DNA from: a virus
Lineage: Duplodnaviria > Heunggongvirae > Uroviricota > Caudoviricetes
Virus record (IMG/VR): IMGVR_UViG_3300042895_002216
Strand: one strand, 5' to 3'
DNA length: 64,000 bases
Shown here: one piece after another, positions 1 through 64,000 of the stretch
Numbering within the stretch: the first letter of the stretch is position 1
How the letters are laid out: each line of letters opens with the position of its first letter
Notes under the pieces: generated by a model
Database searches by the model: none
Told to the model about the DNA's origin: nothing
What the model saw: only the letters and a program-made list of their open reading frames with translations
Position numbers and translations under genes: made by a program

Positions 1-146
1 TCCATGGCCAGTCAAGCTCAAACGTTGGTGGAGAGTCAAGTTGTGGGTATGGACCTGTAGAACCCGATTTATCTGGGACCTGAGCTATCAACACAACATT
101 TTTAAGAAGCGAAAGTAGCAGGCCCAGCTCTTGTATAAATAATTCC

Positions 147-650
147 ATGTTTAAGTACATTGCCGAAATATTAAAGAGCTTTACTCCAGCGCAGCGTATA
201 ACTGCCCTACTTATCCTGGTGTTTACGATTGTGATCGTGACGCTTGGACCTTCCACTATTGACCGCCACACGAACACGTGCGATGAACTTAATATTAGAA
301 TCGCAAGTCAGGAGAAACAAATCATTGCTCTTACCTCACAGGTCGAGCAGCTCAACTCAAATCTAATTTCCGGCCAGACCGAGTGTACGGCCAACCTGAT
401 TCAAAAGCAGCAAGAGATCATGAGTATCGTTAACCAAATGATTGATGAGACTCAGCGTAATATCAATTCTAAAAAGGTGCATGAAAGACGAATCATGCAC
501 GAAGAAATCGCACAGGACCCAAACGAGCCAAGGATGGCCTATTCAGTAGAGCCTGAACCTATACAAGTCCAGGTACCGGATGGCAAAGAGACCCTAATCA
601 AACTTAAGCAGCTAAAGACCAAGCTTCAAAAGACAATCGAAAAACAGTAA
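147..650 (+). CDS. hypothetical protein with N-terminal TM helix and coiled-coil region
   Basis: ORF of 167 aa with a hydrophobic N-terminal segment (ITALLILVFTIVIVTL) and heptad-like Q/E/L-rich stretches. No recognisable catalytic motif. Confidence 0.5.
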   Translation: MFKYIAEILKSFTPAQRITALLILVFTIVIVTLGPSTIDRHTNTCDELNIRIASQEKQIIALTSQVEQLNSNLISGQTECTANLIQKQQEIMSIVNQMIDETQRNINSKKVHERRIMHEEIAQDPNEPRMAYSVEPEPIQVQVPDGKETLIKLKQLKTKLQKTIEKQ

Positions 651-692
651 CTCTTGCTAATAAATAATCCTGTAAAAAAATACTAAATTACA

Positions 693-1145
693 ATGGATGA
701 ATTTTTAGCAATGATTAAATTATTTGCAGGCGGATACGAGCCAATCGGCTGGATGTACTGCGATGGTCGAGCGTTATCAATTAGAAACTACACTGCTCTG
801 TATGCAGTAATCGGAACAAATTTCGGCGGAGACGGTGTCAATACCTTCTGTTTGCCTGACCTTAGAGGTCGAGTTGCAGTTGGTGCAGGTTCAGGTAACG
901 GGCTGACTCCAGTTAATACTGGCGAAAAGGGTGGAACTGAAGCAAATGTTCTAACTCAACACCATGTTAACATTAATACCTTAACTAAAAATTTCGATAT
1001 CAAAGAAACTGGTAGAGATGGAGTTCCTAGTGTTGTAACAAGCGTAACTGCTTCAGAAGAATGGGCACCAATTAATAATCGCCAACCTTACCTAGGTATA
1101 AACTACATTATTTGCGTAGAAGGAGTATTTCCATCTAGAAGCTAA
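693..1145 (+). CDS. phage tail collar domain protein (T4 gp12-like Collar/MdpB domain)
   Basis: KLFAGGYEPIGWMYCDGRALSIRNYTALYAVIGTNFGGDGVNTFCLPDLRGRVAVGAG matches the conserved phage tail-collar fibre domain signature. An ATAAATAAT motif lies about 30 nt upstream. Confidence 0.7.
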   Translation: MDEFLAMIKLFAGGYEPIGWMYCDGRALSIRNYTALYAVIGTNFGGDGVNTFCLPDLRGRVAVGAGSGNGLTPVNTGEKGGTEANVLTQHHVNINTLTKNFDIKETGRDGVPSVVTSVTASEEWAPINNRQPYLGINYIICVEGVFPSRS

Positions 1146-1158
1146 TATAACTAGAGCA

Positions 1159-1461
1159 ATGAAGCACATTAAACTATTTGAAGAGATTAACCGAGAAGAC
1201 GAAGACGAATTATCTGCATTGGGCTTTGACACAGACGACCTTAAACTTAGACGATTTGCTCAACAAGTTTCGGACGAGATCCTTGACGAATACGATTATG
1301 CGGTAGACTCAGGCCGAATATCTGCTAGAGAATATTCCCCCGAAGAAATGTACAAGTACGTAAAGGAACTTTGTTCAGACAACGATATCACAGCAGACGA
1401 AGTAATTGCTGACTTTGAATGGCGCTCGATTACTTGGGAACTTGGGCTTGGAAACATATAA
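1159..1461 (+). CDS. leader-family small acidic protein (MKHIKLFEE N-terminus)
   Basis: 100-aa ORF starting MKHIKLFEEINREDEDELSALGFD. The N-terminus is shared with more than 15 paralogous leaders elsewhere in the window. Confidence 0.6.
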   Translation: MKHIKLFEEINREDEDELSALGFDTDDLKLRRFAQQVSDEILDEYDYAVDSGRISAREYSPEEMYKYVKELCSDNDITADEVIADFEWRSITWELGLGNI

Positions 1462-1481
1462 ACCTTATAATTTAACAACTA

Positions 1482-1877
1482 ATGAAAATTGAAGTATCTA
1501 CTGGCGAGATCTTAGATAAACTTTCTATCCTAGAAATTAAGCTTGAGCATATCTTAGACCCAGTTAAACGAAATAACGTGTTACAGGAATATGTAATACT
1601 GGTAGCAGCCGCCGAAGAAATATATGATGCAACTCTTGAAACAGAAGAGCTTAGGGTTCTTTATTTAGATTTACTAAATATTAATAAAACACTATGGAAC
1701 ATCGAAGATCAAATCAGAGAATGCGAACGAGATGAAAGTTTCGGGTCTGATTTTATTGAACTTGCAAGGTCTGTGTACTACACAAACGATGACAGAGCTG
1801 AGGTAAAGAAACAGATTAATGCGTTAACCGGTTCTAAATTAGTTGAAGAAAAATCTTACCAAGACTATCAGAACTAA
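1482..1877 (+). CDS. hypothetical protein
   Basis: 131-aa ORF in tight spacing after the previous gene. Followed by the hairpin terminator at 1936-1966. Confidence 0.5.
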   Translation: MKIEVSTGEILDKLSILEIKLEHILDPVKRNNVLQEYVILVAAAEEIYDATLETEELRVLYLDLLNINKTLWNIEDQIRECERDESFGSDFIELARSVYYTNDDRAEVKKQINALTGSKLVEEKSYQDYQN

Positions 1878-1935
1878 CAAGCGTTTGTGATCGATTAAAT
1901 CAACAGCAACCTTTACGATTTCATTCGTATTGCTA

Positions 1936-1966
1936 ATGGGCCTCAGGAAACTGTAGCCCATTTTTT
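1936..1966 (+). terminator. intrinsic terminator
   Basis: ATGGGC-ctcaggaaactgta-GCCCAT hairpin followed by TTTTTT. Confidence 0.6.
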
Positions 1967-2150
1967 AGTATAATAATCCTAACAGCAAGCCCTCTGCTTA
2001 GCGCTGAGTAAGGATCGAAGACGGGGATAGCCTCTTGACCGTTAGGTTAGAGTACTTCGGTACTCTTTAGTCAATGCGCACTACGCCCACCGAATCGTGT
2101 GTCGGCACAGTTTGTACGTTCTGGGGGTAATACAAAAACGTACATTTTTA

Positions 2151-2250
2151 GTCAGGAGTCCATTGGTTGGAAGCACCTCCCCAAGGTTGAGTAGCGGTAA
2201 GGCCGACTCTTTATGGCAAAGCGGTAACAGGTTCGAATCCTGTCCTGACT
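2151..2250 (+). ncRNA. atypical tRNA-like element, identity unresolved
   Basis: 5' GTCAGGA pairs with 3' TCCTGAC, and a canonical T-arm (CAGGTTCGAATCCTG) is present. About 71 nt of non-cloverleaf sequence lies between them. Acceptor and T-arm are identical to the element at 53354-53472. Upstream (2020-2150) are strong hairpins including a GAGTAC-UUCG-GTACTC tetraloop. Confidence 0.4.
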
Positions 2251-2369
2251 TCTAAAATTAAAAAGTAGAGTATGAATCGTAGACAGGCAATAGCAAAGCT
2301 TATTATTATTTTAGCTAGCGTTACTATATCCGTATGGGCAATCGCTCAGCTCTTAATTGCTGTACAATA

Positions 2370-2801
2370 ATGGAAACACTTCAAATATGGACGGACGGTA
2401 GTTCGTTAGGAAATCCTGGCCCAGGCGGTTGGGGCGTAGTCATGAAATTCCGAGGCAAGACCATGGAATTATCTGGATCTACACCGGCCACGACAAACAA
2501 TCGAATGGAACTCACTGCCGTGGTTGAGGCTCTTGAAACAATTCCCAAGACAAAGTATCCAGTCAAGATCGAGTCAGACTCTAAATACGTGGTTGACTCA
2601 ATCTCTAAGGGTTGGGTTGACAATTGGGCAAGGAAGCCTGATTTCGCAGGTAAAAAGAACGAGGATCTTTGGAGAAGATACTTGATGGTTGCTCCTAACT
2701 TCGACTTGACTATCAGTTGGGTTAAGGGTCATAACGGCCATCCTGAAAACGAGCGTTGCGATTACTTAGCAACGACCGCAGCAAAAAATCAGAAACTTTA
2801 A
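2370..2801 (+). CDS. rnhA: ribonuclease HI
   Basis: WTDGSSLGNPGPGGWG, TNNRMEL, DSKYVV and VKGHNGHPENERCDYLA match the RNase H catalytic motifs (D-E-D-D). Start chosen at METLQIW. Confidence 0.85.
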   Translation: METLQIWTDGSSLGNPGPGGWGVVMKFRGKTMELSGSTPATTNNRMELTAVVEALETIPKTKYPVKIESDSKYVVDSISKGWVDNWARKPDFAGKKNEDLWRRYLMVAPNFDLTISWVKGHNGHPENERCDYLATTAAKNQKL

Positions 2802-2923
2802 ATTATGTTAGATATGGAAAATTACCCAAAATGGTTGAATAACCTAATCTATTTCTTTGCAGGAATAGGCTTCTCTCAAATCTTGATCAGAGTATTAGAT
2901 TGGTACGTAGGATAAATAATCCT

Positions 2924-3505
2924 ATGAAGCATATTAAACTTTTTGAGAACTGGTTTCAGGACGTAGAAGATAACGTTGATCGTAAGAGATTTGCGCCTGA
3001 GCTAGAACCTGAAGAGACTAAACCTGCTGAGACTGAAGAAGACCCGGCTGAACCTGAAGAGGAGAAGCCCGATACTCAGGAAGAACCTAAAGCAGAAGAG
3101 CCTACTGAGCCAGAGACATATTCCGGTTGGTTAAAGACCCAAGCTGGCGTAAGCGAAGTTGTTGAAGCTGAAGAAGGTACAGACAATTCAAATGGTTGGG
3201 TTCGCTTGTCAAATGGAGTATCCATTCAATGGGAAATCGATATGCGAGACTATCCGTTCCTTTCCGTAAGTTATATGCTTGATAAAAAAGTAATTCAGTT
3301 AGCTGATAATCCAGCCGGCGATCTTGCTCGACAATTCTACAAAGAGGGCCGTGAATACATTCCTAGAGAATGGGAGTCTGTTGTAATTAAAATAGGTGCA
3401 GGTGTTCCAGCCTTGATAAAGGATGCAATTGCTTCAAACAAGCGACGAATGAAGGAGCAGGACGAGATCTTATCAGGTCAAATCGTTGCAGCTTTTAGCA
3501 AATAA
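2924..3505 (+). CDS. leader-family protein with acidic Pro/Glu-rich linker
   Basis: Starts MKHIKLFENW, followed by a PEEEKPDTQEEPKAEEPTEPE low-complexity stretch and a C-terminal globular part. ATAAATAAT at 2912-2920. Confidence 0.6.
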   Translation: MKHIKLFENWFQDVEDNVDRKRFAPELEPEETKPAETEEDPAEPEEEKPDTQEEPKAEEPTEPETYSGWLKTQAGVSEVVEAEEGTDNSNGWVRLSNGVSIQWEIDMRDYPFLSVSYMLDKKVIQLADNPAGDLARQFYKEGREYIPREWESVVIKIGAGVPALIKDAIASNKRRMKEQDEILSGQIVAAFSK

Positions 3506-3513
3506 ATAACTCT

Positions 3514-3828
3514 ATGAAGCAGCACGTAAACCTATTCGAAGAATTCGATAACGACCAAGAAGAATTAAAATCCATGGGCTTCCGTAGCAAGCCAGACGGT
3601 TCACCTGACGAAAGATTCGACGAAGCTGTATCAGAGTGGTATCAAGATCCTGAAGTAACTGCAGCAATCGCTCTTCTTAAAAGAAAATCAACTGAAATCC
3701 TTGAAAAATGGATAGATTTTTCAGACGATGAGGATGAAACTGAATTTGACCAACGAGTATCATGGGTATACGACAATGGAGTTGATGACGTAGGCTGGTT
3801 TGAATTCGTAACAATGCTTGATAATTAA
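3514..3828 (+). CDS. leader-family small acidic protein
   Basis: MKQHVNLFEEFDNDQEELKSMGFRS is paralogous to the 1159 ORF N-terminus. ATAAATAAC at 3502-3510. Confidence 0.6.
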   Translation: MKQHVNLFEEFDNDQEELKSMGFRSKPDGSPDERFDEAVSEWYQDPEVTAAIALLKRKSTEILEKWIDFSDDEDETEFDQRVSWVYDNGVDDVGWFEFVTMLDN

Positions 3829-3851
3829 TTACTACTATATAAAATTAAAGC

Positions 3852-3878
3852 AAAGGCTTCCACATGGAAGCCTTTGTT
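3852..3878 (+). terminator. intrinsic terminator
   Basis: AAAGGCTTCC-acat-GGAAGCCTTTG hairpin. It lies inside the annotated 5' end of the 3818 ORF, which argues for the downstream start at 3893. Confidence 0.5.
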
Positions 3879-3892
3879 GGTATAGTAGAATA

Positions 3893-4417
3893 ATGGAATA
3901 CGAACAACTCATTCAAGGCTGTATTGAAAACAATAGAGAATACCAAAAGACCCTGTTCGATAAGTTTGCTGGTAAATTCATGACTATCGCAAAGAGGTAC
4001 ATGAAAGACCCTATGTTAGCCGAAGACGTATTGATGGAAGGATTTTATAAAATATACAAGAATCTTGGGAAATTCAAAGGAGAAGGTTCCTTTGAAGGGT
4101 GGATGAGACGAATCATCGTGAATACTGCGCTTACTAAACTCAAGCAGAACAAGCACGAGTTTAATGAGTGTAACTTAGTAACAGCGGAGGCAGTCAGTAT
4201 AGATCCAACTTACTATGAAACAGCATCAGCCGAAGAGTTAATGTCTCTGATTAGCACTCTTCCGATTGGATATCGTACCGTTTTTAACATGTACGTAATT
4301 GACGGATTTTCCCATAGGGAAATTGCAAAGGAACTTAACATACAAGAAGCCTCAAGTAGATCACAGCTATTTAAGGCAAAGGATTTTTTACAAAAACGAA
4401 TAAACCCAAATACATGA
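3893..4417 (+). CDS. ECF-type sigma-70 family RNA polymerase sigma factor
   Basis: Region-2-like segment (FDKFAGKFMTIAKRYMKDPMLAEDVLMEGFYKIYKNLGKFKGEGSFEGWMRRIIVNTA) and region-4-like HTH (YRTVFNMYVIDGFSHREIAKELNIQEASSRSQLFKAKDFLQKRI). Start set after the terminator. Confidence 0.8.
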   Translation: MEYEQLIQGCIENNREYQKTLFDKFAGKFMTIAKRYMKDPMLAEDVLMEGFYKIYKNLGKFKGEGSFEGWMRRIIVNTALTKLKQNKHEFNECNLVTAEAVSIDPTYYETASAEELMSLISTLPIGYRTVFNMYVIDGFSHREIAKELNIQEASSRSQLFKAKDFLQKRINPNT

Positions 4418-4506
4418 AAAATTGGAAATCAAATGATTGGCTCGGATTCTTGCTTGTTGCAGGATGGTTCGTCTTTATCGCTTGGATTGCTATCAAGTTC
4501 GGATAG
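4414..4506 (+). CDS. 30-aa single-TM peptide, ATGA-coupled to the sigma factor gene
   Basis: MKNWKSNDWLGFLLVAGWFVFIAWIAIKFG. Its ATG overlaps the sigma gene's TGA. Too short for a confident call. Confidence 0.3.
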   Translation: MKNWKSNDWLGFLLVAGWFVFIAWIAIKFG

Positions 4507-4540
4507 CCCACGGATAAATAACCAAAAGAATTAATCTTTA

Positions 4541-4765
4541 ATGCAACATATTAAATTATTCGAACAATTTATAGCAGAATTCACAATGACTGAGCCGATT
4601 GTTAAACCTGCGCCAGTTAAAGAGCCTAGCACTCGACCTGCAACTAGACCCAAACCTAGTCCAATTCCTAGCAAACAACCGTTTAAACAACCTGAGCCAG
4701 CTAAGGCTCAAGCTGAGGATGTAATTGCTCGCCTAAAAAGTCTAGAATCAAATGAAGAGCTTTAA
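4541..4765 (+). CDS. leader-family Pro-rich small protein
   Basis: MQHIKLFEQF followed by a P/K/A-rich repeat region. ATAAATAAC at 4514-4522. Confidence 0.55.
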   Translation: MQHIKLFEQFIAEFTMTEPIVKPAPVKEPSTRPATRPKPSPIPSKQPFKQPEPAKAQAEDVIARLKSLESNEEL

Positions 4766-6110
4766 AACATTCTTAAATGAAGCTGACATTCGTCAGAACC
4801 CAGCAATAACTCCAGAATACTTAGGATCTCTTGATAAACGAGCAGAACAGAGCGCTCGTGAAGTTGAACAGAGACACGGTCGAGATATGGGTAGCCTAAT
4901 GAGAGCTGTCCGTGAAGTACAGATGTTACAACGCGGTAAAGAACGCCAGCTTGAAGAGTTAACTACTTCAGTAATCCTAAGCCAGTACGGTTCAATTCTT
5001 GGAGAAACTGAGTTAGACATTAAGATTCCAAACGATCCTCGTGAAATGAAAGCGAAGATGAAGGAGACTGATGACGACGATCAAGAAGATCAGGACAAAC
5101 CCAATTTCAAAGAGATTGAGGATGAGGATACTAAAACAGCAATCAATAAACGTAAGATCCTAAACATGATCGCTCAAGGCGAAGCCATTAATTCAAAGAA
5201 GATGTTAATGGGCGATGAGAACATGGAAGGTCTAACTCAATTATTTGGAGAGGCTAATGCCCGTAAAATGGTAGAGCTGCTAGTTACGATTACTGATATT
5301 TGTAATGCTAGAGACTGGAGAATACCTGAAGAGGTTGGAGCAAAAATGATTGAGCAAGGAGATTCCCTTGCCGGTATTTCAAAAATTGAATGGAAACCTA
5401 AATCTAAAAAGGATAACGATGATGATCAAGGTCAAGAAGACGGAGAGTCTGAAGAAGAGACAGTTGACGAAACGACTGTTCCTACCTTAGTTATTAGAGG
5501 AATGGACCAAGCAATGTTATTCCATGAATCTATTAAAGCAATTTGGGGACTGATTAATCAAGGAGGTCTTGCTAATCTAGACGATGAGACTATCCGAAAA
5601 GTGTTCATGAATACTGATACTGCCGCTGACGAAGTACAGGATCTTAAACGTGCTAAATTAACTGCAGCTGATCTTAGAGATTTTATCCAATCTTTCGAAG
5701 AAGTATTTGATATTGAAAACGGTAGAGAATACGTATGGGGTAAAATGATTGACTCAACAGTCGTATCTGATTCTGACTTCTTGGACCTAATGAAATTAAT
5801 ATTCACAGCAGCTCCGTTATACAGAACAGTTGGCGAACAGGAACCTCAATACACAGAGTCTGAAATCGCTGCTGCTAAAGAATCTTTTCCTAAAGCCAAA
5901 GCCATAGTAAATAACTTGATCCGTCTAATTAAACAGGAACTTGCTGATTGGGAAGACTCTCAATCTGATTCTAGCTACGATGAGCCTGACTTTACTATGC
6001 CAGCCAACGATAGAGAACTTGATCAAGTTGATATTCAGAACATGATTGATGCAGCTCTAGATAATAGAGACTTCGCTGAAGTTGAAAGGTTAAGTAACTT
6101 ACTTAAATAA
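4752..6110 (+). CDS. leader-family large acidic protein
   Basis: MKSFKTFLNEADIR N-terminus (K-x-F-x-x-F-x-NEA variant of the leader). 452 aa with D/E-rich segments. 14-nt overlap with the upstream gene. Confidence 0.6.
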   Translation: MKSFKTFLNEADIRQNPAITPEYLGSLDKRAEQSAREVEQRHGRDMGSLMRAVREVQMLQRGKERQLEELTTSVILSQYGSILGETELDIKIPNDPREMKAKMKETDDDDQEDQDKPNFKEIEDEDTKTAINKRKILNMIAQGEAINSKKMLMGDENMEGLTQLFGEANARKMVELLVTITDICNARDWRIPEEVGAKMIEQGDSLAGISKIEWKPKSKKDNDDDQGQEDGESEEETVDETTVPTLVIRGMDQAMLFHESIKAIWGLINQGGLANLDDETIRKVFMNTDTAADEVQDLKRAKLTAADLRDFIQSFEEVFDIENGREYVWGKMIDSTVVSDSDFLDLMKLIFTAAPLYRTVGEQEPQYTESEIAAAKESFPKAKAIVNNLIRLIKQELADWEDSQSDSSYDEPDFTMPANDRELDQVDIQNMIDAALDNRDFAEVERLSNLLK

Positions 6111-6113
6111 GTA

Positions 6114-6959
6114 ATGAAGCATCTTAAGATATTTGAAAGTTGGGTCAACGAATCCCTTACTGCTGATCAAATCGCTGATAAAATTCAAATAGCCGTTGCT
6201 GGTTCAGGAACTGCAGAGGGTGATTTAGTATCAGCAATCAAGTCTATTCCCGATGCTGCATCCATGGTTCGTGTAAACAAAGCACTTAAAACCGGGTTCG
6301 ATACAAAGAGCTGGGATTACGCAAGTGTTGGCGATGCAATTACCGGAGAACTTGGATCCTTTGATCAAGATTACTTGGATCAAATCAACACTCACATAAA
6401 GAATATTAGAGCTGAGAAGTACTTAGGATCTTTCGTTGCTCCTCCTCCACCTGAAGATACAGTATTAAAGGTTATTGAGCCTAGGGTAATCCAACATGAA
6501 GGCTACAAACCAAAGAAGTACATAGACTCTAAAGGAAATCCAACAGTCGGTGTAGGATTCAATCTAAACCGCTCTGACTCAACGTCAATGCTTAGGTCAG
6601 TTGGTGCAAATCCAATAAAGATAAAGTCAGGCCAGTCTGCATTAACCGATCAGCAGATTAAAGCTCTTCTGCATACTGATCTTCAAGCCGCAAAGTCTTT
6701 AGCTAAAACTTTAGTATCAGATAATGGGAAAGTCAGCATAGCTAAAGTTTGGCCAAGCTTGCCACAATCAGTACAAGGAGTCTTAATTGAAATGGTATTT
6801 AATTTAGGAGCTAAAGGCCTATCTGAGTTTAACACGTTTCTACTTCACATAGCTTCAAAGAATTTCAAGGCTGCATCCAAAGAGATGTTAAATTCTTCAT
6901 GGGCAAAACAGGTCGGTAATCGAGCAATAACTCTATCTAACATTGTTAAATCTGCATAA
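6114..6959 (+). CDS. leader-family protein with GH24 (T4-lysozyme-like) domain
   Basis: MKHLKIFESWVNE leader. HEGYKPKKYIDSKGNPTVGVGFNL carries the Glu/Asp/Thr catalytic arrangement of T4-type lysozyme. Confidence 0.75.
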   Translation: MKHLKIFESWVNESLTADQIADKIQIAVAGSGTAEGDLVSAIKSIPDAASMVRVNKALKTGFDTKSWDYASVGDAITGELGSFDQDYLDQINTHIKNIRAEKYLGSFVAPPPPEDTVLKVIEPRVIQHEGYKPKKYIDSKGNPTVGVGFNLNRSDSTSMLRSVGANPIKIKSGQSALTDQQIKALLHTDLQAAKSLAKTLVSDNGKVSIAKVWPSLPQSVQGVLIEMVFNLGAKGLSEFNTFLLHIASKNFKAASKEMLNSSWAKQVGNRAITLSNIVKSA

Positions 6960-6980
6960 CTTTAGTATATTATTACTAAG

Positions 6981-7403
6981 ATGATAGCAGAAAACCGAAA
7001 AGCCCGACACGAATACACATTTTTAGAGACATGGACCGCTGGGATCTCCTTAACTGGATCAGAGGTCAAGTCAATTAAGGCGGGTAACCTTGACTTTACT
7101 GGATCCTGGTGCGAACTTCGGTCAGGTGAATGCTTCTGTCGAGAACTGTACATAAAAGAATCAACCTCAGCATACAGTCACCAAGGTAAACGAGAGAGGA
7201 AGCTACTCTTAACTAAAAAGGAACTAAAGAAACTAAATAAACTGATGGACAGGGGCCTCACAATCGTTCCAGTAAAGATCTTCGTTAACTCGTCAGGTTT
7301 AATTAAGATTGCGATTGCTCTAGCCAAAGGAAAGAAGGATTGGGATAAGCGACATGTTATTAAAGAACGAGATCTCAGCCGAGCTTTAACCTCTGAATAC
7401 TAG
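6981..7403 (+). CDS. smpB: SsrA-binding protein SmpB
   Basis: NRKARHEYTFLETWTAGISLTGSEVKSIKAGNLDF ... RKLLLTKKELKKL ... IALAKGKKDWDKRHVIKERD aligns motif-by-motif with bacterial SmpB. The TAGTATATTAT motif at 6963-6973 sits immediately upstream, so the mRNA is probably leaderless. Confidence 0.85.
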   Translation: MIAENRKARHEYTFLETWTAGISLTGSEVKSIKAGNLDFTGSWCELRSGECFCRELYIKESTSAYSHQGKRERKLLLTKKELKKLNKLMDRGLTIVPVKIFVNSSGLIKIAIALAKGKKDWDKRHVIKERDLSRALTSEY

Positions 7404-7432
7404 AATAAATAACCCTGAAATAATTACATTAA

Positions 7433-8266
7433 ATGCCAAAGTACATTAAATTATTTGAAGCTTTCCAAAACGAAGCCCAAGCATATAAGTTCGATCCAAC
7501 TAAATCAGTCTTAACTGGAGCTGCAGTATACAGTGCTGGAACATCATACGCTAAATTTACACTAGGTCGAATCTATATTGCGACTGAAGATAATGAATCC
7601 ACCAAAAAAGCACCAGGAAACGTATTAGTCCTTTTAACGGCTAAGAACAAGGACGTTGAGAAAAAACTTACTGATCTTGGTGGAGTGGCTGCGGCTCTTC
7701 AAGCTAGCGAAATTAACGAACCGCCTGCAGCTGGAGGTGGAGTCTACAAGTATCAAGCATCCTACATATTTAATTTAACTGATCCAGTTGCAGGAGATCA
7801 AATTCTTGGTAAAATTGCAGCTGCTATTAACACAGCACCGACTGGTTCAACTGGAACAAGCGGTACAGCTGGAACTGCTGGAAGCAAGGGAGATTACGCA
7901 GAAGGTTTCTTTGGAAAAGATATTATGACAGCTTTTAGATCGCATGTCGCCGATGTTACTGGAGTTGCATATCAAGCAGCAACCAGTATTCCAGCGTATC
8001 AAGCATCTCTTCAAAACAAGGAACTAAACAAGAGACTTAATTCGGATGCTGAATTTTTAAAGTTAATGAAAGAGGTTGAAGAGCAAGCTAAGTTAACAAA
8101 CGTTGTTGACTTTACTACTGGAAAAACGAAGGATGGAAAGATCGATGCAAAATATCTTGAAATAAGAAAAAAGGTTGCAGCTAGAACTGAAGTAATTAAA
8201 AGTCAGTTAATGAATGCTGGTTCTACCGGTACATCAGGTACGGCTGGTACCGCAGGTAAAATCTAA
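7433..8266 (+). CDS. leader-family protein with Gly-X-Y (collagen-like) repeats
   Basis: MPKYIKLFEAF leader. GSTGTSGTAGTAG occurs twice. ATAAATAAC at 7405-7413. Confidence 0.6.
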   Translation: MPKYIKLFEAFQNEAQAYKFDPTKSVLTGAAVYSAGTSYAKFTLGRIYIATEDNESTKKAPGNVLVLLTAKNKDVEKKLTDLGGVAAALQASEINEPPAAGGGVYKYQASYIFNLTDPVAGDQILGKIAAAINTAPTGSTGTSGTAGTAGSKGDYAEGFFGKDIMTAFRSHVADVTGVAYQAATSIPAYQASLQNKELNKRLNSDAEFLKLMKEVEEQAKLTNVVDFTTGKTKDGKIDAKYLEIRKKVAARTEVIKSQLMNAGSTGTSGTAGTAGKI

Positions 8267-8276
8267 TTAATTGTTA

Positions 8277-9416
8277 ATGAAGCACTTACAACTGTTTGAA
8301 AACTGGAAAGACGAATTATCTACAAGCCAATCTCAATTGGCTGAGCTCGATGCTCTGCGCGATTTCGCAATTATATCAGCAGACGATTACGCTCAACAAG
8401 GAAAGGCTCTTCTGAGCAAGATCGCTGGAATTAATCGTAAACTTCTTAAAGACGCTGATGCGACTCATCCTCGATGGTCAGCTGAGTGGTTAGCTGAAAT
8501 TTCTGAGTACCCTTCTCTTACTTGGTTAACTGATTCGCTAGCTTCGCCTGAATTACAGTCACTATTGGCAAAAGGATTTTATCCATGTTCAAGTAATATT
8601 CAACTGGGAAACCGTACCTTAATGCTATCTAAAAATCCTAACTATTCTCCATTAACTGATACAGCAATTGGATTCTTTTCTTCAATTAATGTAGTACGTC
8701 GAATCGTGCAGAAGCCTAATCCTAAGATGACTTACATGGATCAAAAGCTTAAAGAACTAGATGGAGGTCTTTCTCCAGTAGAGTTCATGAAGCAGGCAAG
8801 TCTATGGGTTCAGGAGAATTTAGTTCTAGAAGTAGACTACCTTCCAAGTAAAAGAGCTTATGCAAGTGATGTAAAGAAAGAGAATCAAGTCGAATTAATG
8901 TATTCAACTCTTGAGACTAAATTTGCAGAGCGCGGCGTTAATTTAGATAGAACACAAATTAAAGCTCTTCCAATTCGAGGTCTGTATCACGGGTCAGTTG
9001 AGATGGCAAAATTAATAAAGCTGCTACAAAAGCAAACCGATCAGTCAAAACCTCTTGAGCTGCCGTTAAACGAGTGGAGTAAATACACTCAGTCAGAAAT
9101 AGATGCAATGTCTAATCCTAATTTAGTATGGACCGTTTCAGCAAACGGCCAGCTCCGATTTGGGTTAGGCTACCCTTACGACAACAATATCCCAACCGAT
9201 ATTAGCAGATTAAATATCAAGCTTGAGTCTACGACTATTCTTGATTACGTATCGGCTGCTAGTACTCAGGTTACGAATCAGTTATTAACTAAATTATCTC
9301 AAGCTGGACTGCAATTCATACAGAAGCTTGAGTGTCCAACTGAAGAGATTGACTTGGACATGTACCCAACTATTCAAGTTAATGAAATCAAAAATATCAG
9401 AGACCAACGTCGATGA
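8277..9416 (+). CDS. leader-family protein
   Basis: MKHLQLFENWKDEL leader. 380 aa. Confidence 0.6.
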   Translation: MKHLQLFENWKDELSTSQSQLAELDALRDFAIISADDYAQQGKALLSKIAGINRKLLKDADATHPRWSAEWLAEISEYPSLTWLTDSLASPELQSLLAKGFYPCSSNIQLGNRTLMLSKNPNYSPLTDTAIGFFSSINVVRRIVQKPNPKMTYMDQKLKELDGGLSPVEFMKQASLWVQENLVLEVDYLPSKRAYASDVKKENQVELMYSTLETKFAERGVNLDRTQIKALPIRGLYHGSVEMAKLIKLLQKQTDQSKPLELPLNEWSKYTQSEIDAMSNPNLVWTVSANGQLRFGLGYPYDNNIPTDISRLNIKLESTTILDYVSAASTQVTNQLLTKLSQAGLQFIQKLECPTEEIDLDMYPTIQVNEIKNIRDQRR

Positions 9417-10849
9417 AACACATACAGCTATACGAAAGCTGGATATTTGAGAATGTCCAAGCAGCAAAAGCATACATGCTTAAGAGAGCAGCACAGTCTC
9501 TAGGAAAAGAAGTAAGTGAACTTACTCCTGAGGAACAGACTCGTGCTCTAAACAATCGTCAATACCTAGAAGTACTTGAATTACTTGGTCAAAAATACAA
9601 TGGTTACTTAGGAACTTTCGTTAAATTCCATTTCGAACAGAGAATTTCAGTAGACCAATTGAAACAACTATTGGACCAAATGATTAAGTACCGTCAACTA
9701 GTTAGCACTCTTCCATATACACTAGATGCCTATTCAAACGGAAATCCTGAACCTGGATCTACAGTTTCAGGTTTTGAAGCGCTAATGGACCAGTTCAGAA
9801 CATTTGAATTTAATTCCAAAGGTAAATGGATAATTGATGCTCTTCCTAGAGAACTTAGAGATCAGGCTCGTGCTCTTGATCCGGAAAAACAAAAGGAACT
9901 TATTCGTATTGGTTGGACAATCGCTGATCAGGGCGAAGCTATTCAAAAGAGAGTAATGTCCAAAGTTGCTCGCTACCGAACTATTCAAGATTTCATGAAG
10001 TATGCATTAGATATTTCAAGCTCAGATGAAGGTTCTCAAAAATTAGTAGCTCAAGCTGAAAGTCTTTCTCCTGAAATTCAGGTAATGTACGATGATAATA
10101 ATTACGTGGTCTTTTCAGTTAGGACTGAAGCTGCACAGAAAGCAATATTCCGTATGGCTAACTGGTGTCTAAACACTGGAAGTTGGGACTCTTATGTAAG
10201 TCGTGGAGTTCAATTAAATATCCTTAACTTTAATGTTCCGAATAGTGATCCAATGTTTGTAACTGGAACAACAGTCCTTGCCTCAGACTCAAGTGTTAAA
10301 GCGTCACACGATGCAAACGACCGCAATATAAAGAAAGATTCTGATCCAGCTACTCATTTACAAATGAACGGCTATCCGGAAGATCTTGTTAATCAAGTAA
10401 TTGCACTACTTCCGTCTGAGATAGTGGTGAAGACTGTTCTTGCAAATATTATGTCTAAAGCAGGAGTTGATGCAAAGATCCAATCACTTGCGGTTGCAGG
10501 TCATGATCTAGAAACCCTAACTGATCCAGTCGCTAGAGAACAGGTTGAAAGAGATTTGCTAATTATTATTGATAACGAATTTGAATCAGAGAATTTCTCA
10601 ACTGAAGCAATGTTGGAAGGATTCAAGAAACATGGAATACTTTCAATGTTCGCTGCTAAGCTATACCATAAACTTCTAGTAGGTAAAATCTCTCAAGAAG
10701 ATGTTGATGCAATCTTTGCTAAGACAGAAAGAGGCTTTGAACTCTTAACCAGAAATGTAAACAACTGGCCTGATCCAAAGATTAAGGCAAAGATTACTGC
10801 CGTGCTTGCCGCGAAAGATCAAATTCTGAATTTAGCAAGAACTGTCTAA
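9413..10849 (+). CDS. leader-family protein
   Basis: MKHIQLYESW leader. 478 aa. ATGA-type overlap with the upstream gene. Confidence 0.6.
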   Translation: MKHIQLYESWIFENVQAAKAYMLKRAAQSLGKEVSELTPEEQTRALNNRQYLEVLELLGQKYNGYLGTFVKFHFEQRISVDQLKQLLDQMIKYRQLVSTLPYTLDAYSNGNPEPGSTVSGFEALMDQFRTFEFNSKGKWIIDALPRELRDQARALDPEKQKELIRIGWTIADQGEAIQKRVMSKVARYRTIQDFMKYALDISSSDEGSQKLVAQAESLSPEIQVMYDDNNYVVFSVRTEAAQKAIFRMANWCLNTGSWDSYVSRGVQLNILNFNVPNSDPMFVTGTTVLASDSSVKASHDANDRNIKKDSDPATHLQMNGYPEDLVNQVIALLPSEIVVKTVLANIMSKAGVDAKIQSLAVAGHDLETLTDPVAREQVERDLLIIIDNEFESENFSTEAMLEGFKKHGILSMFAAKLYHKLLVGKISQEDVDAIFAKTERGFELLTRNVNNWPDPKIKAKITAVLAAKDQILNLARTV

Positions 10850-10873
10850 GACTTATTTAGTATAATAGTCTTA

Positions 10874-11488
10874 ATGATAGACAATTTACAACTTATTAAA
10901 CCCCTTTTAAACTTTTCAGAGAAGGGAGACTTCTATATGCTGTACGTGTTTAAACGTAAGAAGGATCAGCCGGAGGGAGAGAGAGACAATCACCAGTCAG
11001 TTAGAACAATCAAAACCTATTGTATTGAAAGCCTTGACCATTTAGATAGAAGATGGGAAGAGATCTTGCAGTTATGTGAGATGTTTAAGGCTCGTGCATA
11101 CATTCATGTACAAAAACAGAATCATTTTGACGTTAGCTTAAACATGATGGTTGCTCTTGCTCAAAGAATTCAAGACGGCAACACCAATCAAAAGGGTCTG
11201 TTCGACTCAGTCGTCGGTCAAATCAAAACTCAAGAAAAGAGATGGATTGTTGATATCGATACTAAAGATGAGATCACAGTTCATAGGATCGTTCATATAA
11301 TCGATTCAAATATAAAGCCTGAGGGCTCAAAGATTATTACATGTATTCCAACCAAGAACGGTTATCACCTGATCACCAAGCGTTTTGATGTATTGGAGTT
11401 TACAAAATACATGAAACTTCAAGGAGATGTTCCAGATATTCAAAAGAAGAACCCTACTTTATTATATTATCCAAATAGTTTAGATTAA
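10874..11488 (+). CDS. hypothetical protein
   Basis: 204-aa ORF. The TAGTATAATAG motif at 10858-10868 ends about 6 nt before the ATG, suggesting a leaderless mRNA. Confidence 0.5.
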   Translation: MIDNLQLIKPLLNFSEKGDFYMLYVFKRKKDQPEGERDNHQSVRTIKTYCIESLDHLDRRWEEILQLCEMFKARAYIHVQKQNHFDVSLNMMVALAQRIQDGNTNQKGLFDSVVGQIKTQEKRWIVDIDTKDEITVHRIVHIIDSNIKPEGSKIITCIPTKNGYHLITKRFDVLEFTKYMKLQGDVPDIQKKNPTLLYYPNSLD

Positions 11489-11490
11489 TT

Positions 11491-11688
11491 ATGCAAAATC
11501 AAATCATTCAAGACGTATGTCTTTATTTCTTATTCGGTATTTGTTGGATGATACTCGTTGAGTACATCGACTCCAAACAACCTGAGAAACAGTTAACTGT
11601 AATTGCTAGAATAGTAATTATCGTAACGTGGCCGCTAGCCGCATTCATTGGGATCCTAACCCTAATTCGAAAATCATTAAACAATTAA
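11491..11688 (+). CDS. small membrane protein
   Basis: 65 aa with two hydrophobic helices. Confidence 0.4.
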   Translation: MQNQIIQDVCLYFLFGICWMILVEYIDSKQPEKQLTVIARIVIIVTWPLAAFIGILTLIRKSLNN

Positions 11689-11690
11689 CA

Positions 11691-11900
11691 ATGGCAAAAA
11701 CCGTAGTAGTAAAAGAACAGTTCAGAACAAACGAACTAAGCCTAAACCCAGGTGGGTACACAGTTACCGTAGTATATTCAAACGGCGACAAGCGAGTTTA
11801 TAATAACGTAAAGAATCCCAAAGCCTACATTGGATCAATATCGAAAGCACAAGATGTTTCTCAAGCCCTAGTTGACGGAGAACTTTATTGGTCTCGATAA
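11691..11900 (+). CDS. hypothetical protein
   Basis: Start moved to MAKTVVVKEQ to avoid overlapping the previous gene. Confidence 0.4.
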   Translation: MAKTVVVKEQFRTNELSLNPGGYTVTVVYSNGDKRVYNNVKNPKAYIGSISKAQDVSQALVDGELYWSR

Positions 11901-11916
11901 ATAACTAGAAAGCACT

Positions 11917-12723
11917 ATGCATAAATTAAGTTTCGTTTGCACGTCCTATCGTAGGTACCGTTGCGTTGAACGAATAATCGAACAGTACTTACAACAAGAC
12001 TATCGAAATGCTGAGCTAATTATCTTAAATACTGATACTGACAATCCATTTCGGTTATCTGATGGATTGCTGTATGCAAATATTACAGTAATTAATAATT
12101 CAATTGATTACGTTACTGGATTACCGTATACTAATCGTGGAGCCATTTGTAGAGATGCAGTCTCCCATGCAACTGGCGACTACTTCATGTTAGCTGATGA
12201 CGATGATGTTTACTTGCCTTGGCATTTTAGACAAGCAGTTGAAGGTATAATTGAAATCGGGCACGATTCATGGAAACCTGAGATGAGTATGTTTGCGGCT
12301 CCTAATAAGCTAGAGCTTGTTCGTAATACAATGGAGGCATCCGTTATTGTAAAGATGCACAGAATCAGAGAGATTGGTTTCCGAACTGATGCAACCGGGT
12401 ATGAAGGTTTAAGCTGGTACACCAAGCTTAGAGATGAGGGTCAATTGGACGAGCACAACCCACGATATATTCCTTCTTACTGCTTTAACTGGTCAGATCC
12501 AGCTGAATTGGCTGGCCATAAACAGAGCGGCGATATCAACAATCCAAATAACTTTGAGAACCATAAGTTAAGTTCAAGAGATATTTCAGATAAGCCACTA
12601 GATCGCTGCGGCTCTCTAGAGATTACTAAGTTCTATCAAAAGTACTTTGATTTCTTACGAGCAAATCAAGATAAGTTCAGTCAAGATCTTTGGGGCAGGT
12701 ACGCAAAAACGTATATCGGTTAA
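11917..12723 (+). CDS. glycosyltransferase-like protein (GT-A fold, DxD)
   Basis: LSFVCTSYRRYR..IILNTDTDN..GDYFMLADDDDVYLP resembles the nucleotide-sugar binding region and DxD motif of GT-A glycosyltransferases. ATAAATAAC at 11897-11905. Confidence 0.5.
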   Translation: MHKLSFVCTSYRRYRCVERIIEQYLQQDYRNAELIILNTDTDNPFRLSDGLLYANITVINNSIDYVTGLPYTNRGAICRDAVSHATGDYFMLADDDDVYLPWHFRQAVEGIIEIGHDSWKPEMSMFAAPNKLELVRNTMEASVIVKMHRIREIGFRTDATGYEGLSWYTKLRDEGQLDEHNPRYIPSYCFNWSDPAELAGHKQSGDINNPNNFENHKLSSRDISDKPLDRCGSLEITKFYQKYFDFLRANQDKFSQDLWGRYAKTYIG

Positions 12724-12747
12724 GAATTTGTCTAATAAATAACTTAG

Positions 12748-13893
12748 ATGAAACACTTAAAACCATACAACCAGTTCCTTAATGAGGGAGAATTCTACAA
12801 AGGAGAATTGAACTCTATATTCTGGCAGGACCAGAAGTTTAACCCAGAGGTTCGTACGAAACTTTTGCAGATTGCAACTGATTTCTATACTGACCTAAAA
12901 GTTGAAGCACCAATCATAGACATTCATTTGACTGGATCTCTAGCTAACTTTAACTGGACAGAACACTCTGACTTGGACGTCCATGTTATTCTAGACTTTA
13001 CTATTATCGGAGATGACGTTGAGCTTGTAAAGAAAGCAGTTGATGGATTACGTTTTATCTGGAATCTTAGACACCCAGTAAAGATCCAAGGTTTTGATGT
13101 TGAATTGTATGCACAAGACAAGGACGAACCACACGTTGCATCAGGTTTATATTCCCTAATGAAAGACGAATGGATCACGGTTCCTGAACCAAGTAATCCA
13201 CAGATTGACGAAAAGGATGTTTACCGTAAAGTAGAGGCATTCATTACTGAAATTGAGGAACTTGAAAAGGAAGTAGTTAAGTCAGATTCAGATCAGGCTA
13301 GAGAAGTACAGGACAGAATCTCTGCTCTTAAACAGAAAATCATGAAGGCTCGTAAAGAGGGTCTTGCTGCAAACGGTGAGTTCTCTATCGAGAATCTAGT
13401 ATTTAAACAGTTGCGTAATCAAGGTTACCTTGAGAGATTGATTGACTTAGGCGCTGATGCATATTCCCATATCTATTCTGAACCAAACGATTCACTAGAC
13501 GATAAGCCATCTGATGTAAACGAAAATATCTCAATGGGAAAAGGCAGTTGCGTTCTAGTACTTGGTCCTGAAGTTCAGGGTCAAAAGAGACTATTCGCGT
13601 TTCATGCAGAATACATTAATGAAGTTGAACGAAACGGTTGGCAAGTAAAAATGGTTGGACTTGGCGCTCCAAGTCTGGTTGTTAATCAAGACGGTAGACT
13701 TGTTGCAAAGCAGGTTAACATGAATGCTGCTAATCTAAAGAAGTTCGCAGGTCTTTCCAGCAATACAGTAGTCTTAAATTCAAAAACCAAGACCCCATAC
13801 TGGCACCAAACCGTTAAGTACACGAATCATCAAACTCTACTAAACGACATGGGTCGTACATTAATGTCAATTCCCGGAGTTTCTTTCGACTAA
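12748..13893 (+). CDS. leader-family protein with minimal nucleotidyltransferase (Pol-beta-like) domain
   Basis: MKHLKPYNQFLNE leader. LTGSLANFNWTEHSDLDVHVILDF matches the GS..(9-13)..D-x-D signature of the minimal NTase fold. ATAAATAAC at 12735-12743. Confidence 0.6.
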   Translation: MKHLKPYNQFLNEGEFYKGELNSIFWQDQKFNPEVRTKLLQIATDFYTDLKVEAPIIDIHLTGSLANFNWTEHSDLDVHVILDFTIIGDDVELVKKAVDGLRFIWNLRHPVKIQGFDVELYAQDKDEPHVASGLYSLMKDEWITVPEPSNPQIDEKDVYRKVEAFITEIEELEKEVVKSDSDQAREVQDRISALKQKIMKARKEGLAANGEFSIENLVFKQLRNQGYLERLIDLGADAYSHIYSEPNDSLDDKPSDVNENISMGKGSCVLVLGPEVQGQKRLFAFHAEYINEVERNGWQVKMVGLGAPSLVVNQDGRLVAKQVNMNAANLKKFAGLSSNTVVLNSKTKTPYWHQTVKYTNHQTLLNDMGRTLMSIPGVSFD

Positions 13894-14001
13894 TCTTATC
13901 ACTTACTGTAGTATAATAACAACAAGCGTAAATACTATTGGGCTTGACAGAAATATCTATGTCTTAAAACTTTTAGGACTTTTACAAATACAATAGACAA
14001 T

Positions 14002-15837
14002 ATGGCATCAAACAAAGAAATCAGTAAAAAGTACCAGTTACTTGACGAGATCGAACACGTTCTGAAAAGACCGGGTATGTACATTGGCTCGACTAAACCT
14101 CACACAGGAAACGAATGGATCCTTGAAGATGATGTTTACGAAAAATACGAGCTAAGCTACAATCCAGGATTTTTGAAGTTATTCGATGAAATCATTTCAA
14201 ACTCAGTGGACGAACACAAGAGAACTGGTAAAATCAATACAATTAAAGTAAACGTTACTCTCGATACAATTACGGTATGGGATAACGGCGGAATTCCAGT
14301 AGTACAACACCCTGACCATAAAGTTTGGATTCCTGAATTAATCTTCTCTAATCTTAGAGCCGGTTCTAATTTCAATGACGATGAAGGTCGTACTGTCGCT
14401 GGAACAAATGGAGTTGGTGCATCGCTAGTAAATATCTTTTCAAAGAAGTTTATTATTGATACAGCAGACGGCAAGAATAGACTTTTACAAATCTTTACAG
14501 ATAACATGTCAAAGAGAACCTCTGCTAAGATTTCAAAAACGGCTCAAGGCTTTACTGAAATAACTTACGTACCTGATCTTGCTCGTTTTGAAATGGAAGA
14601 GATTGACTCGGCTCATTGGAAAATGATGCGTAAGCGAGTAATCGATATTGCTGCTGCAAATCCTGGACTTAAATTAGAATTCTGTGGAGAGAAATACAAG
14701 TTTAAAACATTTAAGGAGTACGTTGATCTTTACGTAAAGGATTCCATTTGGGAAAAGTCAAAGGACTGGGAGTTTGCAATGGGAGTTTCAAAGGATGGAT
14801 ACCAATCAATATCGTTCGTTAACTCAATTCAAACAAAAGACGGTGGAACTCATGAGAACTATATCTTGAATCAGGTTATTGAGCATCTCAGAGTTATGAT
14901 AAAGAAGAAGCATAAAGTTGATGTTAAACCTTCTGAAATCAAGAATCACATATTCCTTTTTATAAATTGTACAGTAATTAATCCAGCATTCTCTTCGCAA
15001 ACTAAAGAGAAGCTTATTACTGAAGCAAAAGAATTTGGAACCAAGCATGACGTAACTGAAAAGTTCGCAAAAGCAGTCTTTACATCAGAAGTAATCCAGT
15101 CTCTACTTGATTGGATTGAACAAAAGAAAAATGCCGAGGAACGAGCAGAGCTTCGTAAACTAAACAAGTCCTTGGCGAATACAAAAGTTTTAAAATTAAT
15201 TGATGCAAAAGGTAAGGATCGTAGCAAATGTGTCTTGGGAATATTTGAAGGTATGTCAGCACTATCTGCCGTTCGTAAATTCAGAGATCCTCAAAATTTT
15301 GGGGCCTTTCCATTAAAAGGTAAGTTCTTAAACGTCAGTGAGATGACAAACTCTGGAGTCATCCAGAATGATGAGGTCGTCCAGCTTATGGCATCATTAG
15401 GAATCAAATTAGGAGAGGAACCGGGTGATCTGAGATATGGAAAAGTATACATCTATACTGATGCAGATCCAGACGGAGACTCTATTGCAAGTCTACTAAT
15501 CAACTTCTTTAATAAGTACTGGCCGGAACTATTTAATCAGGGCAGAATCTTTAAGGTAATGACCCCATTAGTTGTAGCTAAGAAAGGAAAAGAGGTAAAG
15601 CCATTCTATTCAAATGACGAGTACTCTGCATGGGAAAAGAAAACCGGCGCAAGGGGCTGGGATGTTGAATACAAAAAGGGTCTTGCTGCACTAGAGGATG
15701 TAGAGTACAGAGACATTATTCACAGCCCAGTTCTAGTTAATATACAGAATGACAAGCTGTACAAGGACAGTTTATCAAACTGGTTCGGGTCAGATTCAGA
15801 ACCACGTAAAGAGAAACTACTTAAACTTTCAATATAA
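14002..15837 (+). CDS. type II DNA topoisomerase large subunit (ATPase + Toprim; T4 gp39 / GyrB-ParE homolog)
   Basis: RPGMYIGS and IISNSVDE (GHKL ATPase). Toprim FEGMSA and YTDADPDGDSIASLL. TAGTATAATAA at 13899-13909. Confidence 0.85.
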   Translation: MASNKEISKKYQLLDEIEHVLKRPGMYIGSTKPHTGNEWILEDDVYEKYELSYNPGFLKLFDEIISNSVDEHKRTGKINTIKVNVTLDTITVWDNGGIPVVQHPDHKVWIPELIFSNLRAGSNFNDDEGRTVAGTNGVGASLVNIFSKKFIIDTADGKNRLLQIFTDNMSKRTSAKISKTAQGFTEITYVPDLARFEMEEIDSAHWKMMRKRVIDIAAANPGLKLEFCGEKYKFKTFKEYVDLYVKDSIWEKSKDWEFAMGVSKDGYQSISFVNSIQTKDGGTHENYILNQVIEHLRVMIKKKHKVDVKPSEIKNHIFLFINCTVINPAFSSQTKEKLITEAKEFGTKHDVTEKFAKAVFTSEVIQSLLDWIEQKKNAEERAELRKLNKSLANTKVLKLIDAKGKDRSKCVLGIFEGMSALSAVRKFRDPQNFGAFPLKGKFLNVSEMTNSGVIQNDEVVQLMASLGIKLGEEPGDLRYGKVYIYTDADPDGDSIASLLINFFNKYWPELFNQGRIFKVMTPLVVAKKGKEVKPFYSNDEYSAWEKKTGARGWDVEYKKGLAALEDVEYRDIIHSPVLVNIQNDKLYKDSLSNWFGSDSEPRKEKLLKLSI

Positions 15838-16220
15838 TGACAGACAACAAAACGTTAATCCTTGCAGAGTTTGAAAAACTTAAAGGACAATTTGTAATCA
15901 ATGCAAGCTGGGATATCGAAAGATTAGTAGCAGTCGGAGAAGACGAGATGGACTATTACTGGATAACATACGATGGCCGAAAACTCAAATGGAATACTTG
16001 CGTTGGAGGTCTTATGCCACTTAAAGGCCATTTACGAGATAAAGATTATGCTGAGTTAGTTAGATTAGCTAAGCTAAACCATTTCGATCAGGCAACGGTT
16101 TGGGGAAATAGAAATCCGGAAGAGGCTGAAGCCTTTAATCAAAACCATATTGCTGAGCTTGTGCAATTACCCGAAGATCACAGGTTCCTAACGAAAGTTT
16201 GTCTAGAATTAAACTCATGA
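15837..16220 (+). CDS. hypothetical protein
   Basis: 127 aa. ATGA-coupled to neighbours on both sides. Confidence 0.5.
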   Translation: MTDNKTLILAEFEKLKGQFVINASWDIERLVAVGEDEMDYYWITYDGRKLKWNTCVGGLMPLKGHLRDKDYAELVRLAKLNHFDQATVWGNRNPEEAEAFNQNHIAELVQLPEDHRFLTKVCLELNS

Positions 16221-16909
16221 AAATAGAAGCACTATTCATATCAGACGTTCACCTTGGAAGTAAGGGCTCAAACGCGGCTGCGTTATTGGAAACGCTAAAG
16301 AAGTACGAACCTAAAAGGTTATTCATTGTGGGAGACTTCATTGACGGCTGGCTCTTGAAGAAGAGACACTATTGGACTCAAGACTACACTAACGTAATTA
16401 GAAAAATCTTGTCCTACTCAAAGAAGGGAACGATTGTAACCTACATTACTGGAAATCACGATGAGTTTCTAAGACACTATTCTCCACAGACTTTCGGTAG
16501 TAATATCGAAATCGTGGATGAAGTTATTTGGAAGGGATATTACATAACTCATGGAGACCTATACGATGGAGTCGTTAGCTTAAAATGGCTAGCTCATTTA
16601 GGATCAGCCGGTTATGAATTAGCAATTACCCTTGACCGATTCATGAAACGATTAGGATACAAAAAATCTCTGTCGAAATGGGCAAAGGATTCAGTGAAAG
16701 GTGCAGTTAAATTCATTACTTCATTTGAAGATCAATTAGTTTATCAAGCAAAACGCCGAGGTTGCAAAGGAGTTATATGCGGACACATACATAAACCTGA
16801 AAACCGAACGATTGATTCAATCCACTATCTTAACTGTGGAGATTGGATAGAAAATAACAGTTACATCATTTATGATAAAGGACATTTTAACCATTATAAT
16901 TCCCTGTAA
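16217..16909 (+). CDS. calcineurin-like metallophosphoesterase (LpxH-like)
   Basis: ISDVHLG, GDFIDGW, GNHDEF and GHIHKPE are the metal-binding motifs of the metallophosphoesterase fold. ATGA start overlap. Confidence 0.7.
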   Translation: MKIEALFISDVHLGSKGSNAAALLETLKKYEPKRLFIVGDFIDGWLLKKRHYWTQDYTNVIRKILSYSKKGTIVTYITGNHDEFLRHYSPQTFGSNIEIVDEVIWKGYYITHGDLYDGVVSLKWLAHLGSAGYELAITLDRFMKRLGYKKSLSKWAKDSVKGAVKFITSFEDQLVYQAKRRGCKGVICGHIHKPENRTIDSIHYLNCGDWIENNSYIIYDKGHFNHYNSL

Positions 16910-17576
16910 GAACGAAGAGACTTACATAATTAAAACACTAGAATCAATTGAAAGACAGAAATATTCAGAGGGCTTACGAGTTATAATAGCTGATGCAAAC
17001 TCAACTGACTCTACTCGGAGTTTAATCGAAGACTTTGCAACTGATAGTAAACTATGTGTTGAAATAATTGATGGAGGTCCAGTTGCAGTAGGCCGAAACA
17101 CTGGAGCAGATTTAGTAACTACTGATTGGCTACTTTTCATAGATGCGGATACTCAATTACTAAATCATGAAACCTTATTTAATTGCGTCTACCATACCAT
17201 CTTTGGAACTTACGATATAATAACGTGCACGGTTAAACCGGCTGAACCTAATGCTAAAGTATGGATTGCACATAAGTTATTTAGAGTGACCCAAGCTATT
17301 TTACCGGAATCATTTTGCCCAGGAGTATTCTTCTTAATTAGAAAATCAACATACCTGCAATTTGGTAAATTTGACGAGAGCGTGCAGCATTCAGAAGACT
17401 ACTTATTATCTAGGAATATCAAAAAAGATAAGTTTTTAATATTACCAGACGGAGTTACTCAAGACGATAGGCGTTTTAAAAAAATGGGTTACTTTGGAAT
17501 GTTTAAATTTATATTCAATAATTACATTAATCGTAAAAACCTAGACCACTTTAGAAAAAACATAAACTATTGGTGA
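16872..17576 (+). CDS. family 2 glycosyltransferase
   Basis: ILTIIIPCKNEETYIIKTLESIERQKY ... RVIIADANSTDST ... LFIDADTQL is typical of the GT2 N-terminal region and DxD. Confidence 0.7.
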   Translation: MIKDILTIIIPCKNEETYIIKTLESIERQKYSEGLRVIIADANSTDSTRSLIEDFATDSKLCVEIIDGGPVAVGRNTGADLVTTDWLLFIDADTQLLNHETLFNCVYHTIFGTYDIITCTVKPAEPNAKVWIAHKLFRVTQAILPESFCPGVFFLIRKSTYLQFGKFDESVQHSEDYLLSRNIKKDKFLILPDGVTQDDRRFKKMGYFGMFKFIFNNYINRKNLDHFRKNINYW

Positions 17577-17598
17577 TCAATTAAAGTACAATAACTAA

Positions 17599-18741
17599 AT
17601 GAATGTAAACCAAATAAAAACAGAAATTCTTTCAGGTTTAACTATTGCAATTGCTCTTGTACCTGAAGCAATTTCATTTGCTTTATTAGTCGGAGCTTCT
17701 CCTCAAATTGGATTATGGGCAGCAGTCTTCATGGCTCTGTCTACTGCAATATTCGGCGGAAGACCTGGTTTAATTAGTGGAGCGACTGGGGCAACTGCCG
17801 TAATTATGGCCGGCCTCGTATCAATTGCTGGAATTGAATCGCTTTTCCTTGGAGTAGTAGTTGCTGGAATTATTCAATTGATAATTTGGGCTTCAGGTGC
17901 ATGGAAAATATTTAAAAAGATTCCGCCTTCTGCTATTTCAGGTTTCTTAATTGCACTAGCGATTATGATTTTAGTAAGCCAGTTTAAATACTTAACTATC
18001 GGTAATCCATCTTCTACTGGCCTAATATTAACTATATCAACTATATTATTATGCGCAGCTGCAATGATATGGTCCTCACGGAAATTTAGTTTTCCTCCAG
18101 CGTTAGTGTCGATTACAGTTGGTTGCTTAATGGGAATTCCATTAGGCTTAGCGACAGTCGGCGATCTATCGCCAGTAACCGCAAGCTTGCCAACGCTAGC
18201 TATCCCAACCTTTAGTTGGAGTCTGCTATTGACAGTCTTACCGTATTCATTCGGGATGGCTGTGTCTGGCTTAACTGAATCTCTGTTGACTGTCGATACT
18301 GTGTCTCATAAATTAAATGAACACGGCGATAAAGCAAAAGAGACATTTGCTCAAGGGCTTGGTAATATAGTTAGCGGATTCTTTGGAACAATGGGAGGCT
18401 GCGTCCTAGTCGGACAGACTAATTTAAACGTAAATGCTGGAGCAAAGCATCGACTCTCTGGAATAGTTGCAGGGATTGGGCTCTCTCTAATTATTCTATT
18501 GTTTGGGAAATGGATTGAACAACTACCGCTAGTTGGATTAATTGGAGTAATGTTGGTAGTTGTATATCAAACTGGGGATTGGCAAAGCATAAAATCAGGA
18601 AATAAACTTAACTTATTGAGTATTATATTGACAGTTATTATTTCGTTAGCTACTCATAACTTAGCAATCGGTGTAATCATCGGGTCAATTGTATTCTATT
18701 TTAGTAAATTAATATTAAAGCATGACACACGTAAAGAATAA
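17599..18741 (+). CDS. polytopic membrane protein, SulP/anion-permease-like
   Basis: About 10 predicted TM helices. The N-terminal GLTIAIALVPEAISFALLVGASPQIGLWAA resembles the SulP permease core. No STAS domain. Confidence 0.5.
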   Translation: MNVNQIKTEILSGLTIAIALVPEAISFALLVGASPQIGLWAAVFMALSTAIFGGRPGLISGATGATAVIMAGLVSIAGIESLFLGVVVAGIIQLIIWASGAWKIFKKIPPSAISGFLIALAIMILVSQFKYLTIGNPSSTGLILTISTILLCAAAMIWSSRKFSFPPALVSITVGCLMGIPLGLATVGDLSPVTASLPTLAIPTFSWSLLLTVLPYSFGMAVSGLTESLLTVDTVSHKLNEHGDKAKETFAQGLGNIVSGFFGTMGGCVLVGQTNLNVNAGAKHRLSGIVAGIGLSLIILLFGKWIEQLPLVGLIGVMLVVVYQTGDWQSIKSGNKLNLLSIILTVIISLATHNLAIGVIIGSIVFYFSKLILKHDTRKE

Positions 18742-20083
18742 AACAGTAACTGAATACTTAGATCAGGACTATGCGATGTACGGAATGTACACGTTAGAAA
18801 ACCGGGCAATTCCTTCTGTAATAGATGGTTTCAAACCTACTCAGCGTAAAATCATTTATATCTCAGATAAAGTCTGGAAATCAGGCAATGAAAAGCCATT
18901 AAAGATATTCCAGTTAGGTGGTAAGATCGCAGCAGATGCCCACTACCATCACGGTGACGGGTCTCTAAATGGTGCAATCATTGGGATGGCTCAGTCATTT
19001 AAGAATTCATTACCTCTTCTTGACGAGATAGGCCAGTTCGGATCTCTAAGATCTCCTGAAGCTGGTGCGGCTCGTTATATTTCAACTAAACTTACTGGAA
19101 ATTTTAGACTTCTTTACAAGGATTTTGAATTGCTTGAGAATCAAGTCGAAGAAGGAAATACGATTGAACCTAAATTCTTCTTGCCAATTATCCCAACCGT
19201 TCTACTAAACGGAAGCTCAGGTATTGCAGTAGGATTTGCCACTAACATATTAAATCGTAATCCATTAGACTTAGTAGACTCATGTCTTAAAGTATTAGAT
19301 GGCAAGAAAATAGGCAAACTGCTTCCATGGTGGAGAGACTACATTGGCCCAGTCGAGTCAGTCGTTGGAACTAACCAGTACATTATGCGTGGAGTATACG
19401 AAGTTCTGAATACTACTACTGTCAAGATTACAGAGCTTCCGCCATCAATGACTTTTCAGAAATACGAAGTTCATTTGAATACTCTACAAGATAGAGGAAT
19501 TATTGTTTCGTACGATGACAATTCTTCAAATGGAATCAACTACACTCTTAAATTTGCAAGAGCTACACTAGCTGACCTAATTGGAAAAGGCCGGCTCGAC
19601 CAAACCCTTAAGATGATTGAGACTGAAACTGAGAACTTAACCTGCTTAAATGAAAAGGGCAAGCTTGCAATCTTTGAGGACATTACTCAAGTGGTAGATT
19701 ACTTTGTAAACTTTAGATTAAGTTTCTATGATAAACGCAAAGCATTCTTAATCAAGAAGTACGGTGAAGAATTAATTTACTTATCGAACCGAGCTAAATT
19801 CATTAAGCTTATTATTGATGGTAAACTTAAAGTAAATAACGTTCCACGTAAAGAGATCATTCTCTACCTGCAAACGGCAGACTTCGACGAAGTTAATGGA
19901 TCGTATAACTACTTACTCAACATGCCAATCCACTCTCTGACTAAAGAAACTTACGAGCAATTATTGAAAGAAGTTGCTGATATTAAATCGCTATTAGTCG
20001 ATATTAAAAAGAAGGATCCAACTGAGATGTATCGAGAAGATTTATTTGAGCTAAAGAAAAACCTAAAGTATTCTTCAAAGTAA
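18722..20083 (+). CDS. type II DNA topoisomerase DNA-cleavage subunit (T4 gp52 / GyrA N-terminal homolog)
   Basis: RAIPSVIDGFKPTQRKIIY (GyrA-like). Candidate active-site Tyr in AARYISTKL. Confidence 0.8.
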   Translation: MTHVKNKTVTEYLDQDYAMYGMYTLENRAIPSVIDGFKPTQRKIIYISDKVWKSGNEKPLKIFQLGGKIAADAHYHHGDGSLNGAIIGMAQSFKNSLPLLDEIGQFGSLRSPEAGAARYISTKLTGNFRLLYKDFELLENQVEEGNTIEPKFFLPIIPTVLLNGSSGIAVGFATNILNRNPLDLVDSCLKVLDGKKIGKLLPWWRDYIGPVESVVGTNQYIMRGVYEVLNTTTVKITELPPSMTFQKYEVHLNTLQDRGIIVSYDDNSSNGINYTLKFARATLADLIGKGRLDQTLKMIETETENLTCLNEKGKLAIFEDITQVVDYFVNFRLSFYDKRKAFLIKKYGEELIYLSNRAKFIKLIIDGKLKVNNVPRKEIILYLQTADFDEVNGSYNYLLNMPIHSLTKETYEQLLKEVADIKSLLVDIKKKDPTEMYREDLFELKKNLKYSSK

Positions 20084-20105
20084 AATAAAAATAAAGTAAT
20101 CAACC

Positions 20106-20657
20106 ATGTTAAAATCATTTAGCCAATTCGTAACTGGATTATTTGAAAAGAAAGGAGACGCTCATAGTTATGGATGTGCAATGGTCTATTTCAATTTTCC
20201 AACAATGCCTGAACTGCATTCAAAAATAGATGAAGCAGATATCTACACAGAAGAGGGCGATCGTTCATACGGTCTTGAGGATGAACCTCATACAACTCTT
20301 TTATATGGACTTCATTCGGCAGATATTAATGACGCTAAGGTATTAGAGATATGTAAATCTAAACCAATCGGTCAACTGACTCTACATAATGCATCTCTAT
20401 TTGAGAATGCTAAATACGATGTACTTAAGTTTGATGTAGAAAATCCAGTGTTGGCTGAGATTAATGCAGAACTTAGTAAGTTACCTCACACTACTGATTT
20501 CCCAGACTACCATCCACATGCAACAATCGGGTACCTAAAGCCTGGAACCGGCAAGAAATACGTTGACTTATTTAATGGTAATCGGCATGAAGTCGCTGCT
20601 CATAAAATAGTTTATTCAAAACCTGACGACAGTCGAATCGAAGAAGAATGGAATTAA
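20106..20657 (+). CDS. 2H phosphoesterase superfamily protein (LigT-like) with degenerate leader
   Basis: Two H-x-[TS]-x motifs (EPHTTLLYG and HPHATIGYL) spaced as in 2H cyclic phosphodiesterases / 2'-5' RNA ligases. The N-terminus MLKSFSQFVTGLFEKKG resembles the leader family. Confidence 0.6.
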   Translation: MLKSFSQFVTGLFEKKGDAHSYGCAMVYFNFPTMPELHSKIDEADIYTEEGDRSYGLEDEPHTTLLYGLHSADINDAKVLEICKSKPIGQLTLHNASLFENAKYDVLKFDVENPVLAEINAELSKLPHTTDFPDYHPHATIGYLKPGTGKKYVDLFNGNRHEVAAHKIVYSKPDDSRIEEEWN

Positions 20658-21103
20658 TTAGTACATACATTTGCAAGCAAGGAGATATTGGTGTCCACAA
20701 TAATATGTTTGGTGGAATTATCCTTTCTATTATTGACGATGCTGCTGCAAGTTATGCATCTCAAATATGCGACACCCAACGAGTAGTAACCCTAAAAATT
20801 GACGAGCTGGTTTTTTCAAAGCCAGTAAAGGTCGGTAATATTATAAAAATATACGGATCAGTAAAGGCGTTTGGAACAACTTCAGTTACTCTATACATTG
20901 AAGTTCGTAAGCATAATGTTTACACTGGAGTTCAAACAGTAGTTACTCACACAAATATAAAATTCGTTCGGATTGACGATGAGGGTAATTCCCTAGCAAT
21001 TAGCGAAGGAGTCAAAGTTAGATACACTGATCGAGTTAAGGAATTCGGCAGAGCTCTACTTGATCCAGACGAAATGTCAACTCGTAAAAATAAAAACAAA
21101 TAA
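20648..21103 (+). CDS. hotdog-fold acyl-CoA thioesterase-like protein
   Basis: FGGIILSIIDDAAASYAS...VVTLKIDELVFSKPVKVGNIIKIYGSVK matches the 4HBT/YbgC-type hotdog pattern. Confidence 0.6.
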   Translation: MELISTYICKQGDIGVHNNMFGGIILSIIDDAAASYASQICDTQRVVTLKIDELVFSKPVKVGNIIKIYGSVKAFGTTSVTLYIEVRKHNVYTGVQTVVTHTNIKFVRIDDEGNSLAISEGVKVRYTDRVKEFGRALLDPDEMSTRKNKNK

Positions 21104-21104
21104 C

Positions 21105-21281
21105 ATGATAACTCAAGAAATCTTAGACTCATTCGTTTATGAAACGCTTTCCGGAGAGTGGAACGTAACTGACCCTACTGAATTTGATCAGGTCCTAGTG
21201 GCAGGCCCATTTAAAACCAAAGAAGCAGCTGAAGCTGCTCTTATTGAATACGTTAAAGTAAATGAAATTACTTTCGAGTAA
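21105..21281 (+). CDS. small hypothetical protein
   Basis: Start moved to MITQEIL. Convergent with the minus-strand cassette. Confidence 0.35.
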   Translation: MITQEILDSFVYETLSGEWNVTDPTEFDQVLVAGPFKTKEAAEAALIEYVKVNEITFE

Positions 21282-22025
21282 TTAAAAGATATACTTTAAA
21301 AGAACTGACGCAGTTTCCTGAGAAGGATTAACTGAGTCTGTTATGTAATGAGGGTAACCTTGATAGCTATACGTATAAACTAATCCTATTTCTAAATTCT
21401 TTTTAATCTTAAGTGCGATTGTGTTTGTACTTCGCATGTTTAAATTATCTAGAAAAGAAACTTCTCTGCTTGAATAAATTGCTGGCTGAAATAGAGTAAC
21501 TGACGAGATCTTAATCAATCCGCTTTCGTAATTTGCTCTAAGTCTAGATGATGCTCTTACTGTAAAGTTATTATTTGAAACCTTAATGCTGGACCAAAAA
21601 TACTCTGGCAAAATTACTTCAGAGAAAACAATATCGAACTTCTTATTCTTGATAATTGATACGCCTAATCCCAAACCAGCTGAGCTTCGAAGATCTATTT
21701 TTCTCATGTATGATCTCTCATCTTCAGTAAATCCAATAACTTTAAACTTACCTATCTGTTTTGAAATATTTCCAGTCAAGTAGACTTCATTTTCGTACTG
21801 AGTCATTTCAGATTTTCCATACGCGGATTGCTTGCTCCAACGGTAAGTAGTATTTAGATTCCATTGATACGATCCAGTATCTCTTTTTAATTCAGCTTTC
21901 GTTGTAATACCAATTGCACTAAAGTTTCCCCTAGTTCCATCTCCTCCAACCGATATTGATTTTTTAATTTGACTAAATACAGGTAATGAGACTGTCAGTA
22001 ATAGTATCGTTAATATAAACTTCAT
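21282..22025 (-). CDS. secreted protein, possible outer-membrane beta-barrel
   Basis: Signal peptide MKFILTILLLTVSLPVFSQ. Alternating hydrophobic beta-strand-like pattern and a C-terminal aromatic residue. Confidence 0.45.
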   Translation of the reverse strand: MKFILTILLLTVSLPVFSQIKKSISVGGDGTRGNFSAIGITTKAELKRDTGSYQWNLNTTYRWSKQSAYGKSEMTQYENEVYLTGNISKQIGKFKVIGFTEDERSYMRKIDLRSSAGLGLGVSIIKNKKFDIVFSEVILPEYFWSSIKVSNNNFTVRASSRLRANYESGLIKISSVTLFQPAIYSSREVSFLDNLNMRSTNTIALKIKKNLEIGLVYTYSYQGYPHYITDSVNPSQETASVLLKYIF

Positions 22026-22492
22026 TATTTGTTACGTGTATTTTTTAACTGTATTATTTGGTTAACTGCATTTAGGAATAACCAGTCCTCGACATCAGTT
22101 AACTTACATAAAAAATTATATTCATGCATGTAACACATGAGCTCCTCTTCTCTTGCTGTAAACTTAATCAAGTTATTCCATAAGTACAGGTGATACGACT
22201 CATGCACCAATACGGCCGCTAAATTATTAATAGACGGACTAGTTACGTCCTTTGTATTAATCACAATAGTATTGGGTGGAAGGTTAGTAGATCTATCGCC
22301 CATTATAAACTCAATTCGTTTACAATTCGTAATCAGAGTTTGGTAACTAACTGAGTCAGTATCTTTTACAAGTAAAATAGCCCTCTCGACTCTAGCCTTC
22401 CAGCCGTCTCCGACATCGTCTATTACTATTTGAGAAAATCCAAATACTGGAATCGTTAATATTAATACAATTAAGGCATTTTTAAAATACAT
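22025..22492 (-). CDS. secreted protein with HExxH motif
   Basis: Signal peptide ending FSQ. VLVHESYHL is a zinc-metallopeptidase-type motif. Confidence 0.45.
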   Translation of the reverse strand: MYFKNALIVLILTIPVFGFSQIVIDDVGDGWKARVERAILLVKDTDSVSYQTLITNCKRIEFIMGDRSTNLPPNTIVINTKDVTSPSINNLAAVLVHESYHLYLWNNLIKFTAREEELMCYMHEYNFLCKLTDVEDWLFLNAVNQIIQLKNTRNK

Positions 22493-22944
22493 TGTTCAAG
22501 TGCTTTTTTGATAGAATTAGATACTGTCATTTTAGAAAACGGCATAGCACCCTCTTCCAATTCAATCATTACGGCTCTCACCTCAGTCTCAGACTCGCCA
22601 GTCCCTTCGTACTTTTGCCCGTTATAATAAATTCGAACAGCGACTTGTGTAACCTGCTCAGTCTTTTCTATTCCAGCAATACGTATGGTACTTTTAGGAA
22701 TACCGAAATAATAGATCTCAATCTTAATTGGGGATCCTGCATCAGATAGACAGTATTTAGAAGAAAGTAGGTCTTCTGCTATTTGCTTTACACCAAACCG
22801 AATATCACGGTTTCCTAATTCCCTAACCTTTGCGGTAGAATATACTGTGTCTATTTTAATACACATGTGAATTGGGCTAGTTTGCGAAAAAGCCAGCAGC
22901 TGTACCAATAGTAAAACTGCAAGCAATAAAATAAACTTCTTCAT
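22471..22944 (-). CDS. secreted protein
   Basis: Signal peptide MKKFILLLAVLLLVQLLAFSQ. Confidence 0.45.
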   Translation of the reverse strand: MKKFILLLAVLLLVQLLAFSQTSPIHMCIKIDTVYSTAKVRELGNRDIRFGVKQIAEDLLSSKYCLSDAGSPIKIEIYYFGIPKSTIRIAGIEKTEQVTQVAVRIYYNGQKYEGTGESETEVRAVMIELEEGAMPFSKMTVSNSIKKALEQCILKMP

Positions 22945-22957
22945 CTTATAAAATTTA

Positions 22958-23239
22958 TTATTTTTTTAGTTCAATTATTGCATCCTCAACGTATTTATCA
23001 CGTTGGTCTTGTAAGTATTGTATTCGATCGAGCATAATTTGTTTATCATCCTTTACTGTTTGCTCAGTATAGGCTTTTTGTGCTTCATATAGTTTTTGCC
23101 AATACGCTACACGCTCTTCCATCATCACGCCTTGATACCAAATAACCGCTATCATAAGTACGATGGTAAATGATTGTTCTTTTAGTTTAGAAAAGAAGGT
23201 ATCCGTAAATCCTGAAGTAGGGTTTGTTTCTTCTGCCAT
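22958..23239 (-). CDS. small membrane protein
   Basis: One TM helix (FTIVLMIAVIWYQGVMM) and a charged C-terminal coiled segment. Confidence 0.4.
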   Translation of the reverse strand: MAEETNPTSGFTDTFFSKLKEQSFTIVLMIAVIWYQGVMMEERVAYWQKLYEAQKAYTEQTVKDDKQIMLDRIQYLQDQRDKYVEDAIIELKK

Positions 23240-23259
23240 ATTTAATTTGTTTTTTTTAT

Positions 23260-24438
23260 TTATTGTGTATAGCCAGTCCGTAACAGATAAAAGCTAGTAG
23301 TTCCTCCATTAGTTGGTGTTGAAATAATCATTGATTGAACTCCTGGTATACTGGAGCGTAGATCACTTGTCCCGGAATTAATAGTTGTCCATTGAGCTGG
23401 CGTAAATATCCGATACGACGGATATGCATTTATCCAATTTGGAAATCTACCTGAAATTTTACCGAATATGCAATAGGAATCCGTTACATTAAACCGAGTA
23501 TCTTGATTAACGTCCATTGTATAATACAATTTAGAGCTTGGCATCACCGAGTATAATAACATTTGAATAGGGTATTGAGCAGCAGTTGATATTGGATTAC
23601 TAATAGTCAGATTTTCTAATCTAATTTGGAAATCATGGGACGCGTCATCTAAATTAGGTACCATTGAATATAGACCCAACGAATTAGTGTAATATGTTCC
23701 CTTTATGCTGAATGTAGTTTCCGGTGAAGCTGGTGTAAATCTAACTGAATAATTAGTTGCGCTCCATTGAGATGCATTCTTTCCACCGACTGGAACAACC
23801 GTTGACGAAGAAGTTGATATTAGACCGGCGGTCGCGTTATTACTACCACATAAAGGTTTTGAGGCATAATTTATATCTATTAAATTCGACGTTTCATATA
23901 GAATGAACTGAAATGTGTGTAGATTTGTTCTACACCCATAATGCGGAACTGCATTAAAAGAGACAGTCAACGATCTATTGGGCGATGTTCCTGATGTTAC
24001 GTATCTGATGTTAGCTGATCCAGGAAATAAGTCCTCCCAATCCGCTAAAATTGCGTTTAATGGAGACCCTGCATTTGGAATAAAGGCTGCAGTATATCCA
24101 GTTGTTTGGCCCGAGCTAAACCCGATCCATCCATTTGATCCAACGTAAAATTGAGTATACGTATTTCCAAAGTAGGTAAAACTAAATCCTATATTAAATG
24201 GTCCATGTGTAGCATCGTCCGATGATGGAATTACGGTACCGGTTGTATAACTAGGAGAAGTCGGATAAGTAGGAAAAGTTACTTCATATTGAACAATCCT
24301 TTTGCCGTATAGCAAGACTGGTATATTTTGTAAGCCTTGACCATTAGCTCCATAAACATATCCTGAATAAGTAAATGGTTGAGCATACACCGACCCTATA
24401 ATCAATGTAGCAATTAGTGTGATGATAAACTTTCTCAT
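23260..24438 (-). CDS. secreted protein
   Basis: Signal peptide MRKFIITLIATLIIGSVYAQ. 392 aa, rich in T/S/N/Y. Confidence 0.5.
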   Translation of the reverse strand: MRKFIITLIATLIIGSVYAQPFTYSGYVYGANGQGLQNIPVLLYGKRIVQYEVTFPTYPTSPSYTTGTVIPSSDDATHGPFNIGFSFTYFGNTYTQFYVGSNGWIGFSSGQTTGYTAAFIPNAGSPLNAILADWEDLFPGSANIRYVTSGTSPNRSLTVSFNAVPHYGCRTNLHTFQFILYETSNLIDINYASKPLCGSNNATAGLISTSSSTVVPVGGKNASQWSATNYSVRFTPASPETTFSIKGTYYTNSLGLYSMVPNLDDASHDFQIRLENLTISNPISTAAQYPIQMLLYSVMPSSKLYYTMDVNQDTRFNVTDSYCIFGKISGRFPNWINAYPSYRIFTPAQWTTINSGTSDLRSSIPGVQSMIISTPTNGGTTSFYLLRTGYTQ

Positions 24439-26105
24439 AATAGCATGCGAGTTCCCAGCATGATGGTATAGTTTAATGTGGATTCATTAATCGCCCAAGC
24501 TCCACCGGCGTTTATGTTAAGCTTAAATCGTTTAGTTATCCCGATATTAGTTCCCATAATAGGTAAAACCACATGTGGTGATTTTAATAGAACATCATTA
24601 TAGTAACTAACGTATGGGGCATACACGTACAAACATAACATTTTTACTGAAATTCTCTTAGAGATTTTCCAGTCATACATTCCTCCAGCAATAGCAGCAG
24701 TTCCTATAAAAGCAGTCCCTGATACTTGGCCGACTGAACCGGTTAGCATATAAAGAGCTTTTAGGTTTTTCGGCTTATTTAGAGTCCACATTTGACCTAC
24801 TGCTAATGTTCCATAGACAGTCATTTGTCTTTCAAAACCAATAGTAAGCGATGTAGAGATTAAATCTATTCTTCGCTTATTCATGAATGCATAAAAGCCT
24901 GTAATATTTGGACCCTTTATAGCAGTCGTATAGTCTGCACTAATTCCGTGAGATCTCTTTCCGTCCCATCTCATTGATGAGTAACCTCCAGTGACCTTTC
25001 CTCCAACTGTAACATCTGAATTTTTAAAATTGAATCCAACGAAATCGCTGCTTGCTAAAATACTAGGTCGATTCCCATTTTTATTAGAGGCACCGGCTGC
25101 TCCTCCACCTGCGGAAGTTGATTCCTGTACTGAACCAACTGATCCGCCAATTAAGTTAGTTTTTCCACCTGCTTCTGTTTCAGAAGTTGGCGTTGACTGA
25201 TTATTTGAGCCGCTTGTTCCAGAGCCAGCGGTCGTTCCAGACCCGCCTCCATTAACATTGCCGCTATTTGAAGTTGATCCGCTAGCTTGAGATCCGGTAG
25301 TTCCGTTGCCGGTTGTTGATCCGCTTCCGGTAGTTGAGCCGGTCGTTGAACCGCTTCCGGTAGTTGAGCCGGTCGTTGAACCGCTTCCAGTGGTTGATCC
25401 ACCTGCTTGAGACCCAGAGGTTCCATTGCCAGCTTGAGACCCAGCTGTTCCGTTACCGGCAGTTGATCCTGGTTCTCCAGATCCTCCGCTGCTTGTCGAG
25501 CCAGTTTCGTTCGAACCTTGAGTCTGTGAGCCCTGTGTCGTAGAAGATCCACTACTGCTAGTAGAGCTCCCATTGTTACTAGTGGTCCCAGAGTTAGAGC
25601 TACCACCAGTACTTCCATTAGATTGTGCATTTGTTGAAGTACTATTTTCTGCAGGTTTATCCGCCCCGCCTTTATTTTTGGAGTTACCCTTTGACTTGGA
25701 GGAATTTTGTACACTAGAGACAGTTCCGCCAATCATATTACTTGATCCGCCAGCCATATCAGATAGAGCCGATAATGAGTTTACTATTCCTAGAAAACTA
25801 ATTGCTGTATTTTGTGCTATATTAACTGAAGTAGGCATTCCTACTAAACTTGCACATGGGTTGTTATTACCAAAGGAAGAATAAACGCCTTGAGCCCATG
25901 TCTCAAAACCTCCATTGTAAAAATCCGTTGGTTGAAATGTATTTACTTGACCGTAATAGGTTACTGTTATTCCGTTTGATGGAACTTGTATTGTTTTGTT
26001 TATTCCAGTACATGGATCAGTGTAATTGTAGGAAAAGGTTTGAGCCATTCCCAATGACGATACTAAGATCCACGCAATAAGCAGTATAATTTTTTTAACA
26101 TACAT
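24435..26105 (-). CDS. secreted protein with long G/S/T-rich low-complexity linker and C-terminal beta-barrel-like domain
   Basis: Signal peptide ending GMAQ. (GSTTGSGSTTGSTT)n linker encoded by perfect 30-bp tandem DNA repeats at 25321-25380. C-terminal ~200 aa has alternating hydrophobic residues. Confidence 0.5.
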   Translation of the reverse strand: MYVKKIILLIAWILVSSLGMAQTFSYNYTDPCTGINKTIQVPSNGITVTYYGQVNTFQPTDFYNGGFETWAQGVYSSFGNNNPCASLVGMPTSVNIAQNTAISFLGIVNSLSALSDMAGGSSNMIGGTVSSVQNSSKSKGNSKNKGGADKPAENSTSTNAQSNGSTGGSSNSGTTSNNGSSTSSSGSSTTQGSQTQGSNETGSTSSGGSGEPGSTAGNGTAGSQAGNGTSGSQAGGSTTGSGSTTGSTTGSGSTTGSTTGSGSTTGNGTTGSQASGSTSNSGNVNGGGSGTTAGSGTSGSNNQSTPTSETEAGGKTNLIGGSVGSVQESTSAGGGAAGASNKNGNRPSILASSDFVGFNFKNSDVTVGGKVTGGYSSMRWDGKRSHGISADYTTAIKGPNITGFYAFMNKRRIDLISTSLTIGFERQMTVYGTLAVGQMWTLNKPKNLKALYMLTGSVGQVSGTAFIGTAAIAGGMYDWKISKRISVKMLCLYVYAPYVSYYNDVLLKSPHVVLPIMGTNIGITKRFKLNINAGGAWAINESTLNYTIMLGTRMLL

Positions 26106-26119
26106 TTGCGTTTCATATT

Positions 26120-26839
26120 TTAATTTTTGAAGATATTCTTCTTAATCATTCTCACCACTATCCTAGACGATGCTGTCTCTAACGCCTTTTTAGTTGTAAT
26201 ACCAATGGTAGATTGGTTAAATTTAATTTCACTATCGTCCACTCCATCTAAAATAGAAACGGTTTTAATAGTGGAAGCTTCGCCTAATCCTGAACCAACT
26301 AGAACTTCTCCAGTCTCAGCATCAACGAATTTTACCTGTAAACCCAGTCGAGTTGTTTGAGTTGTTTTAGACTCGCCGTTTATTCTAACGACTTCATCTT
26401 CTGATACAGAGAAATCGTAAACTTCAATATAGACAAAGTATTTTGCTAACTTGATTTTACCACGGCCGTCTAGTTTATTCTCAGTGAATCCTTTATCAGA
26501 CGCTTTAAATTGACTAATCATTCTCTCTTTAATTTCAAGTTTGTCTTCAGTAAATACAAAACGGTTTGTGTATTCCAAATATTCCAATACAATATTTGTT
26601 ACACCAAGACCAACCCGTTTATCCTTTAACTCAGGATACATTTCGTAAAGCTCCTCATTAATTCCAATCTTTAATAATTGAATAGGAATTTTAATTGTGT
26701 CAGTATATTCCGGAACAGAGTCAATTGACATCTTCTTTTCAAAAGAAGCTCGGTACTGCTCAGTCTTGATTGAACCAGGCTGAGCAATACATAAGCTTAC
26801 TGAGAAAAGCATTATTAAGATAAGTGCTAATCTCTTCAT
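26120..26839 (-). CDS. lipoprotein
   Basis: MKRLALILIMLFSVSLCIAQ with a lipobox-like SLC. Confidence 0.5.
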   Translation of the reverse strand: MKRLALILIMLFSVSLCIAQPGSIKTEQYRASFEKKMSIDSVPEYTDTIKIPIQLLKIGINEELYEMYPELKDKRVGLGVTNIVLEYLEYTNRFVFTEDKLEIKERMISQFKASDKGFTENKLDGRGKIKLAKYFVYIEVYDFSVSEDEVVRINGESKTTQTTRLGLQVKFVDAETGEVLVGSGLGEASTIKTVSILDGVDDSEIKFNQSTIGITTKKALETASSRIVVRMIKKNIFKN

Positions 26840-26841
26840 GA

Positions 26842-27204
26842 TTATTCGGTTACGTTATTTGAAGTAGTATTAGAAAGAGATACTCCATCTTCTTCGTCAA
26901 CCTTTTGAATTAACATTTTATCACGATCTTCTGAATTGAACCAGTAGTCAACTACTTTATTTAGGTTACCAACAAAGGCTCCCAATAAAAGAAGTAGTAA
27001 TTCTTTCCAATCTTCTGCGATTGTTACTCCAAAAAATACAGCTGAATTAATTCCAGCAATAATAAAGAAGAAAAGAAATAGAACGATTCCTGTAATTTTC
27101 CAACGGTTTGACTGCATTTGTTGTAGCATGTAGTAGAAGCGATTCTTGTCTTCAACCTTTACGTATGCAGATTCACCGATTAATAATTTTTTCAAATTAG
27201 ACAT
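26842..27204 (-). CDS. membrane protein (holin-like candidate)
   Basis: 120 aa with two adjacent TM segments, upstream of the endolysin on the same strand. Confidence 0.35.
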   Translation of the reverse strand: MSNLKKLLIGESAYVKVEDKNRFYYMLQQMQSNRWKITGIVLFLFFFIIAGINSAVFFGVTIAEDWKELLLLLLGAFVGNLNKVVDYWFNSEDRDKMLIQKVDEEDGVSLSNTTSNNVTE

Positions 27205-27265
27205 TGTAGTAGTAGTTTATTTTTAGTTCTGAAAATAAAAAGGCGGACGTTAATCCGCCTTCTGA

Positions 27266-27607
27266 TTACCAAGGAGCGTCTTCAGACTCGCTCTTCTTCT
27301 TTTCCGCTGGTTTTTCAGCTGGAGCTTTCTCAACAACTCTCTCACGGATTACTGTGTTAGTTCCGCCTGATTGTTTTTGTTGATTTGTATTATTGTTTTC
27401 AAGATTAACGTTGATAACTGGTTGAGCTGCTGGTGCAACCTGTTCAGTTTTCGTTTCTTCTTTTTCATGGTCACCTCCGTTAAATAGAGTAGTTGTAAGC
27501 CATGTACCTCCAGCTAAAACTGCCGTAGAGATCGTACCGATCAGGGTCTTCTTAAGACCTGACCATGTTCCATCATTTGTTTCTGCTGCGTTTGTTTCCT
27601 CAGACAT
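27266..27607 (-). CDS. membrane-anchored protein
   Basis: One TM helix (LIGTISTAVLAGGTWLTTTLF). C-terminal K/E/P-rich tail. Hairpin terminator on the minus strand at 27231-27260. Confidence 0.4.
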   Translation of the reverse strand: MSEETNAAETNDGTWSGLKKTLIGTISTAVLAGGTWLTTTLFNGGDHEKEETKTEQVAPAAQPVINVNLENNNTNQQKQSGGTNTVIRERVVEKAPAEKPAEKKKSESEDAPW

Positions 27608-27614
27608 TGTTTGT

Positions 27615-29537
27615 TTATTTTTTTATGATTTTAGTAGAGTTAATTTGATCAACTGCCTGTAAAGAAGCAACGTATAATCCGCTAGTTAACTGATTAATAT
27701 TGGAAGAGTATACGTATTTTCCAGCTGGCATGTCTTGATCAAGTATAACAAATTGTTCTGATCCGTTTAGGTCAACGATTACTAACTTAACCATTCCGCT
27801 ATTCTTAACTGAGAAGTCAAAGCTTATCTCTCCAGTAGTTGGATTGGGAAATGCGGTAATTTCAAAGTTATCCAATTGACCAGAAGGTCCAGCCATTTTA
27901 GCAACGATTAAGATGCCGTTTGCTGCGGTGATTGATAAATCCCTAGATTGATTGTCTCCTGAGAATTTTCTAGAAGTATACAAAGGCGATGCCTCCCAAT
28001 CAATTTGAGGTTTAAGTGCGATAAATCTCAATTTAAAAACTTCATAATTATCTGGAATCATGTAGCTTTTGTTAGCTGATGGATCGTAACCGGCCCATTC
28101 GATAATTCCGCCAGTTGGATTGAATGAAGACATCCACTGCATTGATTTAGCAGAGTTAGTAATGTCTTTAAATTCCAATAAGGTCTGATCGTATAACATT
28201 GCTAATTGAAGAGACGAAATATCCTTTCCTCCAGTTTTAACAGTAACCGGTATTTCTACTAGATTTCCTGAATTTACAGAAAGATTAGGAAGATTAACTT
28301 CAATTGAGCTCGTTGGAAAATCGTATTCAACTGTCATATCAATTACGTTTTCAGTTTGAGCTGGGGTTCCAGCCGGTGGATTGATCATTACTTCAATTGG
28401 CGTTAAACGAGCCATGTTGTAACCCGTACCGTTTGCATCTCCTGGAACAAGTACGTAATATTGAACTGAATCAGGTTGTCCTGGTAAAATGTCGTAGTAG
28501 AAGTTTGTTACTCCAGCATAAGTTGAAGTATAGTTAGTCGATGGAGATCCTGTGATTGTTGTGTATTGGGCAGCAGTAAAGAACTTAACATCCTCAACGG
28601 CATTAGGCCATTCAGTGAATCTTCCAGCAATTCTACCAAATACTCCGTATGCATCAGTTATTGTTACGTTAGTTGAACCGTTAACATCTGCTGTATAGAA
28701 GTCGAATCCGGAAGGAGTCGCTGACCCTAACACCCATTGATTAATTAATTGAGCATCTGCTGTTGATATAACGTTTCCTACCGTCATCGTATCACCTTTA
28801 ATTGCAAGGCGTACATCATAATAAGTAGTATCAATAATTTCGCTAAATGCAAAATTTCCACTTAGGTCAGTTACGTACGTATCATGAGTTCCCCAAGTAC
28901 CTCCAGCTTTTACCTTTTTCTCAAGAGCTAAAGTTAAGTTCTTTGCTCCAGTTCCAGTAACGTTTGTAAATTTACCATGGAAGTCTAAAGTAGGCTGTTC
29001 CCATACACCGCCGTAGCTATGCTTGCTTAGAGTAGTATCTAAACCTGTCTGAGATGCAGCGAGTGTAGTAAAAGAAGCTGCGCCACTAAACGTAAGAGCA
29101 CTGATTGAGGGTAACGCATAAAACGATGCAGCTGCAACGTGAGTAAAGGTTATTTCAAAGGTTTCACCGTCCGCTAGAGTATAAGTACTGCTGTTTCCAG
29201 TATACACTAATGAAAGGGTTACGTAACCGGTAGCATTACTATCTACTGACTGTAAATATAAGTTAGTAGGCGATCCAACTAGCGCAACTGATGCACTAGC
29301 AAATGCATCCTTATCGTAAAATATTCGAGTTTGAATACCTGTGTATTTTGAGATAGTTGCATTCTTTAGCGTGATTCTGGCTTTGGACTGACCTAGCGTA
29401 CTTGTACCAACTTGATATGTCGTATCAATGATTGTCCAAATTCCTGCGCCTGGGGCAGGAGGTCCACTTTGAGCATAAACTCCAGTAGAGAGTGCGCACG
29501 TGACTAGTGCGAATAGAATAAAGATTATTTTTTTCAT
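27615..29537 (-). CDS. secreted protein with type IX secretion system C-terminal sorting domain
   Basis: Signal peptide MKKIIFILFALVTCALSTGVYAQ. The last ~80 aa (FPNPTTGEISFDFSV..VKLVIVDLNGSEQFVILDQ..LTSGLYVASLQAVDQINSTKIIK) matches the Por secretion tail (T9SS CTD) pattern. Confidence 0.7.
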   Translation of the reverse strand: MKKIIFILFALVTCALSTGVYAQSGPPAPGAGIWTIIDTTYQVGTSTLGQSKARITLKNATISKYTGIQTRIFYDKDAFASASVALVGSPTNLYLQSVDSNATGYVTLSLVYTGNSSTYTLADGETFEITFTHVAAASFYALPSISALTFSGAASFTTLAASQTGLDTTLSKHSYGGVWEQPTLDFHGKFTNVTGTGAKNLTLALEKKVKAGGTWGTHDTYVTDLSGNFAFSEIIDTTYYDVRLAIKGDTMTVGNVISTADAQLINQWVLGSATPSGFDFYTADVNGSTNVTITDAYGVFGRIAGRFTEWPNAVEDVKFFTAAQYTTITGSPSTNYTSTYAGVTNFYYDILPGQPDSVQYYVLVPGDANGTGYNMARLTPIEVMINPPAGTPAQTENVIDMTVEYDFPTSSIEVNLPNLSVNSGNLVEIPVTVKTGGKDISSLQLAMLYDQTLLEFKDITNSAKSMQWMSSFNPTGGIIEWAGYDPSANKSYMIPDNYEVFKLRFIALKPQIDWEASPLYTSRKFSGDNQSRDLSITAANGILIVAKMAGPSGQLDNFEITAFPNPTTGEISFDFSVKNSGMVKLVIVDLNGSEQFVILDQDMPAGKYVYSSNINQLTSGLYVASLQAVDQINSTKIIKK

Positions 29538-29555
29538 CGAAGAACATTTGTTTTT

Positions 29556-30380
29556 TTATTTTAATAAAGCGTAATACTCGTTAAAGTGTTTAATACGGTC
29601 AGCCAAACCAATCGTTCCACCATTAACTCTCTTAGTTACCGCAGTTACAGCAGCAGTGTCTGCTCCTTTATCACAAATCGCCCATAAGCCATTAGACTGA
29701 AAAAAGAAAGCAGCCGATGCGAGTGGGTATTTTGTAGCGACTAGATCCGGATTAGCAACAGTATCCTCGCCGATAAATTTTGCAAAGTTTGTGTAATTCG
29801 ATTTACCAGTCAATTGAATGTAACCGCGACCTCTGAATTTAAAACCTTCTTTCGAAGCTTCATCTCCATTACCCATTCTAGAAGCATACACTCTAGCAGC
29901 GATTTTTTCAGGTTGACGAGCATAAGACTCGTTTAAGTTACCAGGAAAATACTTTCCGAAGATCTTTTTAAGACCGTCAGCTGAATAGTTTAGATTCTCG
30001 TTAACTGCTTTGAATCCTCCACTTTCGTGTCCACATTGCGCAAGGAAGTGAGCTAATCTTAAAGGATTAGTGATTCCGAATTTTGCAGCTGTGTCAGGAA
30101 TTTGAGCGATTACTGCTGCTGGTACATGTCCAGCTAGTTTTTCAAGTTTAAAACTTGATGGTGGGATTGGCGTAGCTGCTGGAGCTGCAACTGGAGCTGC
30201 ACCAAACATCTTAGCCCAAGTAGCATCTCCGACGATACCGTCAGGAGTAAGCCCGTTTGCTTGCTGCCATGCTTTGACAGCGGTTTCTGTTCCAGGTCCG
30301 AAGCTTCCATCTGCGCCTACTCCTAGGAGTGCTTGCATTTTGGCAACCTCTGGGCCATTAGATCCATTCTTTAATAGCAT
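29556..30380 (-). CDS. endolysin: peptidoglycan-binding domain plus GH19-like lytic domain
   Basis: N-terminal PG_binding_1-like repeat (NGPEVAKMQALLGV..GSFGPGTETAVKAWQQANGLTPDGIVG). AHFLAQCGHESGGF is the GH19 catalytic-region signature. Confidence 0.8.
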   Translation of the reverse strand: MLLKNGSNGPEVAKMQALLGVGADGSFGPGTETAVKAWQQANGLTPDGIVGDATWAKMFGAAPVAAPAATPIPPSSFKLEKLAGHVPAAVIAQIPDTAAKFGITNPLRLAHFLAQCGHESGGFKAVNENLNYSADGLKKIFGKYFPGNLNESYARQPEKIAARVYASRMGNGDEASKEGFKFRGRGYIQLTGKSNYTNFAKFIGEDTVANPDLVATKYPLASAAFFFQSNGLWAICDKGADTAAVTAVTKRVNGGTIGLADRIKHFNEYYALLK

Positions 30381-30432
30381 TTGAAAAGGGTTTTTTGTTA
30401 TTTATCAATTACTGACCTAAAAAAGAGTCATT

Positions 30433-30461
30433 AAAAAACCCCCAGTTTAAGCTGGGGGTTA
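30433..30461 (-). terminator. intrinsic terminator (minus strand)
   Basis: AACCCCCAG-tttaa-GCTGGGGGTT hairpin with a T-run on the minus strand, downstream of the 30481-31083 gene. Confidence 0.55.
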
Positions 30462-30480
30462 CTAGTAAACTCGTAAATTC

Positions 30481-31083
30481 TTAAACAATATCAGTTGATT
30501 CCAATAGAGTGTAAGTGAATGAATTTCCGTGGATTGCTTTAGCTAGATTTGCAAGTTTCATTAAGGCATTAAAGTCTGCAACCTTTTTAAATACTTGACA
30601 ACCTTCGGACCAGTTTTCAACGTATTCAGATTGAGTTTTTGGGTTAGAGCGGTGACCGTTAATTCCAAAGATTCCTTCTTGAATTGTTGTTTCGTCATAC
30701 TTCATGTCTTTGTTTTTATCACGATAAACTTTAACTGGCTTAACCTGTCTTAGTGCTTCGTATTTGCCCTGGTGTAATCCAATCGCCCACATTCCACGAT
30801 ATTGTCCTGGAACTACTCGAGCAACTCCATTTGGATTGTGATATTCAAGCATAGCTTTCTTACCCGGATCAGTAGTTATTGGCCAGCAGTTAAATTGCCA
30901 TACGCCGTTAACTTTATAAGAAGCAGTCATCCAATCGTCAAATAGATTAGTAACTTTATCTGCGATTGCCGCTGAGTTATTTCTAACCCCAACTAGATTT
31001 AGGTCATAGTCTTTGGCCCCTTCGAACCAAGCATAACCCTTTGCCTTAACTGCAGCCTCGATCATTTCTTTTGTGTAATTCAT
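30481..31083 (-). CDS. hypothetical protein (possible cell-wall-active enzyme)
   Basis: 200 aa, no signal peptide. Adjacent to the endolysin. No secure motif. Confidence 0.4.
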   Translation of the reverse strand: MNYTKEMIEAAVKAKGYAWFEGAKDYDLNLVGVRNNSAAIADKVTNLFDDWMTASYKVNGVWQFNCWPITTDPGKKAMLEYHNPNGVARVVPGQYRGMWAIGLHQGKYEALRQVKPVKVYRDKNKDMKYDETTIQEGIFGINGHRSNPKTQSEYVENWSEGCQVFKKVADFNALMKLANLAKAIHGNSFTYTLLESTDIV

Positions 31084-31124
31084 AATATTTTCCTTTGTAC
31101 TTTTTATTATTTAACTAACAGGCT

Positions 31125-31526
31125 ATGCTTAAAACTATGATAAATAACCTTACCGTGAGAGAATACATTAATAAGAAGAGTGCGAATCTTCTTTTGGGAT
31201 GGTGTATTGAAAAGTATGGCCCAAGTAAGTACAACAATCTCAAAACGTTGAAGATTCAGATTGATCCGAACCATATACATTTCGGAATGTATGAACCTTG
31301 TCAAAACACAATCATTTTAAATCCAAAAAGACACAGGTCGTTACTTTCTTGGTGCAGCACAGTAATCCATGAATACACCCATTTCAAACAGGACATGGAA
31401 AAATACGGAGAATACCGAACAAGTTACGAAAAACATCCATACGAGATAACGTGTAATAAGAGAGGATATCGCGATCAACTTGAGGCCAGAAGATGGCTTA
31501 TTCGGAAACTCTGCACAAATTCTTAG
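31125..31526 (+). CDS. hypothetical protein with HExxH motif
   Basis: WCSTVIHEYTHF is a zinc-peptidase-like motif in a 133-aa ORF. Confidence 0.45.
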   Translation: MLKTMINNLTVREYINKKSANLLLGWCIEKYGPSKYNNLKTLKIQIDPNHIHFGMYEPCQNTIILNPKRHRSLLSWCSTVIHEYTHFKQDMEKYGEYRTSYEKHPYEITCNKRGYRDQLEARRWLIRKLCTNS

Positions 31527-31567
31527 TATAATAATTCTCTAAATTAAAAACAAAAATAACCAGAAAC

Positions 31568-31741
31568 ATGAAGAAATCAATTTTGCTTTTCGCTTTTGCA
31601 CTAGTTGCAATGATCGCTATCACTAGCTGTTCTAACTCTGCTCCAGCTGACTCTACTGTTACTGTTGCTGACTCAACTCTAGTTGACTCAACTTCAGTAA
31701 CCACTGACTCAACTCTAGTTGACACAGTTACTGTAAAGTAA
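31568..31741 (+). CDS. small lipoprotein
   Basis: MKKSILLFAFALVAMIAITSC has a lipobox. D/S/T/V repeats follow. Hairpin terminator at 31767-31789 lies just downstream. Confidence 0.4.
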   Translation: MKKSILLFAFALVAMIAITSCSNSAPADSTVTVADSTLVDSTSVTTDSTLVDTVTVK

Positions 31742-31843
31742 TCAGAGAAACCTCTCGACTCTAAGTGCCTAGATTTCTAGGCATTTTTTGTTTAACTTGT
31801 TAAACCCTTTCGACTTTTATAGTAGAATAAATTAAACTGAAAT

Positions 31844-32089
31844 ATGGATCAAAATGTCAGAGTCGGTCTTGAAAATTCAAGCCCAATCGTTTGCGAATCT
31901 TGCGGGAACGATACGTTTAAAGAAGCGAGCTACTTACGTAGAGTTTCTAAATTATTAACAGGATCAGCTGAGGATATGATTGTCCCAGTTCCTACTTTTA
32001 CCTGCTCAAAGTGCTCTCACGTAAATGAACAGTTTCAAGTAAAGGACGCTAAACCTCAATCAACTGACAAACCTAAAATTATCTCTTAA
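31844..32089 (+). CDS. zinc-ribbon protein
   Basis: CESCGN...CSKCSH forms a two-CxxC zinc ribbon. Confidence 0.45.
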   Translation: MDQNVRVGLENSSPIVCESCGNDTFKEASYLRRVSKLLTGSAEDMIVPVPTFTCSKCSHVNEQFQVKDAKPQSTDKPKIIS

Positions 32090-32092
32090 CTT

Positions 32093-32371
32093 ATGTTAAT
32101 TATAACAGACTATTGGGCTCCATGGTGCGGTCCTTGTAAAGTAATGATGCCAGCTATTTCAGAATTATCGGAACGATTTAATGTACCTGATTCTCAAATT
32201 GAGATTAGAAAGGTAAACGTTGACGAAAATCCTGAACTTGCCAGTAAATTTGGAATCAGGGGAATCCCTACTCTTATTTTTGTTAAAGACGATCAAGAAG
32301 TAAAGAGACTTAGTGGTCTTAGAACAAAGAATCAGATACTTGAAGAAATCGAAACAATACAAAATTCATAA
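32093..32371 (+). CDS. trxA: thioredoxin
   Basis: WAPWCGPCK active site and overall thioredoxin length (92 aa). Confidence 0.8.
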   Translation: MLIITDYWAPWCGPCKVMMPAISELSERFNVPDSQIEIRKVNVDENPELASKFGIRGIPTLIFVKDDQEVKRLSGLRTKNQILEEIETIQNS

Positions 32372-33054
32372 TGGAAATTACATTTATAAGTGATACACAT
32401 TGGATTGTATCTGATCCAGTTAATACAGAAGACCTAAATGATCTTCTGCCTGGAGGTCCTATCTTGGTCCACGCAGGTGATGTATCTGGGCGTGGAACTG
32501 AGCGTGAAATTAGAGTATTCCTTAAATGGTTTAGTTCACAACCCTATATGCATAAGATCCTAATTGCTGGAAACCACGACTTCTTTTTTGAGGTAGCAAA
32601 ACCAGAGGAGGTTCAGGCTCTGCTTGCTGAGTATCCTGGAATTACCTACTTAAATGATAGTGGCGTAACGATTGAGGGTATTAAATTCTGGGGAAGTCCA
32701 GTAACTCCATTCTTTCATAATTGGGCATTTAATCGATATGAAAATGAAATAGGTCCACATTGGGATCTTATTCCGGAAGGAATTGATGTTCTGATAACGC
32801 ACGGGCCTCCTCATGGAATCTTGGATAAAACTATCAGAGAAGGTTGGAGCGTTGGTTGTAAAAGTCTAAAGGCTAAGGTTGATCAAATTAAACCCCAAGT
32901 TCATGTATTCGGCCACATACACGAAGAGATGGGCCAAGTAGAAATAGGCGGTACTACATTTATTAATGCGTCAGTGGTCGATGAACGATATCGACTATGG
33001 CATAATCGCCCGCCAGTTATTAACGTTGAACCAAGATCAGAAAATTTAGTATAA
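32371..33054 (+). CDS. calcineurin-like metallophosphoesterase
   Basis: GDVSGRG, GNHDFF, THGPPHG and GHIHE metal-ligand motifs. Confidence 0.7.
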   Translation: MEITFISDTHWIVSDPVNTEDLNDLLPGGPILVHAGDVSGRGTEREIRVFLKWFSSQPYMHKILIAGNHDFFFEVAKPEEVQALLAEYPGITYLNDSGVTIEGIKFWGSPVTPFFHNWAFNRYENEIGPHWDLIPEGIDVLITHGPPHGILDKTIREGWSVGCKSLKAKVDQIKPQVHVFGHIHEEMGQVEIGGTTFINASVVDERYRLWHNRPPVINVEPRSENLV

Positions 33055-33061
33055 TAACTCT

Positions 33062-33280
33062 ATGGAAATAGAAACTAATAAACCACGAGTTGTTTGGAAT
33101 CCTGGAATTTATTCAATCTTTGCACTGCTAACTGCGATGATCGGTTATCAGATTCACAATAGCATTTTTTGGGCGATCATGGACTTCTTTTTCATGCCAT
33201 TCGCTTGGATTAAATGGTTAATCATGCATGAAGTAAATATCACAATCATTAAGGAAACGTTTTCCTTTTTTCTAAAATAA
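33062..33280 (+). CDS. small membrane protein
   Basis: Two TM helices. TAGTATAATAA at 33047-33057 lies immediately upstream. Confidence 0.4.
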   Translation: MEIETNKPRVVWNPGIYSIFALLTAMIGYQIHNSIFWAIMDFFFMPFAWIKWLIMHEVNITIIKETFSFFLK

Positions 33281-33288
33281 AAATCAAT

Positions 33289-33552
33289 ATGAAAAAATTA
33301 GTAATTTTAACAGCGATCCTATTCTCATTCGCTTCATGTACTGAAAACTCGCGAGTTAAAAACTTCGGCGGTGAAGGCACTATCAATTTACCAAAGGGCA
33401 GAAAATTGGTAACTGTAACGTGGAAAGAGACTCAAATCTGGTATTTGACTCGGCCGATGGATTCAAGTGATGTTGCTCAAACCTATCAGTTCCATGAAGA
33501 ATCGAGTTATGGCGTAATGGAAGGTACGTATAATATAATCGAGTCTAAGTAA
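33289..33552 (+). CDS. small lipoprotein
   Basis: MKKLVILTAILFSFASC has a lipobox. Confidence 0.45.
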   Translation: MKKLVILTAILFSFASCTENSRVKNFGGEGTINLPKGRKLVTVTWKETQIWYLTRPMDSSDVAQTYQFHEESSYGVMEGTYNIIESK

Positions 33553-33558
33553 CTCAAA

Positions 33559-33646
33559 GGAGGATTGGCAGAGTGGTCGATCGCGGCAGTCTTGAAAACT
33601 GTTGTACCGCAAGGTACCGTAGGTTCGAATCCTACATCCTCCGCCA
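33559..33646 (+). tRNA. tRNA-Ser (anticodon TGA), class II with long variable arm, CCA encoded
   Basis: Acceptor GGAGGAT/ATCCTCC. Anticodon loop CTTGAAA. Variable hairpin GTACCgcaaGGTAC. T-arm GGTTCGAATCC. Confidence 0.8.
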
Positions 33647-33662
33647 AAAAAATCAATAAACA

Positions 33663-33851
33663 ATGGGACTATTCGGAGCAATCGCTAATATAGCAAGCGC
33701 AACAGTAAAAACAGCATTGTCACCAATCGCAGTCGTAAAGGATGCAGTTGACGTGGCAACCGGTGGCGAAGCTACCGCAACAAAGGATTTAATAAACTCG
33801 GTCGGCGAAGACTTATCTGACGCAGTCGATGAGGTAGTTGATCCTTATTAA
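33663..33851 (+). CDS. small hypothetical protein
   Basis: 62-aa A/V/D-rich ORF. Confidence 0.35.
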   Translation: MGLFGAIANIASATVKTALSPIAVVKDAVDVATGGEATATKDLINSVGEDLSDAVDEVVDPY

Positions 33852-33865
33852 AAAAATAACAGTAT

Positions 33866-34564
33866 ATGTTAATTAAAAATCAAACGCCATACCTTGGCAA
33901 AATTCAGTTGAAGTTCGAGAGATTTCCTCACTACACTGGCAAAACTAAATTAAATAAGATCCACTTGGATCTGGGATTTACTAAGTTAGTAAGCCGAATC
34001 CGACCTGAAAGAGATTTGGAAGGTTGGGCTGTAAATCCTGAATGTATTAAACAAATTGAAGCAACTACTGGGCTAAAGGTAGGAGTTCATAAGTTCGGAC
34101 CAGACGATGAGTACTCATTACCCAATTCATGCATGAATCCAGACGGAGTTTACGTTGGATCAATTGAAGAAGGTTGGTGGTACTACAACAATGGCCTCAG
34201 AGCAACAAAGGGATCTCATCCTCATACTGCATGGAGTAAGAAGGCAAAGCAGTGGATTGGTTATTCTCACCGTGCTTCTTGTGCATTCGGAAAAGGCGAT
34301 AAACTATTTGATGCTAAATGGAAACCTGCTGAACAAGACCTTCCTCAATACGAAAAGTTCTACGGCAAGCACCTGGACTCGTATTATAAAGAGTGCGAAG
34401 AATGGGCAAAGAGTACCTCTGACCATAAAGCGTCAGAAGAAGAAATGACCCTTGCTGGTTGGGCAGTAGATCATATTCCTTTTAGACTACGTGGTGCTAA
34501 GACAATTCATTCGTATGAAGATGCTTACAAGGCAGCAGTTAACTTTGCAAAATACGTATCGTAA
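33866..34564 (+). CDS. hypothetical protein
   Basis: 232 aa, W/Y/K-rich. No clear motif. Confidence 0.5.
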   Translation: MLIKNQTPYLGKIQLKFERFPHYTGKTKLNKIHLDLGFTKLVSRIRPERDLEGWAVNPECIKQIEATTGLKVGVHKFGPDDEYSLPNSCMNPDGVYVGSIEEGWWYYNNGLRATKGSHPHTAWSKKAKQWIGYSHRASCAFGKGDKLFDAKWKPAEQDLPQYEKFYGKHLDSYYKECEEWAKSTSDHKASEEEMTLAGWAVDHIPFRLRGAKTIHSYEDAYKAAVNFAKYVS

Positions 34565-34821
34565 TGGCAAAAGGCTCTATATTAAATGCACTAAAGAACG
34601 AGGCGGACATGAAACGTCTCGTTCTTGAGTTTACTGAGAAATTAGAACATGACCCGTACCAACCGGGGCTAGTTCATCCGGAAGTCTATCCGGACGATGT
34701 TCAGGAAGTACTTGAAGATCTACTGTGGATTAGGGGATTCGATGAAGCGACTATCAGAGTTAGAAAGAATCCAGATGGAGTATCTGTATCAGTAGAAGTT
34801 TTGGGCAGAACTAAGGGATAA
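34564..34821 (+). CDS. hypothetical protein
   Basis: 85 aa. ATGA-coupled. Confidence 0.45.
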   Translation: MAKGSILNALKNEADMKRLVLEFTEKLEHDPYQPGLVHPEVYPDDVQEVLEDLLWIRGFDEATIRVRKNPDGVSVSVEVLGRTKG

Positions 34822-34842
34822 ATAATAAAAATAAGATCCCTA

Positions 34843-35394
34843 ATGAAACTTAAGAGATTTTCACAATTTGTAAAAGAGAGCTTGATAACAGAATCTTCGT
34901 CAGTTATTGAAGTTGAAGAAAATATATTCTTAATAGACGAAATAATCTACATAATTTGGCTTGTTACACTAGACGTATCTTTCGATTATGAGCCTGACGA
35001 TAGCAGTGTCGGATTCGTTGGCGGCTATTCAGTTGATGATGTTGACTTTGATGGAGTAGACGGAGTGTATAAAGTAACTGATCCTTCAGTAATTTCGCAG
35101 GTTAAAGCCATGCTAGATTCCCCTGAAGCTGAAGAGTTAAAAAGCATGGGATTTGAAGGAGCTGATGAATATGCAGCAATTGGCGATTTAATATACGATG
35201 CAGAGCAAGAAGAAATTACAGGAGAAGAGCTCAAGGACTTCATTAATAAATTCAAAGCTCTTTACGATTCAAATACTCTAGTCGATTTAACTGGTACTTT
35301 CAAAAAAAGAACTGACTCTGCTCTCGATAGAGCGGTTGAGGATTTTGAACCTGATGAGCCTGACTACGATGATTACGACGATGATCGTTATTAA
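34843..35394 (+). CDS. leader-family acidic protein
   Basis: MKLKRFSQFVKESL leader, C-terminal D/E/Y-rich tail. ATAAATAAT at 34818-34826. Confidence 0.6.
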   Translation: MKLKRFSQFVKESLITESSSVIEVEENIFLIDEIIYIIWLVTLDVSFDYEPDDSSVGFVGGYSVDDVDFDGVDGVYKVTDPSVISQVKAMLDSPEAEELKSMGFEGADEYAAIGDLIYDAEQEEITGEELKDFINKFKALYDSNTLVDLTGTFKKRTDSALDRAVEDFEPDEPDYDDYDDDRY

Positions 35395-35420
35395 TAAATA
35401 AACAAAAATTACTTTTTAAA

Positions 35421-35984
35421 ATGAAACTTAAAAGATTCACACAATTTGTTAACGAAGCAAAGATTAACGAAGCTCAAATCAAAGATAAAACTATCGTTGC
35501 TAAGCTTGATAGAATTCACGAAATCAAAACTCGATTAAAAGAATTGACAGCTGAAACAAAAGCTATCAATACTGAGCTTGGTGCATTTGATGCAACAATG
35601 AAGCCGATCTTTGATGCAATGAAAGTCCTAAATGATAAGCTTGCAACAACTGAAAAATACGTTATCAAGATTTCAAGATACGGCGGATCTTCTGAAAACC
35701 CATCTTATGCTAAAGCTGTAGAGCAGGCACTAGGGTTAGTCGATGCTGCTGCTCAAGCAATTATCAACGAATGTGTTAGACAAAACACAGCAATATCAAA
35801 CGTAAAACACTCATACGATATTGAAAAACTAGATGAATCTAAATTAACTGATAAAGCTAAAGCGATCGTTGCTAGGTTGTCTGGTAAAATCACAGCAATC
35901 GTTGCCAAGTTAAAGTCTTTCTTTGAGTCTAAATTCTCTAAGATCGATCAAGCAAACGAAAAACTTGCAGCAATGATAAAGTAA
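35421..35984 (+). CDS. leader-family protein
   Basis: MKLKRFTQFVNEAK leader. ATAAATAAA at 35394-35402. Confidence 0.6.
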   Translation: MKLKRFTQFVNEAKINEAQIKDKTIVAKLDRIHEIKTRLKELTAETKAINTELGAFDATMKPIFDAMKVLNDKLATTEKYVIKISRYGGSSENPSYAKAVEQALGLVDAAAQAIINECVRQNTAISNVKHSYDIEKLDESKLTDKAKAIVARLSGKITAIVAKLKSFFESKFSKIDQANEKLAAMIK

Positions 35985-36016
35985 TTTTTAGTAAAGGGAA
36001 ACCTTTTTTAAAAAGT

Positions 36017-36040
36017 TGGTATAATAACTAGATAAATAAC
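36017..36040 (+). promoter_or_regulatory. tandem promoter-like motifs (TTGGTATAATAAC + ATAAATAAC) ahead of the tRNA island
   Basis: Both recurrent motif classes occur back-to-back about 100 nt upstream of a short leader ORF and the first tRNA. Confidence 0.5.
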
Positions 36041-36138
36041 TAGACAAAAAAATTAAACTCGTGCAAATAACTACGAACATATCAAAAAATACTCAAAACT
36101 GGAATCAGTATCCGGCAGGCACAGTTAATGTGATTGCA

Positions 36139-36192
36139 ATGGAGACGATTAAAGATTTTGGGGTATTGCGAGGTTCTAGTGGTATAAGTTAA
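36139..36192 (+). CDS. 17-codon leader ORF upstream of tRNA island (METIKDFGVLRGSSGIS)
   Basis: ATG..TAA ORF between the promoter motifs and the terminator at 36217-36247. Codons 2-9 (GAG ACG ATT AAA GAT TTT GGG GTA) are each decoded by a tRNA in the downstream island. Confidence 0.3.
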   Translation: METIKDFGVLRGSSGIS

Positions 36193-36216
36193 GAAATTAC
36201 ATAACTAACAACAACG

Positions 36217-36247
36217 AACCTCGAACCTAAAAAATTCGAGGTTTTTT
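36217..36247 (+). terminator. intrinsic terminator between leader ORF and tRNA-Phe
   Basis: ACCTCGAA-cctaaaaaa-TTCGAGGT hairpin followed by TTTTTT. Confidence 0.6.
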
Positions 36248-36256
36248 GTTTTAGCA

Positions 36257-36332
36257 TGGTGAGGTAGCTCAGATGGTAGAGCACAGGACTGAAAATCCTG
36301 GTGTCGGCGGTTCGATCCCGCCCCTCACCACC
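36257..36332 (+). tRNA. tRNA-Phe (GAA), CCA encoded
   Basis: Acceptor GGTGAGG/CCTCACC. Anticodon loop CTGAAAA. T-arm GGTTCGATCC. Confidence 0.85.
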
Positions 36333-36411
36333 AACAAAAAAATGAATAAGAATATGAAACGTAAACGCTAAAGGCCCAGTGACTCCCAGAGTTACAGGTC
36401 TAAATACACAG

Positions 36412-36485
36412 GTCTTCGTAGCTCAGTTGGTTAGAGCACCTCACTTTTAATGAGGGAGTCACAGGTTCGAGTCCTGTCGGGGACA
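36412..36485 (+). tRNA. tRNA-Lys (TTT)
   Basis: Anticodon arm CCTCA-CTTTTAA-TGAGG. T-arm AGGTTCGAGTCCT. Confidence 0.8.
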
Positions 36486-36491
36486 CTAAAC

Positions 36492-36568
36492 TGGAATATA
36501 GCTCAATTGGTTAGAGCATTCGCCTGATACGCGAAAGGTTATAGGTTCGATTCCTATTATTCCAACCA
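36492..36568 (+). tRNA. tRNA-Ile (GAT), CCA encoded
   Basis: Anticodon loop CTGATAC. T-arm AGGTTCGATTCCT. Confidence 0.8.
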
Positions 36569-36573
36569 AACAT

Positions 36574-36651
36574 TGCGGGATGCGTAGAAAGCGGTTATCT
36601 CGTCAGTCTCATAAGCTGAAGTTCCCGGTTCGAGTCCGGGTCCCGCAACCA
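36574..36651 (+). tRNA. tRNA-Met (CAT), elongator-type
   Basis: Anticodon arm TCAGT-CTCATAA-GCTGA. T-arm CCGGTTCGAGTCCGG. Confidence 0.75.
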
Positions 36652-36660
36652 AAAGAATAC

Positions 36661-46383: not shown

Positions 46384-47052
46384 ATGAAAATTACATTACA
46401 GCCTCATCAGCGAATATGGTTCACGTCAGATACTCACTACAAACACTCAAATATTTGTAGAGGAACGTCTAATTGGCCGGCCGAGAGTAAGACCAGAGAT
46501 TTCGATACCCTGGATAAAATGAATGATACGATTGTTAACAATATCAATCACCTAGTCAGCGAAGACGATATTCTTTTCCACTTAGGAGACTGGTCGTTCG
46601 GAGGATTTGATAACATCCAGGAGTTCAGAGACAGGTTGCTCTGTAAGAACATTCATTTGGTTCTAGGTAATCACGACCAGCACATCGAGAATGACAAGGG
46701 AGGAGTCAAGGCTCTATTTGCATCAGTGAATCATTACGTTAGACTGGAACTTACTGTTCCAAACGTGCCGAACGAAATAAATCCAGCGAAGACTATTAAG
46801 AAAACGTTTGTGCTATGTCATTACCCAATCGCAAGTTGGCACGATATGAACCGTGGAGTAATTCAATTACATGGTCACGTTCACTTAGGCCCACACAATA
46901 AATTACATGCAGGTAAAGCAATGGACGTTGGCATGGACGGCAACTTCATGGACCCATATTCTCTTCAAGAAATCGCAAAGATTATGAGAGACCGTCCAGT
47001 TAAGTGTTTGGTTTTACCGAACGATCACCATGAAACAAACGAAGGAAGATGA
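46384..47052 (+). CDS. calcineurin-like metallophosphoesterase
   Basis: GDWSFGG, GNHDQH and HGHVHLG motifs. Confidence 0.65.
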   Translation: MKITLQPHQRIWFTSDTHYKHSNICRGTSNWPAESKTRDFDTLDKMNDTIVNNINHLVSEDDILFHLGDWSFGGFDNIQEFRDRLLCKNIHLVLGNHDQHIENDKGGVKALFASVNHYVRLELTVPNVPNEINPAKTIKKTFVLCHYPIASWHDMNRGVIQLHGHVHLGPHNKLHAGKAMDVGMDGNFMDPYSLQEIAKIMRDRPVKCLVLPNDHHETNEGR

Positions 47053-47486
47053 TACAGAATACACACAATAAAATCGGCGAGGGTAATCGACTCCTTGCGC
47101 AATTCATGGGAGGCACAATTGTCTCTAGTGAAACCTACGAAATGCCACACGGCTCAAACGGCAAAGGCGTCTTTGAAAAATGGGGTGGACTCTCTGGAAT
47201 TCCCAGTCACGATCAGGAATTGGCTGCACTTGGAATATTTAGATATGAAACCTCATGGAGCTGGATTTTTCCAGTAATCGAAAAGATCGAGAGTCTTGGT
47301 TTCTGCGTCAGCATTCACCGTAGAGGAATTCAAATTATTAAGTACGACAAGGATCGAAGATTTGAAGCGACTGACCTAATTATCGATGAAGACTTCTTAG
47401 ATGATTATTCTGGAGATGTTAAGCGAATTGCTGCATGGGACTGTTGCGTTTCTTTTGTTGACTGGTACACAAAGAGGAGCCAATAA
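47049..47486 (+). CDS. hypothetical protein
   Basis: 145 aa, ATGA-coupled. Confidence 0.45.
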   Translation: MIQNTHNKIGEGNRLLAQFMGGTIVSSETYEMPHGSNGKGVFEKWGGLSGIPSHDQELAALGIFRYETSWSWIFPVIEKIESLGFCVSIHRRGIQIIKYDKDRRFEATDLIIDEDFLDDYSGDVKRIAAWDCCVSFVDWYTKRSQ

Positions 47487-47872
47487 TGGAATTAACGGGA
47501 CCCTCTAAACTAGTAGTCGCATCCAGTCCAATACACGGACTTGGAGTATTCGCAACGCAATCTATTAGCCCAGGCGAGATTATTGAAGAATGTCATTTCA
47601 TAACATTCGATGCGACATCAGATGATCCTATTTTTAATGATTATCGATTCATAGTCGGCCGTTCTGAGAAATTAGGCTGCGTAGAGTATGGCGTTCTTCT
47701 TGGATTCGGAGGAATCTACAATCACAGTGAAACTCCAAATATAAATTGGAGACATGATACTGAAAAGAATTGTTTTACGTTCTTTGCACTAGTCGATATT
47801 AATCCAGGAGACGAATTGTGCTCGTATTACGGAGGGCCTGAATATTGGAAATCAATTGGTATGGAAATTTAG
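47486..47872 (+). CDS. SET-domain protein (putative protein-lysine methyltransferase)
   Basis: GLGVFATQSISPGEIIEEC ... YNHSETPNINW ... INPGDELCSYYG match the SET-domain core motifs (GxG, NHS..PN, ELxxxY) in a minimal ~128-aa protein. Confidence 0.65.
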   Translation: MELTGPSKLVVASSPIHGLGVFATQSISPGEIIEECHFITFDATSDDPIFNDYRFIVGRSEKLGCVEYGVLLGFGGIYNHSETPNINWRHDTEKNCFTFFALVDINPGDELCSYYGGPEYWKSIGMEI

Positions 47873-47946
47873 TATAATAACAAAGTAGTTAGCTAATCGG
47901 GCTAATGTAATCTCTATATTTTAATAATTAATAAAAACAAAAAAAA

Positions 47947-49380
47947 ATGACAGAAATCATCACATCATCACTTATGTACGGACTACCGGCCTTAATAGGG
48001 GTAATCGTATTTTTTTATGCACTATCTCTACGTCGAATCGTGCCAACTAACGTAGTCCACATCGTTCAACGAGGAGACAAAACTGTTTCCTATGGCGTAG
48101 GTAAAGGCTCTAACGTTTATTATGAGTGGCCGAAGTGGTTACCTAAAATCGGAGTTATGGTCAGATCATTGCCAGTATCTAACTTTGATATTGACTTAGC
48201 TAAATATTCAGCGTATGATAAGGACCGTGTCCCTTTCGTAGTTGACGTTAAGGCATTCTTCCACATTGCTGATACAAATAAAGCTGCCGAGAAAGTAGAA
48301 TCATTTGACGAGTTGAAAAAGCAGCTGGAAAATGTAGTTCAAGGAGCAGTTCGTTCTATTTTAGCAAAGTCTAAATTGGAGGAAATTATGGAAGAACGAT
48401 CTATCTTTGGCGAAAAATTTACTGAAAGTGTTAAAGTTGATTTATCTAATTGGGGAGTTGAGCCTATTAAAAATATCGAGTTAATGGATGTTAGAGATAC
48501 TGACGGTTCGAGCGTTATTCACCAGATTATGGCTAAGCGAATGTCTGCGATTGATATGGAATCCAGAACTGAAGTTGCTAAAAACACTAAATTGGCAGAG
48601 CAGGCGGAACTAACTGCTCAACAAGAAATTGATGTAACTAAAGCAGAAACTCAGAAAATTGCAGGAGAGGCGCAAGCTCAATCAATACAGGCAATCGGTA
48701 TTGCCAAAGCAGAGGCTACAAAAAAGGCAGGTATTGCAGAACAAGAGTCAATATCAGATATCGCTCAAGCTGAACGAGCTACTGCTGAACAGCAAATGGA
48801 GGTCGTTAAAGTTAATGAGATTAAGCAGGCTGAAATTGATAAGGAAAAGGCAATTATTGCAGCTGAGCAACAAAAACGCAAAACTGAAATTGACGCAGAG
48901 GCTAATAAATTTAGAATTGAGACTGAGGCTTCTGCTACACTTGAAGCACAGATCAAAAATGCAGAAGGTGTTAAAACTCTGGGCCAAGCAGAAGCAGATA
49001 TTATTAAAGCAAAGGGTATATCGCAGGCTGAATCCAAGAAAGCAATGGAGCTTGCTGGAGTAACTGCCCAAACAACCCTAGCAAAAGAGATTGGCGAAAA
49101 CAAATCTTACCAAGAATACTTGATCAAAATTAGAGAAGTTGAAGTAACTCAAGTAGTCGGAGTTGCACAATACGAATCGATGGCAAAAGCAATGGCTGGA
49201 GCTGACTTGAAACTATTGGTAAATAGTGGAGACGTACACTCAGGAATTGGCAAGTTAAGCGACCTATTCACAGCTAAAGGAGGTTCACAGATTAACGGGC
49301 TTCTTGAATCATTGAAACAGACACCTGAAGGTAAAGGCTTACTGGCTATGCTTAACAAGCTTACACCAGGCGCAGAATAA
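47947..49380 (+). CDS. SPFH/band-7 (flotillin-like) membrane protein
   Basis: N-terminal TM helix, SPFH-like region, then a long A/E/Q/K-rich coiled (flotillin-type) repeat region. Confidence 0.65.
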   Translation: MTEIITSSLMYGLPALIGVIVFFYALSLRRIVPTNVVHIVQRGDKTVSYGVGKGSNVYYEWPKWLPKIGVMVRSLPVSNFDIDLAKYSAYDKDRVPFVVDVKAFFHIADTNKAAEKVESFDELKKQLENVVQGAVRSILAKSKLEEIMEERSIFGEKFTESVKVDLSNWGVEPIKNIELMDVRDTDGSSVIHQIMAKRMSAIDMESRTEVAKNTKLAEQAELTAQQEIDVTKAETQKIAGEAQAQSIQAIGIAKAEATKKAGIAEQESISDIAQAERATAEQQMEVVKVNEIKQAEIDKEKAIIAAEQQKRKTEIDAEANKFRIETEASATLEAQIKNAEGVKTLGQAEADIIKAKGISQAESKKAMELAGVTAQTTLAKEIGENKSYQEYLIKIREVEVTQVVGVAQYESMAKAMAGADLKLLVNSGDVHSGIGKLSDLFTAKGGSQINGLLESLKQTPEGKGLLAMLNKLTPGAE

Positions 49381-49401
49381 TTTTTAATAAATTTAAGACA
49401 A

Positions 49402-49432
49402 AAAGTCTCTAGATTTGTCTAGAGACTTTTTT
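49402..49432 (+). terminator. intrinsic terminator
   Basis: AAAGTCTCTAGA-tttg-TCTAGAGACTTTT followed by a T-run. Confidence 0.65.
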
Positions 49433-49461
49433 ATTTTGGTATAATAGTAAAAAGAAATAAC

Positions 49462-50199
49462 ATGACAGCACCATTTGAATTTTACGAAGTAGGCGGAAAG
49501 GTAAGAGACGAGATCTTGGGACTTCAGTCCAAAGACGTTGATTACGTAGCCGTGCCGAAAGCAACTCTGCTTGAGGAATTTCCTGAGGCGGCTGATATGT
49601 TTGACTTGCTAGTTGACTACTTAACTCGTGAAAAATTCCAGATATTCCTGATCACCAAAGAATGTTACACAATCAGAGCAAAATTTCCAGACGGACATAA
49701 GTACCAAGGAGTTGCTGATTTTGTAATGTCTAGAAAAGAGACTGGATACGTGCCGTTTACCAGAACTCCGATCATTAAGCCTGGAACCCTATTCGACGAT
49801 TTACAGAGAAGAGACTTTACTCTTAATGCCCTGGCAAGAGAAGCGGACGGCTCGATCATTGACTACTTTGATGGGCTGACTCACTTGAAGCTTGGGCTAT
49901 TAGTAACGCCATTACCTTGCGAGGAAACGTTTCACGATGATCCTTTGAGAATCTTGAGAGCTATTAGATTTTCAATCACTAAAGGATTTACTATCCCTGA
50001 GGAAATGTCTCAAGTAATAAAGCACTACGATTACGAAGTTAAGATGTGTGTAGTATCAGCTGAGAGAATCAGGGAAGAGCTCTTTAAGTGTTTCAAACAT
50101 GACACTCATGCAACGATACTTAAGTTATCAGAGTACCCTTTCCTTATGGAATACATTTTTAGAACACAAATCTGGTTAAAACCAACAATGGAAGAATAA
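49462..50199 (+). CDS. tRNA nucleotidyltransferase (CCA-adding) head domain protein
   Basis: FYEVGGKVRDEILGLQSKDVDYVA is the polymerase-beta-type head-domain signature of class II CCA-adding enzymes. Only 245 aa. Confidence 0.7.
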   Translation: MTAPFEFYEVGGKVRDEILGLQSKDVDYVAVPKATLLEEFPEAADMFDLLVDYLTREKFQIFLITKECYTIRAKFPDGHKYQGVADFVMSRKETGYVPFTRTPIIKPGTLFDDLQRRDFTLNALAREADGSIIDYFDGLTHLKLGLLVTPLPCEETFHDDPLRILRAIRFSITKGFTIPEEMSQVIKHYDYEVKMCVVSAERIREELFKCFKHDTHATILKLSEYPFLMEYIFRTQIWLKPTMEE

Positions 50200-50753
50200 T
50201 GGAAGCAACAATAAATGGAAGAATAATGGAAGCAAAAATAAACTGGGTTCTAGACCAACATAGAGACACGAATCACATGTACGATAAGTACTTGCCTTAT
50301 GAATTTCATTTACGTATGGTCGTTGAAGTTGCAAAGAAATTTCAATCTTTAATTACGTATGAGAAAGATTTTGAGCATGTACTACTTGGAGCATGGGGCC
50401 ATGATCTTATTGAAGACACCAGAGTTTCATACAATGATGTTAAGCAGGCGCTTGGAGAAATGGCAGCAGATATTGTCTATGCGTGCTCAAACGAGAAAGG
50501 CAAGAGTCGTAATGATCGGGCTAACTACCGATACTACGATGGAATCAGAACAACGCCGTATGCGATATTCGTTAAGTTATGCGACCGAATTGCAAACGTG
50601 CAGTACTCAAAAATGTCTGGCAGCAGAATGTTCGAGATGTACAGAAAAGAAAATCCCGAATTCATGCAGCAATTAGGCTGGACGGCTGAAGAAAAATATC
50701 TTCATGAGTATGCCAATATGTTTGTATACTTAAGTAAATTATTCGAAGACTGA
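50199..50753 (+). CDS. HD-domain phosphohydrolase
   Basis: GAWGHDLIEDT is an HD motif. The protein lies immediately after the CCA head-domain gene, making a split two-ORF arrangement. Confidence 0.7.
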   Translation: MEATINGRIMEAKINWVLDQHRDTNHMYDKYLPYEFHLRMVVEVAKKFQSLITYEKDFEHVLLGAWGHDLIEDTRVSYNDVKQALGEMAADIVYACSNEKGKSRNDRANYRYYDGIRTTPYAIFVKLCDRIANVQYSKMSGSRMFEMYRKENPEFMQQLGWTAEEKYLHEYANMFVYLSKLFED

Positions 50754-50772
50754 AAATAAAAAAATTAATATA

Positions 50773-51975
50773 ATGGAAAATCAAAACAGCGTATGTTACA
50801 TTGGAAAAGTAACAGAAATCAAGGCAATCGAAGGAGCTGACAATATTGAGTTAGCGATCATCGGTGGATGGAATTGTATTACTAAAAAAGGACTACACAA
50901 GGCGGACGAATTTGTTATCATTGCAACAACTGATGCAGTTATTCCGGAAGAGTTATCCGAAAAATTGGGAGTAACCGGTTACCTGCGTAAGGGCAATCGA
51001 GTTAGAACAGTTAAGTTGAGAGGAGTTTACAGTGAGTGTCTAATCATTCCGCTTAATGTGCTTGAAGGTTCAGAAGAAATGAAGATCGGAGTTAGTAAAC
51101 AGCCTTGGGGCGATCAATTACAGTTGGGCCCTTATGACGATGCACTCGTTATTGAAGAAGGAGTTGACGTTAGTGAGATGCTTGGAATTTTCAAGTACGA
51201 ACCGCCAGTTAGACAGGTCCAACTTGCTTCAGGTAAAAAGGTTCGTTATCAAGACAATCCAAACTTTCATGTCTACTACAAGTTTCCTAACTTGAAAAAT
51301 GTTAGTGGAATGTTTACTGAAGAGGATATTGTGCAAATCACGCGTAAGATCCACGGTACGAATGCACGATACGGTATAGTTAAGAAGAATCGCTTGTCCT
51401 TCATGGATAGGATTAAAAAATTCTTTGGATTCGCCGGAGAGCTCTTTGAGTACGAGTACGTTTATGGATCTCATAATGTCGAGAAGGGTTCTGATTCTCA
51501 AGGGTTCTATTCAACTGATGTCTGGAGAACAATTGCCGAGAAGTACGATATCAAGAACAGGTTGCTTACCTTAGCAAAAACTAAAAATAGGATTGGTGAA
51601 CTTGGAGCTGGTATTGTAATTTACGGAGAAATTTACGGTGCAGGTATTCAAAAGAATTACGAGTACGGTCTGACTGATATTGAATTCGTTGGATTCGATG
51701 CCACAGTAAACGGCAAATACGAGTCCACTATTTACACTGAATTCCTTTTCAAAGAAGCGCTAGAGTTACCTCACGTTGGAGTCCTATACACAGGACCGTG
51801 GTCACAAGAGACACAAGACCAGTTCGTCTTTGGTAATATGATCAAAGGAACTAAGGTGCCGCATGAAGGCATTGTTATTAAGCACATAAGCGGTGAGCGT
51901 AATCGAGTAGCAAAGGTAATTAATCCAGACTATTTGATTTACGGAGAAAAGCACGATATTGGAGACTCACATTAA
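50773..51975 (+). CDS. ATP-dependent RNA/DNA ligase-family nucleotidyltransferase (RNA-ligase-like)
   Basis: Candidate motif I KIHGTN, motif IV EGIVIK and motif V-like VAKVINP in the expected order and spacing. Confidence 0.5.
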   Translation: MENQNSVCYIGKVTEIKAIEGADNIELAIIGGWNCITKKGLHKADEFVIIATTDAVIPEELSEKLGVTGYLRKGNRVRTVKLRGVYSECLIIPLNVLEGSEEMKIGVSKQPWGDQLQLGPYDDALVIEEGVDVSEMLGIFKYEPPVRQVQLASGKKVRYQDNPNFHVYYKFPNLKNVSGMFTEEDIVQITRKIHGTNARYGIVKKNRLSFMDRIKKFFGFAGELFEYEYVYGSHNVEKGSDSQGFYSTDVWRTIAEKYDIKNRLLTLAKTKNRIGELGAGIVIYGEIYGAGIQKNYEYGLTDIEFVGFDATVNGKYESTIYTEFLFKEALELPHVGVLYTGPWSQETQDQFVFGNMIKGTKVPHEGIVIKHISGERNRVAKVINPDYLIYGEKHDIGDSH

Positions 51976-51989
51976 TAAAACAAATACAA

Positions 51990-52463
51990 ATGGAAGAAGA
52001 AAAATTACCGATCAGAATCTATTTAGATGACGTTCGAACACCAATTGAACAGGACTGGATAGTTGTTAGATCATACCAGGAGTTCAAGGACAAGGTGATG
52101 GAAATTGGATTAAAGAACATTCACATGATCTCATTGGATCACGACTTGGGTGACTCAGCTATGTCAGAGTACTTCACGAATGTAAGTCCTAACTATAAGC
52201 TAGACTACACGAACATTACTGAAAAAACTGGAATGGATTGCACTAAGTGGTTGGTGAATCAGTTCTACGACGAGAATCCAAAGAGAATTGAGATGAGTCG
52301 TTTCGATAAGCGTAATGTGCCGATTCGGTTTCCAGCAGTCTACGTACACTCAGCGAATCCAATTGGATCAGCGAACATGATGGGTTACATTAATAACTTC
52401 TTCATGAATGAGGGAGAACCTCAAAACTGCGTGAGAGTTCAGATACCTCACACGGTAATGTAA
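51990..52463 (+). CDS. hypothetical protein
   Basis: 157 aa. Confidence 0.45.
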   Translation: MEEEKLPIRIYLDDVRTPIEQDWIVVRSYQEFKDKVMEIGLKNIHMISLDHDLGDSAMSEYFTNVSPNYKLDYTNITEKTGMDCTKWLVNQFYDENPKRIEMSRFDKRNVPIRFPAVYVHSANPIGSANMMGYINNFFMNEGEPQNCVRVQIPHTVM

Positions 52464-52484
52464 TTATTAAAAATAGATTAACTA

Positions 52485-53027
52485 ATGAAAGTTGTACAAG
52501 AATTTCCTAACGGGCTTATATCAGTTTATCCATCCGTGTTTGGCGATGAAAGAGGATTTTTTCTAGAATCGTTTAATCAGCTGAAATATTCTGAATTTCT
52601 TAATGAGCATTCATTTGTTCAGGATAATTTATCTAGATCCAAAAAAGGAGTCCTTCGTGGATTGCATTTTCAAGCTCCACCGTTTGATCAAGGAAAATTG
52701 GTTCAGGTAATTACAGGAAGCGTGTTGGATGTTGCGGTAGATATTCGTCGAGACTCTCCAAGCTACGGTAAATCCTTTCAAGTTGTATTAAATACGACTG
52801 ATCGCAATCAACTTTGGATTCCACCAGGCTTTGCGCATGGCTTCGTTAGCCTAGAAGACGACACTATTTTTTCCTATAAATGCACAAACGGTTATTCAAA
52901 AGAACATGAAGGCTGTATATTATGGAATGATGCGGACTTAGCGATTGATTGGGAAATTGAAAATCCTATCATTTCGGATAAAGATCAATTGGGAACCCCG
53001 TTTAAAGAGTTAATCAGCCCATTCTAA
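52485..53027 (+). CDS. rmlC: dTDP-4-dehydrorhamnose 3,5-epimerase
   Basis: FGDERGFF, GVLRGLHFQ and LWIPPGFAHGF are cupin RmlC hallmarks. Confidence 0.8.
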   Translation: MKVVQEFPNGLISVYPSVFGDERGFFLESFNQLKYSEFLNEHSFVQDNLSRSKKGVLRGLHFQAPPFDQGKLVQVITGSVLDVAVDIRRDSPSYGKSFQVVLNTTDRNQLWIPPGFAHGFVSLEDDTIFSYKCTNGYSKEHEGCILWNDADLAIDWEIENPIISDKDQLGTPFKELISPF

Positions 53028-53119
53028 CGAGAATTGCTGAAAATAAAAAATGACCTCAGGAAATTATTAATAGTTATTGGGTATAATAACTTTATAACAA
53101 AACAAACGTTCTTTAAGTT

Positions 53120-53200
53120 GCCCTCTTGGCGGAATTGGTAGACGCGCTAGACTTAGGATCTAGTCTTAGGGTGAGAGTTCGAGTCTCTCAGAGGGTACCA
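53120..53200 (+). tRNA. tRNA-Leu (TAG), CCA encoded
   Basis: Leu-type D-arm GGCGGAATTGGTAGACGC. Anticodon arm CTAGA-CTTAGGA-TCTAG. 9-nt variable region. TGGGTATAATAAC at 53088-53100. Confidence 0.75.
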
Positions 53201-53353
53201 AACACATATCACAAATAAAAATGTGAGTTACTTTGAAATAGCCAATTATAAGCCAACATAAAGCCGTTGGGTACAGAAGGAGTAATTAACCGGAGTATAG
53301 GCAACAATTGTGACACTGTAACAAATACCCATTTGAGTGGTATGTTTTAAATA

Positions 53354-53472
53354 GTCAGGTGGCGGAATTGGTAGACGCTATGTGGTGCGGAACTCGCTTC
53401 GTTCACCACTCCCTTAGCGGGGAAAACAAAGGTAAGAGATGTGACCATGCAGGTTCGAATCCTGTCCTGACT
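53354..53472 (+). ncRNA. atypical 119-nt tRNA-like gene (possible intron-containing or insertion-bearing tRNA)
   Basis: Acceptor GTCAGGT/TCCTGAC. Leu-like D-arm (GGCGGAATTGGTAGACGC). Canonical T-arm. The central region is a ~45-nt extended hairpin (GCTATGTGGTG...CACCACTCCCTTAGC) instead of a normal anticodon arm. Confidence 0.4.
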
Positions 53473-53638
53473 ACGATTGTTAACACGCTTGCTTCGTGTT
53501 GAAATTGTCAGATAACGTGCAACGATAGTTTAAAGACTGTAGAAAAAGAAACACTGACTGGAAGGATTCTTATGGACGCATAAGAAGTAAAAGTCCACAA
53601 CTAAACCTACTTACAATTGGCAAGGTAAATTGAATTAA

Positions 53639-53666
53639 GGCGATCGATCTAACGGTCGCCTTTTTT
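53639..53666 (+). terminator. intrinsic terminator
   Basis: GGCGATCG-atctaa-CGGTCGCC followed by TTTTTT. TAGTATATTAG follows at 53667-53677. Confidence 0.65.
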
Positions 53667-53680
53667 AGTATATTAGACTT

Positions 53681-54424
53681 ATGAAAGTACTACACAAACA
53701 GGAGAATTCAAAGCTTATTAATTATGAGTTGTATGAAATCGCTCCAAAGATTTATGCAGTCTTGGCAAAGGACTCTTTTGAGAGAGCGATGCTCTTTCTT
53801 AGAGCACAAGAGTATTATGAATCCCCTTTTCCTGAATTTAGAGGACAGGACTTTGATATTTTTGTCTACATGAATCGTTACCGAAAAGAGAGATCAGCTA
53901 ACTATTTTAGTTACACAGCGGACTGGAGCGGATACAATGTTCCTAGCGAATCTCTTGAAGCCTGTATGCGAGGAGTTTATCAGTATCATACTGACATAAC
54001 TTCGTACGATCATGAAATGACAGAGGTTGTGTCTATTATTAGACAGTACCAGAAAAAAGGTAAGTTCTATCTACTTGGAGTCGATTCATTGGAATCAAGA
54101 GTAATGGATCATGAATTTGCTCACGGGCTATTCTATACAAATAAGGCGTATAAAACCGAGATGATGGAGTTAGTATTATCTTTAAAGCGAGATCTATACG
54201 AACAGCTTGAAAGCTACTTGATTCAAATCGGCTACACAAGCCACGTAATCGCGGATGAGATTCAGGCTTATATGGCGACAGGATTAACGGCAACGATGGC
54301 AAAGACCAGAGGCTCAGTTACGGCAGCTAAGAAATTCGAAAAGATATTTAAGAAATACAAGAAACAATATGGCAAACACGATAATATCAATAACCCTAAA
54401 CGACAAGCAGCAGAAAAAGTTTGA
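53681..54424 (+). CDS. hypothetical protein with HExxH motif
   Basis: MDHEFAHGLFY is a zinc-peptidase-like motif. Likely leaderless. Confidence 0.5.
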   Translation: MKVLHKQENSKLINYELYEIAPKIYAVLAKDSFERAMLFLRAQEYYESPFPEFRGQDFDIFVYMNRYRKERSANYFSYTADWSGYNVPSESLEACMRGVYQYHTDITSYDHEMTEVVSIIRQYQKKGKFYLLGVDSLESRVMDHEFAHGLFYTNKAYKTEMMELVLSLKRDLYEQLESYLIQIGYTSHVIADEIQAYMATGLTATMAKTRGSVTAAKKFEKIFKKYKKQYGKHDNINNPKRQAAEKV

Positions 54425-54558
54425 TGCTTGGGGTAAGCACCTAAAAGCCCTGTTTGGCGAATGGGGAAACTTAACCTGGACAGTATCATCATGTGGAATC
54501 GGAGACACAATCACTGTCACTAGCAGCAATGCACCAAAACATCCATTAGACTTAACTG

Positions 54559-54867
54559 ATGTCGGTAGCTGGTAAGGAACGTTGCGACTGCGGAAAGATC
54601 GCAACTTGGTGTTACGGGCCAGGTTATAGAGATGGAGGTAATCCAAATTCATGTGATGATTGTGTCTCTCGTGGATGTGATTGTAATCACAATTACGTTA
54701 GTGTAAACTCGTATCATCCACCACTAGACTCACCTAATTTACCGGAAGGCGAAGAGGGAGTTGACTGGAAGTGGATTAAAGCTGATAAAGTTTGGTGCTG
54801 GATTGATGAGCGCGGTAGAGAATATCCATGCTGTGAGTACGACTACATAATAGGATCAGAAGATTAA
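54559..54867 (+). CDS. Cys-rich small protein
   Basis: Several CxxC/CDC motifs. Confidence 0.4.
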   Translation: MSVAGKERCDCGKIATWCYGPGYRDGGNPNSCDDCVSRGCDCNHNYVSVNSYHPPLDSPNLPEGEEGVDWKWIKADKVWCWIDERGREYPCCEYDYIIGSED

Positions 54868-54878
54868 TTAAACGAAAT

Positions 54879-55259
54879 ATGAGAATAGCAGTAATTGCAC
54901 ACGATAATAAAAAGGCGGACATGGTGGCATTCATCATGAAGCGTCTTGATTTTTTTAAGCAGCACGAGGTTGTTGCAACTGGTACGACCGGTACTCACAT
55001 TGAGCATGCAGGTCTTGAGGTCGACCGAATGAAGTCTGGACCGCAAGGCGGAGACGCTCAGATCGCAGCAGAGTTAGTCAACGGTAAAATAGATGGAGTT
55101 ATCTTCTTTATTGATCCATTAACTGCACATCCGCATGAAGTTGACGTTCAAATGTTACTTAGATTGTGTAATGTGTATAATATTCCTATTGCAACGAACT
55201 ATTCGACTGCAAGCTTGTTGATACAGGCAGTTTCTTCTAAAAATAACAACGATAAATGA
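54879..55259 (+). CDS. mgsA: methylglyoxal synthase
   Basis: RIAVIAHDNKK, ATGTTG, SGPQGGDAQIAAELVNGKIDGVIFFIDPLTAHPHEVDVQMLLRLCNVYNIPIATN align residue-by-residue with bacterial MgsA, including the catalytic His/Asp positions. Confidence 0.75.
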   Translation: MRIAVIAHDNKKADMVAFIMKRLDFFKQHEVVATGTTGTHIEHAGLEVDRMKSGPQGGDAQIAAELVNGKIDGVIFFIDPLTAHPHEVDVQMLLRLCNVYNIPIATNYSTASLLIQAVSSKNNNDK

Positions 55260-56992
55260 GTAAACTCACACGGGACTTTGAAGAGTTCATAAAAGGTAAA
55301 CATCCGAGCATTGAGTTTAGACCTCAGCAAAAAGAAGCGATAATCGATATTATTTCAGCATACGAAGAAGACCATAATGGAATTTATCTACTTGATGCGC
55401 CGACTGGATCAGGCAAGTCAGTTATCGCAATGTTATTTGCTGATTTTCTTGCATTTAAGGGAAATCGCGGCTATATCTTAGCATCTGACCTCTCTCTTCA
55501 TGAACAATACGTCAAAGATTTTAAAAAGTTGCAGGTATGGAATTGGGGTAATATAAAAGGTGTTGATAACTACCGATGCGTTGTGAACGACGAGAAATTT
55601 TCAGTCGGTGAGTGCAAGAGTAAAGGAACCTCTTATGAAAAGGCTGAATCTCTTCCGTGTTTCAAACAATGTGGCTACTTGACCTCAAGAAAAAAGGCAA
55701 TCAAGTCGCCAGTCTCTCTGTTAACCTATCCATACGCCCTGATTCAACGAAATTACGTTGAGCAAAATCAGCAAGGCAACGGTAAGGGCTCCCCATTTCC
55801 ACAAAGAGATTTTGTAGTATGCGATGAGGCCCATAAGCTACTTGATATTGTACAGAGCCATTTCAGTCCAATCGTTTCGCATGAAATTGTTAAAAAGACT
55901 GAGAGCTTAATTGAAAGCACCGGCGATATTGGCCAAAAGATACCACAAGTGGACACTGAACGATTAGCAAAAGTGATTGATATGATTTACGAACAGGAGG
56001 ATCATGGCAACTTGCTTAAATTACTTAAGGAGGTTACTAGACTCTTGAGCATTGCAGTTCAGGCAACCTCTTCGCTTAGAGAAAATGCATCAATTGAATT
56101 TTTAGAGGGCAGCATTCCATCCGAATGGTTGGCTGTCTTTGGCATGGCGGACTGGTGTAAGGACGTTCACTGTAAACTAGAAGACTATTGTAAAATCATT
56201 GAACAAGTAGGTCTTGAGAAGCTCGTAAAGAATCCTGGCGAAAAGTCAATCACATTCAACTGTATCGATGAGTACTACCTATTACAGAAACACTTCTTTA
56301 CGAAATTTGGATTCAAGTTACTGATGACTGCTACAATGGGCAGTCCCAGCGATTTCATGAGAAATCACGGAATCAAGAAGGCTAAGTACTTTAAGATTGA
56401 AAGTCATTTCAATTGGGAGAAGTCACCTATCATTTTCTATCCAGGTAAAAAAATGTCAACCAGATTCCTACAAGAGAATCTACAATGGGCAATTGATTCA
56501 GTAACCAGAATAGTCAGGGAGAACTCTGAGCACTCCGGAATCATTCATTCAGGTTCTTATGAATTGAATACTAAGATCTGGACAGGTCTTCCCAAAGATG
56601 TTAAGAAACGCATTGTTCTCTATAAAGGATCTGAAGAGAAAGAGATCGCGCTAAAGATAATGAAGAAGAAGAAGGCAATGGTACTGATGGGTCCATCTAT
56701 TCTTGAAGGCTTGAACATGGTTGACGACCAGAGTAGATTCCAAATCTTCTTAAAGGTTCCGTACCCTCATCTCGGCGACAAGTACGTTGCTGCTAAATTG
56801 GAATACAGCCAGCAATGGTACAATTGGAAGACCTCAATCGCTGTCCTGCAAGGAGTAGGCCGCTCAATACGTACACCTGAGGATTGGGCGGTGACTCATC
56901 TACTTGATGGATGTTTCGCAGACCTAATGAAATCCGCAGGTGATCAATTCCCACCTGACTTCAAAGCGAGATTGCGAATAGAGTATAAATAA
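55256..56992 (+). CDS. SF2 DEAH-box helicase, DinG/Rad3-like
   Basis: Walker A LLDAPTGSGKS. DEAH box VVCDEAHKLLD. C-terminal motif VI LQGVGRSIRT. Confidence 0.7.
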   Translation: MSKLTRDFEEFIKGKHPSIEFRPQQKEAIIDIISAYEEDHNGIYLLDAPTGSGKSVIAMLFADFLAFKGNRGYILASDLSLHEQYVKDFKKLQVWNWGNIKGVDNYRCVVNDEKFSVGECKSKGTSYEKAESLPCFKQCGYLTSRKKAIKSPVSLLTYPYALIQRNYVEQNQQGNGKGSPFPQRDFVVCDEAHKLLDIVQSHFSPIVSHEIVKKTESLIESTGDIGQKIPQVDTERLAKVIDMIYEQEDHGNLLKLLKEVTRLLSIAVQATSSLRENASIEFLEGSIPSEWLAVFGMADWCKDVHCKLEDYCKIIEQVGLEKLVKNPGEKSITFNCIDEYYLLQKHFFTKFGFKLLMTATMGSPSDFMRNHGIKKAKYFKIESHFNWEKSPIIFYPGKKMSTRFLQENLQWAIDSVTRIVRENSEHSGIIHSGSYELNTKIWTGLPKDVKKRIVLYKGSEEKEIALKIMKKKKAMVLMGPSILEGLNMVDDQSRFQIFLKVPYPHLGDKYVAAKLEYSQQWYNWKTSIAVLQGVGRSIRTPEDWAVTHLLDGCFADLMKSAGDQFPPDFKARLRIEYK

Positions 56993-56996
56993 CTCT

Positions 56997-57581
56997 ATGA
57001 AACACCTTAAACTATACGAAGAATTTGATCTTGACAGATTCCTAGACAATCCAGAAAAGGAATTAGCTGATGACAATTCACCAGAGATCAATGTAGGAAA
57101 TTACGTTGACTCATACCGAGGTAAAGGCCAAGTGCTTGATATCGATAGCGATTTTGCAAAAGTTGAATTACATAACTCAAAAGGCAATATTGTTAAAGTT
57201 CCAGTTTTTGCTCTAACTAAAATATCTCACGAAGACCTAACTTCAGCCAAGGTCGGAGATTCTCAAGCTGAACTTGCGGAGCTAGTGAGTCAGGCCAGAC
57301 AGTACAATGATTACCTTGACTCAACTGAAGATTATGATAACGAAGATGAAGAGGATGGAGTTTACTCAGCAAGTCAGGTAAATTTCGATACCCTACTAGC
57401 ATATATTCAAGATACAACGATCGATGTTATCTCTATTAAAAATAACGATAGTGCATACGATACCTATTCAGAATATCACGAACTGATTAATTTAGTCGGC
57501 TCAATCGCTGGAGCAATTCAGAGAGCAAGACCGGACTTAATGGATGAAGTTGATGCAGCACTAGACAATTTCCCAGGATAA
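56997..57581 (+). CDS. leader-family acidic protein
   Basis: MKHLKLYEEF leader. TATAAATAAC at 56984-56993. Confidence 0.6.
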   Translation: MKHLKLYEEFDLDRFLDNPEKELADDNSPEINVGNYVDSYRGKGQVLDIDSDFAKVELHNSKGNIVKVPVFALTKISHEDLTSAKVGDSQAELAELVSQARQYNDYLDSTEDYDNEDEEDGVYSASQVNFDTLLAYIQDTTIDVISIKNNDSAYDTYSEYHELINLVGSIAGAIQRARPDLMDEVDAALDNFPG

Positions 57582-58912
57582 TGAGACTTAAACGATTTAC
57601 ACAATTCGTTAATGAAAATACTGATGATGCTGAAGAATTAGCAGCATTAGGTTTTAATTCAAAGATTGACACGGATGAAATTCAAGGATTAATGGCCGAA
57701 TACAACCCAGAGGAGAAGACCGACACGACATTAGGTTTCGATTTGGGATTTGATATGACAGCTGATGATTTAGGACTTGATCCAGAAAGAGCAGAGGCTG
57801 CTGAATTAGATAGCGTGTTCCTTGTTCAGTACTATGTTGATTTCGACTTTGAGACAATGAAATCTAAAGTACAAGTGGCAGTCTTAAATTCTGGGATTGA
57901 TTTTGACGGTGCAGGTAATGCGTATGAAGTTGATTTTAAACTGGATTCAGAAAATCACGATTCTCAAGGAATCGCTGATGAGTTAACTCAGATTTTGCAG
58001 CGAATTGAATACGAAGGCATGTTTGTAGACATGGCAGTCGATATAGTAAATGACATAATCGATAGACGTCTTGGAGAAGTATCAGAAAAGAAGAAACTTA
58101 AATGGCATGATTCTGATGAGCCTAACACAAAAGGAAAATTCATAATTGAGAACTTATCTGATGAAGAAGCTGCAGAACTAAGAGCAATGGGTTTTGGTGG
58201 AGTTGACACTGATGCAATCGCAGAACTAGTCAATGGAGCAACTGCAGAAGATCAAATCGTTATTGTTTCAGGCCAGTTCAATCAATCTATAGATGATTAC
58301 GGAATAGATTCATCCGAATATCCGGATATAGAAAGAGACGTATGGACTGATTTTGAAGTCAGAATAAACTTTATCGATGAAACTGTTAAGTCGTCAGTTA
58401 GTGTCGCACAAAAAGATATCGGACTTTACGAAGATGCTGAACTTGAAGACTATGAATGGTCTGACCTATTCCAAAATGGAGATCCAGTTTCAATGAAGTC
58501 TAATGAGATAGCTGAAGATATTGAACTCTTTATGAGTGCCGTAACTGGTTTCGAAGACTCGCTTGGAATGTACGACAAAATTCAAGATCTTTTAAATAAG
58601 GCAATTGAGGAACAGTATCACAGATGGGATGACGAAGAAGATGATGAAGCTGATGAAGATGAAATTTCAGAAAAGAAAAAACTTAAATGGCACGATTCTG
58701 ATGCACCTGATGCAAATGGAAAATTCAGAGACCTTGGAGTTAATAAATTAGCGGATTGGTTAATCAGAACAAGAGGTGGTAACATGCAAAAGATTACTGG
58801 ATCGCTAAATCAACAAATTAATTTTAACAAGCGAAAAAATCCAAGTTATGCCAAGAAAATGGAGTCGACTCGGGAAGCAGTTAAAAGAAAATTAGCAAAA
58901 AGAAAAGAATAA
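57581..58912 (+). CDS. leader-family large acidic protein
   Basis: MRLKRFTQFVNEN leader. 443 aa, extremely D/E-rich with an internal duplicated EKKKLKWHDSD motif. Confidence 0.6.
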   Translation: MRLKRFTQFVNENTDDAEELAALGFNSKIDTDEIQGLMAEYNPEEKTDTTLGFDLGFDMTADDLGLDPERAEAAELDSVFLVQYYVDFDFETMKSKVQVAVLNSGIDFDGAGNAYEVDFKLDSENHDSQGIADELTQILQRIEYEGMFVDMAVDIVNDIIDRRLGEVSEKKKLKWHDSDEPNTKGKFIIENLSDEEAAELRAMGFGGVDTDAIAELVNGATAEDQIVIVSGQFNQSIDDYGIDSSEYPDIERDVWTDFEVRINFIDETVKSSVSVAQKDIGLYEDAELEDYEWSDLFQNGDPVSMKSNEIAEDIELFMSAVTGFEDSLGMYDKIQDLLNKAIEEQYHRWDDEEDDEADEDEISEKKKLKWHDSDAPDANGKFRDLGVNKLADWLIRTRGGNMQKITGSLNQQINFNKRKNPSYAKKMESTREAVKRKLAKRKE

Positions 58913-58949
58913 ATAAAACCAATTAGAAATATTGTAGTATATTATTAAC

Positions 58950-59021
58950 ATGAAAACATTATCCTTACATTCACTTTGTTTACGTTCGTTGAGATTAAGT
59001 CTCGATGTGTCTAGGCCGTGA
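58950..59021 (+). CDS. 23-codon leader ORF upstream of second tRNA island (MKTLSLHSLCLRSLRLSLDVSRP)
   Basis: Follows the TAGTATATTAT motif at 58935-58945 by about 5 nt. Rich in Leu/Ser/Arg/His/Cys codons that match the downstream Cys, Ser, His, Leu, Leu, Ser, Arg and Arg tRNAs. Ends 26 nt before the terminator. Confidence 0.35.
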   Translation: MKTLSLHSLCLRSLRLSLDVSRP

Positions 59022-59046
59022 TGTAAGATAAGAAAACTTCTACTGA

Positions 59047-59078
59047 AAAGGCTTAGACTAACGTTTAAGCCTTTTTTG
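59047..59078 (+). terminator. intrinsic terminator between leader ORF and tRNA-Cys
   Basis: AAGGCTTA-gactaacgtt-TAAGCCTT followed by TTTTTT. Confidence 0.6.
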
Positions 59079-59083
59079 TTTTT

Positions 59084-59153
59084 GGTCAGTTTGGTCGTGG
59101 AGGCCGTCAGGTCTGCAAAATCTGAGGAGTTGGTTCGATTCCAACATTGACCT
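59084..59153 (+). tRNA. tRNA-Cys (GCA)
   Basis: Anticodon arm CAGGT-CTGCAAA-ATCTG. T-arm GTTGGTTCGATTCCAAC. Confidence 0.75.
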
Positions 59154-59161
59154 CAAAAACT

Positions 59162-59245
59162 GGAAGAGTAATTCAGCTGGCGCTGGACCTAGTCTTGAAA
59201 ACTAGTGGTACCTTCGGGTATGGGGATCGATACCTCACTCTTCCG
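59162..59245 (+). tRNA. tRNA-Ser (TGA), class II, unusual T-loop
   Basis: Acceptor GGAAGAG/CTCTTCC. Anticodon arm CTAGT-CTTGAAA-ACTAG. Variable hairpin TACC-TTCG-GGTA. T-loop ATCGATA is non-canonical. Confidence 0.65.
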
Positions 59246-59260
59246 CTCGTTCTTTTACAT

Positions 59261-59338
59261 GGTAGACGTAGCTCAGTTGGTTAGAGCGCCTGATTGTGGT
59301 TCAGGAGGTCGTCGGTTCGATCCCGATCGTTTACCCCA
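59261..59338 (+). tRNA. tRNA-His (GTG) with encoded G-1 and C73, CCA encoded
   Basis: The extra 5' G pairs opposite discriminator C. Anticodon arm CCTGA-TTGTGGT-TCAGG. Confidence 0.85.
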
Positions 59339-59341
59339 ACT

Positions 59342-59417
59342 GCCTCTGTGGGTAAACTGGTAAAGCCGCTTGACTTAGGATCAAGAGATTTTGTGGGTTC
59401 GAATCCCACCAGAGGTA
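59342..59417 (+). tRNA. tRNA-Leu-like (TAG) with short variable region
   Basis: Anticodon arm CTTGA-CTTAGGA-TCAAG. Discriminator A. Variable region only ~7 nt. Confidence 0.55.
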
Positions 59418-59424
59418 CAAAAAT

Positions 59425-59505
59425 GCTCCCGTGGTGAAACTGGTAAACACGCTCGGCTTAAGATCGAGTGCGCAATGCTTGTGGGTTCGAGTCCCACCGG
59501 GAGTA
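59425..59505 (+). tRNA. tRNA-Leu (TAA), class II
   Basis: Anticodon arm CTCGG-CTTAAGA-TCGAG. 12-nt variable arm. T-arm GTGGGTTCGAGTCCCAC. Confidence 0.75.
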
Positions 59506-59510
59506 CTAAT

Positions 59511-59598
59511 GGAGAGTGAAGCAACAAGGTGTTGTCGCCGCCTGCTAAGCGAGCGGTTCCCGAAAGGGAATGGGGATCGAGACCTCCACTCTCCGCCA
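59511..59598 (+). tRNA. tRNA-Ser-like (GCT), class II, CCA encoded
   Basis: Acceptor GGAGAGT/ACTCTCC. Loop CTGCTAA with a weak anticodon stem. Variable hairpin TTCCC-GAAA-GGGAA. Same unusual T-loop (ATCGAGA) as 59162. Confidence 0.55.
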
Positions 59599-59599
59599 T

Positions 59600-59673
59600 A
59601 GTCCAGTAGCTCAGTGGAATAGAGCAACCGCCTTCTAAGCGGTAGGTCGCAGGTTCGAGTCCTGCCTGGATTA
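59600..59673 (+). tRNA. tRNA-Arg (TCT)
   Basis: Anticodon arm ACCGC-CTTCTAA-GCGGT. T-arm GCAGGTTCGAGTCCTGC. Confidence 0.8.
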
Positions 59674-59697
59674 CAAATTATTTAGTACAATATAGCT

Positions 59698-59928
59698 ATG
59701 GAAGAAATAACAAACGCAGAAAGAGAATTCATGTTCTATAAGATTGGAACAGCTGGATCGTTTCACACAGCCTTGATTCAGACAATTATGAAGGCTGATA
59801 TTCGTAATCAGGCTAAGCTTGCACTAGGTTTTCCCGAAGATGTTCAAGTGGTTCAACGTTTTCAAAACGAAAGTGGCTACTGGGAAGGTCTGCAAGAGCG
59901 CTGGAAAGCTGCACATAACCGAAACTAA
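59698..59928 (+). CDS. hypothetical protein
   Basis: 76-aa ORF between tRNA genes. Confidence 0.4.
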   Translation: MEEITNAEREFMFYKIGTAGSFHTALIQTIMKADIRNQAKLALGFPEDVQVVQRFQNESGYWEGLQERWKAAHNRN

Positions 59929-59937
59929 TTAGTACCT

Positions 59938-60010
59938 GCCCCGGTAGTTCAATGGATCAGAACACACGGCTACGGACCGTGAGATGGGGGTTCGAATCCC
60001 TCCTGGGGTA
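59938..60010 (+). tRNA. tRNA-Arg (ACG)
   Basis: Anticodon arm CACGG-CTACGGA-CCGTG. T-arm GGGGGTTCGAATCCCTC. Confidence 0.8.
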
Positions 60011-60025
60011 CTTAACTTAATCAAC

Positions 60026-60238
60026 ATGGCAAATTTAAAAAAGGGTAATATCATAGTCTTTTCTAGAAAGGACAAACCTAATGAAACTATAATTAAGGGC
60101 TCAAGCGATCCAATTAATGGAATGGTCACTACCGACAAGCAGGAATACTCAGTAGATTTCCTTAATCGATGGGTCCATTTTGGTTTCTGTAGAGTATTTA
60201 AACCTGCAGATCTGCCTTCAGAATACGTAGGGAAGTAG
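60026..60238 (+). CDS. hypothetical protein
   Basis: Start trimmed to MANLKKG so it does not overlap tRNA-Arg. Confidence 0.4.
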   Translation: MANLKKGNIIVFSRKDKPNETIIKGSSDPINGMVTTDKQEYSVDFLNRWVHFGFCRVFKPADLPSEYVGK

Positions 60239-60277
60239 TCGAGTCGTATAAATAAACTTCAAATAGAATGATTAATT

Positions 60278-61174
60278 TTGAAGTTACTTAAATTTACACA
60301 ATTCATAACTGAAGCCCGAATCTCTTCTCACGGAGAGGGTCGTATAGATCAACGAATCTATAATCTAGAGTCAATTAACTTACCTAAGCCAGCGAGACAA
60401 TTTATTCGAGAAGCTGGATTTGAAATAAACGAAGTCTACTCTCAACTCATTGATGCTATTAAATCTGAATTTAAAAAGAGCCAAGACCATATTGAGAGAA
60501 CTCAATTTCCATCAGGCCATAAAGCCCTACCAGTAGTTGCACCATTCTTAAAGATAGAGGGTACCTCTTATCCAGTAACAATGTCTGTAAAATCATTTAG
60601 TGGAGAGATTGAAAAAATTCACATCGGCGAGCGAGTTTTCGCCTATATTTCAGATGATGTTCTTACAACAATCAAGGTGCTCCCTCACAGAATGTCTCAT
60701 AAAGATATTCAAATGGATTTGGAAAATCATCTTTCTAGAAAGGGTAAAACTGGATCAGTTACCGTATATGAATTACCAGAAGAGACAGTAAATAGCGTAT
60801 TTGAACTTACAGAAGACGGTCAAGTAATCCCAGAAAGAAGAGCTGCCTATACTCCAGCAGTTATTAGCGGAGAACAACAATACTCAGTCGCAGCTGGTAG
60901 AAAAATTAAGGTGTTTATTCCATTCCTAAAAGAGTTCACTGAATGCACAATTGATGGTGTCCTAAACCGTGATTCTTTTAGAGAAGACCGATTCTTGAAA
61001 TTGGGAATTATTTTACCGGATGGCAGAAAGATTGCCAAAACTCTAAATCCTGGAGATACAGTCGAGCTCCCAATTGGAGAAAATGGGGACTGGGTAAAGA
61101 CAAAAATCGCAGATTCACTTTACGTATACGATAAGAGAACTGCTGAACCTATTTCACTTAAAGCAATCGCTTAA
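60278..61174 (+). CDS. leader-family protein (apparent TTG start)
   Basis: KLLKFTQFITEAR leader begins at a TTG codon. TATAAATAAAC at 60247-60257. Confidence 0.5.
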   Translation: MKLLKFTQFITEARISSHGEGRIDQRIYNLESINLPKPARQFIREAGFEINEVYSQLIDAIKSEFKKSQDHIERTQFPSGHKALPVVAPFLKIEGTSYPVTMSVKSFSGEIEKIHIGERVFAYISDDVLTTIKVLPHRMSHKDIQMDLENHLSRKGKTGSVTVYELPEETVNSVFELTEDGQVIPERRAAYTPAVISGEQQYSVAAGRKIKVFIPFLKEFTECTIDGVLNRDSFREDRFLKLGIILPDGRKIAKTLNPGDTVELPIGENGDWVKTKIADSLYVYDKRTAEPISLKAIA

Positions 61175-61313
61175 TCTTCTCGAGAAACTTTCTAAATTTT
61201 CTGAGTTAAATATTACTGGAACATAGAGCCTCGCTCTGTTCGTCTAGGGTTTACGAGCCCTTGAGTAATCGCGAAAGGTTACAAATAGATGAGCAAAAAA
61301 TAACATAACTACT

Positions 61314-62120
61314 ATGTACCAACAAACAATCACAACTGGTGGTTCAACTGCAGTATTTAATACTTTCAGCAGCCAACCCCAACCTACTGCCCACATAACA
61401 AAGGGCAGGGGAAGACTAAAGACCTACGGTCAGTCAGTCTATCTAAAAGACAGTTCACATTTTGAAATTGAACTGCACAATCCAAAAACAACACCAGTTC
61501 TTGCAAAAATCTGGATAAATGGGAAACTGTTATCGAATGCAGGAATTATCGTGAAACCAGGCCAGAGAGTCTATCTTGAAAGATTTATGGATGTTGCTAA
61601 AAAATTCAAGTTTGAAACTTACGACGTTGATACGTCAACTGGAACTGTTCGAGCAATCGCCGATAACGGCAAGGTCGAAGTACAGTTCTATGATGAATCG
61701 TCTTATCAGCTAAACGGCAATTCAGGTACGAATATTTGGCAACAGCCATTTACGTACACGACTCACCAGTGGCCAGGTCATACGCTAACTTCTAATATTG
61801 GAGGTTCAGCTAATGCATTTTACTGCGCAAGTTCGCTAGGTCCACAAGGTTCAAACGGCCCTCAAGGTCCAGCCGGAATACCGGGGTCGATGGAAACGGG
61901 TCGAATTGAAAAGGGCGAAAGCTCTAGTCAAAACTTCGAATATGCAGACGGCCAATACAATTCATGGAGCTGTACAACCGTCAGGTGGCAGATTCTACCG
62001 GAAAGTAAAAAACCTGTTGAAATGGGAGAAATTCGCTCTTATTGCACAGGTTGCGGTACTCGCCACAAAAAATCAAGTTGGAAATTCTGCCCTAATTGCG
62101 GAACCTCCATAACTGAGTAA
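61314..62120 (+). CDS. hypothetical protein with Gly-X-Y repeat and C-terminal zinc ribbon
   Basis: GPQGSNGPQGPAGIPG collagen-like stretch. C-terminal CTGCGTRHKKSSWKFCPNCG zinc ribbon. Confidence 0.5.
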   Translation: MYQQTITTGGSTAVFNTFSSQPQPTAHITKGRGRLKTYGQSVYLKDSSHFEIELHNPKTTPVLAKIWINGKLLSNAGIIVKPGQRVYLERFMDVAKKFKFETYDVDTSTGTVRAIADNGKVEVQFYDESSYQLNGNSGTNIWQQPFTYTTHQWPGHTLTSNIGGSANAFYCASSLGPQGSNGPQGPAGIPGSMETGRIEKGESSSQNFEYADGQYNSWSCTTVRWQILPESKKPVEMGEIRSYCTGCGTRHKKSSWKFCPNCGTSITE

Positions 62121-62188
62121 CATTAGTCCTGAGCGGGGCTCTAAATGTTCCAGTTATACAGATAAATAAACTCAAATTATTCAAACAA

Positions 62189-62485
62189 ATGCATAATAAT
62201 AAAATTTTAAGTTTCGAAGAATTCGTTCAACAAGGAACAGGCGAAATGGGTCAGGAAATGGGCCACGAAATGGACCATACTGCTGAAATGCCACAGGGCG
62301 GAGAAGATCAAGCACTATTACCAGCACCAGCTGAAGAAGTAGAAGGCGGAGAAACTGAACACAACGTTCCAAACCACATGCAAGATGATTCAGAAGAAGG
62401 AACTTCTGACAATGAACCTAATATTGAAGTTGAAACATCAGCTAACGATATTGAAGCACACACCGACGAAAACGGCGGATTCTAA
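62189..62485 (+). CDS. small acidic protein with leader-like N-terminus
   Basis: MHNNKILSFEEFVQQG. ATAAATAAAC at 62162-62171. Confidence 0.45.
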   Translation: MHNNKILSFEEFVQQGTGEMGQEMGHEMDHTAEMPQGGEDQALLPAPAEEVEGGETEHNVPNHMQDDSEEGTSDNEPNIEVETSANDIEAHTDENGGF

Positions 62486-62506
62486 AAAACTTTTCTTGCT
62501 AATCAA

Positions 62507-62899
62507 ATGAGCGGTAGAACTAGAAATAACCAAGATGTCGATACTATGATGAACGACATACTTGATGCGCTCGACGTAATCAAGGCCAAATTGCCAAATG
62601 GCGAACTTAAGATAATTCAAGAGAGAATGGAAGGTTTAGAATCTTCCCAAGAGGACATGCACGAAGATCTGAGACAGATCAAAAAGCAGCTGCTTGATCC
62701 TGAAGACGGTATTGTCGTTAGAGTAAATAAGAACACTGAATTTCGTAAAAGGAAGGAAGAGGAGGCTAGAATTTATCAAGTAATATTGGATGAACATAAG
62801 GAGCTTATGTCATGGAAATCTACTGTAACTAAAATACTATGGATTATAGTAACGGCAGTTGTCGGAATTGCAGTGGGTATGATTTTTAAGTCAAATTAA
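62507..62899 (+). CDS. C-terminally TM-anchored protein
   Basis: Coiled N-terminal part and a C-terminal TM helix ILWIIVTAVVGIAVGMIF. Confidence 0.5.
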   Translation: MSGRTRNNQDVDTMMNDILDALDVIKAKLPNGELKIIQERMEGLESSQEDMHEDLRQIKKQLLDPEDGIVVRVNKNTEFRKRKEEEARIYQVILDEHKELMSWKSTVTKILWIIVTAVVGIAVGMIFKSN

Positions 62900-62922
62900 C
62901 GATTCATCATTTTTTTTTTTTG

Positions 62923-62949
62923 AAGTCTCACTTTTGTGGGACTTTTTTT
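62923..62949 (+). terminator. intrinsic terminator
   Basis: AAGTCTCAC-tttt-GTGGGACTTTTTTTG. TAGTATATTAT follows at 62958-62968. Confidence 0.6.
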
Positions 62950-62992
62950 GTTTTTATTAGTATATTATAAGTAATAAACAAAAAATATACTT

Positions 62993-63265
62993 ATGGCAAC
63001 ATTCGAAGTAGACGTAGACGTTTCTGATATCTTATCGGAATTATCATCTCGTGAAAAGCGAGAAATGTACGAAGATTTAAAAGAAGAACTTGAAGAGGAC
63101 GATGTTTCAAAAAATCCTGAGGATCTATTTAACAGCGGCACCTCCTACATGGAACAGGAAATTGGAAAGGCTTTGGCTTGGATGTGGGAATACCGCAATA
63201 TGCTGACGACCTCTCAAAGAAACCGAATCCTAGCAATCACAAAAGAAAACTTCGTTGAGCAATGA
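62993..63265 (+). CDS. small acidic protein
   Basis: 90 aa, D/E-rich. Confidence 0.45.
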   Translation: MATFEVDVDVSDILSELSSREKREMYEDLKEELEEDDVSKNPEDLFNSGTSYMEQEIGKALAWMWEYRNMLTTSQRNRILAITKENFVEQ

Positions 63266-63507
63266 AATACTACACTAGTCTCTTAATCGTGGCTTTGTTG
63301 GTAACAAGCTGCGGTTATAACAAACCGGAACCAATTCGAATTGAAAAGTACAAGGTGGTACGTACCTTTAAAAAGACCCCAATATCAATTCACGATGAAA
63401 TGTCTCCACGATATAGAGCAGTATTGACGAATGGAGATACGGTTGCATGCAGAGAACACTGCAAGGCTGGAGACACAATAACATTTGAATATTATGGGAC
63501 TAGATAA
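63262..63507 (+). CDS. small lipoprotein
   Basis: LLIVALLVTSC lipobox. ATGA-coupled. Confidence 0.45.
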   Translation: MKYYTSLLIVALLVTSCGYNKPEPIRIEKYKVVRTFKKTPISIHDEMSPRYRAVLTNGDTVACREHCKAGDTITFEYYGTR

Positions 63508-63706
63508 AATAGACTACAAAGAAGACTTGTATGAGGCAGTGCTTATTAAGCAAGCATACGACTTCATGAGTTCAGGCAAAGAAAATATAATAGTCTTTTT
63601 TGAAGAGAATTGCAACGGCCCAATTTTCCAGGAAATGGTAAGATTAAATGGAGCAAAGAGCGTTATCAACGACTTAGTAGACACAATTAACAATTTAAAC
63701 TCGTAA
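63485..63706 (+). CDS. hypothetical protein
   Basis: 73 aa. Confidence 0.4.
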   Translation: MNIMGLDKIDYKEDLYEAVLIKQAYDFMSSGKENIIVFFEENCNGPIFQEMVRLNGAKSVINDLVDTINNLNS

Positions 63707-63708
63707 AC

Positions 63709-64000
63709 ATGAAAAATTTATTTTTATCGATGGTATGTGCAATTATCACCATCTCAGCAAGTGCACAAATGCCGATAATAACGGCAGAAAATTCAAAGAC
63801 CGTATTTGTTGATAAACCTGGAAAATGGTTAATCTATCAAACTGGAGAAATTGTAGAATTACCTGAATCAGCGGATGCTCGCAAAATATTGGTAGAGTGC
63901 GCAGATCAAGGCTGTTTTGGCTGGGTTGTTGAAAACTTGGAAGGTCAACAGTGCTACGTAACGATTACTGACGAAGGTGTTAAATTTCGCCACTCAAGAA
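63709..64000 (+). CDS. secreted protein (partial, runs off window)
   Basis: Signal peptide MKNLFLSMVCAIITISASAQ. Confidence 0.4.
   Translation, partial: MKNLFLSMVCAIITISASAQMPIITAENSKTVFVDKPGKWLIYQTGEIVELPESADARKILVECADQGCFGWVVENLEGQQCYVTITDEGVKFRHSR

Follow-up and report, generated by a model that had tools for sequence, protein, structure and literature searches.

Two short motifs, here called A and B, recur upstream of genes in the window (the whole 64-kb stretch of DNA analysed), which is part of the ~271 kb genome of an uncultured phage. The question that they raise is whether they are promoters and, if so, which factors read them.

Phage and predicted host

The phage is a jumbo phage akin to the "Mahaphage" and Lak megaphages of Bacteroidota. 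Its host is most likely a T9SS-bearing member of the Bacteroidota without Shine-Dalgarno sequences, as predicted from a T9SS sorting domain (score above the curated cutoff), a deficit of Shine-Dalgarno-like words in noncoding relative to coding sense DNA of the window (8.2/kb vs 12.5/kb) and the nearest homologues of the phage sigma gene, which are from Bacteroidota. Bacteroidetes megaphages fall within a T4-like group without an RNA polymerase but encode sigma factors and gp33 (PMC7824862). The Bacteroidetes promoter is TTTG/TANNTTTG, and host mRNAs are mostly leadered (PMC6847099). The primary sigma factor needs T-8, T-6 and G-5 of the -7 element TAnnTTTG, and E. coli-type promoters are not used (PMC6847099).

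Enrichment and orientation of motifs A and B

Motif A (consensus ttT(A/G)GTATA(A/T)TA(a)) is a -10-type, extended -10-like element, and motif B has the consensus nATAAATAA (Table 1). Both are real, occur far above chance and are strand-specific and intergenic. AGTATAWTAR has 9 matches (0.84 expected from dinucleotide shuffles) and ATAAATAAY has 14 (3.08 expected from shuffles). Against a second-order Markov model built from the noncoding DNA as the null, the 7.3 kb of noncoding DNA contains 15 copies of ATAAATAA (1.4 expected, P = 3e-11) and 11 of TAGTATA (1.2 expected, P = 6e-8), and the 54.7 kb of coding DNA just 2 of each. With AT bias controlled in this way, the intergenic enrichment of both motifs holds. 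The motifs are strictly co-oriented with genes, with 14 sense and 0 antisense copies of exact RGTATAWTA in the noncoding DNA of the window and 19 sense and 0 antisense copies of ATAAATAA anywhere in it. The motifs do not precede each gene but cluster at the starts of operons: one lies upstream of 3/35 genes with an upstream gap of <10 nt, compared with 6/7 genes whose gap is 25-59 nt. No general -35 element was found upstream of motif A sites and none for motif B, and bipartite sigma-70-type sites were not above chance (51 vs 53 and 48 vs 49). An AAAC(C/T)TT element lies 16-17 bp upstream of ~15% of motif A sites across the phage family.

Motif A is found before tRNA arrays and the genes for the ECF-type sigma factor, SmpB, ClpP, topoisomerase II and tRNA nucleotidyltransferase, and motif B precedes the endolysin, tail-collar protein and PA14 protein genes and the paralogous "MKHIKLFEEF" gene family.

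The motif A coordinates of the sequence-only reading were exact for 9/12 listed sites and 4/5 variants; three were misplaced by 8-10 nt (13899, 53088 and 41134, with true positions 13909-13919, 53079-53089 and 41124-41134). All 14 motif B coordinates were exact, although the ninth base, given as C/T, is A at 35394, 60248 and 62162. Absent from its list were the A sites at 31525 and 36772, three one-mismatch A variants, each with 6-nt spacing (17585, 46370 and 59684), the B sites at 135, 58909, 23263(-) and 30405(-) and the B variant at 31113(-). The statement that motif A typically sits right after a terminator was too strong, as this applies to 4/19 sites under a strict rule and to about 6 by eye.

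Table 1. Motif A, motif B and related features of the window
Feature	Position	Strand	Context
ECF-type sigma gene (Sigma70_r2 + r4_2)	3893..4417	+	closest cellular homologues Bacteroidota, 45-51% identity
A AGTATAATA	1967..1975	+	~358 nt without ORF follow, then RNase H gene (2334)
A variant GGTATAGTA	3879..3887	+	right after hairpin 3851-3876; 6 nt from ATG of ECF-type sigma gene
A AGTATATTA	6964..6972	+	9 nt upstream of SmpB gene (6981)
A AGTATAATA	10859..10867	+	7 nt upstream of gene 10874; kept in 7/8 distinct ortholog upstream regions (proteins just 30-61% identical)
A AGTATAATA	13910..13918	+	84 nt upstream of topoisomerase II large-subunit gene (14002)
Bipartite A-like AAACTTTT-N13-ATACAATA	13967..13994	+	7 nt upstream of ATG 14002; in most ortholog upstream regions shown
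A-like variant AGTACAATA	17585..17593	+	6 nt upstream of ATG 17599 (sulfate permease family)
A AGTATAATA	31525..31533	+	35 nt upstream of gene 31568
A AGTATAATA	33048..33056	+	6 nt upstream of ATG 33062; orthologs 3/3
Tandem promoter region, tRNA array 1	35999..36039	+	AAACCTT (-35-like), A GGTATAATA (36018), B ATAAATAA (36032); arrangement kept in relatives
A variant GGTATAGTA	36772..36780	+	within tRNA array, 49 nt upstream of tRNA-Gln
A variant AGTATAGTA	39267..39275	+	25 nt upstream of gene 39300; orthologs 7/7, directly 3' of unrelated tRNA 3' ends or terminators
A GGTATATTA	41125..41133	+	6 nt upstream of ClpP gene (41139); kept in closer relatives, 10/54 distinct upstream regions
A GGTATAATA	42416..42424	+	27 nt upstream of ORF 42451
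A AGTATAATA	43633..43641	+	after terminator hairpin; 15 nt upstream of gene 43656; orthologs 0/7
A-like variant GGTAAATTA	46370..46378	+	after hairpin and T-run; 6 nt upstream of ATG 46384
A AGTATAATA	47871..47879	+	68 nt upstream of SPFH/Band 7 gene (47947)
A GGTATAATA	49438..49446	+	after terminator; 16 nt upstream of tRNA nucleotidyltransferase-like gene (49462); in orthologs 7-8 nt from ATG in 4/7
A GGTATAATA	53080..53088	+	32 nt upstream of tRNA-Leu (53120)
A AGTATATTA	53667..53675	+	after terminator; 6 nt upstream of ATG 53681; orthologs 6/7
B (58909-58916), then A AGTATATTA (58936-58944)	58909..58944	+	upstream of tRNA array 2
A-like variant AGTACAATA	59684..59692	+	6 nt upstream of ATG 59698
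Bipartite A-like AAACTTT-N14-AGTTAAATA	61183..61212	+	conserved structured leader RNA starts 3-4 nt downstream
A AGTATATTA	62959..62967	+	after terminator; 26 nt upstream of gene 62993
B (tATAAATAA)	135..142	+	4 nt upstream of ATG 147
B	660..667	+	25 nt upstream of tail-collar-domain gene (693)
B	2912..2919	+	4 nt upstream of leader-family gene ATG 2924
B	3502..3509	+	overlaps upstream stop codon; 4 nt from leader-family gene 3514
B	4514..4521	+	19 nt upstream of leader-family operon 4541-6959, which encodes a virion-lysozyme-like protein
B	7405..7412	+	20 nt upstream of leader-family gene 7433; orthologs 3/3
B	11897..11904	+	12 nt upstream of glycosyltransferase gene 11917; orthologs 4/9
B	12735..12742	+	5 nt upstream of leader-family gene 12748; 5-6 nt spacing in 12/12 distinct ortholog upstream regions
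B	23256..23263	-	16 nt upstream of gene 22958-23239(-)
B	30398..30405	-	after hairpin; 17 nt upstream of endolysin gene 29556-30380(-) (PG_binding_1 + Glyco_hydro_19); orthologs 8/8
B-like variant TAAATAAT	31106..31113	-	22 nt upstream of gene 30481-31083(-) (lysis-related PHROG match)
B	34818..34825	+	17 nt upstream of leader-family gene 34843
B	35394..35401	+	19 nt upstream of leader-family gene 35421; orthologs 7/7 at 21 nt
B	40211..40218	+	after terminator; 21 nt upstream of PA14-domain gene 40240; orthologs 5/10
B (tATAAATAA)	56985..56992	+	4 nt upstream of leader-family gene 56997; orthologs 0/14
B (tATAAATAA)	60248..60255	+	22 nt upstream of TTG-start leader-family ORF 60278
B	62162..62169	+	19 nt upstream of gene 62189

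Spacing to start codons

Across the phage family, the distance from motif A to the ATG has a sharp peak at 6-9 nt (65 sites), and that from motif B is bimodal, with 46 sites at 3-6 nt and ~103 at 16-22 nt; reverse-complement controls are flat. The short spacing modes of both motifs would fit leaderless mRNAs, as had been suggested for motif A from the sequence, and in the window the ATG is 6-9 nt away from 9/22 A or A-like sites and 4-5 nt away from 5/18 B sites.

Motif B is close to start codons, A-rich and similar to Bacteroidota translation-enhancing contexts, which speaks against a promoter reading.

It is very unlikely that the motifs are translation-initiation signals (A/U-rich ribosome-binding or Kozak-like) of a host without Shine-Dalgarno sequences. 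In favour of this reading, the motifs lie 4-35 nt from start codons with sharp spacing modes; adenines are also favoured at -3, -6, -12 and -13 in Bacteroidota (PMC6847099). However, tRNA arrays are preceded by both motifs, and a structured RNA that is noncoding follows an A-like variant (61183..61212), in whose place relative L121 has an exact motif A and L122 has AGTATAAATA; a translation signal is therefore disfavoured. The scarcity of motifs at packed genes (3/35 with a gap of <10 nt, all of which need translation), the two discrete spacing modes of motif B and the invariant T and G positions, which a preference for A-richness leaves unexplained, argue in the same direction.

AU-rich composition, strand specificity, a fixed distance to start codons and the overlap of some motifs with upstream stop codons could also be read as marks of endoribonuclease processing sites, or of signals at transcript boundaries, where polycistronic RNAs are trimmed shortly before start codons. 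This reading is highly improbable, as motif A comes close to a perfect -10 hexamer and has a T-rich tract upstream, several sites lie directly 3' of intrinsic terminators, which leaves no upstream transcript to process, and conservation of the structured RNA sets in just past the A-like element, as expected of a transcription start.

Conservation in related phages

Both motifs are retained in front of orthologous genes across ~120 contigs of related phages, with diverged flanks. In the closest relatives (357 kb, 9.3% noncoding), 76/120 matches to A and 83/121 matches to B fall in noncoding DNA, and two further sets of related loci show the same concentration. Footprints of motif A were found at orthologous genes in 7/8, 3/3, 7/7 and 6/7 cases and those of motif B in 12/12, 8/8, 7/7, 3/3 and 3/3 cases, with unrelated upstream context. 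The sites at 43633, 56985 and 13910 are not conserved in the orthologs compared. At one orthologous promoter the A and B cores swap, and the two classes may therefore not be fully distinct.

Leader-family genes follow 10/18 B sites in the window and their 5' coding ends are also similar, so that motif B could be a passenger of gene duplication, a 5' flank copied with the "MKHIKLFEEF" paralogs and without function of its own. This is the least probable of the explanations considered: conservation is confined to the 8-mer, with varying flanks and ATG spacing; motif B also precedes endolysin, PA14, tail-collar and glycosyltransferase genes and tRNA arrays; several operon-internal leader-family genes lack it; and it is enriched in distant phages irrespective of the "MKHIKLFEEF" family.

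Recognition of the motifs

Motif B matches the late-promoter form NATAAATA of T4-like cyanophages; the source of this form treats NATAAATA/TATAAATA late promoters together with g55, g33 and g45 (PMC2984593). Judged by its sequence, motif B corresponds to the (T/N)ATAAATA late promoter of T4 and cyanophages. The full T4 late core TATAAATA that had been reported within it, with its leading T, occurs at only 3/18 sites. Homologues of gp55, gp33 and gp45 were not detected in the 64-kb window or in ~2 Mb of related loci, and the analysis leans towards recognition of motif B by a phage factor, gp55-like or other, whose gene lies outside the window.

Motif A has the T-12, A-11 and T-7 that are common to all sigma-70-family -10 elements, but has A/T, A and A/G where TAnnTTTG has T-8, T-6 and G-5. 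Comparison of the consensus sequences bears out the observation that neither motif resembles TAnnTTTG. Because the Bacteroidota sigma-A needs this element, a phage-encoded or phage-modified specificity is favoured for motif A. The only sigma factor in the window, the ECF-type protein, is a candidate for reading one of the two motif classes. ECF-type sigma factors normally require a -35 element. Bacteroidota homologues of this protein appear to use GCAAC-N17-CATCT, a pattern that is absent here.

If a phage sigma factor reads motif A, there is a bootstrapping problem, as the sigma gene itself lies behind an A promoter. This problem would be avoided if motif A were an early promoter read by the host primary sigma factor, with no phage sigma needed for this class, and a sigma gene behind A is what would be expected of a first-tier, host-read promoter. 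In more distant relatives (Mahaphage segments, Chryseobacterium phage MA9V-1 and the sigma-bearing phages L131-L134), ATAAATA is kept, whereas TAnnTTTG is found at the positions where the family of the window has motif A, also at the sigma gene's own promoter. Motif A occupies exactly the niche that this host-type element has in those phages, which takes in the sigma gene, the topoisomerase and tRNA genes. The loci of the phage family show no enrichment of any host-type motif, and the retained T-12, A-11 and T-7 also suit such a reading. It would, however, require a sigma-A that tolerates or prefers a TATAAT-like -10, or a non-classical Bacteroidota host, while the host markers point to Bacteroidota, whose primary sigma needs T, T and G at three positions where the motif A consensus has A/T, A and A/G. 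Recognition of motif A by the host sigma factor is therefore considered unlikely, if far from negligible. The mismatch to TAnnTTTG carries more weight since distant relatives use TAnnTTTG exactly in the place of A.

Proposed model

The best explanation, with a probability of about 0.65, is that A and B are two phage promoter classes, at which the host core RNA polymerase works with different sigma-type factors. All of the computational tests that were run agree with the two classes proposed from the sequence alone. What the sequences show directly is enrichment, orientation, conservation, spacing and the associated genes; from these patterns we infer that A and B act as promoters, where their transcripts start and to which temporal class they belong. 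A and B belong to promoter kinds that are already known.

The proposed model for transcription from these promoters is as follows. Motif A would normally work without a -35 element and drive a non-structural programme (tRNA arrays, ECF-type sigma factor, SmpB, ClpP, topoisomerase II and tRNA nucleotidyltransferase), while motif B would drive genes for lysis, for tail-associated proteins and for the "MKHIKLFEEF" family, whose products are probably packaged in the virion. Transcription would start 5-7 nt past the motif, which in about a third of cases would be the A of the ATG and give a leaderless mRNA; the remaining cases would mostly have a leader of 12-17 nt (B) or 10-30 nt (A). With A and B in tandem upstream of the tRNA arrays, these arrays would stay expressed throughout infection.

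Motif abundance, orientation and conservation

Two short words recur upstream of genes in the window: motif A, ttT(A/G)GTATA(A/T)TA(a), and motif B, nATAAATAA. The finding is real. AGTATAWTAR has 9 matches (0.84 expected) and ATAAATAAY has 14 (3.08 expected). The sequence-only reading had named a lack of enrichment in intergenic DNA, with AT bias controlled, as one refuting outcome; under a second-order Markov model built from the noncoding DNA itself, both motifs are far above chance there. The top two k-mers of the noncoding ranking are ATAAATAA, with 15 occurrences in the 7.3 kb of noncoding DNA where 1.4 are expected (P = 3e-11) and two in the 54.7 kb of coding DNA, and TAGTATA, with 11 noncoding occurrences (1.2 expected) and two coding ones. 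Both are oriented with the genes: exact RGTATAWTA occurs 14 times in the noncoding sense strand and never in the noncoding antisense strand, while ATAAATAA has 19 sense matches and no antisense match anywhere in the window. No conserved -35 element accompanies the window sites of either motif, and classical bipartite sigma-70 sites occur in the window at chance level only. Nearly all of the sites first listed were located correctly, with three motif A positions 8-10 nt off and several sites missed. The statement that motif A typically follows an intrinsic terminator is overstated, as a terminator-like hairpin precedes 4 of 19 A sites under a strict rule and approximately six by eye.

Both motifs are shared by a family of approximately 120 related loci collected in three IMG/VR scans (contigs up to 253 kb). 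In 357 kb of the closest relatives, the 9.3% of the DNA that is noncoding holds 76 of 120 A matches and 83 of 121 B matches. Further locus sets show the same noncoding concentration of the two motifs, with TAnnTTTG (the -7 element of the Bacteroidota primary sigma promoter) barely enriched, if at all. Four A sites and five B sites are kept before orthologous genes, the A sites at a fixed distance, and three other sites lack conservation in orthologs (see table). The DNA 5' of the conserved A sites is unrelated between orthologs and consists of tRNA 3' ends, terminators or coding DNA.

Coordinates of genes, RNA elements and motif sites in the window
Position	Strand	Feature	Observation
1159, 2924, 3514, 4541, 4752, 6114, 7433, 8277, 9413, 12748, 20106, 34843, 35421, 56997, 57581, 60278, 62189		Starts of leader-family genes	
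1976-2333		ORF-free stretch, 358 nt	Directly 3' of a motif A site; may encode an RNA
3893-4417	+	ECF-type sigma gene	
6114-6959		Leader-family member	Virion-lysozyme domain
6981-7403		SmpB gene	
20106-20657		Candidate anti-defence gene	Possible
21282-30380	-	Gene block	Proteins with signal peptides
27615-29537	-	Secreted protein gene	C-terminal T9SS type A sorting domain, score above curated cutoff
33866-34564		Candidate anti-defence gene	Possible
37371-37432	+	Freshwater-1 RNA (RF02979) match inside tRNA array	67.3 bits vs. gathering 72; E = 2e-13
45085-46014		Phosphoribosyltransferase gene	
53357-53471	+	Unannotated tRNA-like gene, ~115 nt	~40-nt internal insertion
59162-59244	+	tRNA-Sec-like Rfam call	47.9 bits vs. 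gathering 47
61216-61316		Structured leader RNA, ~100 nt	Conserved in 10/10 aligned related sequences
61314-62120		Gene downstream of leader RNA	
10874		Motif A before orthologs	Kept in 7/8
33062		Motif A before orthologs	Kept in 3/3
39300		Motif A before orthologs	Kept in 7/7
53681		Motif A before orthologs	Kept in 6/7
7433		Motif B before orthologs	Kept in 3/3
12748		Motif B before orthologs	Kept in 12/12
29556		Motif B before endolysin orthologs	Kept in 8/8
34843		Motif B before orthologs	Kept in 3/3
35421		Motif B before orthologs	Kept in 7/7
43633, 56985, 13910		Motif sites	Not conserved in orthologs
36018/36032, 36772, 53080, 58909/58936		Motif sites before tRNA arrays	

Probable promoter function and spacing to start codons

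Words this close to start codons could act in translation. The observations favour a transcription signal instead. Both motifs stand before tRNA arrays, and an A-like element, together with an AAACTTT box, is found 5' of a structured RNA of approximately 100 nt that is conserved and covarying and whose sequence conservation starts 3-4 nt after the element. The motifs mark operon starts: where the upstream gap is less than 10 nt they precede 3 of 35 genes, vs. 6 of 7 where it is 25-59 nt. Nor do the preferences for adenine reported in Bacteroidota translation (PMC6847099) account for the invariant G and T positions. The reading of both motifs as promoters is well supported computationally.

Spacing to the next ATG was counted from the last base of the 8-mer at non-redundant sites of the family (504 for A, 359 for B). 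For motif A, 65 sites lie at 6-9 nt and a broad shoulder extends over 15-35 nt; for motif B, 46 sites lie at 3-6 nt and approximately 103 at 16-22 nt. Reverse-complement controls are flat. In the window, the spacing is 6-9 nt at 9 of 22 A or A-like sites and 4-5 nt at 5 of 18 B sites. Because a -10-type element usually lies 5-7 nt from the start site, the short modes would place +1 on the A of the ATG, and the long B mode would give leaders of 12-17 nt. Judged from spacing, the short-spaced sites of both motifs resemble the promoters of leaderless mRNAs, such as lambda cI and many actinobacterial, Deinococcus and archaeal genes, in that the predicted transcription start is the start codon. In the one Bacteroidota species studied, 87% of host transcripts have leaders of more than 10 nt (PMC6847099).

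Motif A as a -10-type element

Motif A was profiled at 257 family sites gathered with the pattern RGTATA, so that G-13 is fixed by collection in this set; its conservation is visible in the window k-mer enrichment. The element is GTATA(A/T)T, with T at -15 (61%), A or G at -14 (69% and 31%), A at -8 (67%), T at -7 (75%) and A at -6 (74%), and a conserved A directly follows the hexamer. It resembles the -10, and perhaps the extended -10, promoters of the sigma-70 family, of which T4 early promoters are an example, in its TATAAT hexamer, its T-rich upstream tract, the presence of TGGTATAAT at approximately 31% of sites and its position upstream of early-type genes, tRNAs included. It differs in having A/G instead of G at -14 and in lacking a TTGACA -35: none is seen at 17 +/- 1 bp, and bipartite consensus sites are at chance. 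In addition, the primary sigma of the predicted host does not use TATAAT.

Promoters of ECF (group 4) sigma factors have an AAC-containing -35, and the sigma gene is often autoregulated. Occurrences of AAC[CT]T peak at -18/-19 from the start of motif A (approximately 15% of 263 family sites), and AAAC(C/T)TT lies 16-17 bp upstream, an ECF-like spacing, at approximately 15% of family A sites and at three to four sites in the window. The phage ECF-type sigma gene is itself behind motif A, both in the window and in two related loci (L007 and L008). Most A sites, by contrast, lack any -35, and the -10 is TATAAT-like rather than CGT-like. AAACYTT-N-TACAAT was considered as a separate third motif and rejected, as upstream regions with neither A nor B do not yield it as an enriched class of its own. 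A few conserved promoters do genuinely carry it (those of topoisomerase II, tRNA array 1 and the structured RNA), and it is treated as a bipartite subclass of motif A.

In two cellular Bacteroidota loci with homologues of this sigma, L128 (2950-2990) and L129 (2950-2985), GCAAC-N17-CATCT(A/C) lies upstream of the sigma gene and is probably their autoregulatory promoter. GCAAC-N17-CATCT is absent from the window. A pairing of motif A with the ECF sigma was rejected on comparison with homologous sigma genes: the cellular homologues share GCAAC-N17-CATCT, and the homologues in more distant phages (L131-L135 and L097) are behind TAnnTTTG. The phage ECF-type sigma is a candidate reader of motif A, for which the cellular homologues give no support.

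Relation to host-type promoters

The Bacteroidota primary promoter (sigma-ABfr) consists of a -33 TTTG and a -7 TAnnTTTG. As the sequence-only reading held, motif A is unlike this -7 element, its TTTG half being replaced by (A/T)TA(A/G). The window has four sense noncoding matches to TAnnTTTG (TAHHTTTG), none convincingly placed. Loci of the motif A family have 0-1 TAnnTTTG and 2-7 motif A sites each, vs. 5-11 TAnnTTTG in more distant relatives (Mahaphage segments, Chryseobacterium phage MA9V-1, L131-L134 and L097). These relatives keep ATAAATA but have TAnnTTTG where the family has motif A, and motif A thus fills the "first-tier" niche. The sigma gene of L131-L135 and L097 is behind AGTATATTTG, AGTACATTTG or TTATATTTG, 4-5 nt from the ATG. 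Individual host-type -7 elements at 4-5 nt from a sigma ATG, such as tttAGTATATTTGcaaatATG, are found in L131 (9986), L134 (8565 and 9986) and L097. Since host-type elements are also this close to the ATG, leaderless geometry would be common to the relatives despite the different promoter type. Four uncultured huge phages (LR745206, LR756502, LR756504 and LR756500) were rejected as support for motif A; they lack it, have TATATTTG and AATATATA as enriched upstream words and were therefore used as outgroups.

Motif A shares T-12, A-11 and T-7 with the Bacteroidota-type element and occupies the genomic niche that this element has in related phages, some of which carry the hybrid tttAGTATATTTG. 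Reading of motif A by the host's own primary sigma is the less likely alternative; a phage-supplied specificity is preferred because Bacteroidota sigma-A requires TAnnTTTG (PMC6847099).

Motif B and T4-type late promoters

T4-type late transcription is coupled to replication and starts approximately 6 nt downstream of the promoter element, with which the spacing modes are compatible. ATAAATA is invariant at the 18 B sites of the window and at 185 family sites. The claim that motif B contains the T4 late core stands for ATAAATA and is overstated for the full TATAAATA, which is present at 3 of the 18 window sites only. The late promoter is TATAAATA in T4 and KVP40, one base apart from motif B, and NATAAATA in T4-like cyanophages (PMC2984593); because so few sites have a leading T, motif B corresponds to the NATAAATA form. 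Like a T4-type late promoter, it is an 8-bp A/T-rich element of the -10 region with an identical core and no -35, and it is strictly gene-oriented. Several sites are upstream of probable lysis and virion-associated genes. On some genes it is in tandem with the other promoter class, as are late promoters of RB49 and cyanophages (PMC2984593). Unlike the T4 promoter, it has a conserved extra A after the core, many sites are 3-6 nt from an ATG, which implies leaderless mRNAs, and the host is predicted to be one of the Bacteroidota. The DNA 5' of the 8-mer carries no information content, either in the window or in pooled family sites.

T4-type late promoters are recognised by gp55 together with gp33 and the gp45 clamp (PMC2984593). 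None of the three was found in the window or in approximately 2 Mb of related loci. Phmmer with the T4 proteins gave no true match; the sole hit, a phosphoribosyltransferase, was rejected as false. A six-sequence gp55 HMM has no match in a set of 8,398 ORFs from the window and related loci. Matches of T4 gp55 to GenBank phages (tblastn) are swamped by T4-like phages and are uninformative on megaphages.

Genes and RNA elements downstream of the motifs

Motif A precedes tRNA arrays and genes for the ECF-type sigma, SmpB, ClpP, topoisomerase II, a tRNA nucleotidyltransferase-like protein, an SPFH protein and small unknown proteins. Motif B precedes genes for the endolysin, a tail-collar-domain protein, a PA14 protein, a virion-lysozyme-like protein and approximately ten MKHIKLFEEF paralogs; one B site is before a glycosyltransferase gene. 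The window lacks the major structural module. This gene content fits a putative division in which motif A is early/middle and motif B late.

The paralogs belong to a leader family of approximately 17 genes whose N-termini read MKHIKLFE(E/S)(F/W) or MKLKRFTQFV and contain L/I/V-x-E. The L-x-E presumably resembles T4 capsid-targeting sequences, which are cleaved by the prohead protease.

Several RNA elements were noticed. The leader RNA 5' of the gene at 61314 has 32 predicted pairs, with compensatory changes in 5, and its 5' ACAUA pairs with a UAUGU that includes the start codon. It has no Rfam match and is a candidate riboswitch-like or translational control element. No literature on freshwater-1 RNA was found. 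In the tRNA-like gene, which both ARAGORN and Rfam missed, the acceptor stem, D arm and T arm (GGTTCGAATCC) are well formed. The tRNA-Sec-like call, not reported by ARAGORN, is probably a long-arm tRNA of the second tRNA cluster. No tmRNA was found in the window by ARAGORN or Rfam, although SmpB is encoded.

Genome, relatives and predicted host

The window has a G+C content of 39% and 26 tRNA genes (ARAGORN) plus one extra Rfam call. Its genes are mostly on the plus strand, with a single minus-strand block at 21.3-31.1 kb. Megablast against GenBank phages gave no close relative, and matches are limited to tRNAs. The topoisomerase II medium subunit shows 50-58% identity to LR745206, LR756502, LR756504 and LR756500 (462-642 kb) and 37% identity to Chryseobacterium phage MA9V-1; the nearest ClpP proteins are from LR745206 and Prevotella Lak megaphages. 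The genome is at least approximately 271 kb, because proteins identical to those of the window are found on metagenomic contigs as long as 271,408 bp. An IMG/VR related-locus search with the phage sigma factor found no relatives.

The host is predicted to belong to the Bacteroidota on three lines: a T9SS sorting domain, the scarcity of Shine-Dalgarno-like words, whose frequency in the window is lower on the noncoding sense strand than in coding DNA, and the sigma homologues, the nearest cellular ones (45-51% identity) being in Cytophagales, Cyclobacterium, Saprospiraceae and Polaribacter. Among the products of the minus-strand block are the endolysin (PG_binding_1 and Glyco_hydro_19) and a cohesin-domain protein that bears a T9SS type A sorting domain. 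The signal-peptide proteins of this block are phage-encoded cargo for the host type IX secretion system. Of the two possible anti-defence genes, one combines a leader-family N-terminus with a weak match of the Acb1/2'-5' RNA ligase-like kind, and the second encodes a Tad6-family protein. Bacteroidetes megaphages have been assigned to the T4-like jumbo group, whose members lack an RNA polymerase and encode sigma factors and gp33 (PMC7824862).

A possible transcription programme

The most far-reaching reading, with a probability of roughly 0.3, is as follows. An orthogonal TATAAT-type code of the phage's own would replace host-type TAnnTTTG early promoters. It would be read by a phage-supplied factor, which may be some other phage protein or the ECF-type sigma, the latter either bootstrapped or brought into the cell with the DNA. 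Approximately one third of transcription units would be leaderless, within a phylum of mostly leadered mRNAs. The resulting two-tier programme would be largely independent of host sigma in phages that encode no RNA polymerase, and would extend across a widespread aquatic family of Bacteroidota jumbo phages.

Both motifs belong to known kinds of promoter; the twist is that one family of Bacteroidota phages combines -10 elements not of the host type with a frequently leaderless geometry, which would be more interesting if experimentally confirmed. No promoter analysis of uncultured aquatic Bacteroidota jumbo phages or megaphages was found in the literature. With two short, specific words, operon limits, temporal class and corrected gene starts, leaderless ones included, could be read from sequence alone, and hundreds of related metagenomic contigs could be annotated. 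Motifs A and B are also candidate orthogonal regulatory parts for Bacteroidota. The contrast between TAnnTTTG and the TATAAT-type element offers a concrete test of how Bacteroidota transcription may be redirected by a phage without an RNA polymerase of its own.

Follow-up and report, generated by a model that had tools for sequence, protein, structure and literature searches.

Why should about one in six of the proteins encoded in a stretch of phage DNA begin with the same short run of residues? The question is raised by the 64,000 nucleotides of a huge, uncultivated phage analysed here (the window), in which 15–17 of the 95 genes carry at the N-terminus a tag of 10–13 residues, 12–13 in its usual form (MKHIKLFEQFINE), with the consensus M-K-H-[ILV]-K-L-[FY]-E-x-[FW]-[ILV]-N-E. 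An aromatic pair spaced by three is followed by aliphatic-x-Glu, and beyond the Glu there is no conservation. An earlier note had listed 17 such starts, two of them as weaker cases, and had likened the leaders to the capsid-targeting sequence of T4 internal proteins; when translated, the 17 starts gave the leaders as described. The profile search proposed there was run with a leader HMM trained on the 17 window leaders plus metagenomic examples. Among the 518 ATG starts followed by at least 40 aa on both strands, exactly 16 ATG-initiated ORFs scored at least 8 bits, with no further match at that threshold, and the inclusion of TTG and GTG starts (1449 candidates, both strands) also recovered the gene at 60278 (TTG, 15.2 bits), which completed the 17. 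The sole extra match among the 1449 was a weak one, to a helicase at 55256 (6.5 bits). A simple regular expression matched 14 of the 95 N-termini and, inside proteins, just 3 sites in 18.6k residues; the tag is a specific feature of gene starts. After removal of the first 14 residues no meaningful pairwise similarity was left (best BLASTP E-value 0.03), and the downstream sequences are therefore unrelated, as had been claimed. The leader observation is real and exact.

All the tagged genes lie on the + strand. The first four encode an acidic protein of 100 aa with a pI of 4.2 (MKHIKLFEEINRE; 1159..1461; 28.2 bits in the leader HMM), a protein of 193 aa with a Pro/Glu-rich linker (MKHIKLFENWFQD; 2924..3505; 28.9 bits), an acidic protein of 104 aa (MKQHVNLFEEFDND; 3514..3828; 23.3 bits) and a Pro-rich protein of 74 aa (MQHIKLFEQFIAE; 4541..4765; 30.5 bits). 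They are followed by a protein of 452 aa (4752..6110; 12.0 bits) with a 10-residue leader, MKSFKTFLNE followed by A, in the exact T4 register, and by one of 281 aa (MKHLKIFESWVNE followed by S; 6114..6959; 30.9 bits) with a C-terminal phage-lysozyme domain (Pfam Phage_lysozyme, 1e-9), which matches PHROG endolysin and "internal virion lysozyme motif" families. Proteins of 277 aa (MPKYIKLFEAFQNE; 7433..8266; 28.7 bits), 379 aa (MKHLQLFENWKDE; 8277..9416; 26.7 bits) and 478 aa (MKHIQLYESWIFE followed by N; 9413..10849; 26.9 bits) come next; for the last, relatives were sought among families and in the PDB and none were found. The gene at 12748..13893 encodes a Pol-beta-type nucleotidyltransferase with a C-terminal beta domain (381 aa; MKHLKPYNQFLNE followed by G; 27.2 bits) and weak matches to ANT/LinB/DrrA. 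Its AF2 model has a pLDDT of 84.8 overall and below 50 for exactly residues 1–13, and a leader-like N-terminus is present on all full-length homologues among the best 120 of 1696.

Further along lie an acidic protein of 183 aa (MKLKRFSQFVKE followed by S; 34843..35394; 18.0 bits), a basic, helical one of 187 aa (MKLKRFTQFVNE followed by A; 35421..35984; 26.3 bits), one of 194 aa with orthologues in IMG/VR loci L082 and L096 (MKHLKLYEEFDLD; 56997..57581; 27.4 bits), an acidic one of 443 aa (MRLKRFTQFVNE followed by N; 57581..58912; 20.5 bits) and the TTG-initiated protein of 298 aa ((M)KLLKFTQFITE followed by A; 60278..61174). The two weaker cases fared differently. At 20106..20657, an Acb1-like 2H phosphoesterase of 183 aa (Pfam 2_5_RNA_ligase2 and Acb1, 2e-5) starts with MLKSFSQFVTGLFE and scores 8.8 bits; its leader is a true though diverged one, because orthologues in related phages have the canonical MKHIKLFEEF at the same position and the orthologue of Maribacter phage Molly, a phage without leaders, is missing the N-terminal extension. 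The very acidic protein of 98 aa at 62189..62485 (MHNNKILSFEEFVQQ) is still weak at 8.8 bits. That many members are extremely acidic could be retained in part: the pI is below 4.6 in 7 of the 15 strong cases and above 9 in 4, and the difference from other genes is not significant (p = 0.07). A role of the acidic members in DNA mimicry or as counter-ions is speculative; where cargo domains can be recognised, they suggest enzymes and effectors rather than such a role.

The tag is a separate, portable module on very diverse proteins. It occurs widely in viral metagenomes, attached to more than 160 unrelated families of cargo: the 216 leader ORFs taken from relatives fell into 163 unrelated cargo clusters, and in a complete 635-kb relative it is found on about 8% of ORFs (73–102/909). 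Among relatives, nucleotidases, GNAT acetyltransferases and ankyrin and LRR proteins are some of the carriers of the tag, and the majority of cargo proteins have no known domain. Bacteroidota and others are the probable hosts, and a search of the phage collection for a cultured relative found none. In 136 distinct metagenomic leaders, collected with a pattern that fixed residues 1–8 only, the free positions showed F/Y/W at position 10 in 93%, I/L/V at 11 in 56%, N at 12 in 39% and E at 13 in 62% (E or D in 74%), with no conservation beyond. In 55 orthologues of the nucleotidyltransferase, picked by their cargo with the leader ignored, the conserved residues were M, K, the aromatic (98%), [LIV] (100%) and E (96%, 53/55), then G, S or N. 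In an orthologous leader family a segment of variable length, with indels, follows the leader.

This layout was compared with that of the T4 tag, MKTYQEFIAE, the tag sequences being confirmed in the T4 record. According to PMC9026906 (citing Mullaney & Black 1996), residues 4 and 7 (Y, F) serve targeting and residues 8 and 10 (I, E) processing. The a-priori pattern taken from T4 genetics, [FYW]..[FYW][ILV].E, matched 9 of the 95 N-termini in the window, where 0.18 would be expected, among them those at 4541, 34843, 35421 and 57581, and the protein at 4752 is the only one in the window to fit ^MK.[FY]..F[ILV].E[AS]. The resemblance thus holds for the layout of the determinants and does not extend to the profile level, the leader HMM scoring about 2 bits on IPII and IPIII.

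In the lineage of this phage the head module is of T4 type and includes a prohead protease of the gp21 family (Peptidase_S77). By topoisomerase II, the nearest relatives of the window are the huge phages LR745206, LR756502, LR756500 and LR756504, and the S77 protease of a leader-bearing contig has its best matches in the same four and in Lak phages. Its profile matches T4 gp21 with a probability of 96.8% (E = 2.4e-10) and retains the GELxHP and SSRG motifs; its N-terminus retains an LLIxE site resembling the LLIE-9 of T4 (PMC9026906). Protease and scaffold form a single fusion protein, whose scaffold part has about 12 YSEY[LI]AEN repeats offering [LI]-x-E sites; portal and capsid protein resemble gp20 and gp23, respectively. 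For the capsid protein, no alignment to the T4 capsid cleavage site was obtained. An ORF of about 115 aa with an acidic tail, lying between portal and protease, begins with the leader in 38 of 78 head-module loci, and 42 of the 58 leader matches in these loci (1.1 Mb) fall within 1 kb just 5′ of the protease. In T4 the portal–protease interval is occupied by the core proteins gp67 and gp68; homology of the portal-proximal leader ORF to either was not detected. In one contig (L071 and L246) both the protease and a leader gene are present, each at its own site. A head module and protease belonging to the window phage itself were looked for and not found, and phylogenetic bracketing suggests that the S77 protease is present in this phage as well. 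The earlier note had assigned this role to a ClpP-like protease at 41139, which we rejected: the protein is a full-length cellular ClpP (254 bits), scoring 70 bits in the head-maturation ClpP model with its cut-off of 120, and the prohead protease of the lineage is the S77 enzyme.

Promoter-like motifs link the leader genes to one another and, in relatives, to the head genes. The promoter-like motif ATAAATAA occurs 19 times in the window against 7.0 expected, and it lies upstream of 9 of the 15 strong leader genes compared with 6 of 78 other genes (Fisher p = 1.7e-5). One example, at 2912..2919 (+), stands 4 nt 5′ of the leader gene at 2924; the other copies 5′ of leader genes are at 3502, 4514, 7405, 12735, 34818, 35394, 56985, 60248 (22 nt before the start at 60278) and 62162 (19 nt before that at 62189). 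A T4-late-like motif had been proposed for most of these genes at 10–40 nt; it was found for the nine strong cases and for 62189, at 4–22 nt from the start, and was absent from the others, which stand in tandem behind another leader gene. The motif also precedes two tRNA clusters, and therefore we can only infer that the promoter is a "late" one. In LR745206 the motif AATATATA is found 5′ of the portal, protease and capsid genes, and it also stands before 36 of the 72 leader genes, compared with 198 of the 837 other genes (p = 4e-6). In relatives, leader genes and head genes thus share a promoter motif, indicating co-regulation.

Because the tag has the layout of the T4 capsid-targeting leader, it probably marks a large, varied set of proteins packed in the head and injected into the host. 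We put at about 70% the probability that the leader serves as a T4-type propeptide for capsid targeting, a reading supported indirectly by the match in layout, the Glu at the end, the S77 head module, the core-protein position and the promoter in common. Points against it are that the likeness to the T4 tag is one of pattern, that a search for the head genes of the window phage found none, that the capsid cleavage site did not align and no homology to gp67 or gp68 was detected, that some leaders have no [ILV]-x-E at positions 11–13 or, in LR745206, a degenerate second half, and that the tagged genes are so many. Each tagged protein would be made together with the head genes, and its short unstructured or amphipathic N-terminus would bind the scaffold core of the prohead during assembly, through the aromatic pair F/Y7 and F/W10, so that the protein would become enclosed. 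The gp21-family (Peptidase_S77) protease, scaffold-fused in this clade, would then cut after the Glu of [ILV]-x-E, at position 13, or 12 or 10 in shorter variants, freeing the mature protein inside the head, where it would remain with the DNA until its ejection into the host cell during infection. We take the tagged set, as the best reading, to be the effectors and ejection proteins that the phage packages, and the predicted cargo (lysozyme, nucleotidyltransferase, Acb1-like 2H phosphoesterase, GNAT, ankyrin and LRR proteins) would fit ejected effectors.

It is unlikely that the tag is an address for a target other than the capsid, such as a signal for degradation or processing by the phage's own ClpP system, or one for another phage-built complex or compartment. 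A full-length ClpP is indeed encoded in the window, 8–17% of genes are many for capsid cargo, the 2H phosphoesterase and the nucleotidyltransferase could work equally well if produced in the cell, and the N-terminus of the helicase at 55256 resembles the leader. Neither ClpX nor an adaptor, however, is seen adjoining the ClpP in the window, and the best-conserved part of the tag, aromatic-[ILV]-x-Glu-small, is a gp21-type cleavage context and no known Clp N-degron. The tag also co-occurs with S77 head modules, where it is found on the portal–protease ORF, and the promoter motif shared with the head genes in relatives argues in the same direction.

Quite unlikely is a tag that targets the prohead and stays uncut, or is cut only where [ILV]-x-E is present, the other proteins being tethered structural or inner-body components and not free effectors. 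Every strong leader has, in line with the earlier note, at least one [LIV]-x-E in its first 14 residues, all leaders keeping L-F-E or L-Y-E at positions 6–8, and the terminal Glu is conserved at 96% in the nucleotidyltransferase family; both speak against this explanation. In its favour, 6 of the 15 window leaders are missing [ILV]-x-E at positions 11–13 and have the upstream L-F/Y-E only, three of them with Asp at 13, and LR745206 leaders are degenerate in their second half (MKYLKKFNES). In T4, according to PMC9026906, Asp at position 10 permits targeting and prevents processing.

An explanation of the conserved start by an A/T-rich element in the 5′ coding region that would aid initiation in a host lacking Shine-Dalgarno sites, or by a DNA-level recombination cassette, is very improbable. 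No upstream Shine-Dalgarno sequence is visible, codons 2–8 are A/T-rich and the promoter-like motif lies just 4–22 nt from the start codon, as such an element might have it; DNA conservation beyond the need of the protein had indeed been claimed and ascribed to module shuffling or a 5′ mRNA element. This claim failed: of 151 pairs of codons for the same amino acid, 75 are identical where codon usage predicts 71.5, so that synonymous sites show no extra conservation. Conservation is instead residue-specific (aromatic, aliphatic, Glu) with a fixed end residue, the amino-acid pattern holds across genomes of 25–42% GC, and other genes, such as those for a tail-collar protein at 693 and a PA14 protein at 40240, have the same ATAAATAA motif and no leader. 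It is hardly credible that the tagged proteins are diverged paralogues whose N-terminus is a last recognisable remnant with no address function, since, in spite of tandem clusters such as 1159–13893 that duplications would give, the cargo ranges from 74 to 478 aa with unrelated folds (lysozyme, Pol-beta nucleotidyltransferase, 2H phosphoesterase) and falls into 163 unrelated clusters, and the Molly orthologue of the 2H enzyme is without the tag.

Among known systems, the likeness to T4 comprises a tag of 10–20 residues at the extreme N-terminus common to otherwise unrelated proteins, an M-K start with an aromatic pair three apart and then aliphatic-x-Glu plus a small residue, a lineage with gp20 portal, gp21-family protease, scaffold and gp23 capsid protein, and host-directed enzymes among the cargo, of which the Alt ADP-ribosyltransferase is the T4 example. 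Unlike the 10-residue T4 tag, the usual form here has 12–13 residues, with an extra basic/hydrophobic turn and a near-invariant Glu at 8; in this lineage protease and scaffold are one fusion, and enterobacteria are probably not the hosts. The scale differs as well, with 15–17 genes in 64 kb and 73–102 in the 635-kb relative against a handful in T4. To our knowledge, documented sets of packaged proteins are all far smaller than 15–17 of 95 or 73–102 of 909 genes. The giant phages phiKZ, 201phi2-1 and SPN3US likewise have many internal or ejected head proteins and a T4-gp21-related protease that cuts after Glu, but their motif is A/S/G-x-E with a small P3, whereas here, and in T4, P3 is I, L or V, and their propeptides are mostly longer than 100 residues, without shared sequence or a single short common tag; in SPN3US, 8 of about 50 head proteins are processed (PMC5694885). 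P22 gp7/gp16/gp20, the T7 core proteins (lytic transglycosylase) and P1 DarA/Hdf are likewise head-packaged and delivered along with the DNA. Their incorporation depends on specific protein–protein assembly pathways and not on a cleavable N-terminal tag common to dozens of unrelated proteins, and some of these delivered proteins have cell-wall hydrolase or anti-defence activity, to which the lysozyme-domain protein at 6114 may be compared.

All 17 starts listed in the earlier note translate into the leaders described there. A leader HMM, built from the leaders of the window together with metagenomic examples, was run on 518 ATG candidates of both strands and recovered exactly the 16 ATG-initiated ORFs of the list, with nothing else at or above 8 bits; when TTG and GTG starts were included (1449 candidates), the TTG-initiated ORF at 60278 was gained, and the sole further match was a helicase at 55256 (6.5 bits). 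Once the first 14 residues were removed, no meaningful similarity was left among the leader proteins. The scans and the unrelated cargo (the rest of each protein) therefore indicate that the list of 15 strong and two weak cases (20106 and 62189) is complete and precise. The strong cases make up 16% of the about 95 ORFs and 4,024 of the about 18,700 coded residues. What these unrelated proteins have in common is a short segment at the extreme N-terminus, as for T4-type tags (10–20 aa); it spans 10–13 residues and is found at 17 gene starts only.

The weak case at 20106, on an Acb1-like 2H phosphoesterase, is a true, diverged leader: in the orthologous 2H phosphoesterases of related phages its place is taken by MKHIKLFEEF or MKLKKYKQFIKE, and in the orthologue of Maribacter phage Molly the domain begins directly at the protein start. 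Molly was considered as a cultured carrier of the tag, but no leader was found across the 45-kb stretch of its genome scanned, and it therefore served as negative control. The helicase mentioned above (DinG/ResIII-type, 55256-56992, + strand) starts with MSKLTRDFEEFIKG, leader-like with Gly in place of Glu. This start is kept in relatives, reading MTKLQTEFEQFIKG in the related locus L082; it may be due to chance or be a tag that stays uncleaved. A second short motif, [DE]EL.[AS][LM]GF, directly follows the leader at residues about 15–25 of the products of 1159, 3514 and 57581 (EDELSALGF, QEELKSMGF and AEELAALGF, respectively), and similar DEEL..L.G motifs follow the leader at one IMG/VR locus (L005); it may represent a second targeting or cleavage element.

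A Sec or lipoprotein signal peptide is not what the leader looks like by inspection, as it has no hydrophobic h-region (about 10 or more residues, following a basic n-region) and its charged and hydrophobic residues alternate (K2, K5, E8, E13), while true signal peptides occur on other window genes (21282-29537). The latter form a minus-strand block of at least six ORFs with classical N-terminal signal peptides, for example MKKIIFILFALVTCALSTGVYAQ, adjoined by a peptidoglycan-hydrolase-like gene (29556-30380) with the promoter-like motif ATAAATAA in front of it; block and hydrolase-like gene may encode secreted or envelope proteins.

We scanned IMG/VR with a degenerate DNA pattern in which only M-K-H-x-K-x-F-E was fixed. 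The pattern was present at at least 120 loci, often in 3–6 copies inside a few kb. Positions 10–13 had been left free, and among the 136 distinct leaders recovered position 10 was F, Y or W in 93%, position 11 was I, L or V in 56%, position 12 was N in 39% and position 13 was E in 62% (E or D in 74%); past position 13 the conservation vanishes. The two variants distinguished in the earlier note (MKHIKLFE... and ...FTQFVNE) are the halves of a single 13-residue unit, MKHIKLFEQF[ILV]NE. An independent sample was provided by 55 diverse orthologues of the nucleotidyltransferase at 12748, drawn from 1696 homologues and picked by cargo and not by leader. These comprise lineage variants such as MKHLKPYNQFLNE, MKLFKFTEFINE, MKSYVQPRSAWIAE and MILNFSDFLLE, and carry the aromatic residue in 98%, [LIV] in 100% and Glu in 96% of the cases, followed by G, S or N. 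The AlphaFold2 prediction for 12748 on the orthologue alignment gave a confident fold (pLDDT 84.8), with values below 50 for exactly residues 1–13; the leader is a flexible add-on outside the domain. The extra conservation at the DNA level that had been claimed for the leader was not supported: same-residue codon pairs are identical in 75 of 151 cases in the window leaders, with 71.5 predicted by codon usage. The pattern is kept across genomes of 25%, 29% and about 39% G+C, and selection acts on the peptide.

The number of tagged genes becomes apparent in the complete 634,780-bp genome of the huge-phage relative LR745206 (909 ORFs), for which internal-Met starts were used as control. At or above 8 bits the leader HMM matched 73 N-termini (8.0%) against 1.3 expected, and at or above 5 bits 102 against 3.8 expected. 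The genes are scattered over the whole genome, and the consensus in this lineage is MK[YH][LI]Kx[FY][EN][ES]. At the IMG/VR loci, 216 complete leader ORFs (median length 165 aa) formed 163 unrelated clusters, and more than 90% of 150 representatives had no Pfam domain; the remaining ones include GNAT acetyltransferases, a Pol-beta-type enzyme, ankyrin and LRR repeats, a 5'-nucleotidase, a cytidylyltransferase, a lysozyme and a Zn protease. Recognisable cargo within the window comprises the lysozyme domain of 6114, for which there is also a match to a PHROG family annotated as 'internal virion lysozyme motif', the 2H phosphoesterase of 20106 and the nucleotidyltransferase of 12748 (weak similarity to DrrA, ANT and LinB), whose fold gave only weak nucleotidyltransferase matches, with E about 0.009.

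No near-identical DNA was found for the window among 50,697 phage records, save one tRNA match. The large subunit of its topoisomerase II is nearest to those of the uncultured huge phages LR745206, LR756502, LR756500 and LR756504 (462–642 kb), with 48–56% amino-acid identity, a 735-kb genome and the Lak phages being more distant by the same protein; the same phage is present in many metagenomes, on contigs up to 0.2–1 Mb. The window is therefore a piece of a huge, uncultivated phage. Its G+C content is 37–48%, most of its coding sequence lies on the + strand, and Shine-Dalgarno sequences are not seen. It holds 26 tRNA genes, alongside a cellular-type ClpP, a flotillin-like membrane scaffold protein and an ATP-dependent RNA ligase (41139-41804, 47947-49380 and 50773-51975, all + strand). 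In the second tRNA cluster, between tRNA-Cys and tRNA-His, the Rfam tRNA-Sec model (RF01852) matches 59162-59244 (+) with 47.9 bits at a threshold of 47 and with no ARAGORN call there; possible readings are a tRNA whose variable arm is long and a real selenocysteine or suppressor tRNA. An SmpB homologue (trans-translation factor; Pfam SmpB) lies inside the leader-gene cluster at 6981-7403 (+), and no tmRNA gene was found in the window by ARAGORN or Rfam. Several huge-phage contigs have been deposited within bacterial or archaeal MAGs (L133, L134, L127 and others), among them contigs of 606.7 kb (labelled SAR324) and 425 kb (labelled Pacearchaeota) and others labelled Dehalococcoidales and Planctomycetia; these look like binning errors.

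The earlier note had suggested the ClpP-like product of 41139 as a possible prohead protease, and it scores 70 bits with the head-maturation model Clp_rel_HeadMat; this lies under the cut-off of 120, and the protein matches cellular ClpP (NCBIfam PRK14514) over its full length with 254 bits. The gene is not among head genes, its called neighbours include no portal or capsid gene, and the upstream neighbour encodes a PA14 protein. Being of the cellular type by score and outside any head-gene module, 41139 is not the prohead protease. Among the products of large ORFs at leader-bearing IMG/VR loci are a Peptidase_S77 protease, a T4-type portal (Gp20, 222 bits), a gp23 capsid protein, a T4-type terminase and UvsW. 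The best relatives of this protease in the phage collection are LR756500, LR756501/503, LR756504, LR756502, LR745206 and the Lak phages, and those LR genomes are the nearest relatives of the window. The clade protease profile matched T4 gp21 with a probability of 96.8% (E = 2.4e-10), with GELxHP and SSRG retained and an LLIxE site kept at the N-terminus, like LLIE-9 of T4. The protease is fused to a scaffold-like domain made of about 12 tandem YSEY[LI]AEN(L/V)DKNI repeats, a poly-acidic stretch or tail and a conserved C-terminal domain (L125:19929-22052 in LR745206 and L064:10976-12931), as would be expected for a scaffold chopped at [LI]-x-E. Many database copies of this fusion are incomplete, perhaps because assemblies break at the repeats.

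The clade capsid protein can be aligned with gp23, and the alignment takes in KWxPxxE, a motif of the N-terminal domain; the region of the cleavage site was not alignable to T4 gp23. The major capsid proteins of relatives (L220:25025-26677 (-) and L030:2746-4419) start with M(I/H)..LINEAE. This resembles the closing five leader residues (F-I-N-E-A), here at the extreme N-terminal end of the gp23-like Delta domain. A gp21-family (Peptidase_S77) protease, a scaffold and a gp23-type capsid protein are encoded by every relative examined, whether huge phage, Lak phage or IMG/VR contig, and the window phage presumably encodes a prohead protease as well. The search of IMG/VR for its own head module yielded only a 33%-identical relative, profile scans of genomes and metagenomes found proteases of other clades only, and protein searches returned mostly fragments, the candidate looked up (P0097) coming from another sample.

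The leader also occurs within the head modules. It starts an ORF of about 115 aa between portal and protease in 38 of 78 IMG/VR head-module loci, and 42 of the 58 leader matches in 1.1 Mb of such loci lie within 1 kb upstream of the protease. The product consists of leader, a linker of variable length (indels), a small domain and an acidic tail. In T4, the prohead core proteins gp67 and gp68 are encoded between portal and protease; homology of the ORF to either was not detected.

Many of the leader genes follow ATAAATAA. The window has 19 copies of this motif where 7 would be expected, and nearly all of them directly precede a gene start. It was found within 60 nt upstream of 9 of the 15 leader genes and 6 of the 78 others (p = 1.7e-5), the remaining leader genes standing in tandem behind a leader gene; a tail-collar-domain gene, the PA14 gene, the peptidoglycan hydrolase and two tRNA clusters are also preceded by it. 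The corresponding motif of LR745206, AATATATA, lies upstream of the portal, protease and capsid genes and of 36 of 72 leader genes versus 198 of 837 others (p = 4e-6); across the IMG/VR loci the enrichment is weaker (odds ratio 1.8). An ECF-type sigma-70 factor encoded amid the leader genes (3893-4417, +; a Bacteroidetes subfamily model is among the best three matches) is a candidate for the phage-encoded sigma factor of the ATAAATAA promoters.

For the comparison with T4, N-termini were taken from the T4 record: MKTYQEFIAE in IPII and IPIII, MKTFKEFTSTTTPVSTITE in IPI and MLKEQLIAE in gp22, each cleaved before A, and MAKINELLRE in gp24, cleaved before S. According to the passage of PMC9026906 that summarises Mullaney & Black (1996), residues 4 and 7 of the IPIII tag serve targeting and residues 8 and 10 processing, and Asp at position 10 blocks processing while targeting is kept. 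From these genetics we therefore derived the a-priori pattern aromatic-x-x-aromatic-[ILV]-x-E, which fits 9 of the 95 N-termini of the window, where the internal rate predicts 0.18. The two aromatic or hydrophobic residues three apart (Y4 and F7 in T4) are found in the leader, the first aromatic being F or Y in 15/15 strong cases. The aliphatic-x-Glu right after the second aromatic (I8 and E10 in T4) is present in 9/15 strong window leaders and in 96–100% of the 12748 orthologues; six window leaders have only the upstream L-F/Y-E, three with Asp at position 13, and the LR745206 leaders are degenerate at this processing site. The leader HMM scored T4 IPII and IPIII at 2.0–2.2 bits. The likeness to the T4 tag proposed earlier thus stands for layout and pattern, the short leader of 4752 (MKSFKTFLNE, then A) even fitting the strict T4 register, and fails as profile-level homology (about 2 bits): only the layout is common to both. 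T4 57B (Acb1), whose start (MMEFKDF) is similar to that of IPI, was rejected as a tag bearer because these residues align to the first strand of the domain and not to an extension.

The data establish the tag with its boundary, modularity and distribution, and a head machinery of T4 type in the lineage. The best-supported reading sees in the leader a propeptide that targets the capsid, is cut by a protease and acts in the manner of the T4 tag; tagged proteins would bind the core, be cleaved and packaged, and be ejected into the host. To the widest form, in which all proteins packaged and ejected carry one portable N-terminal tag throughout a global superclade of large and huge phages related to T4, among them relatives of the 635–735-kb genomes and of the Lak phages, we give somewhat less than even odds (roughly 45%). 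If true, dozens to about 100 different, mostly unknown effectors would be loaded per capsid, by far the largest virion-delivered protein arsenal known, and the arsenal of uncultivated phages could be read straight from sequence. Huge phages have not been cultivated, and no function is known for the majority of their genes; were the tag a capsid address, the first 13 residues would pick out 8–17% of genes as host-delivered proteins entering with the DNA, and turn hundreds of anonymous ORFs into defined candidate effectors of host takeover or anti-defence, such as the nucleotidyltransferases, the Acb1-like phosphoesterase and the GNAT, ankyrin and LRR proteins seen here. New tags for loading foreign proteins into phage capsids would also become available.

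Among known systems, the head-protein propeptides of phiKZ and SPN3US are long, have no shared sequence and carry an A/S/G-x-E motif (PMC5694885), whereas the leader is short, of shared sequence and has I, L or V at P3 in 100% of the 12748 orthologues. Searches of the literature with leader strings found the T4 tag alone and no description of this leader, and the literature searched on huge, jumbo and Lak phages, a jumbo-phage review included, made no mention of capsid targeting or of such a leader. Among phages, tblastn with the leader proteins 9413 and 56997 gave no matches, nor did a tandem consensus leader against cultured phages, a query too short to reach significance. Short tags of this kind are documented for T-even phages only (PMC9026906, PMC3012670). 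If the reading is true, the T4 capsid-targeting principle would reach from a few T-even internal proteins to a very distant, much larger group, and the aromatic-x-x-aromatic-aliphatic-x-Glu logic of targeting and cleavage would therefore be ancient. In the best-supported picture, the cargo is far more numerous and varied than in T4, and its carriers are large and huge phages only very distantly related to T4.

Follow-up and report, generated by a model that had tools for sequence, protein, structure and literature searches.

The locus described here raises two linked questions: whether a sigma factor of the ECF type, encoded by a phage, is governed by the very short membrane peptide whose start codon overlaps its stop codon, and which promoters such a sigma factor would read. 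The locus lies in a 64,000-nt stretch of DNA (the window) from a virus of the Caudoviricetes. The source is a jumbo phage whose genome measures at least 271 kb and includes replication genes of the T4-like kind; it most likely infects a member of Bacteroidota. The window carries 26 tRNAs and encodes a T9SS sorting domain, and its topoisomerase II is most similar to that of 630-kb uncultured phages. A joint explanation that we regard as likely is that the phage has a functional ECF sigma factor free of any anti-sigma, and that the peptide belongs to an unrelated gene and is not an anti-sigma. The features on which this reading is based are the following.

3851-3876, plus strand: GC-rich terminator hairpin with an 11-bp stem and a 4-nt loop, from fold energy and stem conservation.
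3877-3892, plus strand: class A promoter-like element, TTGGTATAGTAGAATA, from a motif shared with intergenic sites and conserved in haplotypes.
3893-4417, plus strand: ECF (group 4) sigma-70 family sigma factor of 174 aa, from Pfam regions 2 and 4_2, TIGR02937 and phrog_1740.
4414-4506, plus strand: lineage-specific ORF of 30 codons for a hydrophobic single-helix peptide, from the ATGA overlap, hydrophobicity and haplotype conservation.
4514-4521, plus strand: class B motif, ATAAATAA, 27 nt ahead of the start codon (ATG, 4541) of the following gene, from its likeness to T4-type late promoters.

The larger reading frame runs from an ATG at 3893 to a TGA at 4415-4417. An initial annotation of this DNA had recognized in it a full sigma-70 region 2 and region 4, and both are found in frame: PF04542 (Sigma70_r2) at aa 21-87 (7.6e-13; 48.5 bits against a Pfam cut-off of 24) and PF08281 (Sigma70_r4_2) at aa 114-165 (5.2e-14; 52.1 bits against a cut-off of 25.7), separated by a linker of 26 aa. 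The same Pfam search returned no match to region 1 or region 3. The protein also exceeds the cut-off of the sigma70-ECF model TIGR02937 (80.9 bits against 42.9) and matches phrog_1740 at 2.7e-23. On TIGR02985 (Sig70_bacteroi1), a curated Bacteroidetes ECF subfamily, it reaches 81.2 bits, below the cut-off of 126.4, and in the ECF-Hub numbering it may be ECF03-like. The closest solved structures are those of AlgU, sigma-E and SigW-type ECF sigmas, the nearest analogues in sequence being AlgU-MucA (6IN7), E. coli sigma-E-RseA (1OR7) and B. subtilis SigW-RsiW (5WUQ).

Conservation points in the same direction. The phage protein keeps 39 of the 42 columns conserved in its family, its block EGSFEGWMRRI equals the family consensus without a mismatch, and its recognition helix (SSRSQLFKAK) lines up with the TSKSQLSRAR of its relatives and with R171/S172 of RpoE (PMC7776599). 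In addition, dN/dS for the gene is 0.06-0.19. Identical copies of the sigma sequence are found on 47 contigs, of up to 271 kb in length, and a second variant of the sigma on 28 or more. Judged from its sequence, the ORF is a real and probably functional ECF sigma, for which binding to core RNA polymerase is predicted and backed by conservation; the proposal that the phage encodes a sigma of its own is thus borne out. The family HMM found no second ECF-like sigma within the 64-kb window, and no gp55-like protein was found among the ten window ORFs of 180-204 aa. No relative of the sigma was returned by a search of IMG/VR, nor any match by megablast against isolated phages.

The start of the gene had been placed behind a hairpin terminator, giving a protein of about 174 aa, and this placement holds. 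A TTG at 3818 was considered and rejected because its frame would read through the hairpin and because homologues begin at the MEY/MEL position, which agrees with the ATG at 3893. The hairpin, CAAAGGCTTCC-ACAT-GGAAGCCTTTG, has 11 pairs, the longest stem among the terminator-like hairpins in positions 1-12000, and the 67 nt around it fold with an MFE of -27.5 kcal/mol (z = -8.0 against shuffles). Across four haplotypes (the window, L001, L093 and L094) the stem is invariant and the loop variable. An outer stem, CUACUAUAU with GUAUAGUAG, was also considered around the hairpin and is unsupported, its sole variable pair being uncompensated in L001. The hairpin terminates the upstream late-gene unit and forms the first half of a module, terminator then promoter, that recurs in the window: a hairpin, a T-run and GTATAATA follow one another also at 1968, 43634, 49439, 53668 and 62960.

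Directly after the hairpin comes the class A element, with its core GTATAGTA at 3880-3887. L001, L093 and L094 have kept this element. The class A motif, TTTRGTATAWTAa, has 19 intergenic sites on the plus strand, 16 of them with an A at +13, and the ATG of the sigma gene sits at this very position. The predicted transcription start is, therefore, probably the first base (A) of the sigma start codon, at 3893, in which case the mRNA would be leaderless. The 64 nt upstream of the gene contain the hairpin and GTATAGTA, and an autoregulatory promoter of the ECF type (GCAAC...TCT) is absent from them.

A co-transcribed anti-sigma and autoregulation are typical, although not universal, among ECF sigmas. 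The homologues found number 7,950, and the cellular ones, which are Bacteroidota chromosomal ECF sigmas, are 42-53% identical to the phage protein. The RpoE-like group 4 modules of Bacteroidota chromosomes share with it the sigma2-linker-sigma4 architecture, the signature EGSFEGWM(R/K)RI, an S(K/R)SQL helix and a downstream gene that overlaps the sigma stop codon. In about 70 cellular loci this overlap is of 1, 4 or 11 nt. The product of the overlapping gene begins with the N-terminal motif FDxxxRxKLxxYxSxVPxxxWxxI, continues with a TM helix at about residues 35-50 and then extends for 200-600 aa outside the cytoplasm; it matches no Pfam or NCBIfam family. Coupled to nearly all cellular relatives, this partner is a putative single-pass anti-sigma with a cytoplasmic motif of about 35 aa. 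The cellular sigma genes are preceded by an autoregulatory motif, TGCAACC-N16-17-CATCT, and in some relatives GTATCT serves as the -10 box.

In an unbootstrapped NJ tree of 40 sequences, the sigmas of the window, L002, L006, L011 and L013 form a phage-only clade that lacks the TM partner and is nested among the Bacteroidota chromosomal ECF sigmas. Elsewhere in this clade the partner is either a soluble acidic ORF of 78 aa, which in sister phages has no Pfam or NCBIfam match, or an HNH-like gene. The ORFs neighbouring the window sigma have no Pfam match. In the sister phage clade, the sigma gene is driven by canonical Bacteroidota sigma-A promoters (TTG-N17-23-TAnnTTTG). Unlike the chromosomal modules, the phage sigma has neither the anti-sigma nor TGCAACC-N16-17-CATCT, and its gene is preceded by a terminator and then a phage promoter. 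As far as sequence comparison can tell, both the cellular anti-sigma and the autoregulatory promoter are lost in the phage copies. Phage ECFs were, according to the ECF reclassification itself, not captured there (PMC7826278).

In the explanation that we favor, the phage-only clade would descend from a Bacteroidota chromosomal ECF family that is autoregulated and restrained by an anti-sigma in cells. Because the phage copies have lost both controls, the activity of the sigma would most likely be set by the timing of transcription of its gene, from the class A promoter directly after the terminator and probably as a leaderless mRNA. The protein, presumably constitutively active, would then bind the host core RNA polymerase and direct it to ECF-type promoters.

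Which promoters these would be can be predicted by transfer from the relatives. In E. coli RpoE, specificity residues are N84, R171 and S172 (PMC7776599). The phage sigma has T, R and S at these positions, and this T is common to the cellular relatives that use CATCT as a -10 box, so that the predicted target is G(C/A)AAC-N16-17-(C/G)RTCT. Nevertheless, the recognition helix differs from that of the relatives at several residues (ASSRSQLFKAK versus NTSKSQLSRAR) and these relatives are only about 50% identical, so the specificity of the phage sigma could have shifted. The promoter scan covered about 74 kb, out of a genome that measures at least 271 kb. Within the window, family-type ECF promoters were at or below expectation with both strict and loose patterns, none of them upstream of a gene, and in the 10 kb to the left of the window none was found near genes. 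Since predicted target sites are absent near genes in these 64 kb and 10 kb, the regulon would be located elsewhere, either in the rest of the phage genome, which is the preferred guess, or in the host chromosome.

This last option is an alternative that we hold to be rather unlikely. In it, the phage sigma targets the host as an anti-sigma-free mimic, which would activate or out-compete the envelope-type regulon under TGCAACC-N16-17-CATCT promoters, or titrate the host anti-sigma. It is consistent with the degree of identity to the chromosomal sigmas, with the 39 family positions that it keeps and key specificity residues equal to theirs, with the loss of the anti-sigma in all phage copies and with the outcome of the scan in about 74 kb of phage DNA. 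However, the scanned DNA belongs to a phage genome with about 200 kb more, sigmas carried by phages usually act on genes of the phage itself (PMC7824862), and the long-term purifying selection on a phage-only clade points to a central function in the phage programme.

The second question concerns the 30-codon ORF, which encodes MKNWKSNDWLGFLLVAGWFVFIAWIAIKFG. Its ATG (4414-4416) and the TGA of the sigma gene (4415-4417) share the ATGA at 4414-4417, so that the coordinates of the single-pass peptide and of its overlap, as first annotated, are confirmed. A membrane helix is plausible, as the best 19-residue Kyte-Doolittle mean is 2.29, a value reached by 3 of the 188 window ATG-ORFs of 25-45 aa (1.6%); among the 32 intergenic small ORFs in the window this is the most hydrophobic. 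Only 8 residues (MKNWKSND) precede the helix and 3 follow it, which leaves no anti-sigma domain; the initial annotation had already called the partner far too short for a standard anti-sigma. The ORF is intact in L001, L002, L092, L093 and L094. Four haplotypes, with differences at 19 of 93 positions, agree in its start, stop and length, and the resulting substitutions (N7T, L10F, G11I, F12S, V15I, V20T, A23T, I25L and F29L) are largely conservative, with the hydrophobic helix retained in all four. An exhaustive phmmer search against 1.84 billion cluster representatives found nothing beyond the peptide's own cluster, a profile run over every collected locus and over the window gave no paralogues, and the peptide is absent from other phages with this sigma clade. 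Taken together, the features of the locus go beyond chance, and the ORF is probably a real gene, unrelated to the sigma, for a lineage-specific small inner-membrane protein, whose translation we infer from indirect evidence.

Alternatively, the ORF might not be translated at all. It could be a conserved spacer or RNA element before the next late promoter, or the coding strand could be the antisense one (4511-4371), and its hydrophobicity would then be fortuitous. The bias of changes towards third positions in the peptide frame is not significant (9 of 19, p = 0.15), no haplotype interrupts the antisense -1 frame, which has a GTG or ATG start and a dN/dS equal to that of the peptide (0.10-0.58), and the ORF, which has no homologues, is skipped by gene callers in some contigs. 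Set against these points are the absence of indels and the preservation of start, stop and length not only in four haplotypes but also in two genomic contexts, the conservative nature of the substitutions, the rarity of equally hydrophobic small ORFs in the window, and the recurrence of ORFs of 32-36 codons at syntenic places. Moreover, the neighbouring genes all share the plus strand, and the antisense ORF has a C-terminal extension that lacks conservation. An untranslated element is, on this balance, a doubtful reading, and a small membrane protein gene is preferred.

Beyond the peptide, the class B motif at 4514-4521 is the downstream boundary of the sigma-peptide unit. The 34 nt from the peptide stop to the next ATG have only 2 variable positions in the four haplotypes. 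ATAAATAA occurs 19 times, against about 13 expected for both strands, and about 15 of these sites are intergenic, 12-33 nt ahead of a start codon on the same strand. The T4 late consensus is TATAAATA at -13 to -6, with the T at -13 weakly conserved (PMC1524935), and the class B motif resembles promoters of this type. The class A motif, in its form TRGTATAAT, fits a second sigma of the RpoD/RpoS type, encoded about 13 kb upstream (L095, 1-732). Region 2 of this sigma matches RpoD_Cterm at 5e-32, and its region 4 has matches to ECF-type models as well. In the window, the canonical sigma-A promoters of Bacteroidota (TTG-N17-23-TAnnTTTG) are not enriched.

The initial annotation had left open which of the two promoter classes the ECF sigma recognizes. 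By the specificity transferred from its relatives, it probably reads neither. That it reads class A, and hence autoregulates, or at least a subset of class A, is improbable. A class A core is found 13 nt ahead of the sigma gene, and GGAAA is found at an ECF-like spacing to class A at five sites against 0.55 expected. This subset, CTCAGGAAAC-N16-TAGTATAAT, precedes tRNA and ncRNA clusters; its GGAAAC is one base off the family -35 core GCAAC, some relatives use the GTATCT box mentioned above, and the class A motif mismatches the Bacteroidota sigma-A consensus, TAnnTTTG (PMC9723704). Nevertheless, most class A sites have no -35 signal, and ECF sigmas normally need both a -35 and a -10 box (PMC7776599). 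The TATAAT core with a T and R-G just upstream is instead an extended -10 of the sigma-70 type, the RpoD/RpoS-like sigma fits such hybrid promoters better, and the residue with which the ECF sigma reads the -10 is that of the relatives that use CATCT.

How the peptide came to abut the sigma is seen in two sister genomes, L093 and L094, whose sigmas are about 87% and 95% identical to that of the window. There, the sigma gene is coupled through ATGA to a gene for a 343-aa AAA+ ATPase (PF00004, 5.9e-11; phrog_2376, 4e-60), which is followed by a terminator hairpin and by the same 30-aa ORF with its own AT-rich leader, so that this ORF lies about 1.08 kb further from the sigma than in the window. 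The cassette is not found in the window, its junctions share the microhomology ATGAAAAAnTGGA, and it is present in both sigma sub-lineages; either state of the cassette may be the ancestral one. The peptide abuts the sigma because the window haplotype is without these 1.08 kb, and the adjacency therefore reflects an indel and not a conserved operon. This does not support the likeness to a sigma/anti-sigma pair that had been seen in the arrangement. The peptide also has no similarity to the cellular partners: on a profile of the N-termini of 52 partners it reaches 0.7 bits, a value equalled or exceeded by 279 of 1000 shuffles. A vestigial anti-sigma TM helix was likewise rejected on this score, a comparison in which 30 aa have little power.

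The anti-sigma domains of class I are far larger than the part of the peptide that precedes its helix. With single-pass class I anti-sigmas such as RseA and RsiW, the peptide shares the position after an ECF sigma, the stop/start overlap and one TM helix, but it is 30 aa long, has no anti-sigma domain and no similarity to them, and its adjacency is not conserved. That it is a minimal membrane-anchored regulator (an anti-sigma or tether), co-translated through ATGA and holding the sigma at the membrane until a signal sets it free, is very improbable: the ATGA mirrors the overlaps of cellular pairs, the helix is plausible and the adjacency is kept in L001, L002, L092 and L095, but 8 residues face the about 35 cytoplasmic residues of the cellular partners, which it does not resemble, an AAA+ gene and a terminator intervene in L093/L094, where the peptide gene has its own leader, and other phages of the clade have no such peptide. 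Regulation of the sigma by the peptide is, thus, unlikely. In the window haplotype, however, ATGA coupling would make synthesis of the peptide depend on translation of the sigma, and this may be a derived functional link.

Among known phages, the T4-like ('group 2') jumbo phages have sigmas of a minimal gp55 type together with RpoD-like ones acquired from cells (PMC7824862). The phage described here resembles them in its polymerase-redirecting sigma genes, its T4-like topoisomerase II, its late motifs of the T4 type, its RpoD-like sigma and, in the part seen, the absence of RNA polymerase genes of its own. In contrast to the single-domain gp55-like or the RpoD-like sigmas, its sigma is a full ECF type with an intact region 4; the term ECF has 0 occurrences in the text of the review on jumbo-phage sigmas (PMC7824862). 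In crAss-like phages of Bacteroides, ECF-like sigmas of about 170-180 aa (annotated as 'RNA polymerase sigma-W factor', for example in NC_055890) align over 75-99% of the query, but they are only 23-32% identical to the window sigma and are not of the same clade.

Phage sigmas are a known route to the takeover of host transcription, of which the ECF-type ones are poorly catalogued. A phage-only clade that keeps the residues contacting DNA and core polymerase, and has lost anti-sigma and autoregulation, would be a natural "always-on" ECF sigma. A wider reading can be offered only tentatively: large Bacteroidota phages may have kept this clade under purifying selection once its membrane anti-sigma had been shed, and the clade may define a third promoter class, be it a phage regulon outside the window or a host envelope-stress regulon made independent of its signal, so that three programmes (RpoD-like, T4-late-like and ECF) would coexist and the peptide would be an independent effector at the host membrane. 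The regulon, if found, would show whether a third transcriptional tier or a hijacked host stress regulon is at work. The overlap with the small membrane ORF, being the effect of a 1.08-kb indel, advises caution in deriving function from overlap alone.

Two minor observations concern the surroundings of the locus. In the gap at 1878-2333, beside the SmpB region, a tmRNA was sought, and neither Rfam (no match at E <= 1) nor ARAGORN reported one. The phage also has other small ORFs, of 32-36 codons, which reappear at syntenic positions; at least one of them is clearly hydrophobic.

The sigma gene lies in a unit whose anatomy had already been outlined in the initial annotation, and a reading of positions 3400-5000 together with the ORF listing bears that outline out:

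3851-3876, plus strand: GC-rich hairpin, CAAAGGCTTCC-ACAT-GGAAGCCTTTG
3893 (ATG) to 4415-4417 (TGA), plus strand: sigma ORF, 174 codons, ATG sixteen bases 3′ of the hairpin
4414-4416 (ATG) to 4506, plus strand: 30-codon ORF, MKNWKSNDWLGFLLVAGWFVFIAWIAIKFG, its start overlapping the sigma stop (ATGA)

No longer stem is found among the terminator-like structures of the first 12 kb, and the fold around the hairpin reaches -27.5 kcal/mol (z = -8.0 versus shuffles). Across four haplotypes (the window and the same-lineage loci L001, L093 and L094), the loop is variable and the stem invariant. An outer stem around this terminator is also possible, in which 3832-3840 (CUACUAUAU) pairs with the core of a promoter-like class A motif, GUAUAGUAG, at 3880-3888. 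This pairing is probably fortuitous because its sole variable pair is uncompensated in L001.

By its sequence, the ORF encodes a real ECF sigma. Pfam recognizes Sigma70_r2 (aa 21-87) and Sigma70_r4_2 (aa 114-165), each well over the cut-off, and does not find region 1 or region 3. The protein also passes the ECF superfamily model TIGR02937, stays under the cut-off of the curated Bacteroidetes subfamily TIGR02985 (81 versus 126 bits), and is assigned by PHROGs as “RNA polymerase sigma factor”. Among solved structures, AlgU, sigma-E and SigW-type ECF sigmas are the closest in sequence. Of 42 alignment columns with a conservation of 85% or more across 35 relatives of cellular type, 39 are kept and the three exceptions are conservative. 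The refuting condition named earlier, region 2.4/4.2 residues unfit for DNA binding, does not apply. In the four haplotypes, dN/dS is 0.06-0.19, at a dS of at most 0.9.

Sigmas encoded by phages are familiar, and those of T4-like jumbo phages include cell-derived ones (PMC7824862); the ECF reclassification notes that it did not capture phage ECFs (PMC7826278). Annotated ECF-like sigma genes of crAss-like phages are 23-32% identical to the window sigma. In general, the homologues number thousands, of which the cellular members (Cytophagales, Sphingobacteriia, Saprospiraceae and others) are 42-53% identical. The gene 3′ of the sigma was extracted in 91 fetched loci. In cellular relatives (L007-L091), it nearly always encodes a three-part protein, composed of a conserved N-terminal motif (FDxxxRxKLxxYxSxVPxxxWxxI, followed by basic residues), a single TM helix that falls at about residue 35-50, and a further 200-600 residues. 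The motif is repeated 2-4 times in some members, and the C-terminal part is variable, with an outer-membrane (OMP) beta-barrel domain in some partners. The two genes typically overlap by 1, 4 or 11 nt, and no Pfam or NCBIfam model matches the partner. It is a widespread class of Bacteroidota single-pass protein, translationally coupled to this ECF family, and from its position and topology we infer that it is the cognate anti-sigma. A clear ECF-type autoregulatory promoter, TGCAACC-N16-17-(C/G)(A/G)TCT, with CATCT as its -10 form in the shared motif, is found 5′ of these sigma genes in the cellular loci.

On a neighbour-joining tree, the sigma of the window clusters with its close variants and with the sigmas of other large phage-like contigs, one of them of 281 kb; because this tree is without bootstrap support, a single acquisition of the phage-clade sigma is only likely. 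A TM partner follows none of the phage-clade sigmas. In a sister group of phages that carry a sigma of this clade, the gene stands behind a canonical Bacteroidota sigma-A promoter, TTG-N19-TAnnTTTG (consensus TAnnTTTG; PMC9723704), and is followed by an HNH-like gene or, with a 23-nt overlap, by a conserved soluble acidic ORF:

L003-L006, 6515-6751: 78-aa acidic ORF, MKAILEFDLNDS...
L010, 5515-5751: the same ORF
L011, 2099-2335: the same ORF

This ORF matches no family, and it would be a better candidate for a phage-specific sigma partner than the 30-aa peptide of the window. The window case is thus distinguished by a clade that, within a Bacteroidota ECF family, is confined to phages and has lost both anti-sigma and autoregulation.

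The sigma and the peptide had been likened to a sigma/anti-sigma pair. This likeness fails, since an AAA+ gene and a terminator part the two in the close relatives L093 and L094, whose sigmas are, respectively, ~87% and ~95% identical to that of the window. In both, a 343-aa AAA+ ATPase gene (PF00004, 5.9e-11; phrog_2376, 4e-60) occupies the ATGA position after the sigma, and it is followed by a terminator hairpin, ATGGGGCTTCGGCCCCATTTTT, ~25 AT-rich bases and the same 30-codon ORF, which encodes MKNWKSTDWFGFLLVAGWFVFITWLAIKLG in L093 and MKNWKSNDWLISLLIAGWFVFIAWIAIKFG in L094. The ORF is also intact in L001, L002 and L092. The cassette is placed as follows:

L093, 3522-4600: 1.08-kb cassette (AAA+ ATPase gene and terminator hairpin), equivalent to window 4414
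L094, 3522-4600: the same cassette, equivalent to window 4414

Consequently, the peptide gene stands as a unit of its own, and conservation does not extend to its overlap with the sigma. The first 13 bases are nearly equal in the ATPase and peptide genes, and ATGAAAAAnTGGA is common to both cassette junctions; the window layout is therefore as expected from a deletion between repeats, or untouched by an insertion elsewhere. The cassette was not found anywhere in the window. Because both sigma sub-lineages include members with and without it, the site looks like a recombination hotspot.

Other results also speak against an anti-sigma role of the peptide. A profile of 52 cellular partner N-termini gives it 0.7 bits, a score equalled by 279 of 1000 shuffles, its helix is preceded by only eight residues, and neither the sister phage clade nor any other locus has it. 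When 1.84 billion cluster representatives were searched exhaustively, its own cluster alone came back. Its best 19-residue mean hydrophobicity, 2.29, is reached by only 3 of the 188 small ATG-ORFs in the window; this and the intact ORF in L001, L002 and L092 speak for a real gene, which would be an orphan small membrane ORF.

The comparison of the four haplotypes is suggestive of translation of the 30-codon ORF, without going further. Differences fall at 19 of its 93 positions, with no indel and no new stop, start and stop are kept, the peptide changes are mostly conservative, and the hydrophobic helix is retained in all four. Pairwise dN/dS is 0.10-0.58, and the third-position excess (9/19, p = 0.15) is not significant. 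L093 and L094 interrupt the +1 frame, and the antisense -1 frame is still open, being conserved equally to the sense frame because third positions coincide. The sense frame is fairly likely to be the better reading, in view of its strand context, of start and stop codons that are conserved, and of a textbook helix flanked by Trp and Lys.

Two classes of promoter-like motif occur in the intergenic DNA of the window, with classes and start sites assigned from motif position alone. Class A (TTTRGTATAWTAa) has 19 intergenic sites, many of them right behind a hairpin and T-run, and five class A sites have an ECF-like -35, CTCAGGAAAC (5 versus 0.55 expected), three of these being upstream of tRNA genes or tRNA-like elements:

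1968, 3880, 6965, 10860, 13911, 31526, 33049, 36019, 36773, 39268, 41126, 42417, 43634, 47872, 49439, 53081, 53668, 58937, 62960, plus strand: class A sites
1946, 31504, 35997, 53059, plus strand, and 21318, minus strand: class A subset with CTCAGGAAAC 16 nt upstream

A conserved A, 13 nt past the G, is likely the start site. In six cases, an ATG falls between +13 and +16, a placement suggestive of mRNAs with no leader or nearly none. For instance, the ATG of the sigma gene is exactly at +13 of its class A copy (GTATAGTA, 3880-3887), and a leaderless sigma mRNA is therefore predicted. Further class A sites precede tRNA clusters, SmpB and topoisomerase/replication-type genes.

Class B (ATAAATAA) has 19 sites (17 plus, 2 minus), versus ~13 expected on both strands together. 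About 15 of them are intergenic and 12-33 nt 5′ of a same-strand start codon, where almost none are expected by chance, and in four the distance from motif start to ATG is exactly 12 nt. Class B is a match to the T4 late promoter (TATAAATA at -13..-6), in which the first T shows poor conservation across T4-like phages (PMC1524935). Several of the sites closest to start codons, including 3502 and 4514, which flank the sigma-peptide unit, precede ORFs sharing one N-terminal motif:

135, 660, 2912, 3502, 4514, 7405, 11897, 12735, 34818, 35394, 40211, 56985, 62162 and others: class B sites
1159, 2924, 3514, 4541, 6114, 7433, 8277, 9413, 12748, 56997: ten ORFs starting MKH(I/L)K(L/I)(F/Y)E-x-(F/W)

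These ORFs are otherwise unrelated; one is lysozyme-like, two flank the sigma-peptide unit, and several lie behind class B. Their motif is presumably akin to MKTYQEFIAE, which targets internal head proteins of T4 to the capsid, an analogy that would point to a large group of capsid-packaged proteins. Judged from which genes carry each motif, the sigma-peptide unit is early/middle-type and set among late-type genes, bounded on its 5′ side by a terminator and on its 3′ side by a class B promoter.

Todor et al. (PMC7776599) traced the -12/-13, -31 and -34 preferences to the equivalents of RpoE N84, R171 and S172. The phage sigma has T, R and S at these positions, and the T is common to it and to cellular relatives with a CATCT -10 box. 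The predicted target, G(C/A)AAC-N16-17-(C/G)RTCT, is transferred from relatives of ~50% identity, which have several differences in the recognition helix. The window shows no enrichment of such sites (13 versus 10.4 expected), none of them is upstream of a gene, and the outcome is the same in the 10 kb to its left. The ECF sigma probably reads neither class A nor class B, and its regulon probably lies in the host or in the ~200 kb of phage genome beyond the part scanned (about a quarter of the genome). Class A does not fit the Bacteroidota sigma-A consensus TAnnTTTG. For its TATAAT-type promoters, hybrids included, a better candidate reader would be a second sigma of this phage, encoded in a locus 100% identical to the window across a shared 5.7 kb:

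L095, 1-732, ~9-10 kb left of window position 1 and ~13 kb upstream of the ECF gene: second sigma, at least 242 aa

Region 2 of this protein resembles that of RpoD/RpoS (TIGR02393, 5e-32), and ECF-type models also match region 4.

The gene content of the window indicates that its source is a very large phage. It encodes 26 tRNA genes and T4-like topoisomerase II subunits, RNA ligase and helicase, and the topoisomerase has its greatest similarity to 630-kb uncultured phages. Five genomes above 634 kb were described by Al-Shayeb et al., all predicted to replicate in Bacteroidetes (PMC7162821). The exact sigma sequence is present on 47 contigs, the longest of 271 kb. One phage protein is apparently addressed to the host T9SS, and we take its sorting domain as a pointer to a Bacteroidota host:

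27615-29537, minus strand: 640-aa protein that has a cohesin domain and, C-terminally, a type IX secretion sorting domain
6981-7403, 33559-39216, 53120-53200, 59084-60011: SmpB gene and tRNA genes (26 in total)

A tRNA-Sec-like match at 59162-59244 is borderline (47.9 versus 47 bits). No tmRNA was found by ARAGORN or Rfam in the window, its 456-nt non-coding gap at 1878-2333 included. tRNA-like elements, called by neither program, were observed at 2151-2250 and ~53353-53474, with further copies in L010 (three), L011, L092 and L094. Acceptor stem and T arm (AGTCAGG ... GGTTCGAATCCTGTCCTGACT) are identical among these elements and the interiors vary, and the strongest class A promoters stand upstream of both window copies. 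Unusual tRNAs, or ncRNAs with a tRNA-like 3′ end, are possible identities.

Two more small ORFs were noted in the window, at 2272-2370 (32 aa; clearly hydrophobic, MNRRQAIAKLIIILASVTISVWAIAQLLIAVQ) and 2805-2915 (36 aa). ORFs of equal size are called at syntenic positions in L001, L092, L093 and L094, and small ORFs of this kind appear to recur in this phage.

Follow-up and report, generated by a model that had tools for sequence, protein, structure and literature searches.

Two open reading frames (ORFs), at positions 6114 and 12748 of a 64,000-nucleotide stretch of viral DNA (the window), were analysed. Our reading, which we hold at even confidence, is that in each of them an uncultured jumbo phage encodes a genuine enzyme, made with a 13-residue propeptide resembling the T4 capsid targeting sequence, which would load it into the prohead. 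The host of the phage is probably a member of the Bacteroidota.

A T4-type lysozyme with an annexin repeat

An earlier note had described the 6114 ORF as a leader fused to a T4-lysozyme-type region. The lysozyme was readily recovered. Pfam Phage_lysozyme (PF00959) matches residues 127-270 with 39.2 bits (cut-off 22.3), and E129, D138 and T144 are invariant among 72 aligned homologues. By hand alignment of the motif, these residues correspond to E11, D20 and T26 of T4 lysozyme. The AlphaFold model (pLDDT 92.6) has the T4 lysozyme fold (Foldseek TM 0.77 over 164 columns), and the top PHROG match of the protein is 'endolysin'. We assign the ORF to the GH24, T4-type lysozymes, with predicted muramidase activity. 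T4 lysozyme (gene e) and the lysozyme domain of gp5 have this GH24 fold and Glu/Asp/Thr triad as well. Unlike gp5, the 6114 protein has no OB-fold or beta-helix, and the alignment is confined to the lysozyme domain.

What the earlier description had missed is a single annexin repeat between the leader and the triad-bearing GH24 domain. This repeat was not detected by Pfam hmmscan. However, when a profile of the module was compared with the PDB, all 60 matches listed (of 74 at E <= 10) were annexins, the best at E 3.6e-17. Residues G30-S-G-T33 and E79 of the GELG motif are conserved. The repeat suggests Ca-dependent membrane binding, which would fit the periplasm. The leader is retained among lysozyme homologues, and the N-terminal segment of the model is of low confidence. 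Among the literature matches listed in a full-text search, judged by title, there was no description of an N-terminal tag and an annexin repeat fused to a lysozyme.

A Pol-beta superfamily nucleotidyltransferase

The Pol-beta-like core claimed for the 12748 ORF was borne out. The protein fits the pattern hG[GS]-x9-13-Dh[DE]h with a third carboxylate; across 65 homologues, G63, S64, D75, D77 and this carboxylate, E119, do not vary. Pfam NTP_transf_2 scores 18-20 bits (18.3-19.6), under the family gathering score of 21, and matches to solved structures are weak (Foldseek E 0.02-0.05; DrrA E 0.004, profile/structure). From these sequence features we assign the ORF to the Pol-beta superfamily nucleotidyltransferases, with predicted catalysis. 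Its family, phrog_36119, counts more than 1600 proteins and has a conserved GEFSxENLVFKxLRN motif.

The structure predictions proposed in the earlier note gave, besides the lysozyme fold, a nucleotidyltransferase resolved into several domains. Since a helical bundle and a separate beta-rich C-terminal domain are present, the enzyme is not "minimal" as had been stated; shorter homologues (~250 aa) lack the C-terminal domain. A Pol-beta core followed by a helical bundle, with GS...DxD...E, is also found in LinB, ANT(4')/KNTase, AAD(9) and the AMPylation domain of DrrA/SidM. The scores are marginal, and the 12748 protein differs from these enzymes in forming its own family with an extra C-terminal domain. 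The substrates suggested before, cyclic oligonucleotides, toxins or tRNA ends, found no support in these tests. The nearest solved relatives, all at weak scores, are antibiotic nucleotidyltransferases and the DrrA protein AMPylase. We also rejected the MNT of HEPN-MNT pairs: the protein has 381 residues in three regions, and its gene lies beside ORFs for a glycosyltransferase and a topoisomerase, not HEPN. In the model, residues 1-13 have a pLDDT below 50, and E13 is kept in at least 90% of homologues.

Table 1. Features of the window that bear on the leader and on the two enzymes
Feature	Position	Strand	Details
Leader ORFs, small strongly acidic proteins	1159..3828	+	1159-1461, 2924-3505, 3514-3828
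Two leader ORFs immediately 5' of lysozyme	4541..6110	+	4541-4765 (MQHIKLFEQFIAE); 4752-6110 (MKSFKTFLNE, 452 aa, widely conserved); ATAAATAA at 4514-4521
Lysozyme ORF	6114-6959	+	281 aa; N-terminus MKHLKIFESWVNE; internal stretch HEGYKPKKYIDSKGNPTVGVG
Lysozyme leader	6114..6152	+	aa 1-13, MKHLKIFESWVNE; [LIV]xE sites finish at aa 8 and 13
Annexin-type repeat, single	6153..6428	+	aa 14-105; GxGT and conserved GELG acidic residue
GH24 / T4-lysozyme domain	6474..6956	+	aa 121-281; predicted catalytic E129 (6498-6500), D138 (6525-6527), T144 (6543-6545)
Three more leader ORFs within 6114-13893	7433..10849	+	7433-8266, 8277-9416, 9413-10849; ATAAATAA at 7405-7412
ATAAATAA motif	12735..12742	+	5 nt 5' of nucleotidyltransferase ATG; like T4 late promoter TATAAATA
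Nucleotidyltransferase ORF	12748-13893	+	381 aa; N-terminus MKHLKPYNQFLNE; contains GSLANFNWTEHSDLDVHVILDF = hG[GS]-x10-DxD
Nucleotidyltransferase leader	12748..12786	+	aa 1-13, MKHLKPYNQFLNE; LNE finishes at aa 13
Pol-beta-type core and helical bundle	12787..13482	+	aa 14-245; G63-S64 (12934-12939), D75 (12970-12972), D77 (12976-12978), E119 (13102-13104)
Beta-rich C-terminal domain, function unassigned	13543..13890	+	aa 266-381; motif VLNSKTKTPxW
Leader-like N-terminus on 2H phosphoesterase / Acb1-like protein	20106..20657	+	MLKSFSQFVTGLFE
Leader ORFs MKLKRF[ST]QFV.E	34843..35984	+	34843-35394, 35421-35984; ATAAATAA before each
ClpP	41139-41804		
Leader ORFs	56997..61174	+	56997-57581, 57581-58912, 60278-61174

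A leader shared by unrelated proteins

That the two ORFs have a leader in common, as the earlier note had it, was confirmed, well beyond chance: of 147 long plus-strand ORFs, 14 have an N-terminus that fits a leader pattern, whereas 1000 shuffles gave 0.58 on average and 5 at most. The 13-residue tag, MKH[IL]K.[FY]..[FW][ILV].E, opens no fewer than 16 ORFs of the window that are otherwise unrelated (Table 1) and whose products include GH24, nucleotidyltransferase, 2H phosphoesterase and acidic or coiled-coil proteins. An [LIV]xE ending at residues 8-14 is present in 16 of 17 leaders; those of the two enzymes end in FESWVNE (lysozyme) and YNQFLNE (nucleotidyltransferase). Leader codons differ synonymously between paralogues and between orthologues, and this codon variation argues that the leader is selected at the protein level. 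Among the leader genes also lie those for SmpB, a sigma factor, RNase H and a glycosyltransferase.

The upstream motif

The ATAAATAA motif occurs 19 times in the window, against 7.0 copies expected, and 17 of the 19 are on the plus strand. It stands before 10 leader genes, a tail-collar gene, a PA14 gene and an endolysin-like gene. Upstream of nucleotidyltransferase orthologues (52-77% identity) it is kept at the same spacing, and in a T4-like cyanophage the three-gene operon holding the nucleotidyltransferase comes after a canonical TATAAATA. We regard ATAAATAA as a T4-late-promoter-like signal, which would imply late expression. Copies are also found 170-220 nt upstream of both tRNA arrays; therefore the transcription signal is separable from the tag. 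Some copies overlap stop codons.

Tag and gene linkage in other phages

Nucleotidyltransferase orthologues carry, phage by phage, the tag version of their own genome, as judged from their N-termini. The orthologue of Maribacter phage Molly begins MNLKTLVETDKS, and 8 other ORFs of that genome have K.L[VI]E[ST]. In cyanophage DSL-LC02 the orthologue begins MNLQEFVDKK and adjoins an ORF beginning MKTFQDFLEE; those of Caulobacter phage Cr30 and huge phage LR756501 begin MRKFSQLLED and MLKYNSFIKEEFE, respectively.

The gene is also linked to head genes. At 27 of 80 IMG/VR loci, an S77 protease-scaffold fusion (E 1e-19 to 1e-23) lies 2.7-3.6 kb downstream on the same strand, and a gp23-like capsid gene then follows in at least 24 of these 27. 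The nucleotidyltransferase gene of the linked loci is at the border of replication genes and head genes; in the cyanophage and in Cr30 it adjoins the DNA polymerase gene. The S77 protease is also encoded by the checked complete genomes having the family, namely LR756501/503, LR745206, LR756502, LR756504, the Lak phages and Molly. Neither the window nor the 10 kb upstream of it yielded a head gene, and a search of the window and its flanks did not recover the S77 (gp21) prohead protease and scaffolding core of the source genome.

Comparison with known head-targeting systems

In T4, a capsid targeting sequence, MKTYQEFIAE, is found on IPI, IPII, IPIII and Alt (Mullaney and Black 1996, as reviewed in PMC5694885 and PMC3012670). 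As these reviews present them, the internal proteins are a varied cargo with the targeting sequence as sole common feature, the propeptides are 10-20 residues long, and the gp21 processing sites are of the [LIV]xE form (for instance ITE-6 and LTE-619 in Alt). The window shows the same arrangement: an N-terminal tag of 10-13 residues common to otherwise unrelated proteins of one phage, similar to that of T4 (compare the MQHIKLFEQFIAE of ORF 4541), finishing in (L/I)xE, the gp21 cleavage motif, and on genes behind a TATAAATA-like motif. The cargo would also include an enzyme of host-modifying type, Alt in T4 and the nucleotidyltransferase here, which is possibly a functional analogue of injected Alt. 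There are differences. T4 has three small basic internal proteins, whereas the window has its at least 16 candidates per 64 kb, mostly acidic and up to 478 aa. An annexin-lysozyme, a nucleotidyltransferase and an Acb1-like phosphodiesterase would be enzymes new to such a role. Furthermore, the probable host is not enterobacterial, and packaging and cleavage of the tagged proteins are predicted.

The giant phages phiKZ and SPN3US have propeptide-bearing ejection and inner-body proteins, the propeptides being thought to direct proteins to the prohead (PMC5694885). Many head-internal proteins of these phages are processed at a short x-E motif, the prohead protease being related to gp21 (PMC5694885). 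However, these propeptides mostly exceed 100 residues, with (S/A/G)xE as their motif, whereas the 13-residue tag of the window, with [LIV]xE, is of the T4 style.

A model for prohead loading, and alternatives

Because the tag closely resembles the T4 capsid targeting sequence, the enzymes are probably head-loaded and delivered with the DNA. We infer the following steps. The tagged genes would be transcribed late from ATAAATAA promoters, the amphipathic tag would dock the proteins onto the prohead scaffolding core, and a gp21-type (S77) prohead protease would cut it off after [LIV]-x-Glu, leaving predicted mature N-termini at Ser14 (lysozyme) and Gly14 (nucleotidyltransferase). The mature enzymes would remain in the filled head and exit along with the DNA. 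With 16 or more unrelated ORFs bearing this tag, the packaged cargo would be extensive and would include the annexin-lysozyme, the nucleotidyltransferase and the Acb1-like phosphodiesterase.

The earlier proposal that the leader specifies packaging thus draws substantial comparative support from the T4-like tag, the gp21-type motif, the phage-specific versions, the S77/capsid linkage and the late-promoter-like motif. Counting against prohead loading are the number and acidity of the cargo, the non-structural neighbours, the polymerase-adjacent nucleotidyltransferase and a muramidase lacking a cytoplasmic substrate, as well as head genes of the source genome not found in the window or 10 kb upstream, the weak nucleotidyltransferase matches and the stop-overlapping ATAAATAA copies. 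T4-type internal proteins enter the cytoplasm with the DNA, where a muramidase has no substrate. For this reason wall degradation at entry, also proposed before, is the weaker part, and the window has a conventional endolysin candidate. Virion-borne muramidases have a precedent in the internal virion lysozymes of T7-like phages (phrog_2083).

There is a small but real chance that the tag works at the protein level for another purpose, such as recognition by a chaperone or protease of the phage or the host, non-capsid assembly or intracellular localisation, with the enzymes acting late inside the infected cell. Its portability and protein-level conservation fit this, as do the ClpP encoded in the window, the non-structural genes among which leader genes sit, and a cargo unlike T4 internal proteins in number and acidity. 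This would, however, explain neither the [LIV]xE endings nor why some leaders are nearly identical to the T4 tag, nor would it account for the linkage with S77 protease and capsid genes and the co-occurrence with S77 proteases. As for ClpP recognition, no ClpP was found in ~12 kb around the cyanophage and Cr30 nucleotidyltransferase genes, despite the tag-like N-termini there.

We see a small chance that the two are late proteins of an ordinary kind, acting in the cytoplasm or in lysis: the GH24 protein a holin-released endolysin tethered to the membrane by its annexin repeat, the nucleotidyltransferase replication-associated or anti-defence, and the N-terminus an insignificant short structural helix. 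The 'endolysin' match, the periplasm-compatible membrane binding suggested by the annexin repeat and the DNA polymerase adjoining the nucleotidyltransferase gene in two T4-like phages are consistent with this. Against it, a PG_binding_1 + GH19 endolysin-type protein and an SLT transglycosylase are already encoded in the window, more than 12 unrelated proteins are headed by the same tag, and the N-terminal 12-13 residues are modelled at low confidence, like a detached segment outside either fold.

Finally, it is improbable that the common N-terminus reflects a gene-start cassette (promoter, translation-initiation region and first codons) that recombination has spread and that is maintained because it aids expression, while the mature proteins make no use of it. 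In favour of this, the leader shows less synonymous change than the sequence after it, and ATAAATAA lies just 4-5 nt 5' of several ATGs, implying leaderless or very short-leader mRNAs. Against it, the motif also precedes the tRNA arrays, ORFs 9413, 57581 and 4752 overlap the preceding gene and are tagged without an upstream motif, and the aromatic and Glu positions survive synonymous and conservative changes across phages of cyanobacteria, Caulobacter and Bacteroidota, hosts that use different initiation signals.

On the prohead-loading model, it is possible, if doubtful, that one ancient N-terminal address tag is common to many different T4-superfamily phages, ranging from cyanophages up to huge phages of 735 kb, and has been expanded in jumbo Bacteroidota phages to preload dozens of proteins, injected as a take-over and anti-defence arsenal. 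If so, this arsenal would comprise the annexin-lysozyme, the nucleotidyltransferase/AMPylase, the Acb1-like cyclic-nucleotide phosphodiesterase and acidic candidate DNA mimics, and the injected proteome of uncultured phages would be readable straight from sequence via the tag.

The leader is shared by many proteins of the window

The earlier note had proposed that two enzymes carry the same leader. Both ORFs are real, and the lysozyme protein (281 aa) and the nucleotidyltransferase protein (381 aa) indeed start with MKHLKIFESWVNE and MKHLKPYNQFLNE, respectively. The tag can be written as MKH[IL]K.[FY]..[FW][ILV].E. A leader pattern was found in 14 of the 147 N-termini of the long plus-strand ORFs of the window, as compared to a mean of 0.58 matches and a maximum of 5 with shuffled N-termini (1000 trials). 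Judged by eye, 16-17 ORFs bear the tag, which takes the forms MKH[IL]K[LI][FY]E.[FW], MK[LR].(K)RF[ST]QF[IV].E and MKSFKTFLNE. A gp21-type cleavage motif, [LIV]xE, ends at residue 8-14 in 16 of 17 leaders. E13 is kept in at least 90% of the nucleotidyltransferase homologues and, among the matches listed, every N-terminally complete homologue of both proteins retains the leader. Leader codons vary synonymously; as judged from the sequences, the leader is under selection at the protein level. In the predicted models, pLDDT stays under 50 at residues 1-13 of the nucleotidyltransferase protein and at residues 2-12 of the lysozyme protein, as would be the case with a segment detached from the fold.

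Other N-termini of the window were also considered. A 2H phosphoesterase has a leader-like start (MLKSFSQFVTGLFE) and scores about 25 bits, just below the cut-off of 27, against Pfam Acb1 (anti-CBASS) and 2_5_RNA_ligase2. In several small, very acidic proteins, a second motif, (E)EL..[LM]GF, comes soon after the leader. These proteins may thus be paralogues; that they act as DNA mimics is speculation only. A helicase start (MSKLTRDFEEFIKG) fits a loose leader pattern without the [LIV]xE site, probably by chance.

Features of the window and their coordinates
Feature	Position	Remark
Small, very acidic leader proteins	1159-1461, 3514-3828, 34843-35394, 57581-58912	second motif
Leader ORF	4541	N-terminus MQHIKLFEQFIAE
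Lysozyme protein	6114-6959 (+)	
Annexin-type repeat	6153-6428	aa 14-105 of lysozyme protein
SmpB	6981-7403	Pfam 152 bits; among leader genes
Nucleotidyltransferase protein	12748-13893 (+)	
Low-confidence leader	aa 1-13	model
Nucleotidyltransferase core and helical bundle	to about aa 245	model
Linker	between helical bundle and C-domain	model
Beta-rich C-domain	aa 266-381	model
2H phosphoesterase	20106-20657	
ORFs with signal-peptide-like N-termini	21282-29537 (-)	judged by eye
ORF with T9SS-type-like C-terminal end	27615-29537 (-)	by eye only
tRNA genes (26), two main arrays	33559-39216, 53120, 59084-60011	
Tad6 match	33866-34564	leader-free
Helicase	55256-56992	
ATAAATAA, example sites	2912, 3502, 4514, 7405, 12735, 34818, 35394, 56985, 60248, 62162; also 36032, 58909	

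The lysozyme protein contains an annexin-type repeat

A GH24, T4-lysozyme-type region had been assigned to the lysozyme protein. This is supported by a Pfam Phage_lysozyme match (39.2 bits; cut-off, 22.3), by the invariance of E129, D138 and T144 across 72 homologues and by superposition of the predicted model (pLDDT 92.6) on T4 lysozyme (TM 0.77). By hand alignment, the three residues map to E11, D20 and T26 of T4 lysozyme. The first reading of this ORF as a leader fused to a lysozyme domain was right as far as it went, but it had overlooked a single annexin-type repeat between the two. Against the PDB, the profile of this module gave 74 matches at E <= 10, of which the 60 listed are all annexins (best E 3.6e-17), and the GxGT loop and the acidic residue of GELG are conserved. 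The repeat was not picked up by Pfam hmmscan, and none of the titles listed by a literature search on annexin, endolysin and bacteriophage concerned such a fusion.

Since the window also encodes a PG_binding_1 + GH19 protein and an SLT transglycosylase, the GH24 protein need not be the endolysin. A gp5-like tail lysozyme was ruled out, the alignment being limited to the lysozyme domain. In the cytoplasm, a delivered muramidase would serve no purpose; from its annexin repeat, the protein may rather act at a Ca-rich membrane surface. Wall digestion at entry is speculative.

In the leader ORF 57581-58912, a C-terminal module KKLKWHDSDAPDANGKF...NPSYAKKMESTREAVKRKL was observed, with its first motif present twice. 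The same module follows a homologue (P0124) that is 68% identical to the lysozyme protein, and it is apparently another module subject to shuffling.

The nucleotidyltransferase is not minimal

The nucleotidyltransferase protein is a member of phrog_36119, a family with over 1600 proteins that is annotated as of unknown function. G63, S64, D75, D77 and E119 are invariant in 65 homologues. These residues uphold the nucleotidyltransferase core described in the earlier note. The protein is however not minimal as stated there, because the predicted model (pLDDT 84.9) has four parts, including a helical bundle, a linker and a C-domain. Foldseek matches to LinB, ANT(4'), AAD(9) and KNTase were weak (E 0.02-0.05), as was the profile match to the DrrA AMPylation domain (E 0.004), and the Pfam NTP_transf_2 score was under threshold. 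Size and neighbouring genes ruled out a HEPN-MNT toxin-antitoxin system. The substrates proposed earlier (cyclic-oligonucleotide immune signals, toxins or tRNA ends) are speculative.

For the C-domain, no relative was found in Pfam or the PDB, and no conserved catalytic-type residues. Foldseek returned norovirus 3C-like matches (E 0.05-0.3); a protease was ruled out, since none of the residues His, Cys, Ser or Asp is conserved and neither the PDB nor Pfam gave a match.

In LR756501 (735 kb; locus L177, 19059-20693), a 544-aa protein that has a leader of its own ends in the nucleotidyltransferase module. Other phages have a nucleotidyltransferase of about 250 aa, to which the window version adds the C-terminal beta domain. 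On this comparison of sequences, the architecture is variable around a constant core.

The leader resembles the T4 capsid targeting sequence

MKTYQEFIAE, which targets T4 proteins to the capsid, is similar to the window leaders, as can be seen from the N-terminus of ORF 4541, and the leaders likewise hold gp21-type [LIV]xE sites. The internal proteins and Alt of T4 dock on the scaffolding core through propeptides of 10-20 residues, which gp21 then removes at sites such as ITE and LTE (PMC5694885, PMC3012670). In contrast to the T4 internal proteins, the candidate cargo of the window is far more numerous and more acidic. When exact leader strings were searched in the literature, the sole match was a T4 paper containing MKTYQEFIAE; none of the papers listed by a combined-term search had 'capsid targeting sequence' alongside cyanophage, jumbo-phage or huge-phage terms.

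In each phage compared, the nucleotidyltransferase orthologue bears a local version of the tag. The orthologue starts with MNLKTLVETDKS in Maribacter phage Molly (Molly1_26), which has eight other K.L[VI]E[ST] ORFs, with MNLQEFVDKK in cyanophage DSL-LC02, where it adjoins MKTFQDFLEE, with MRKFSQLLED in Caulobacter phage Cr30, and with MLKYNSFIKEEFE in LR756501, which has similar neighbours.

In 27 of 80 IMG/VR loci, the nucleotidyltransferase gene precedes, by some 3 kb, a fusion of S77 (gp21-type) prohead protease and scaffold that is encoded on the same strand; a gp23-like capsid gene then follows in at least 24 of these 27. This linkage points to the head. The S77 domain of that fusion type occurs in LR756501/503, LR745206, LR756502, LR756504, all Lak phages, and these are the huge-phage genomes that carry the nucleotidyltransferase. 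The gene order portal, protease-scaffold, capsid was confirmed in LR756501, and Molly has both an S77 protease and a gp23-type capsid protein. Searches with LR756511-type proteases and capsid proteins set the LR756511 clade apart from the huge phages that carry the nucleotidyltransferase.

No head genes were found in the window or in the 10 kb upstream of it. An S77 profile search of metagenomic contigs returned unrelated MAG contigs only and no protease of the window's genome, and the LR756501 protease retrieved mostly short fragments, none on known long contigs; one weak match, beside a ClpP gene, was uninformative. The leader genes of the window are dispersed among non-structural genes, and in two T4-like phages the DNA polymerase adjoins the nucleotidyltransferase gene.

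In IMG/VR head loci related to LR756511 (L100-L167), a conserved small ORF (about 100-130 aa) stands beside head-morphogenesis genes, about 2 kb from the S77 protease and on the opposite strand. Its starts, MKTFQQYIED, MKKFSDYLAE or MKTFHQYLEE, are T4-targeting-sequence-like.

Expression signal and genomic context

The motif ATAAATAA is present in 19 copies, 17 of them on the plus strand, as compared to 7.0 expected. It precedes many ATGs by 4-5 nt or 17-22 nt, and downstream of it are 10 leader genes, a tail-collar gene, a PA14 gene and a GH19 endolysin-like gene. Because it also occurs 170-220 nt upstream of both tRNA arrays, a transcription signal is favoured over a translation signal. The motif is kept 4-5 nt before the ATG in nucleotidyltransferase orthologues of 52-77% identity. 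In a T4-like cyanophage, a canonical T4 late promoter, TATAAATA, is followed by a three-gene operon including the nucleotidyltransferase. Overall, ATAAATAA looks like a T4-late-type promoter that would give leaderless or short-leader mRNAs. Sigma-70 promoter and terminator scans did not exceed chance level.

At loci L030-L088, in the clade with adjoining nucleotidyltransferase and protease genes, a conserved GGATATATA is found just upstream of the former in place of ATAAATAA. There, the nucleotidyltransferase gene has no ATG start and probably begins with GTG or TTG.

The window comes from a large uncultured phage. Its products include ClpP, SmpB, RNase H, a sigma factor of the ECF type and T4-type topoisomerase II subunits. 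NCBIfam added nothing to the other assignments. Near-identical DNA was absent from the phage collection searched and an exact 42-mer match from IMG/VR; proteins identical to those of the window, the lysozyme protein among them, are encoded on freshwater metagenome contigs as long as 271 kb. One contig of 180 kb from Lake Mendota (JGI sample 3300002835) spans the window's start. A leader-free ORF scores 78.8 bits (E 5.5e-22) against Pfam Tad6, an inhibitor of type I Thoeris. The minus-strand block of ORFs with signal-peptide-like N-termini, one of which ends in a region resembling a T9SS-type sorting domain, is unusual content for a phage genome.

Significance of a proposed packaged enzyme set

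A packaging signal is the best-supported reading of the leader, with roughly an even chance of being correct. On this reading, the window would hold a variant of the known T4 targeting-sequence system, with more enzymes in the cargo and in jumbo phages that infect another group of hosts. Such an expanded tagged cargo was not described in the literature searched (leader strings, targeting-sequence and annexin-endolysin terms). If the tag does direct proteins to the capsid, sequence alone would suffice to predict what an uncultured jumbo phage injects. T4-type packaged cargo would then extend past three small internal proteins and Alt to enzymes that would act on the cell wall or membrane and on host proteins or nucleotides, with cyclic-nucleotide immunity possibly another target. 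Short natural tags would be at hand to load foreign proteins into capsids of Bacteroidota or cyanobacteria phages. The T4 targeting system would also prove to be ancient and common to many phages, not a peculiarity of the T-even group.
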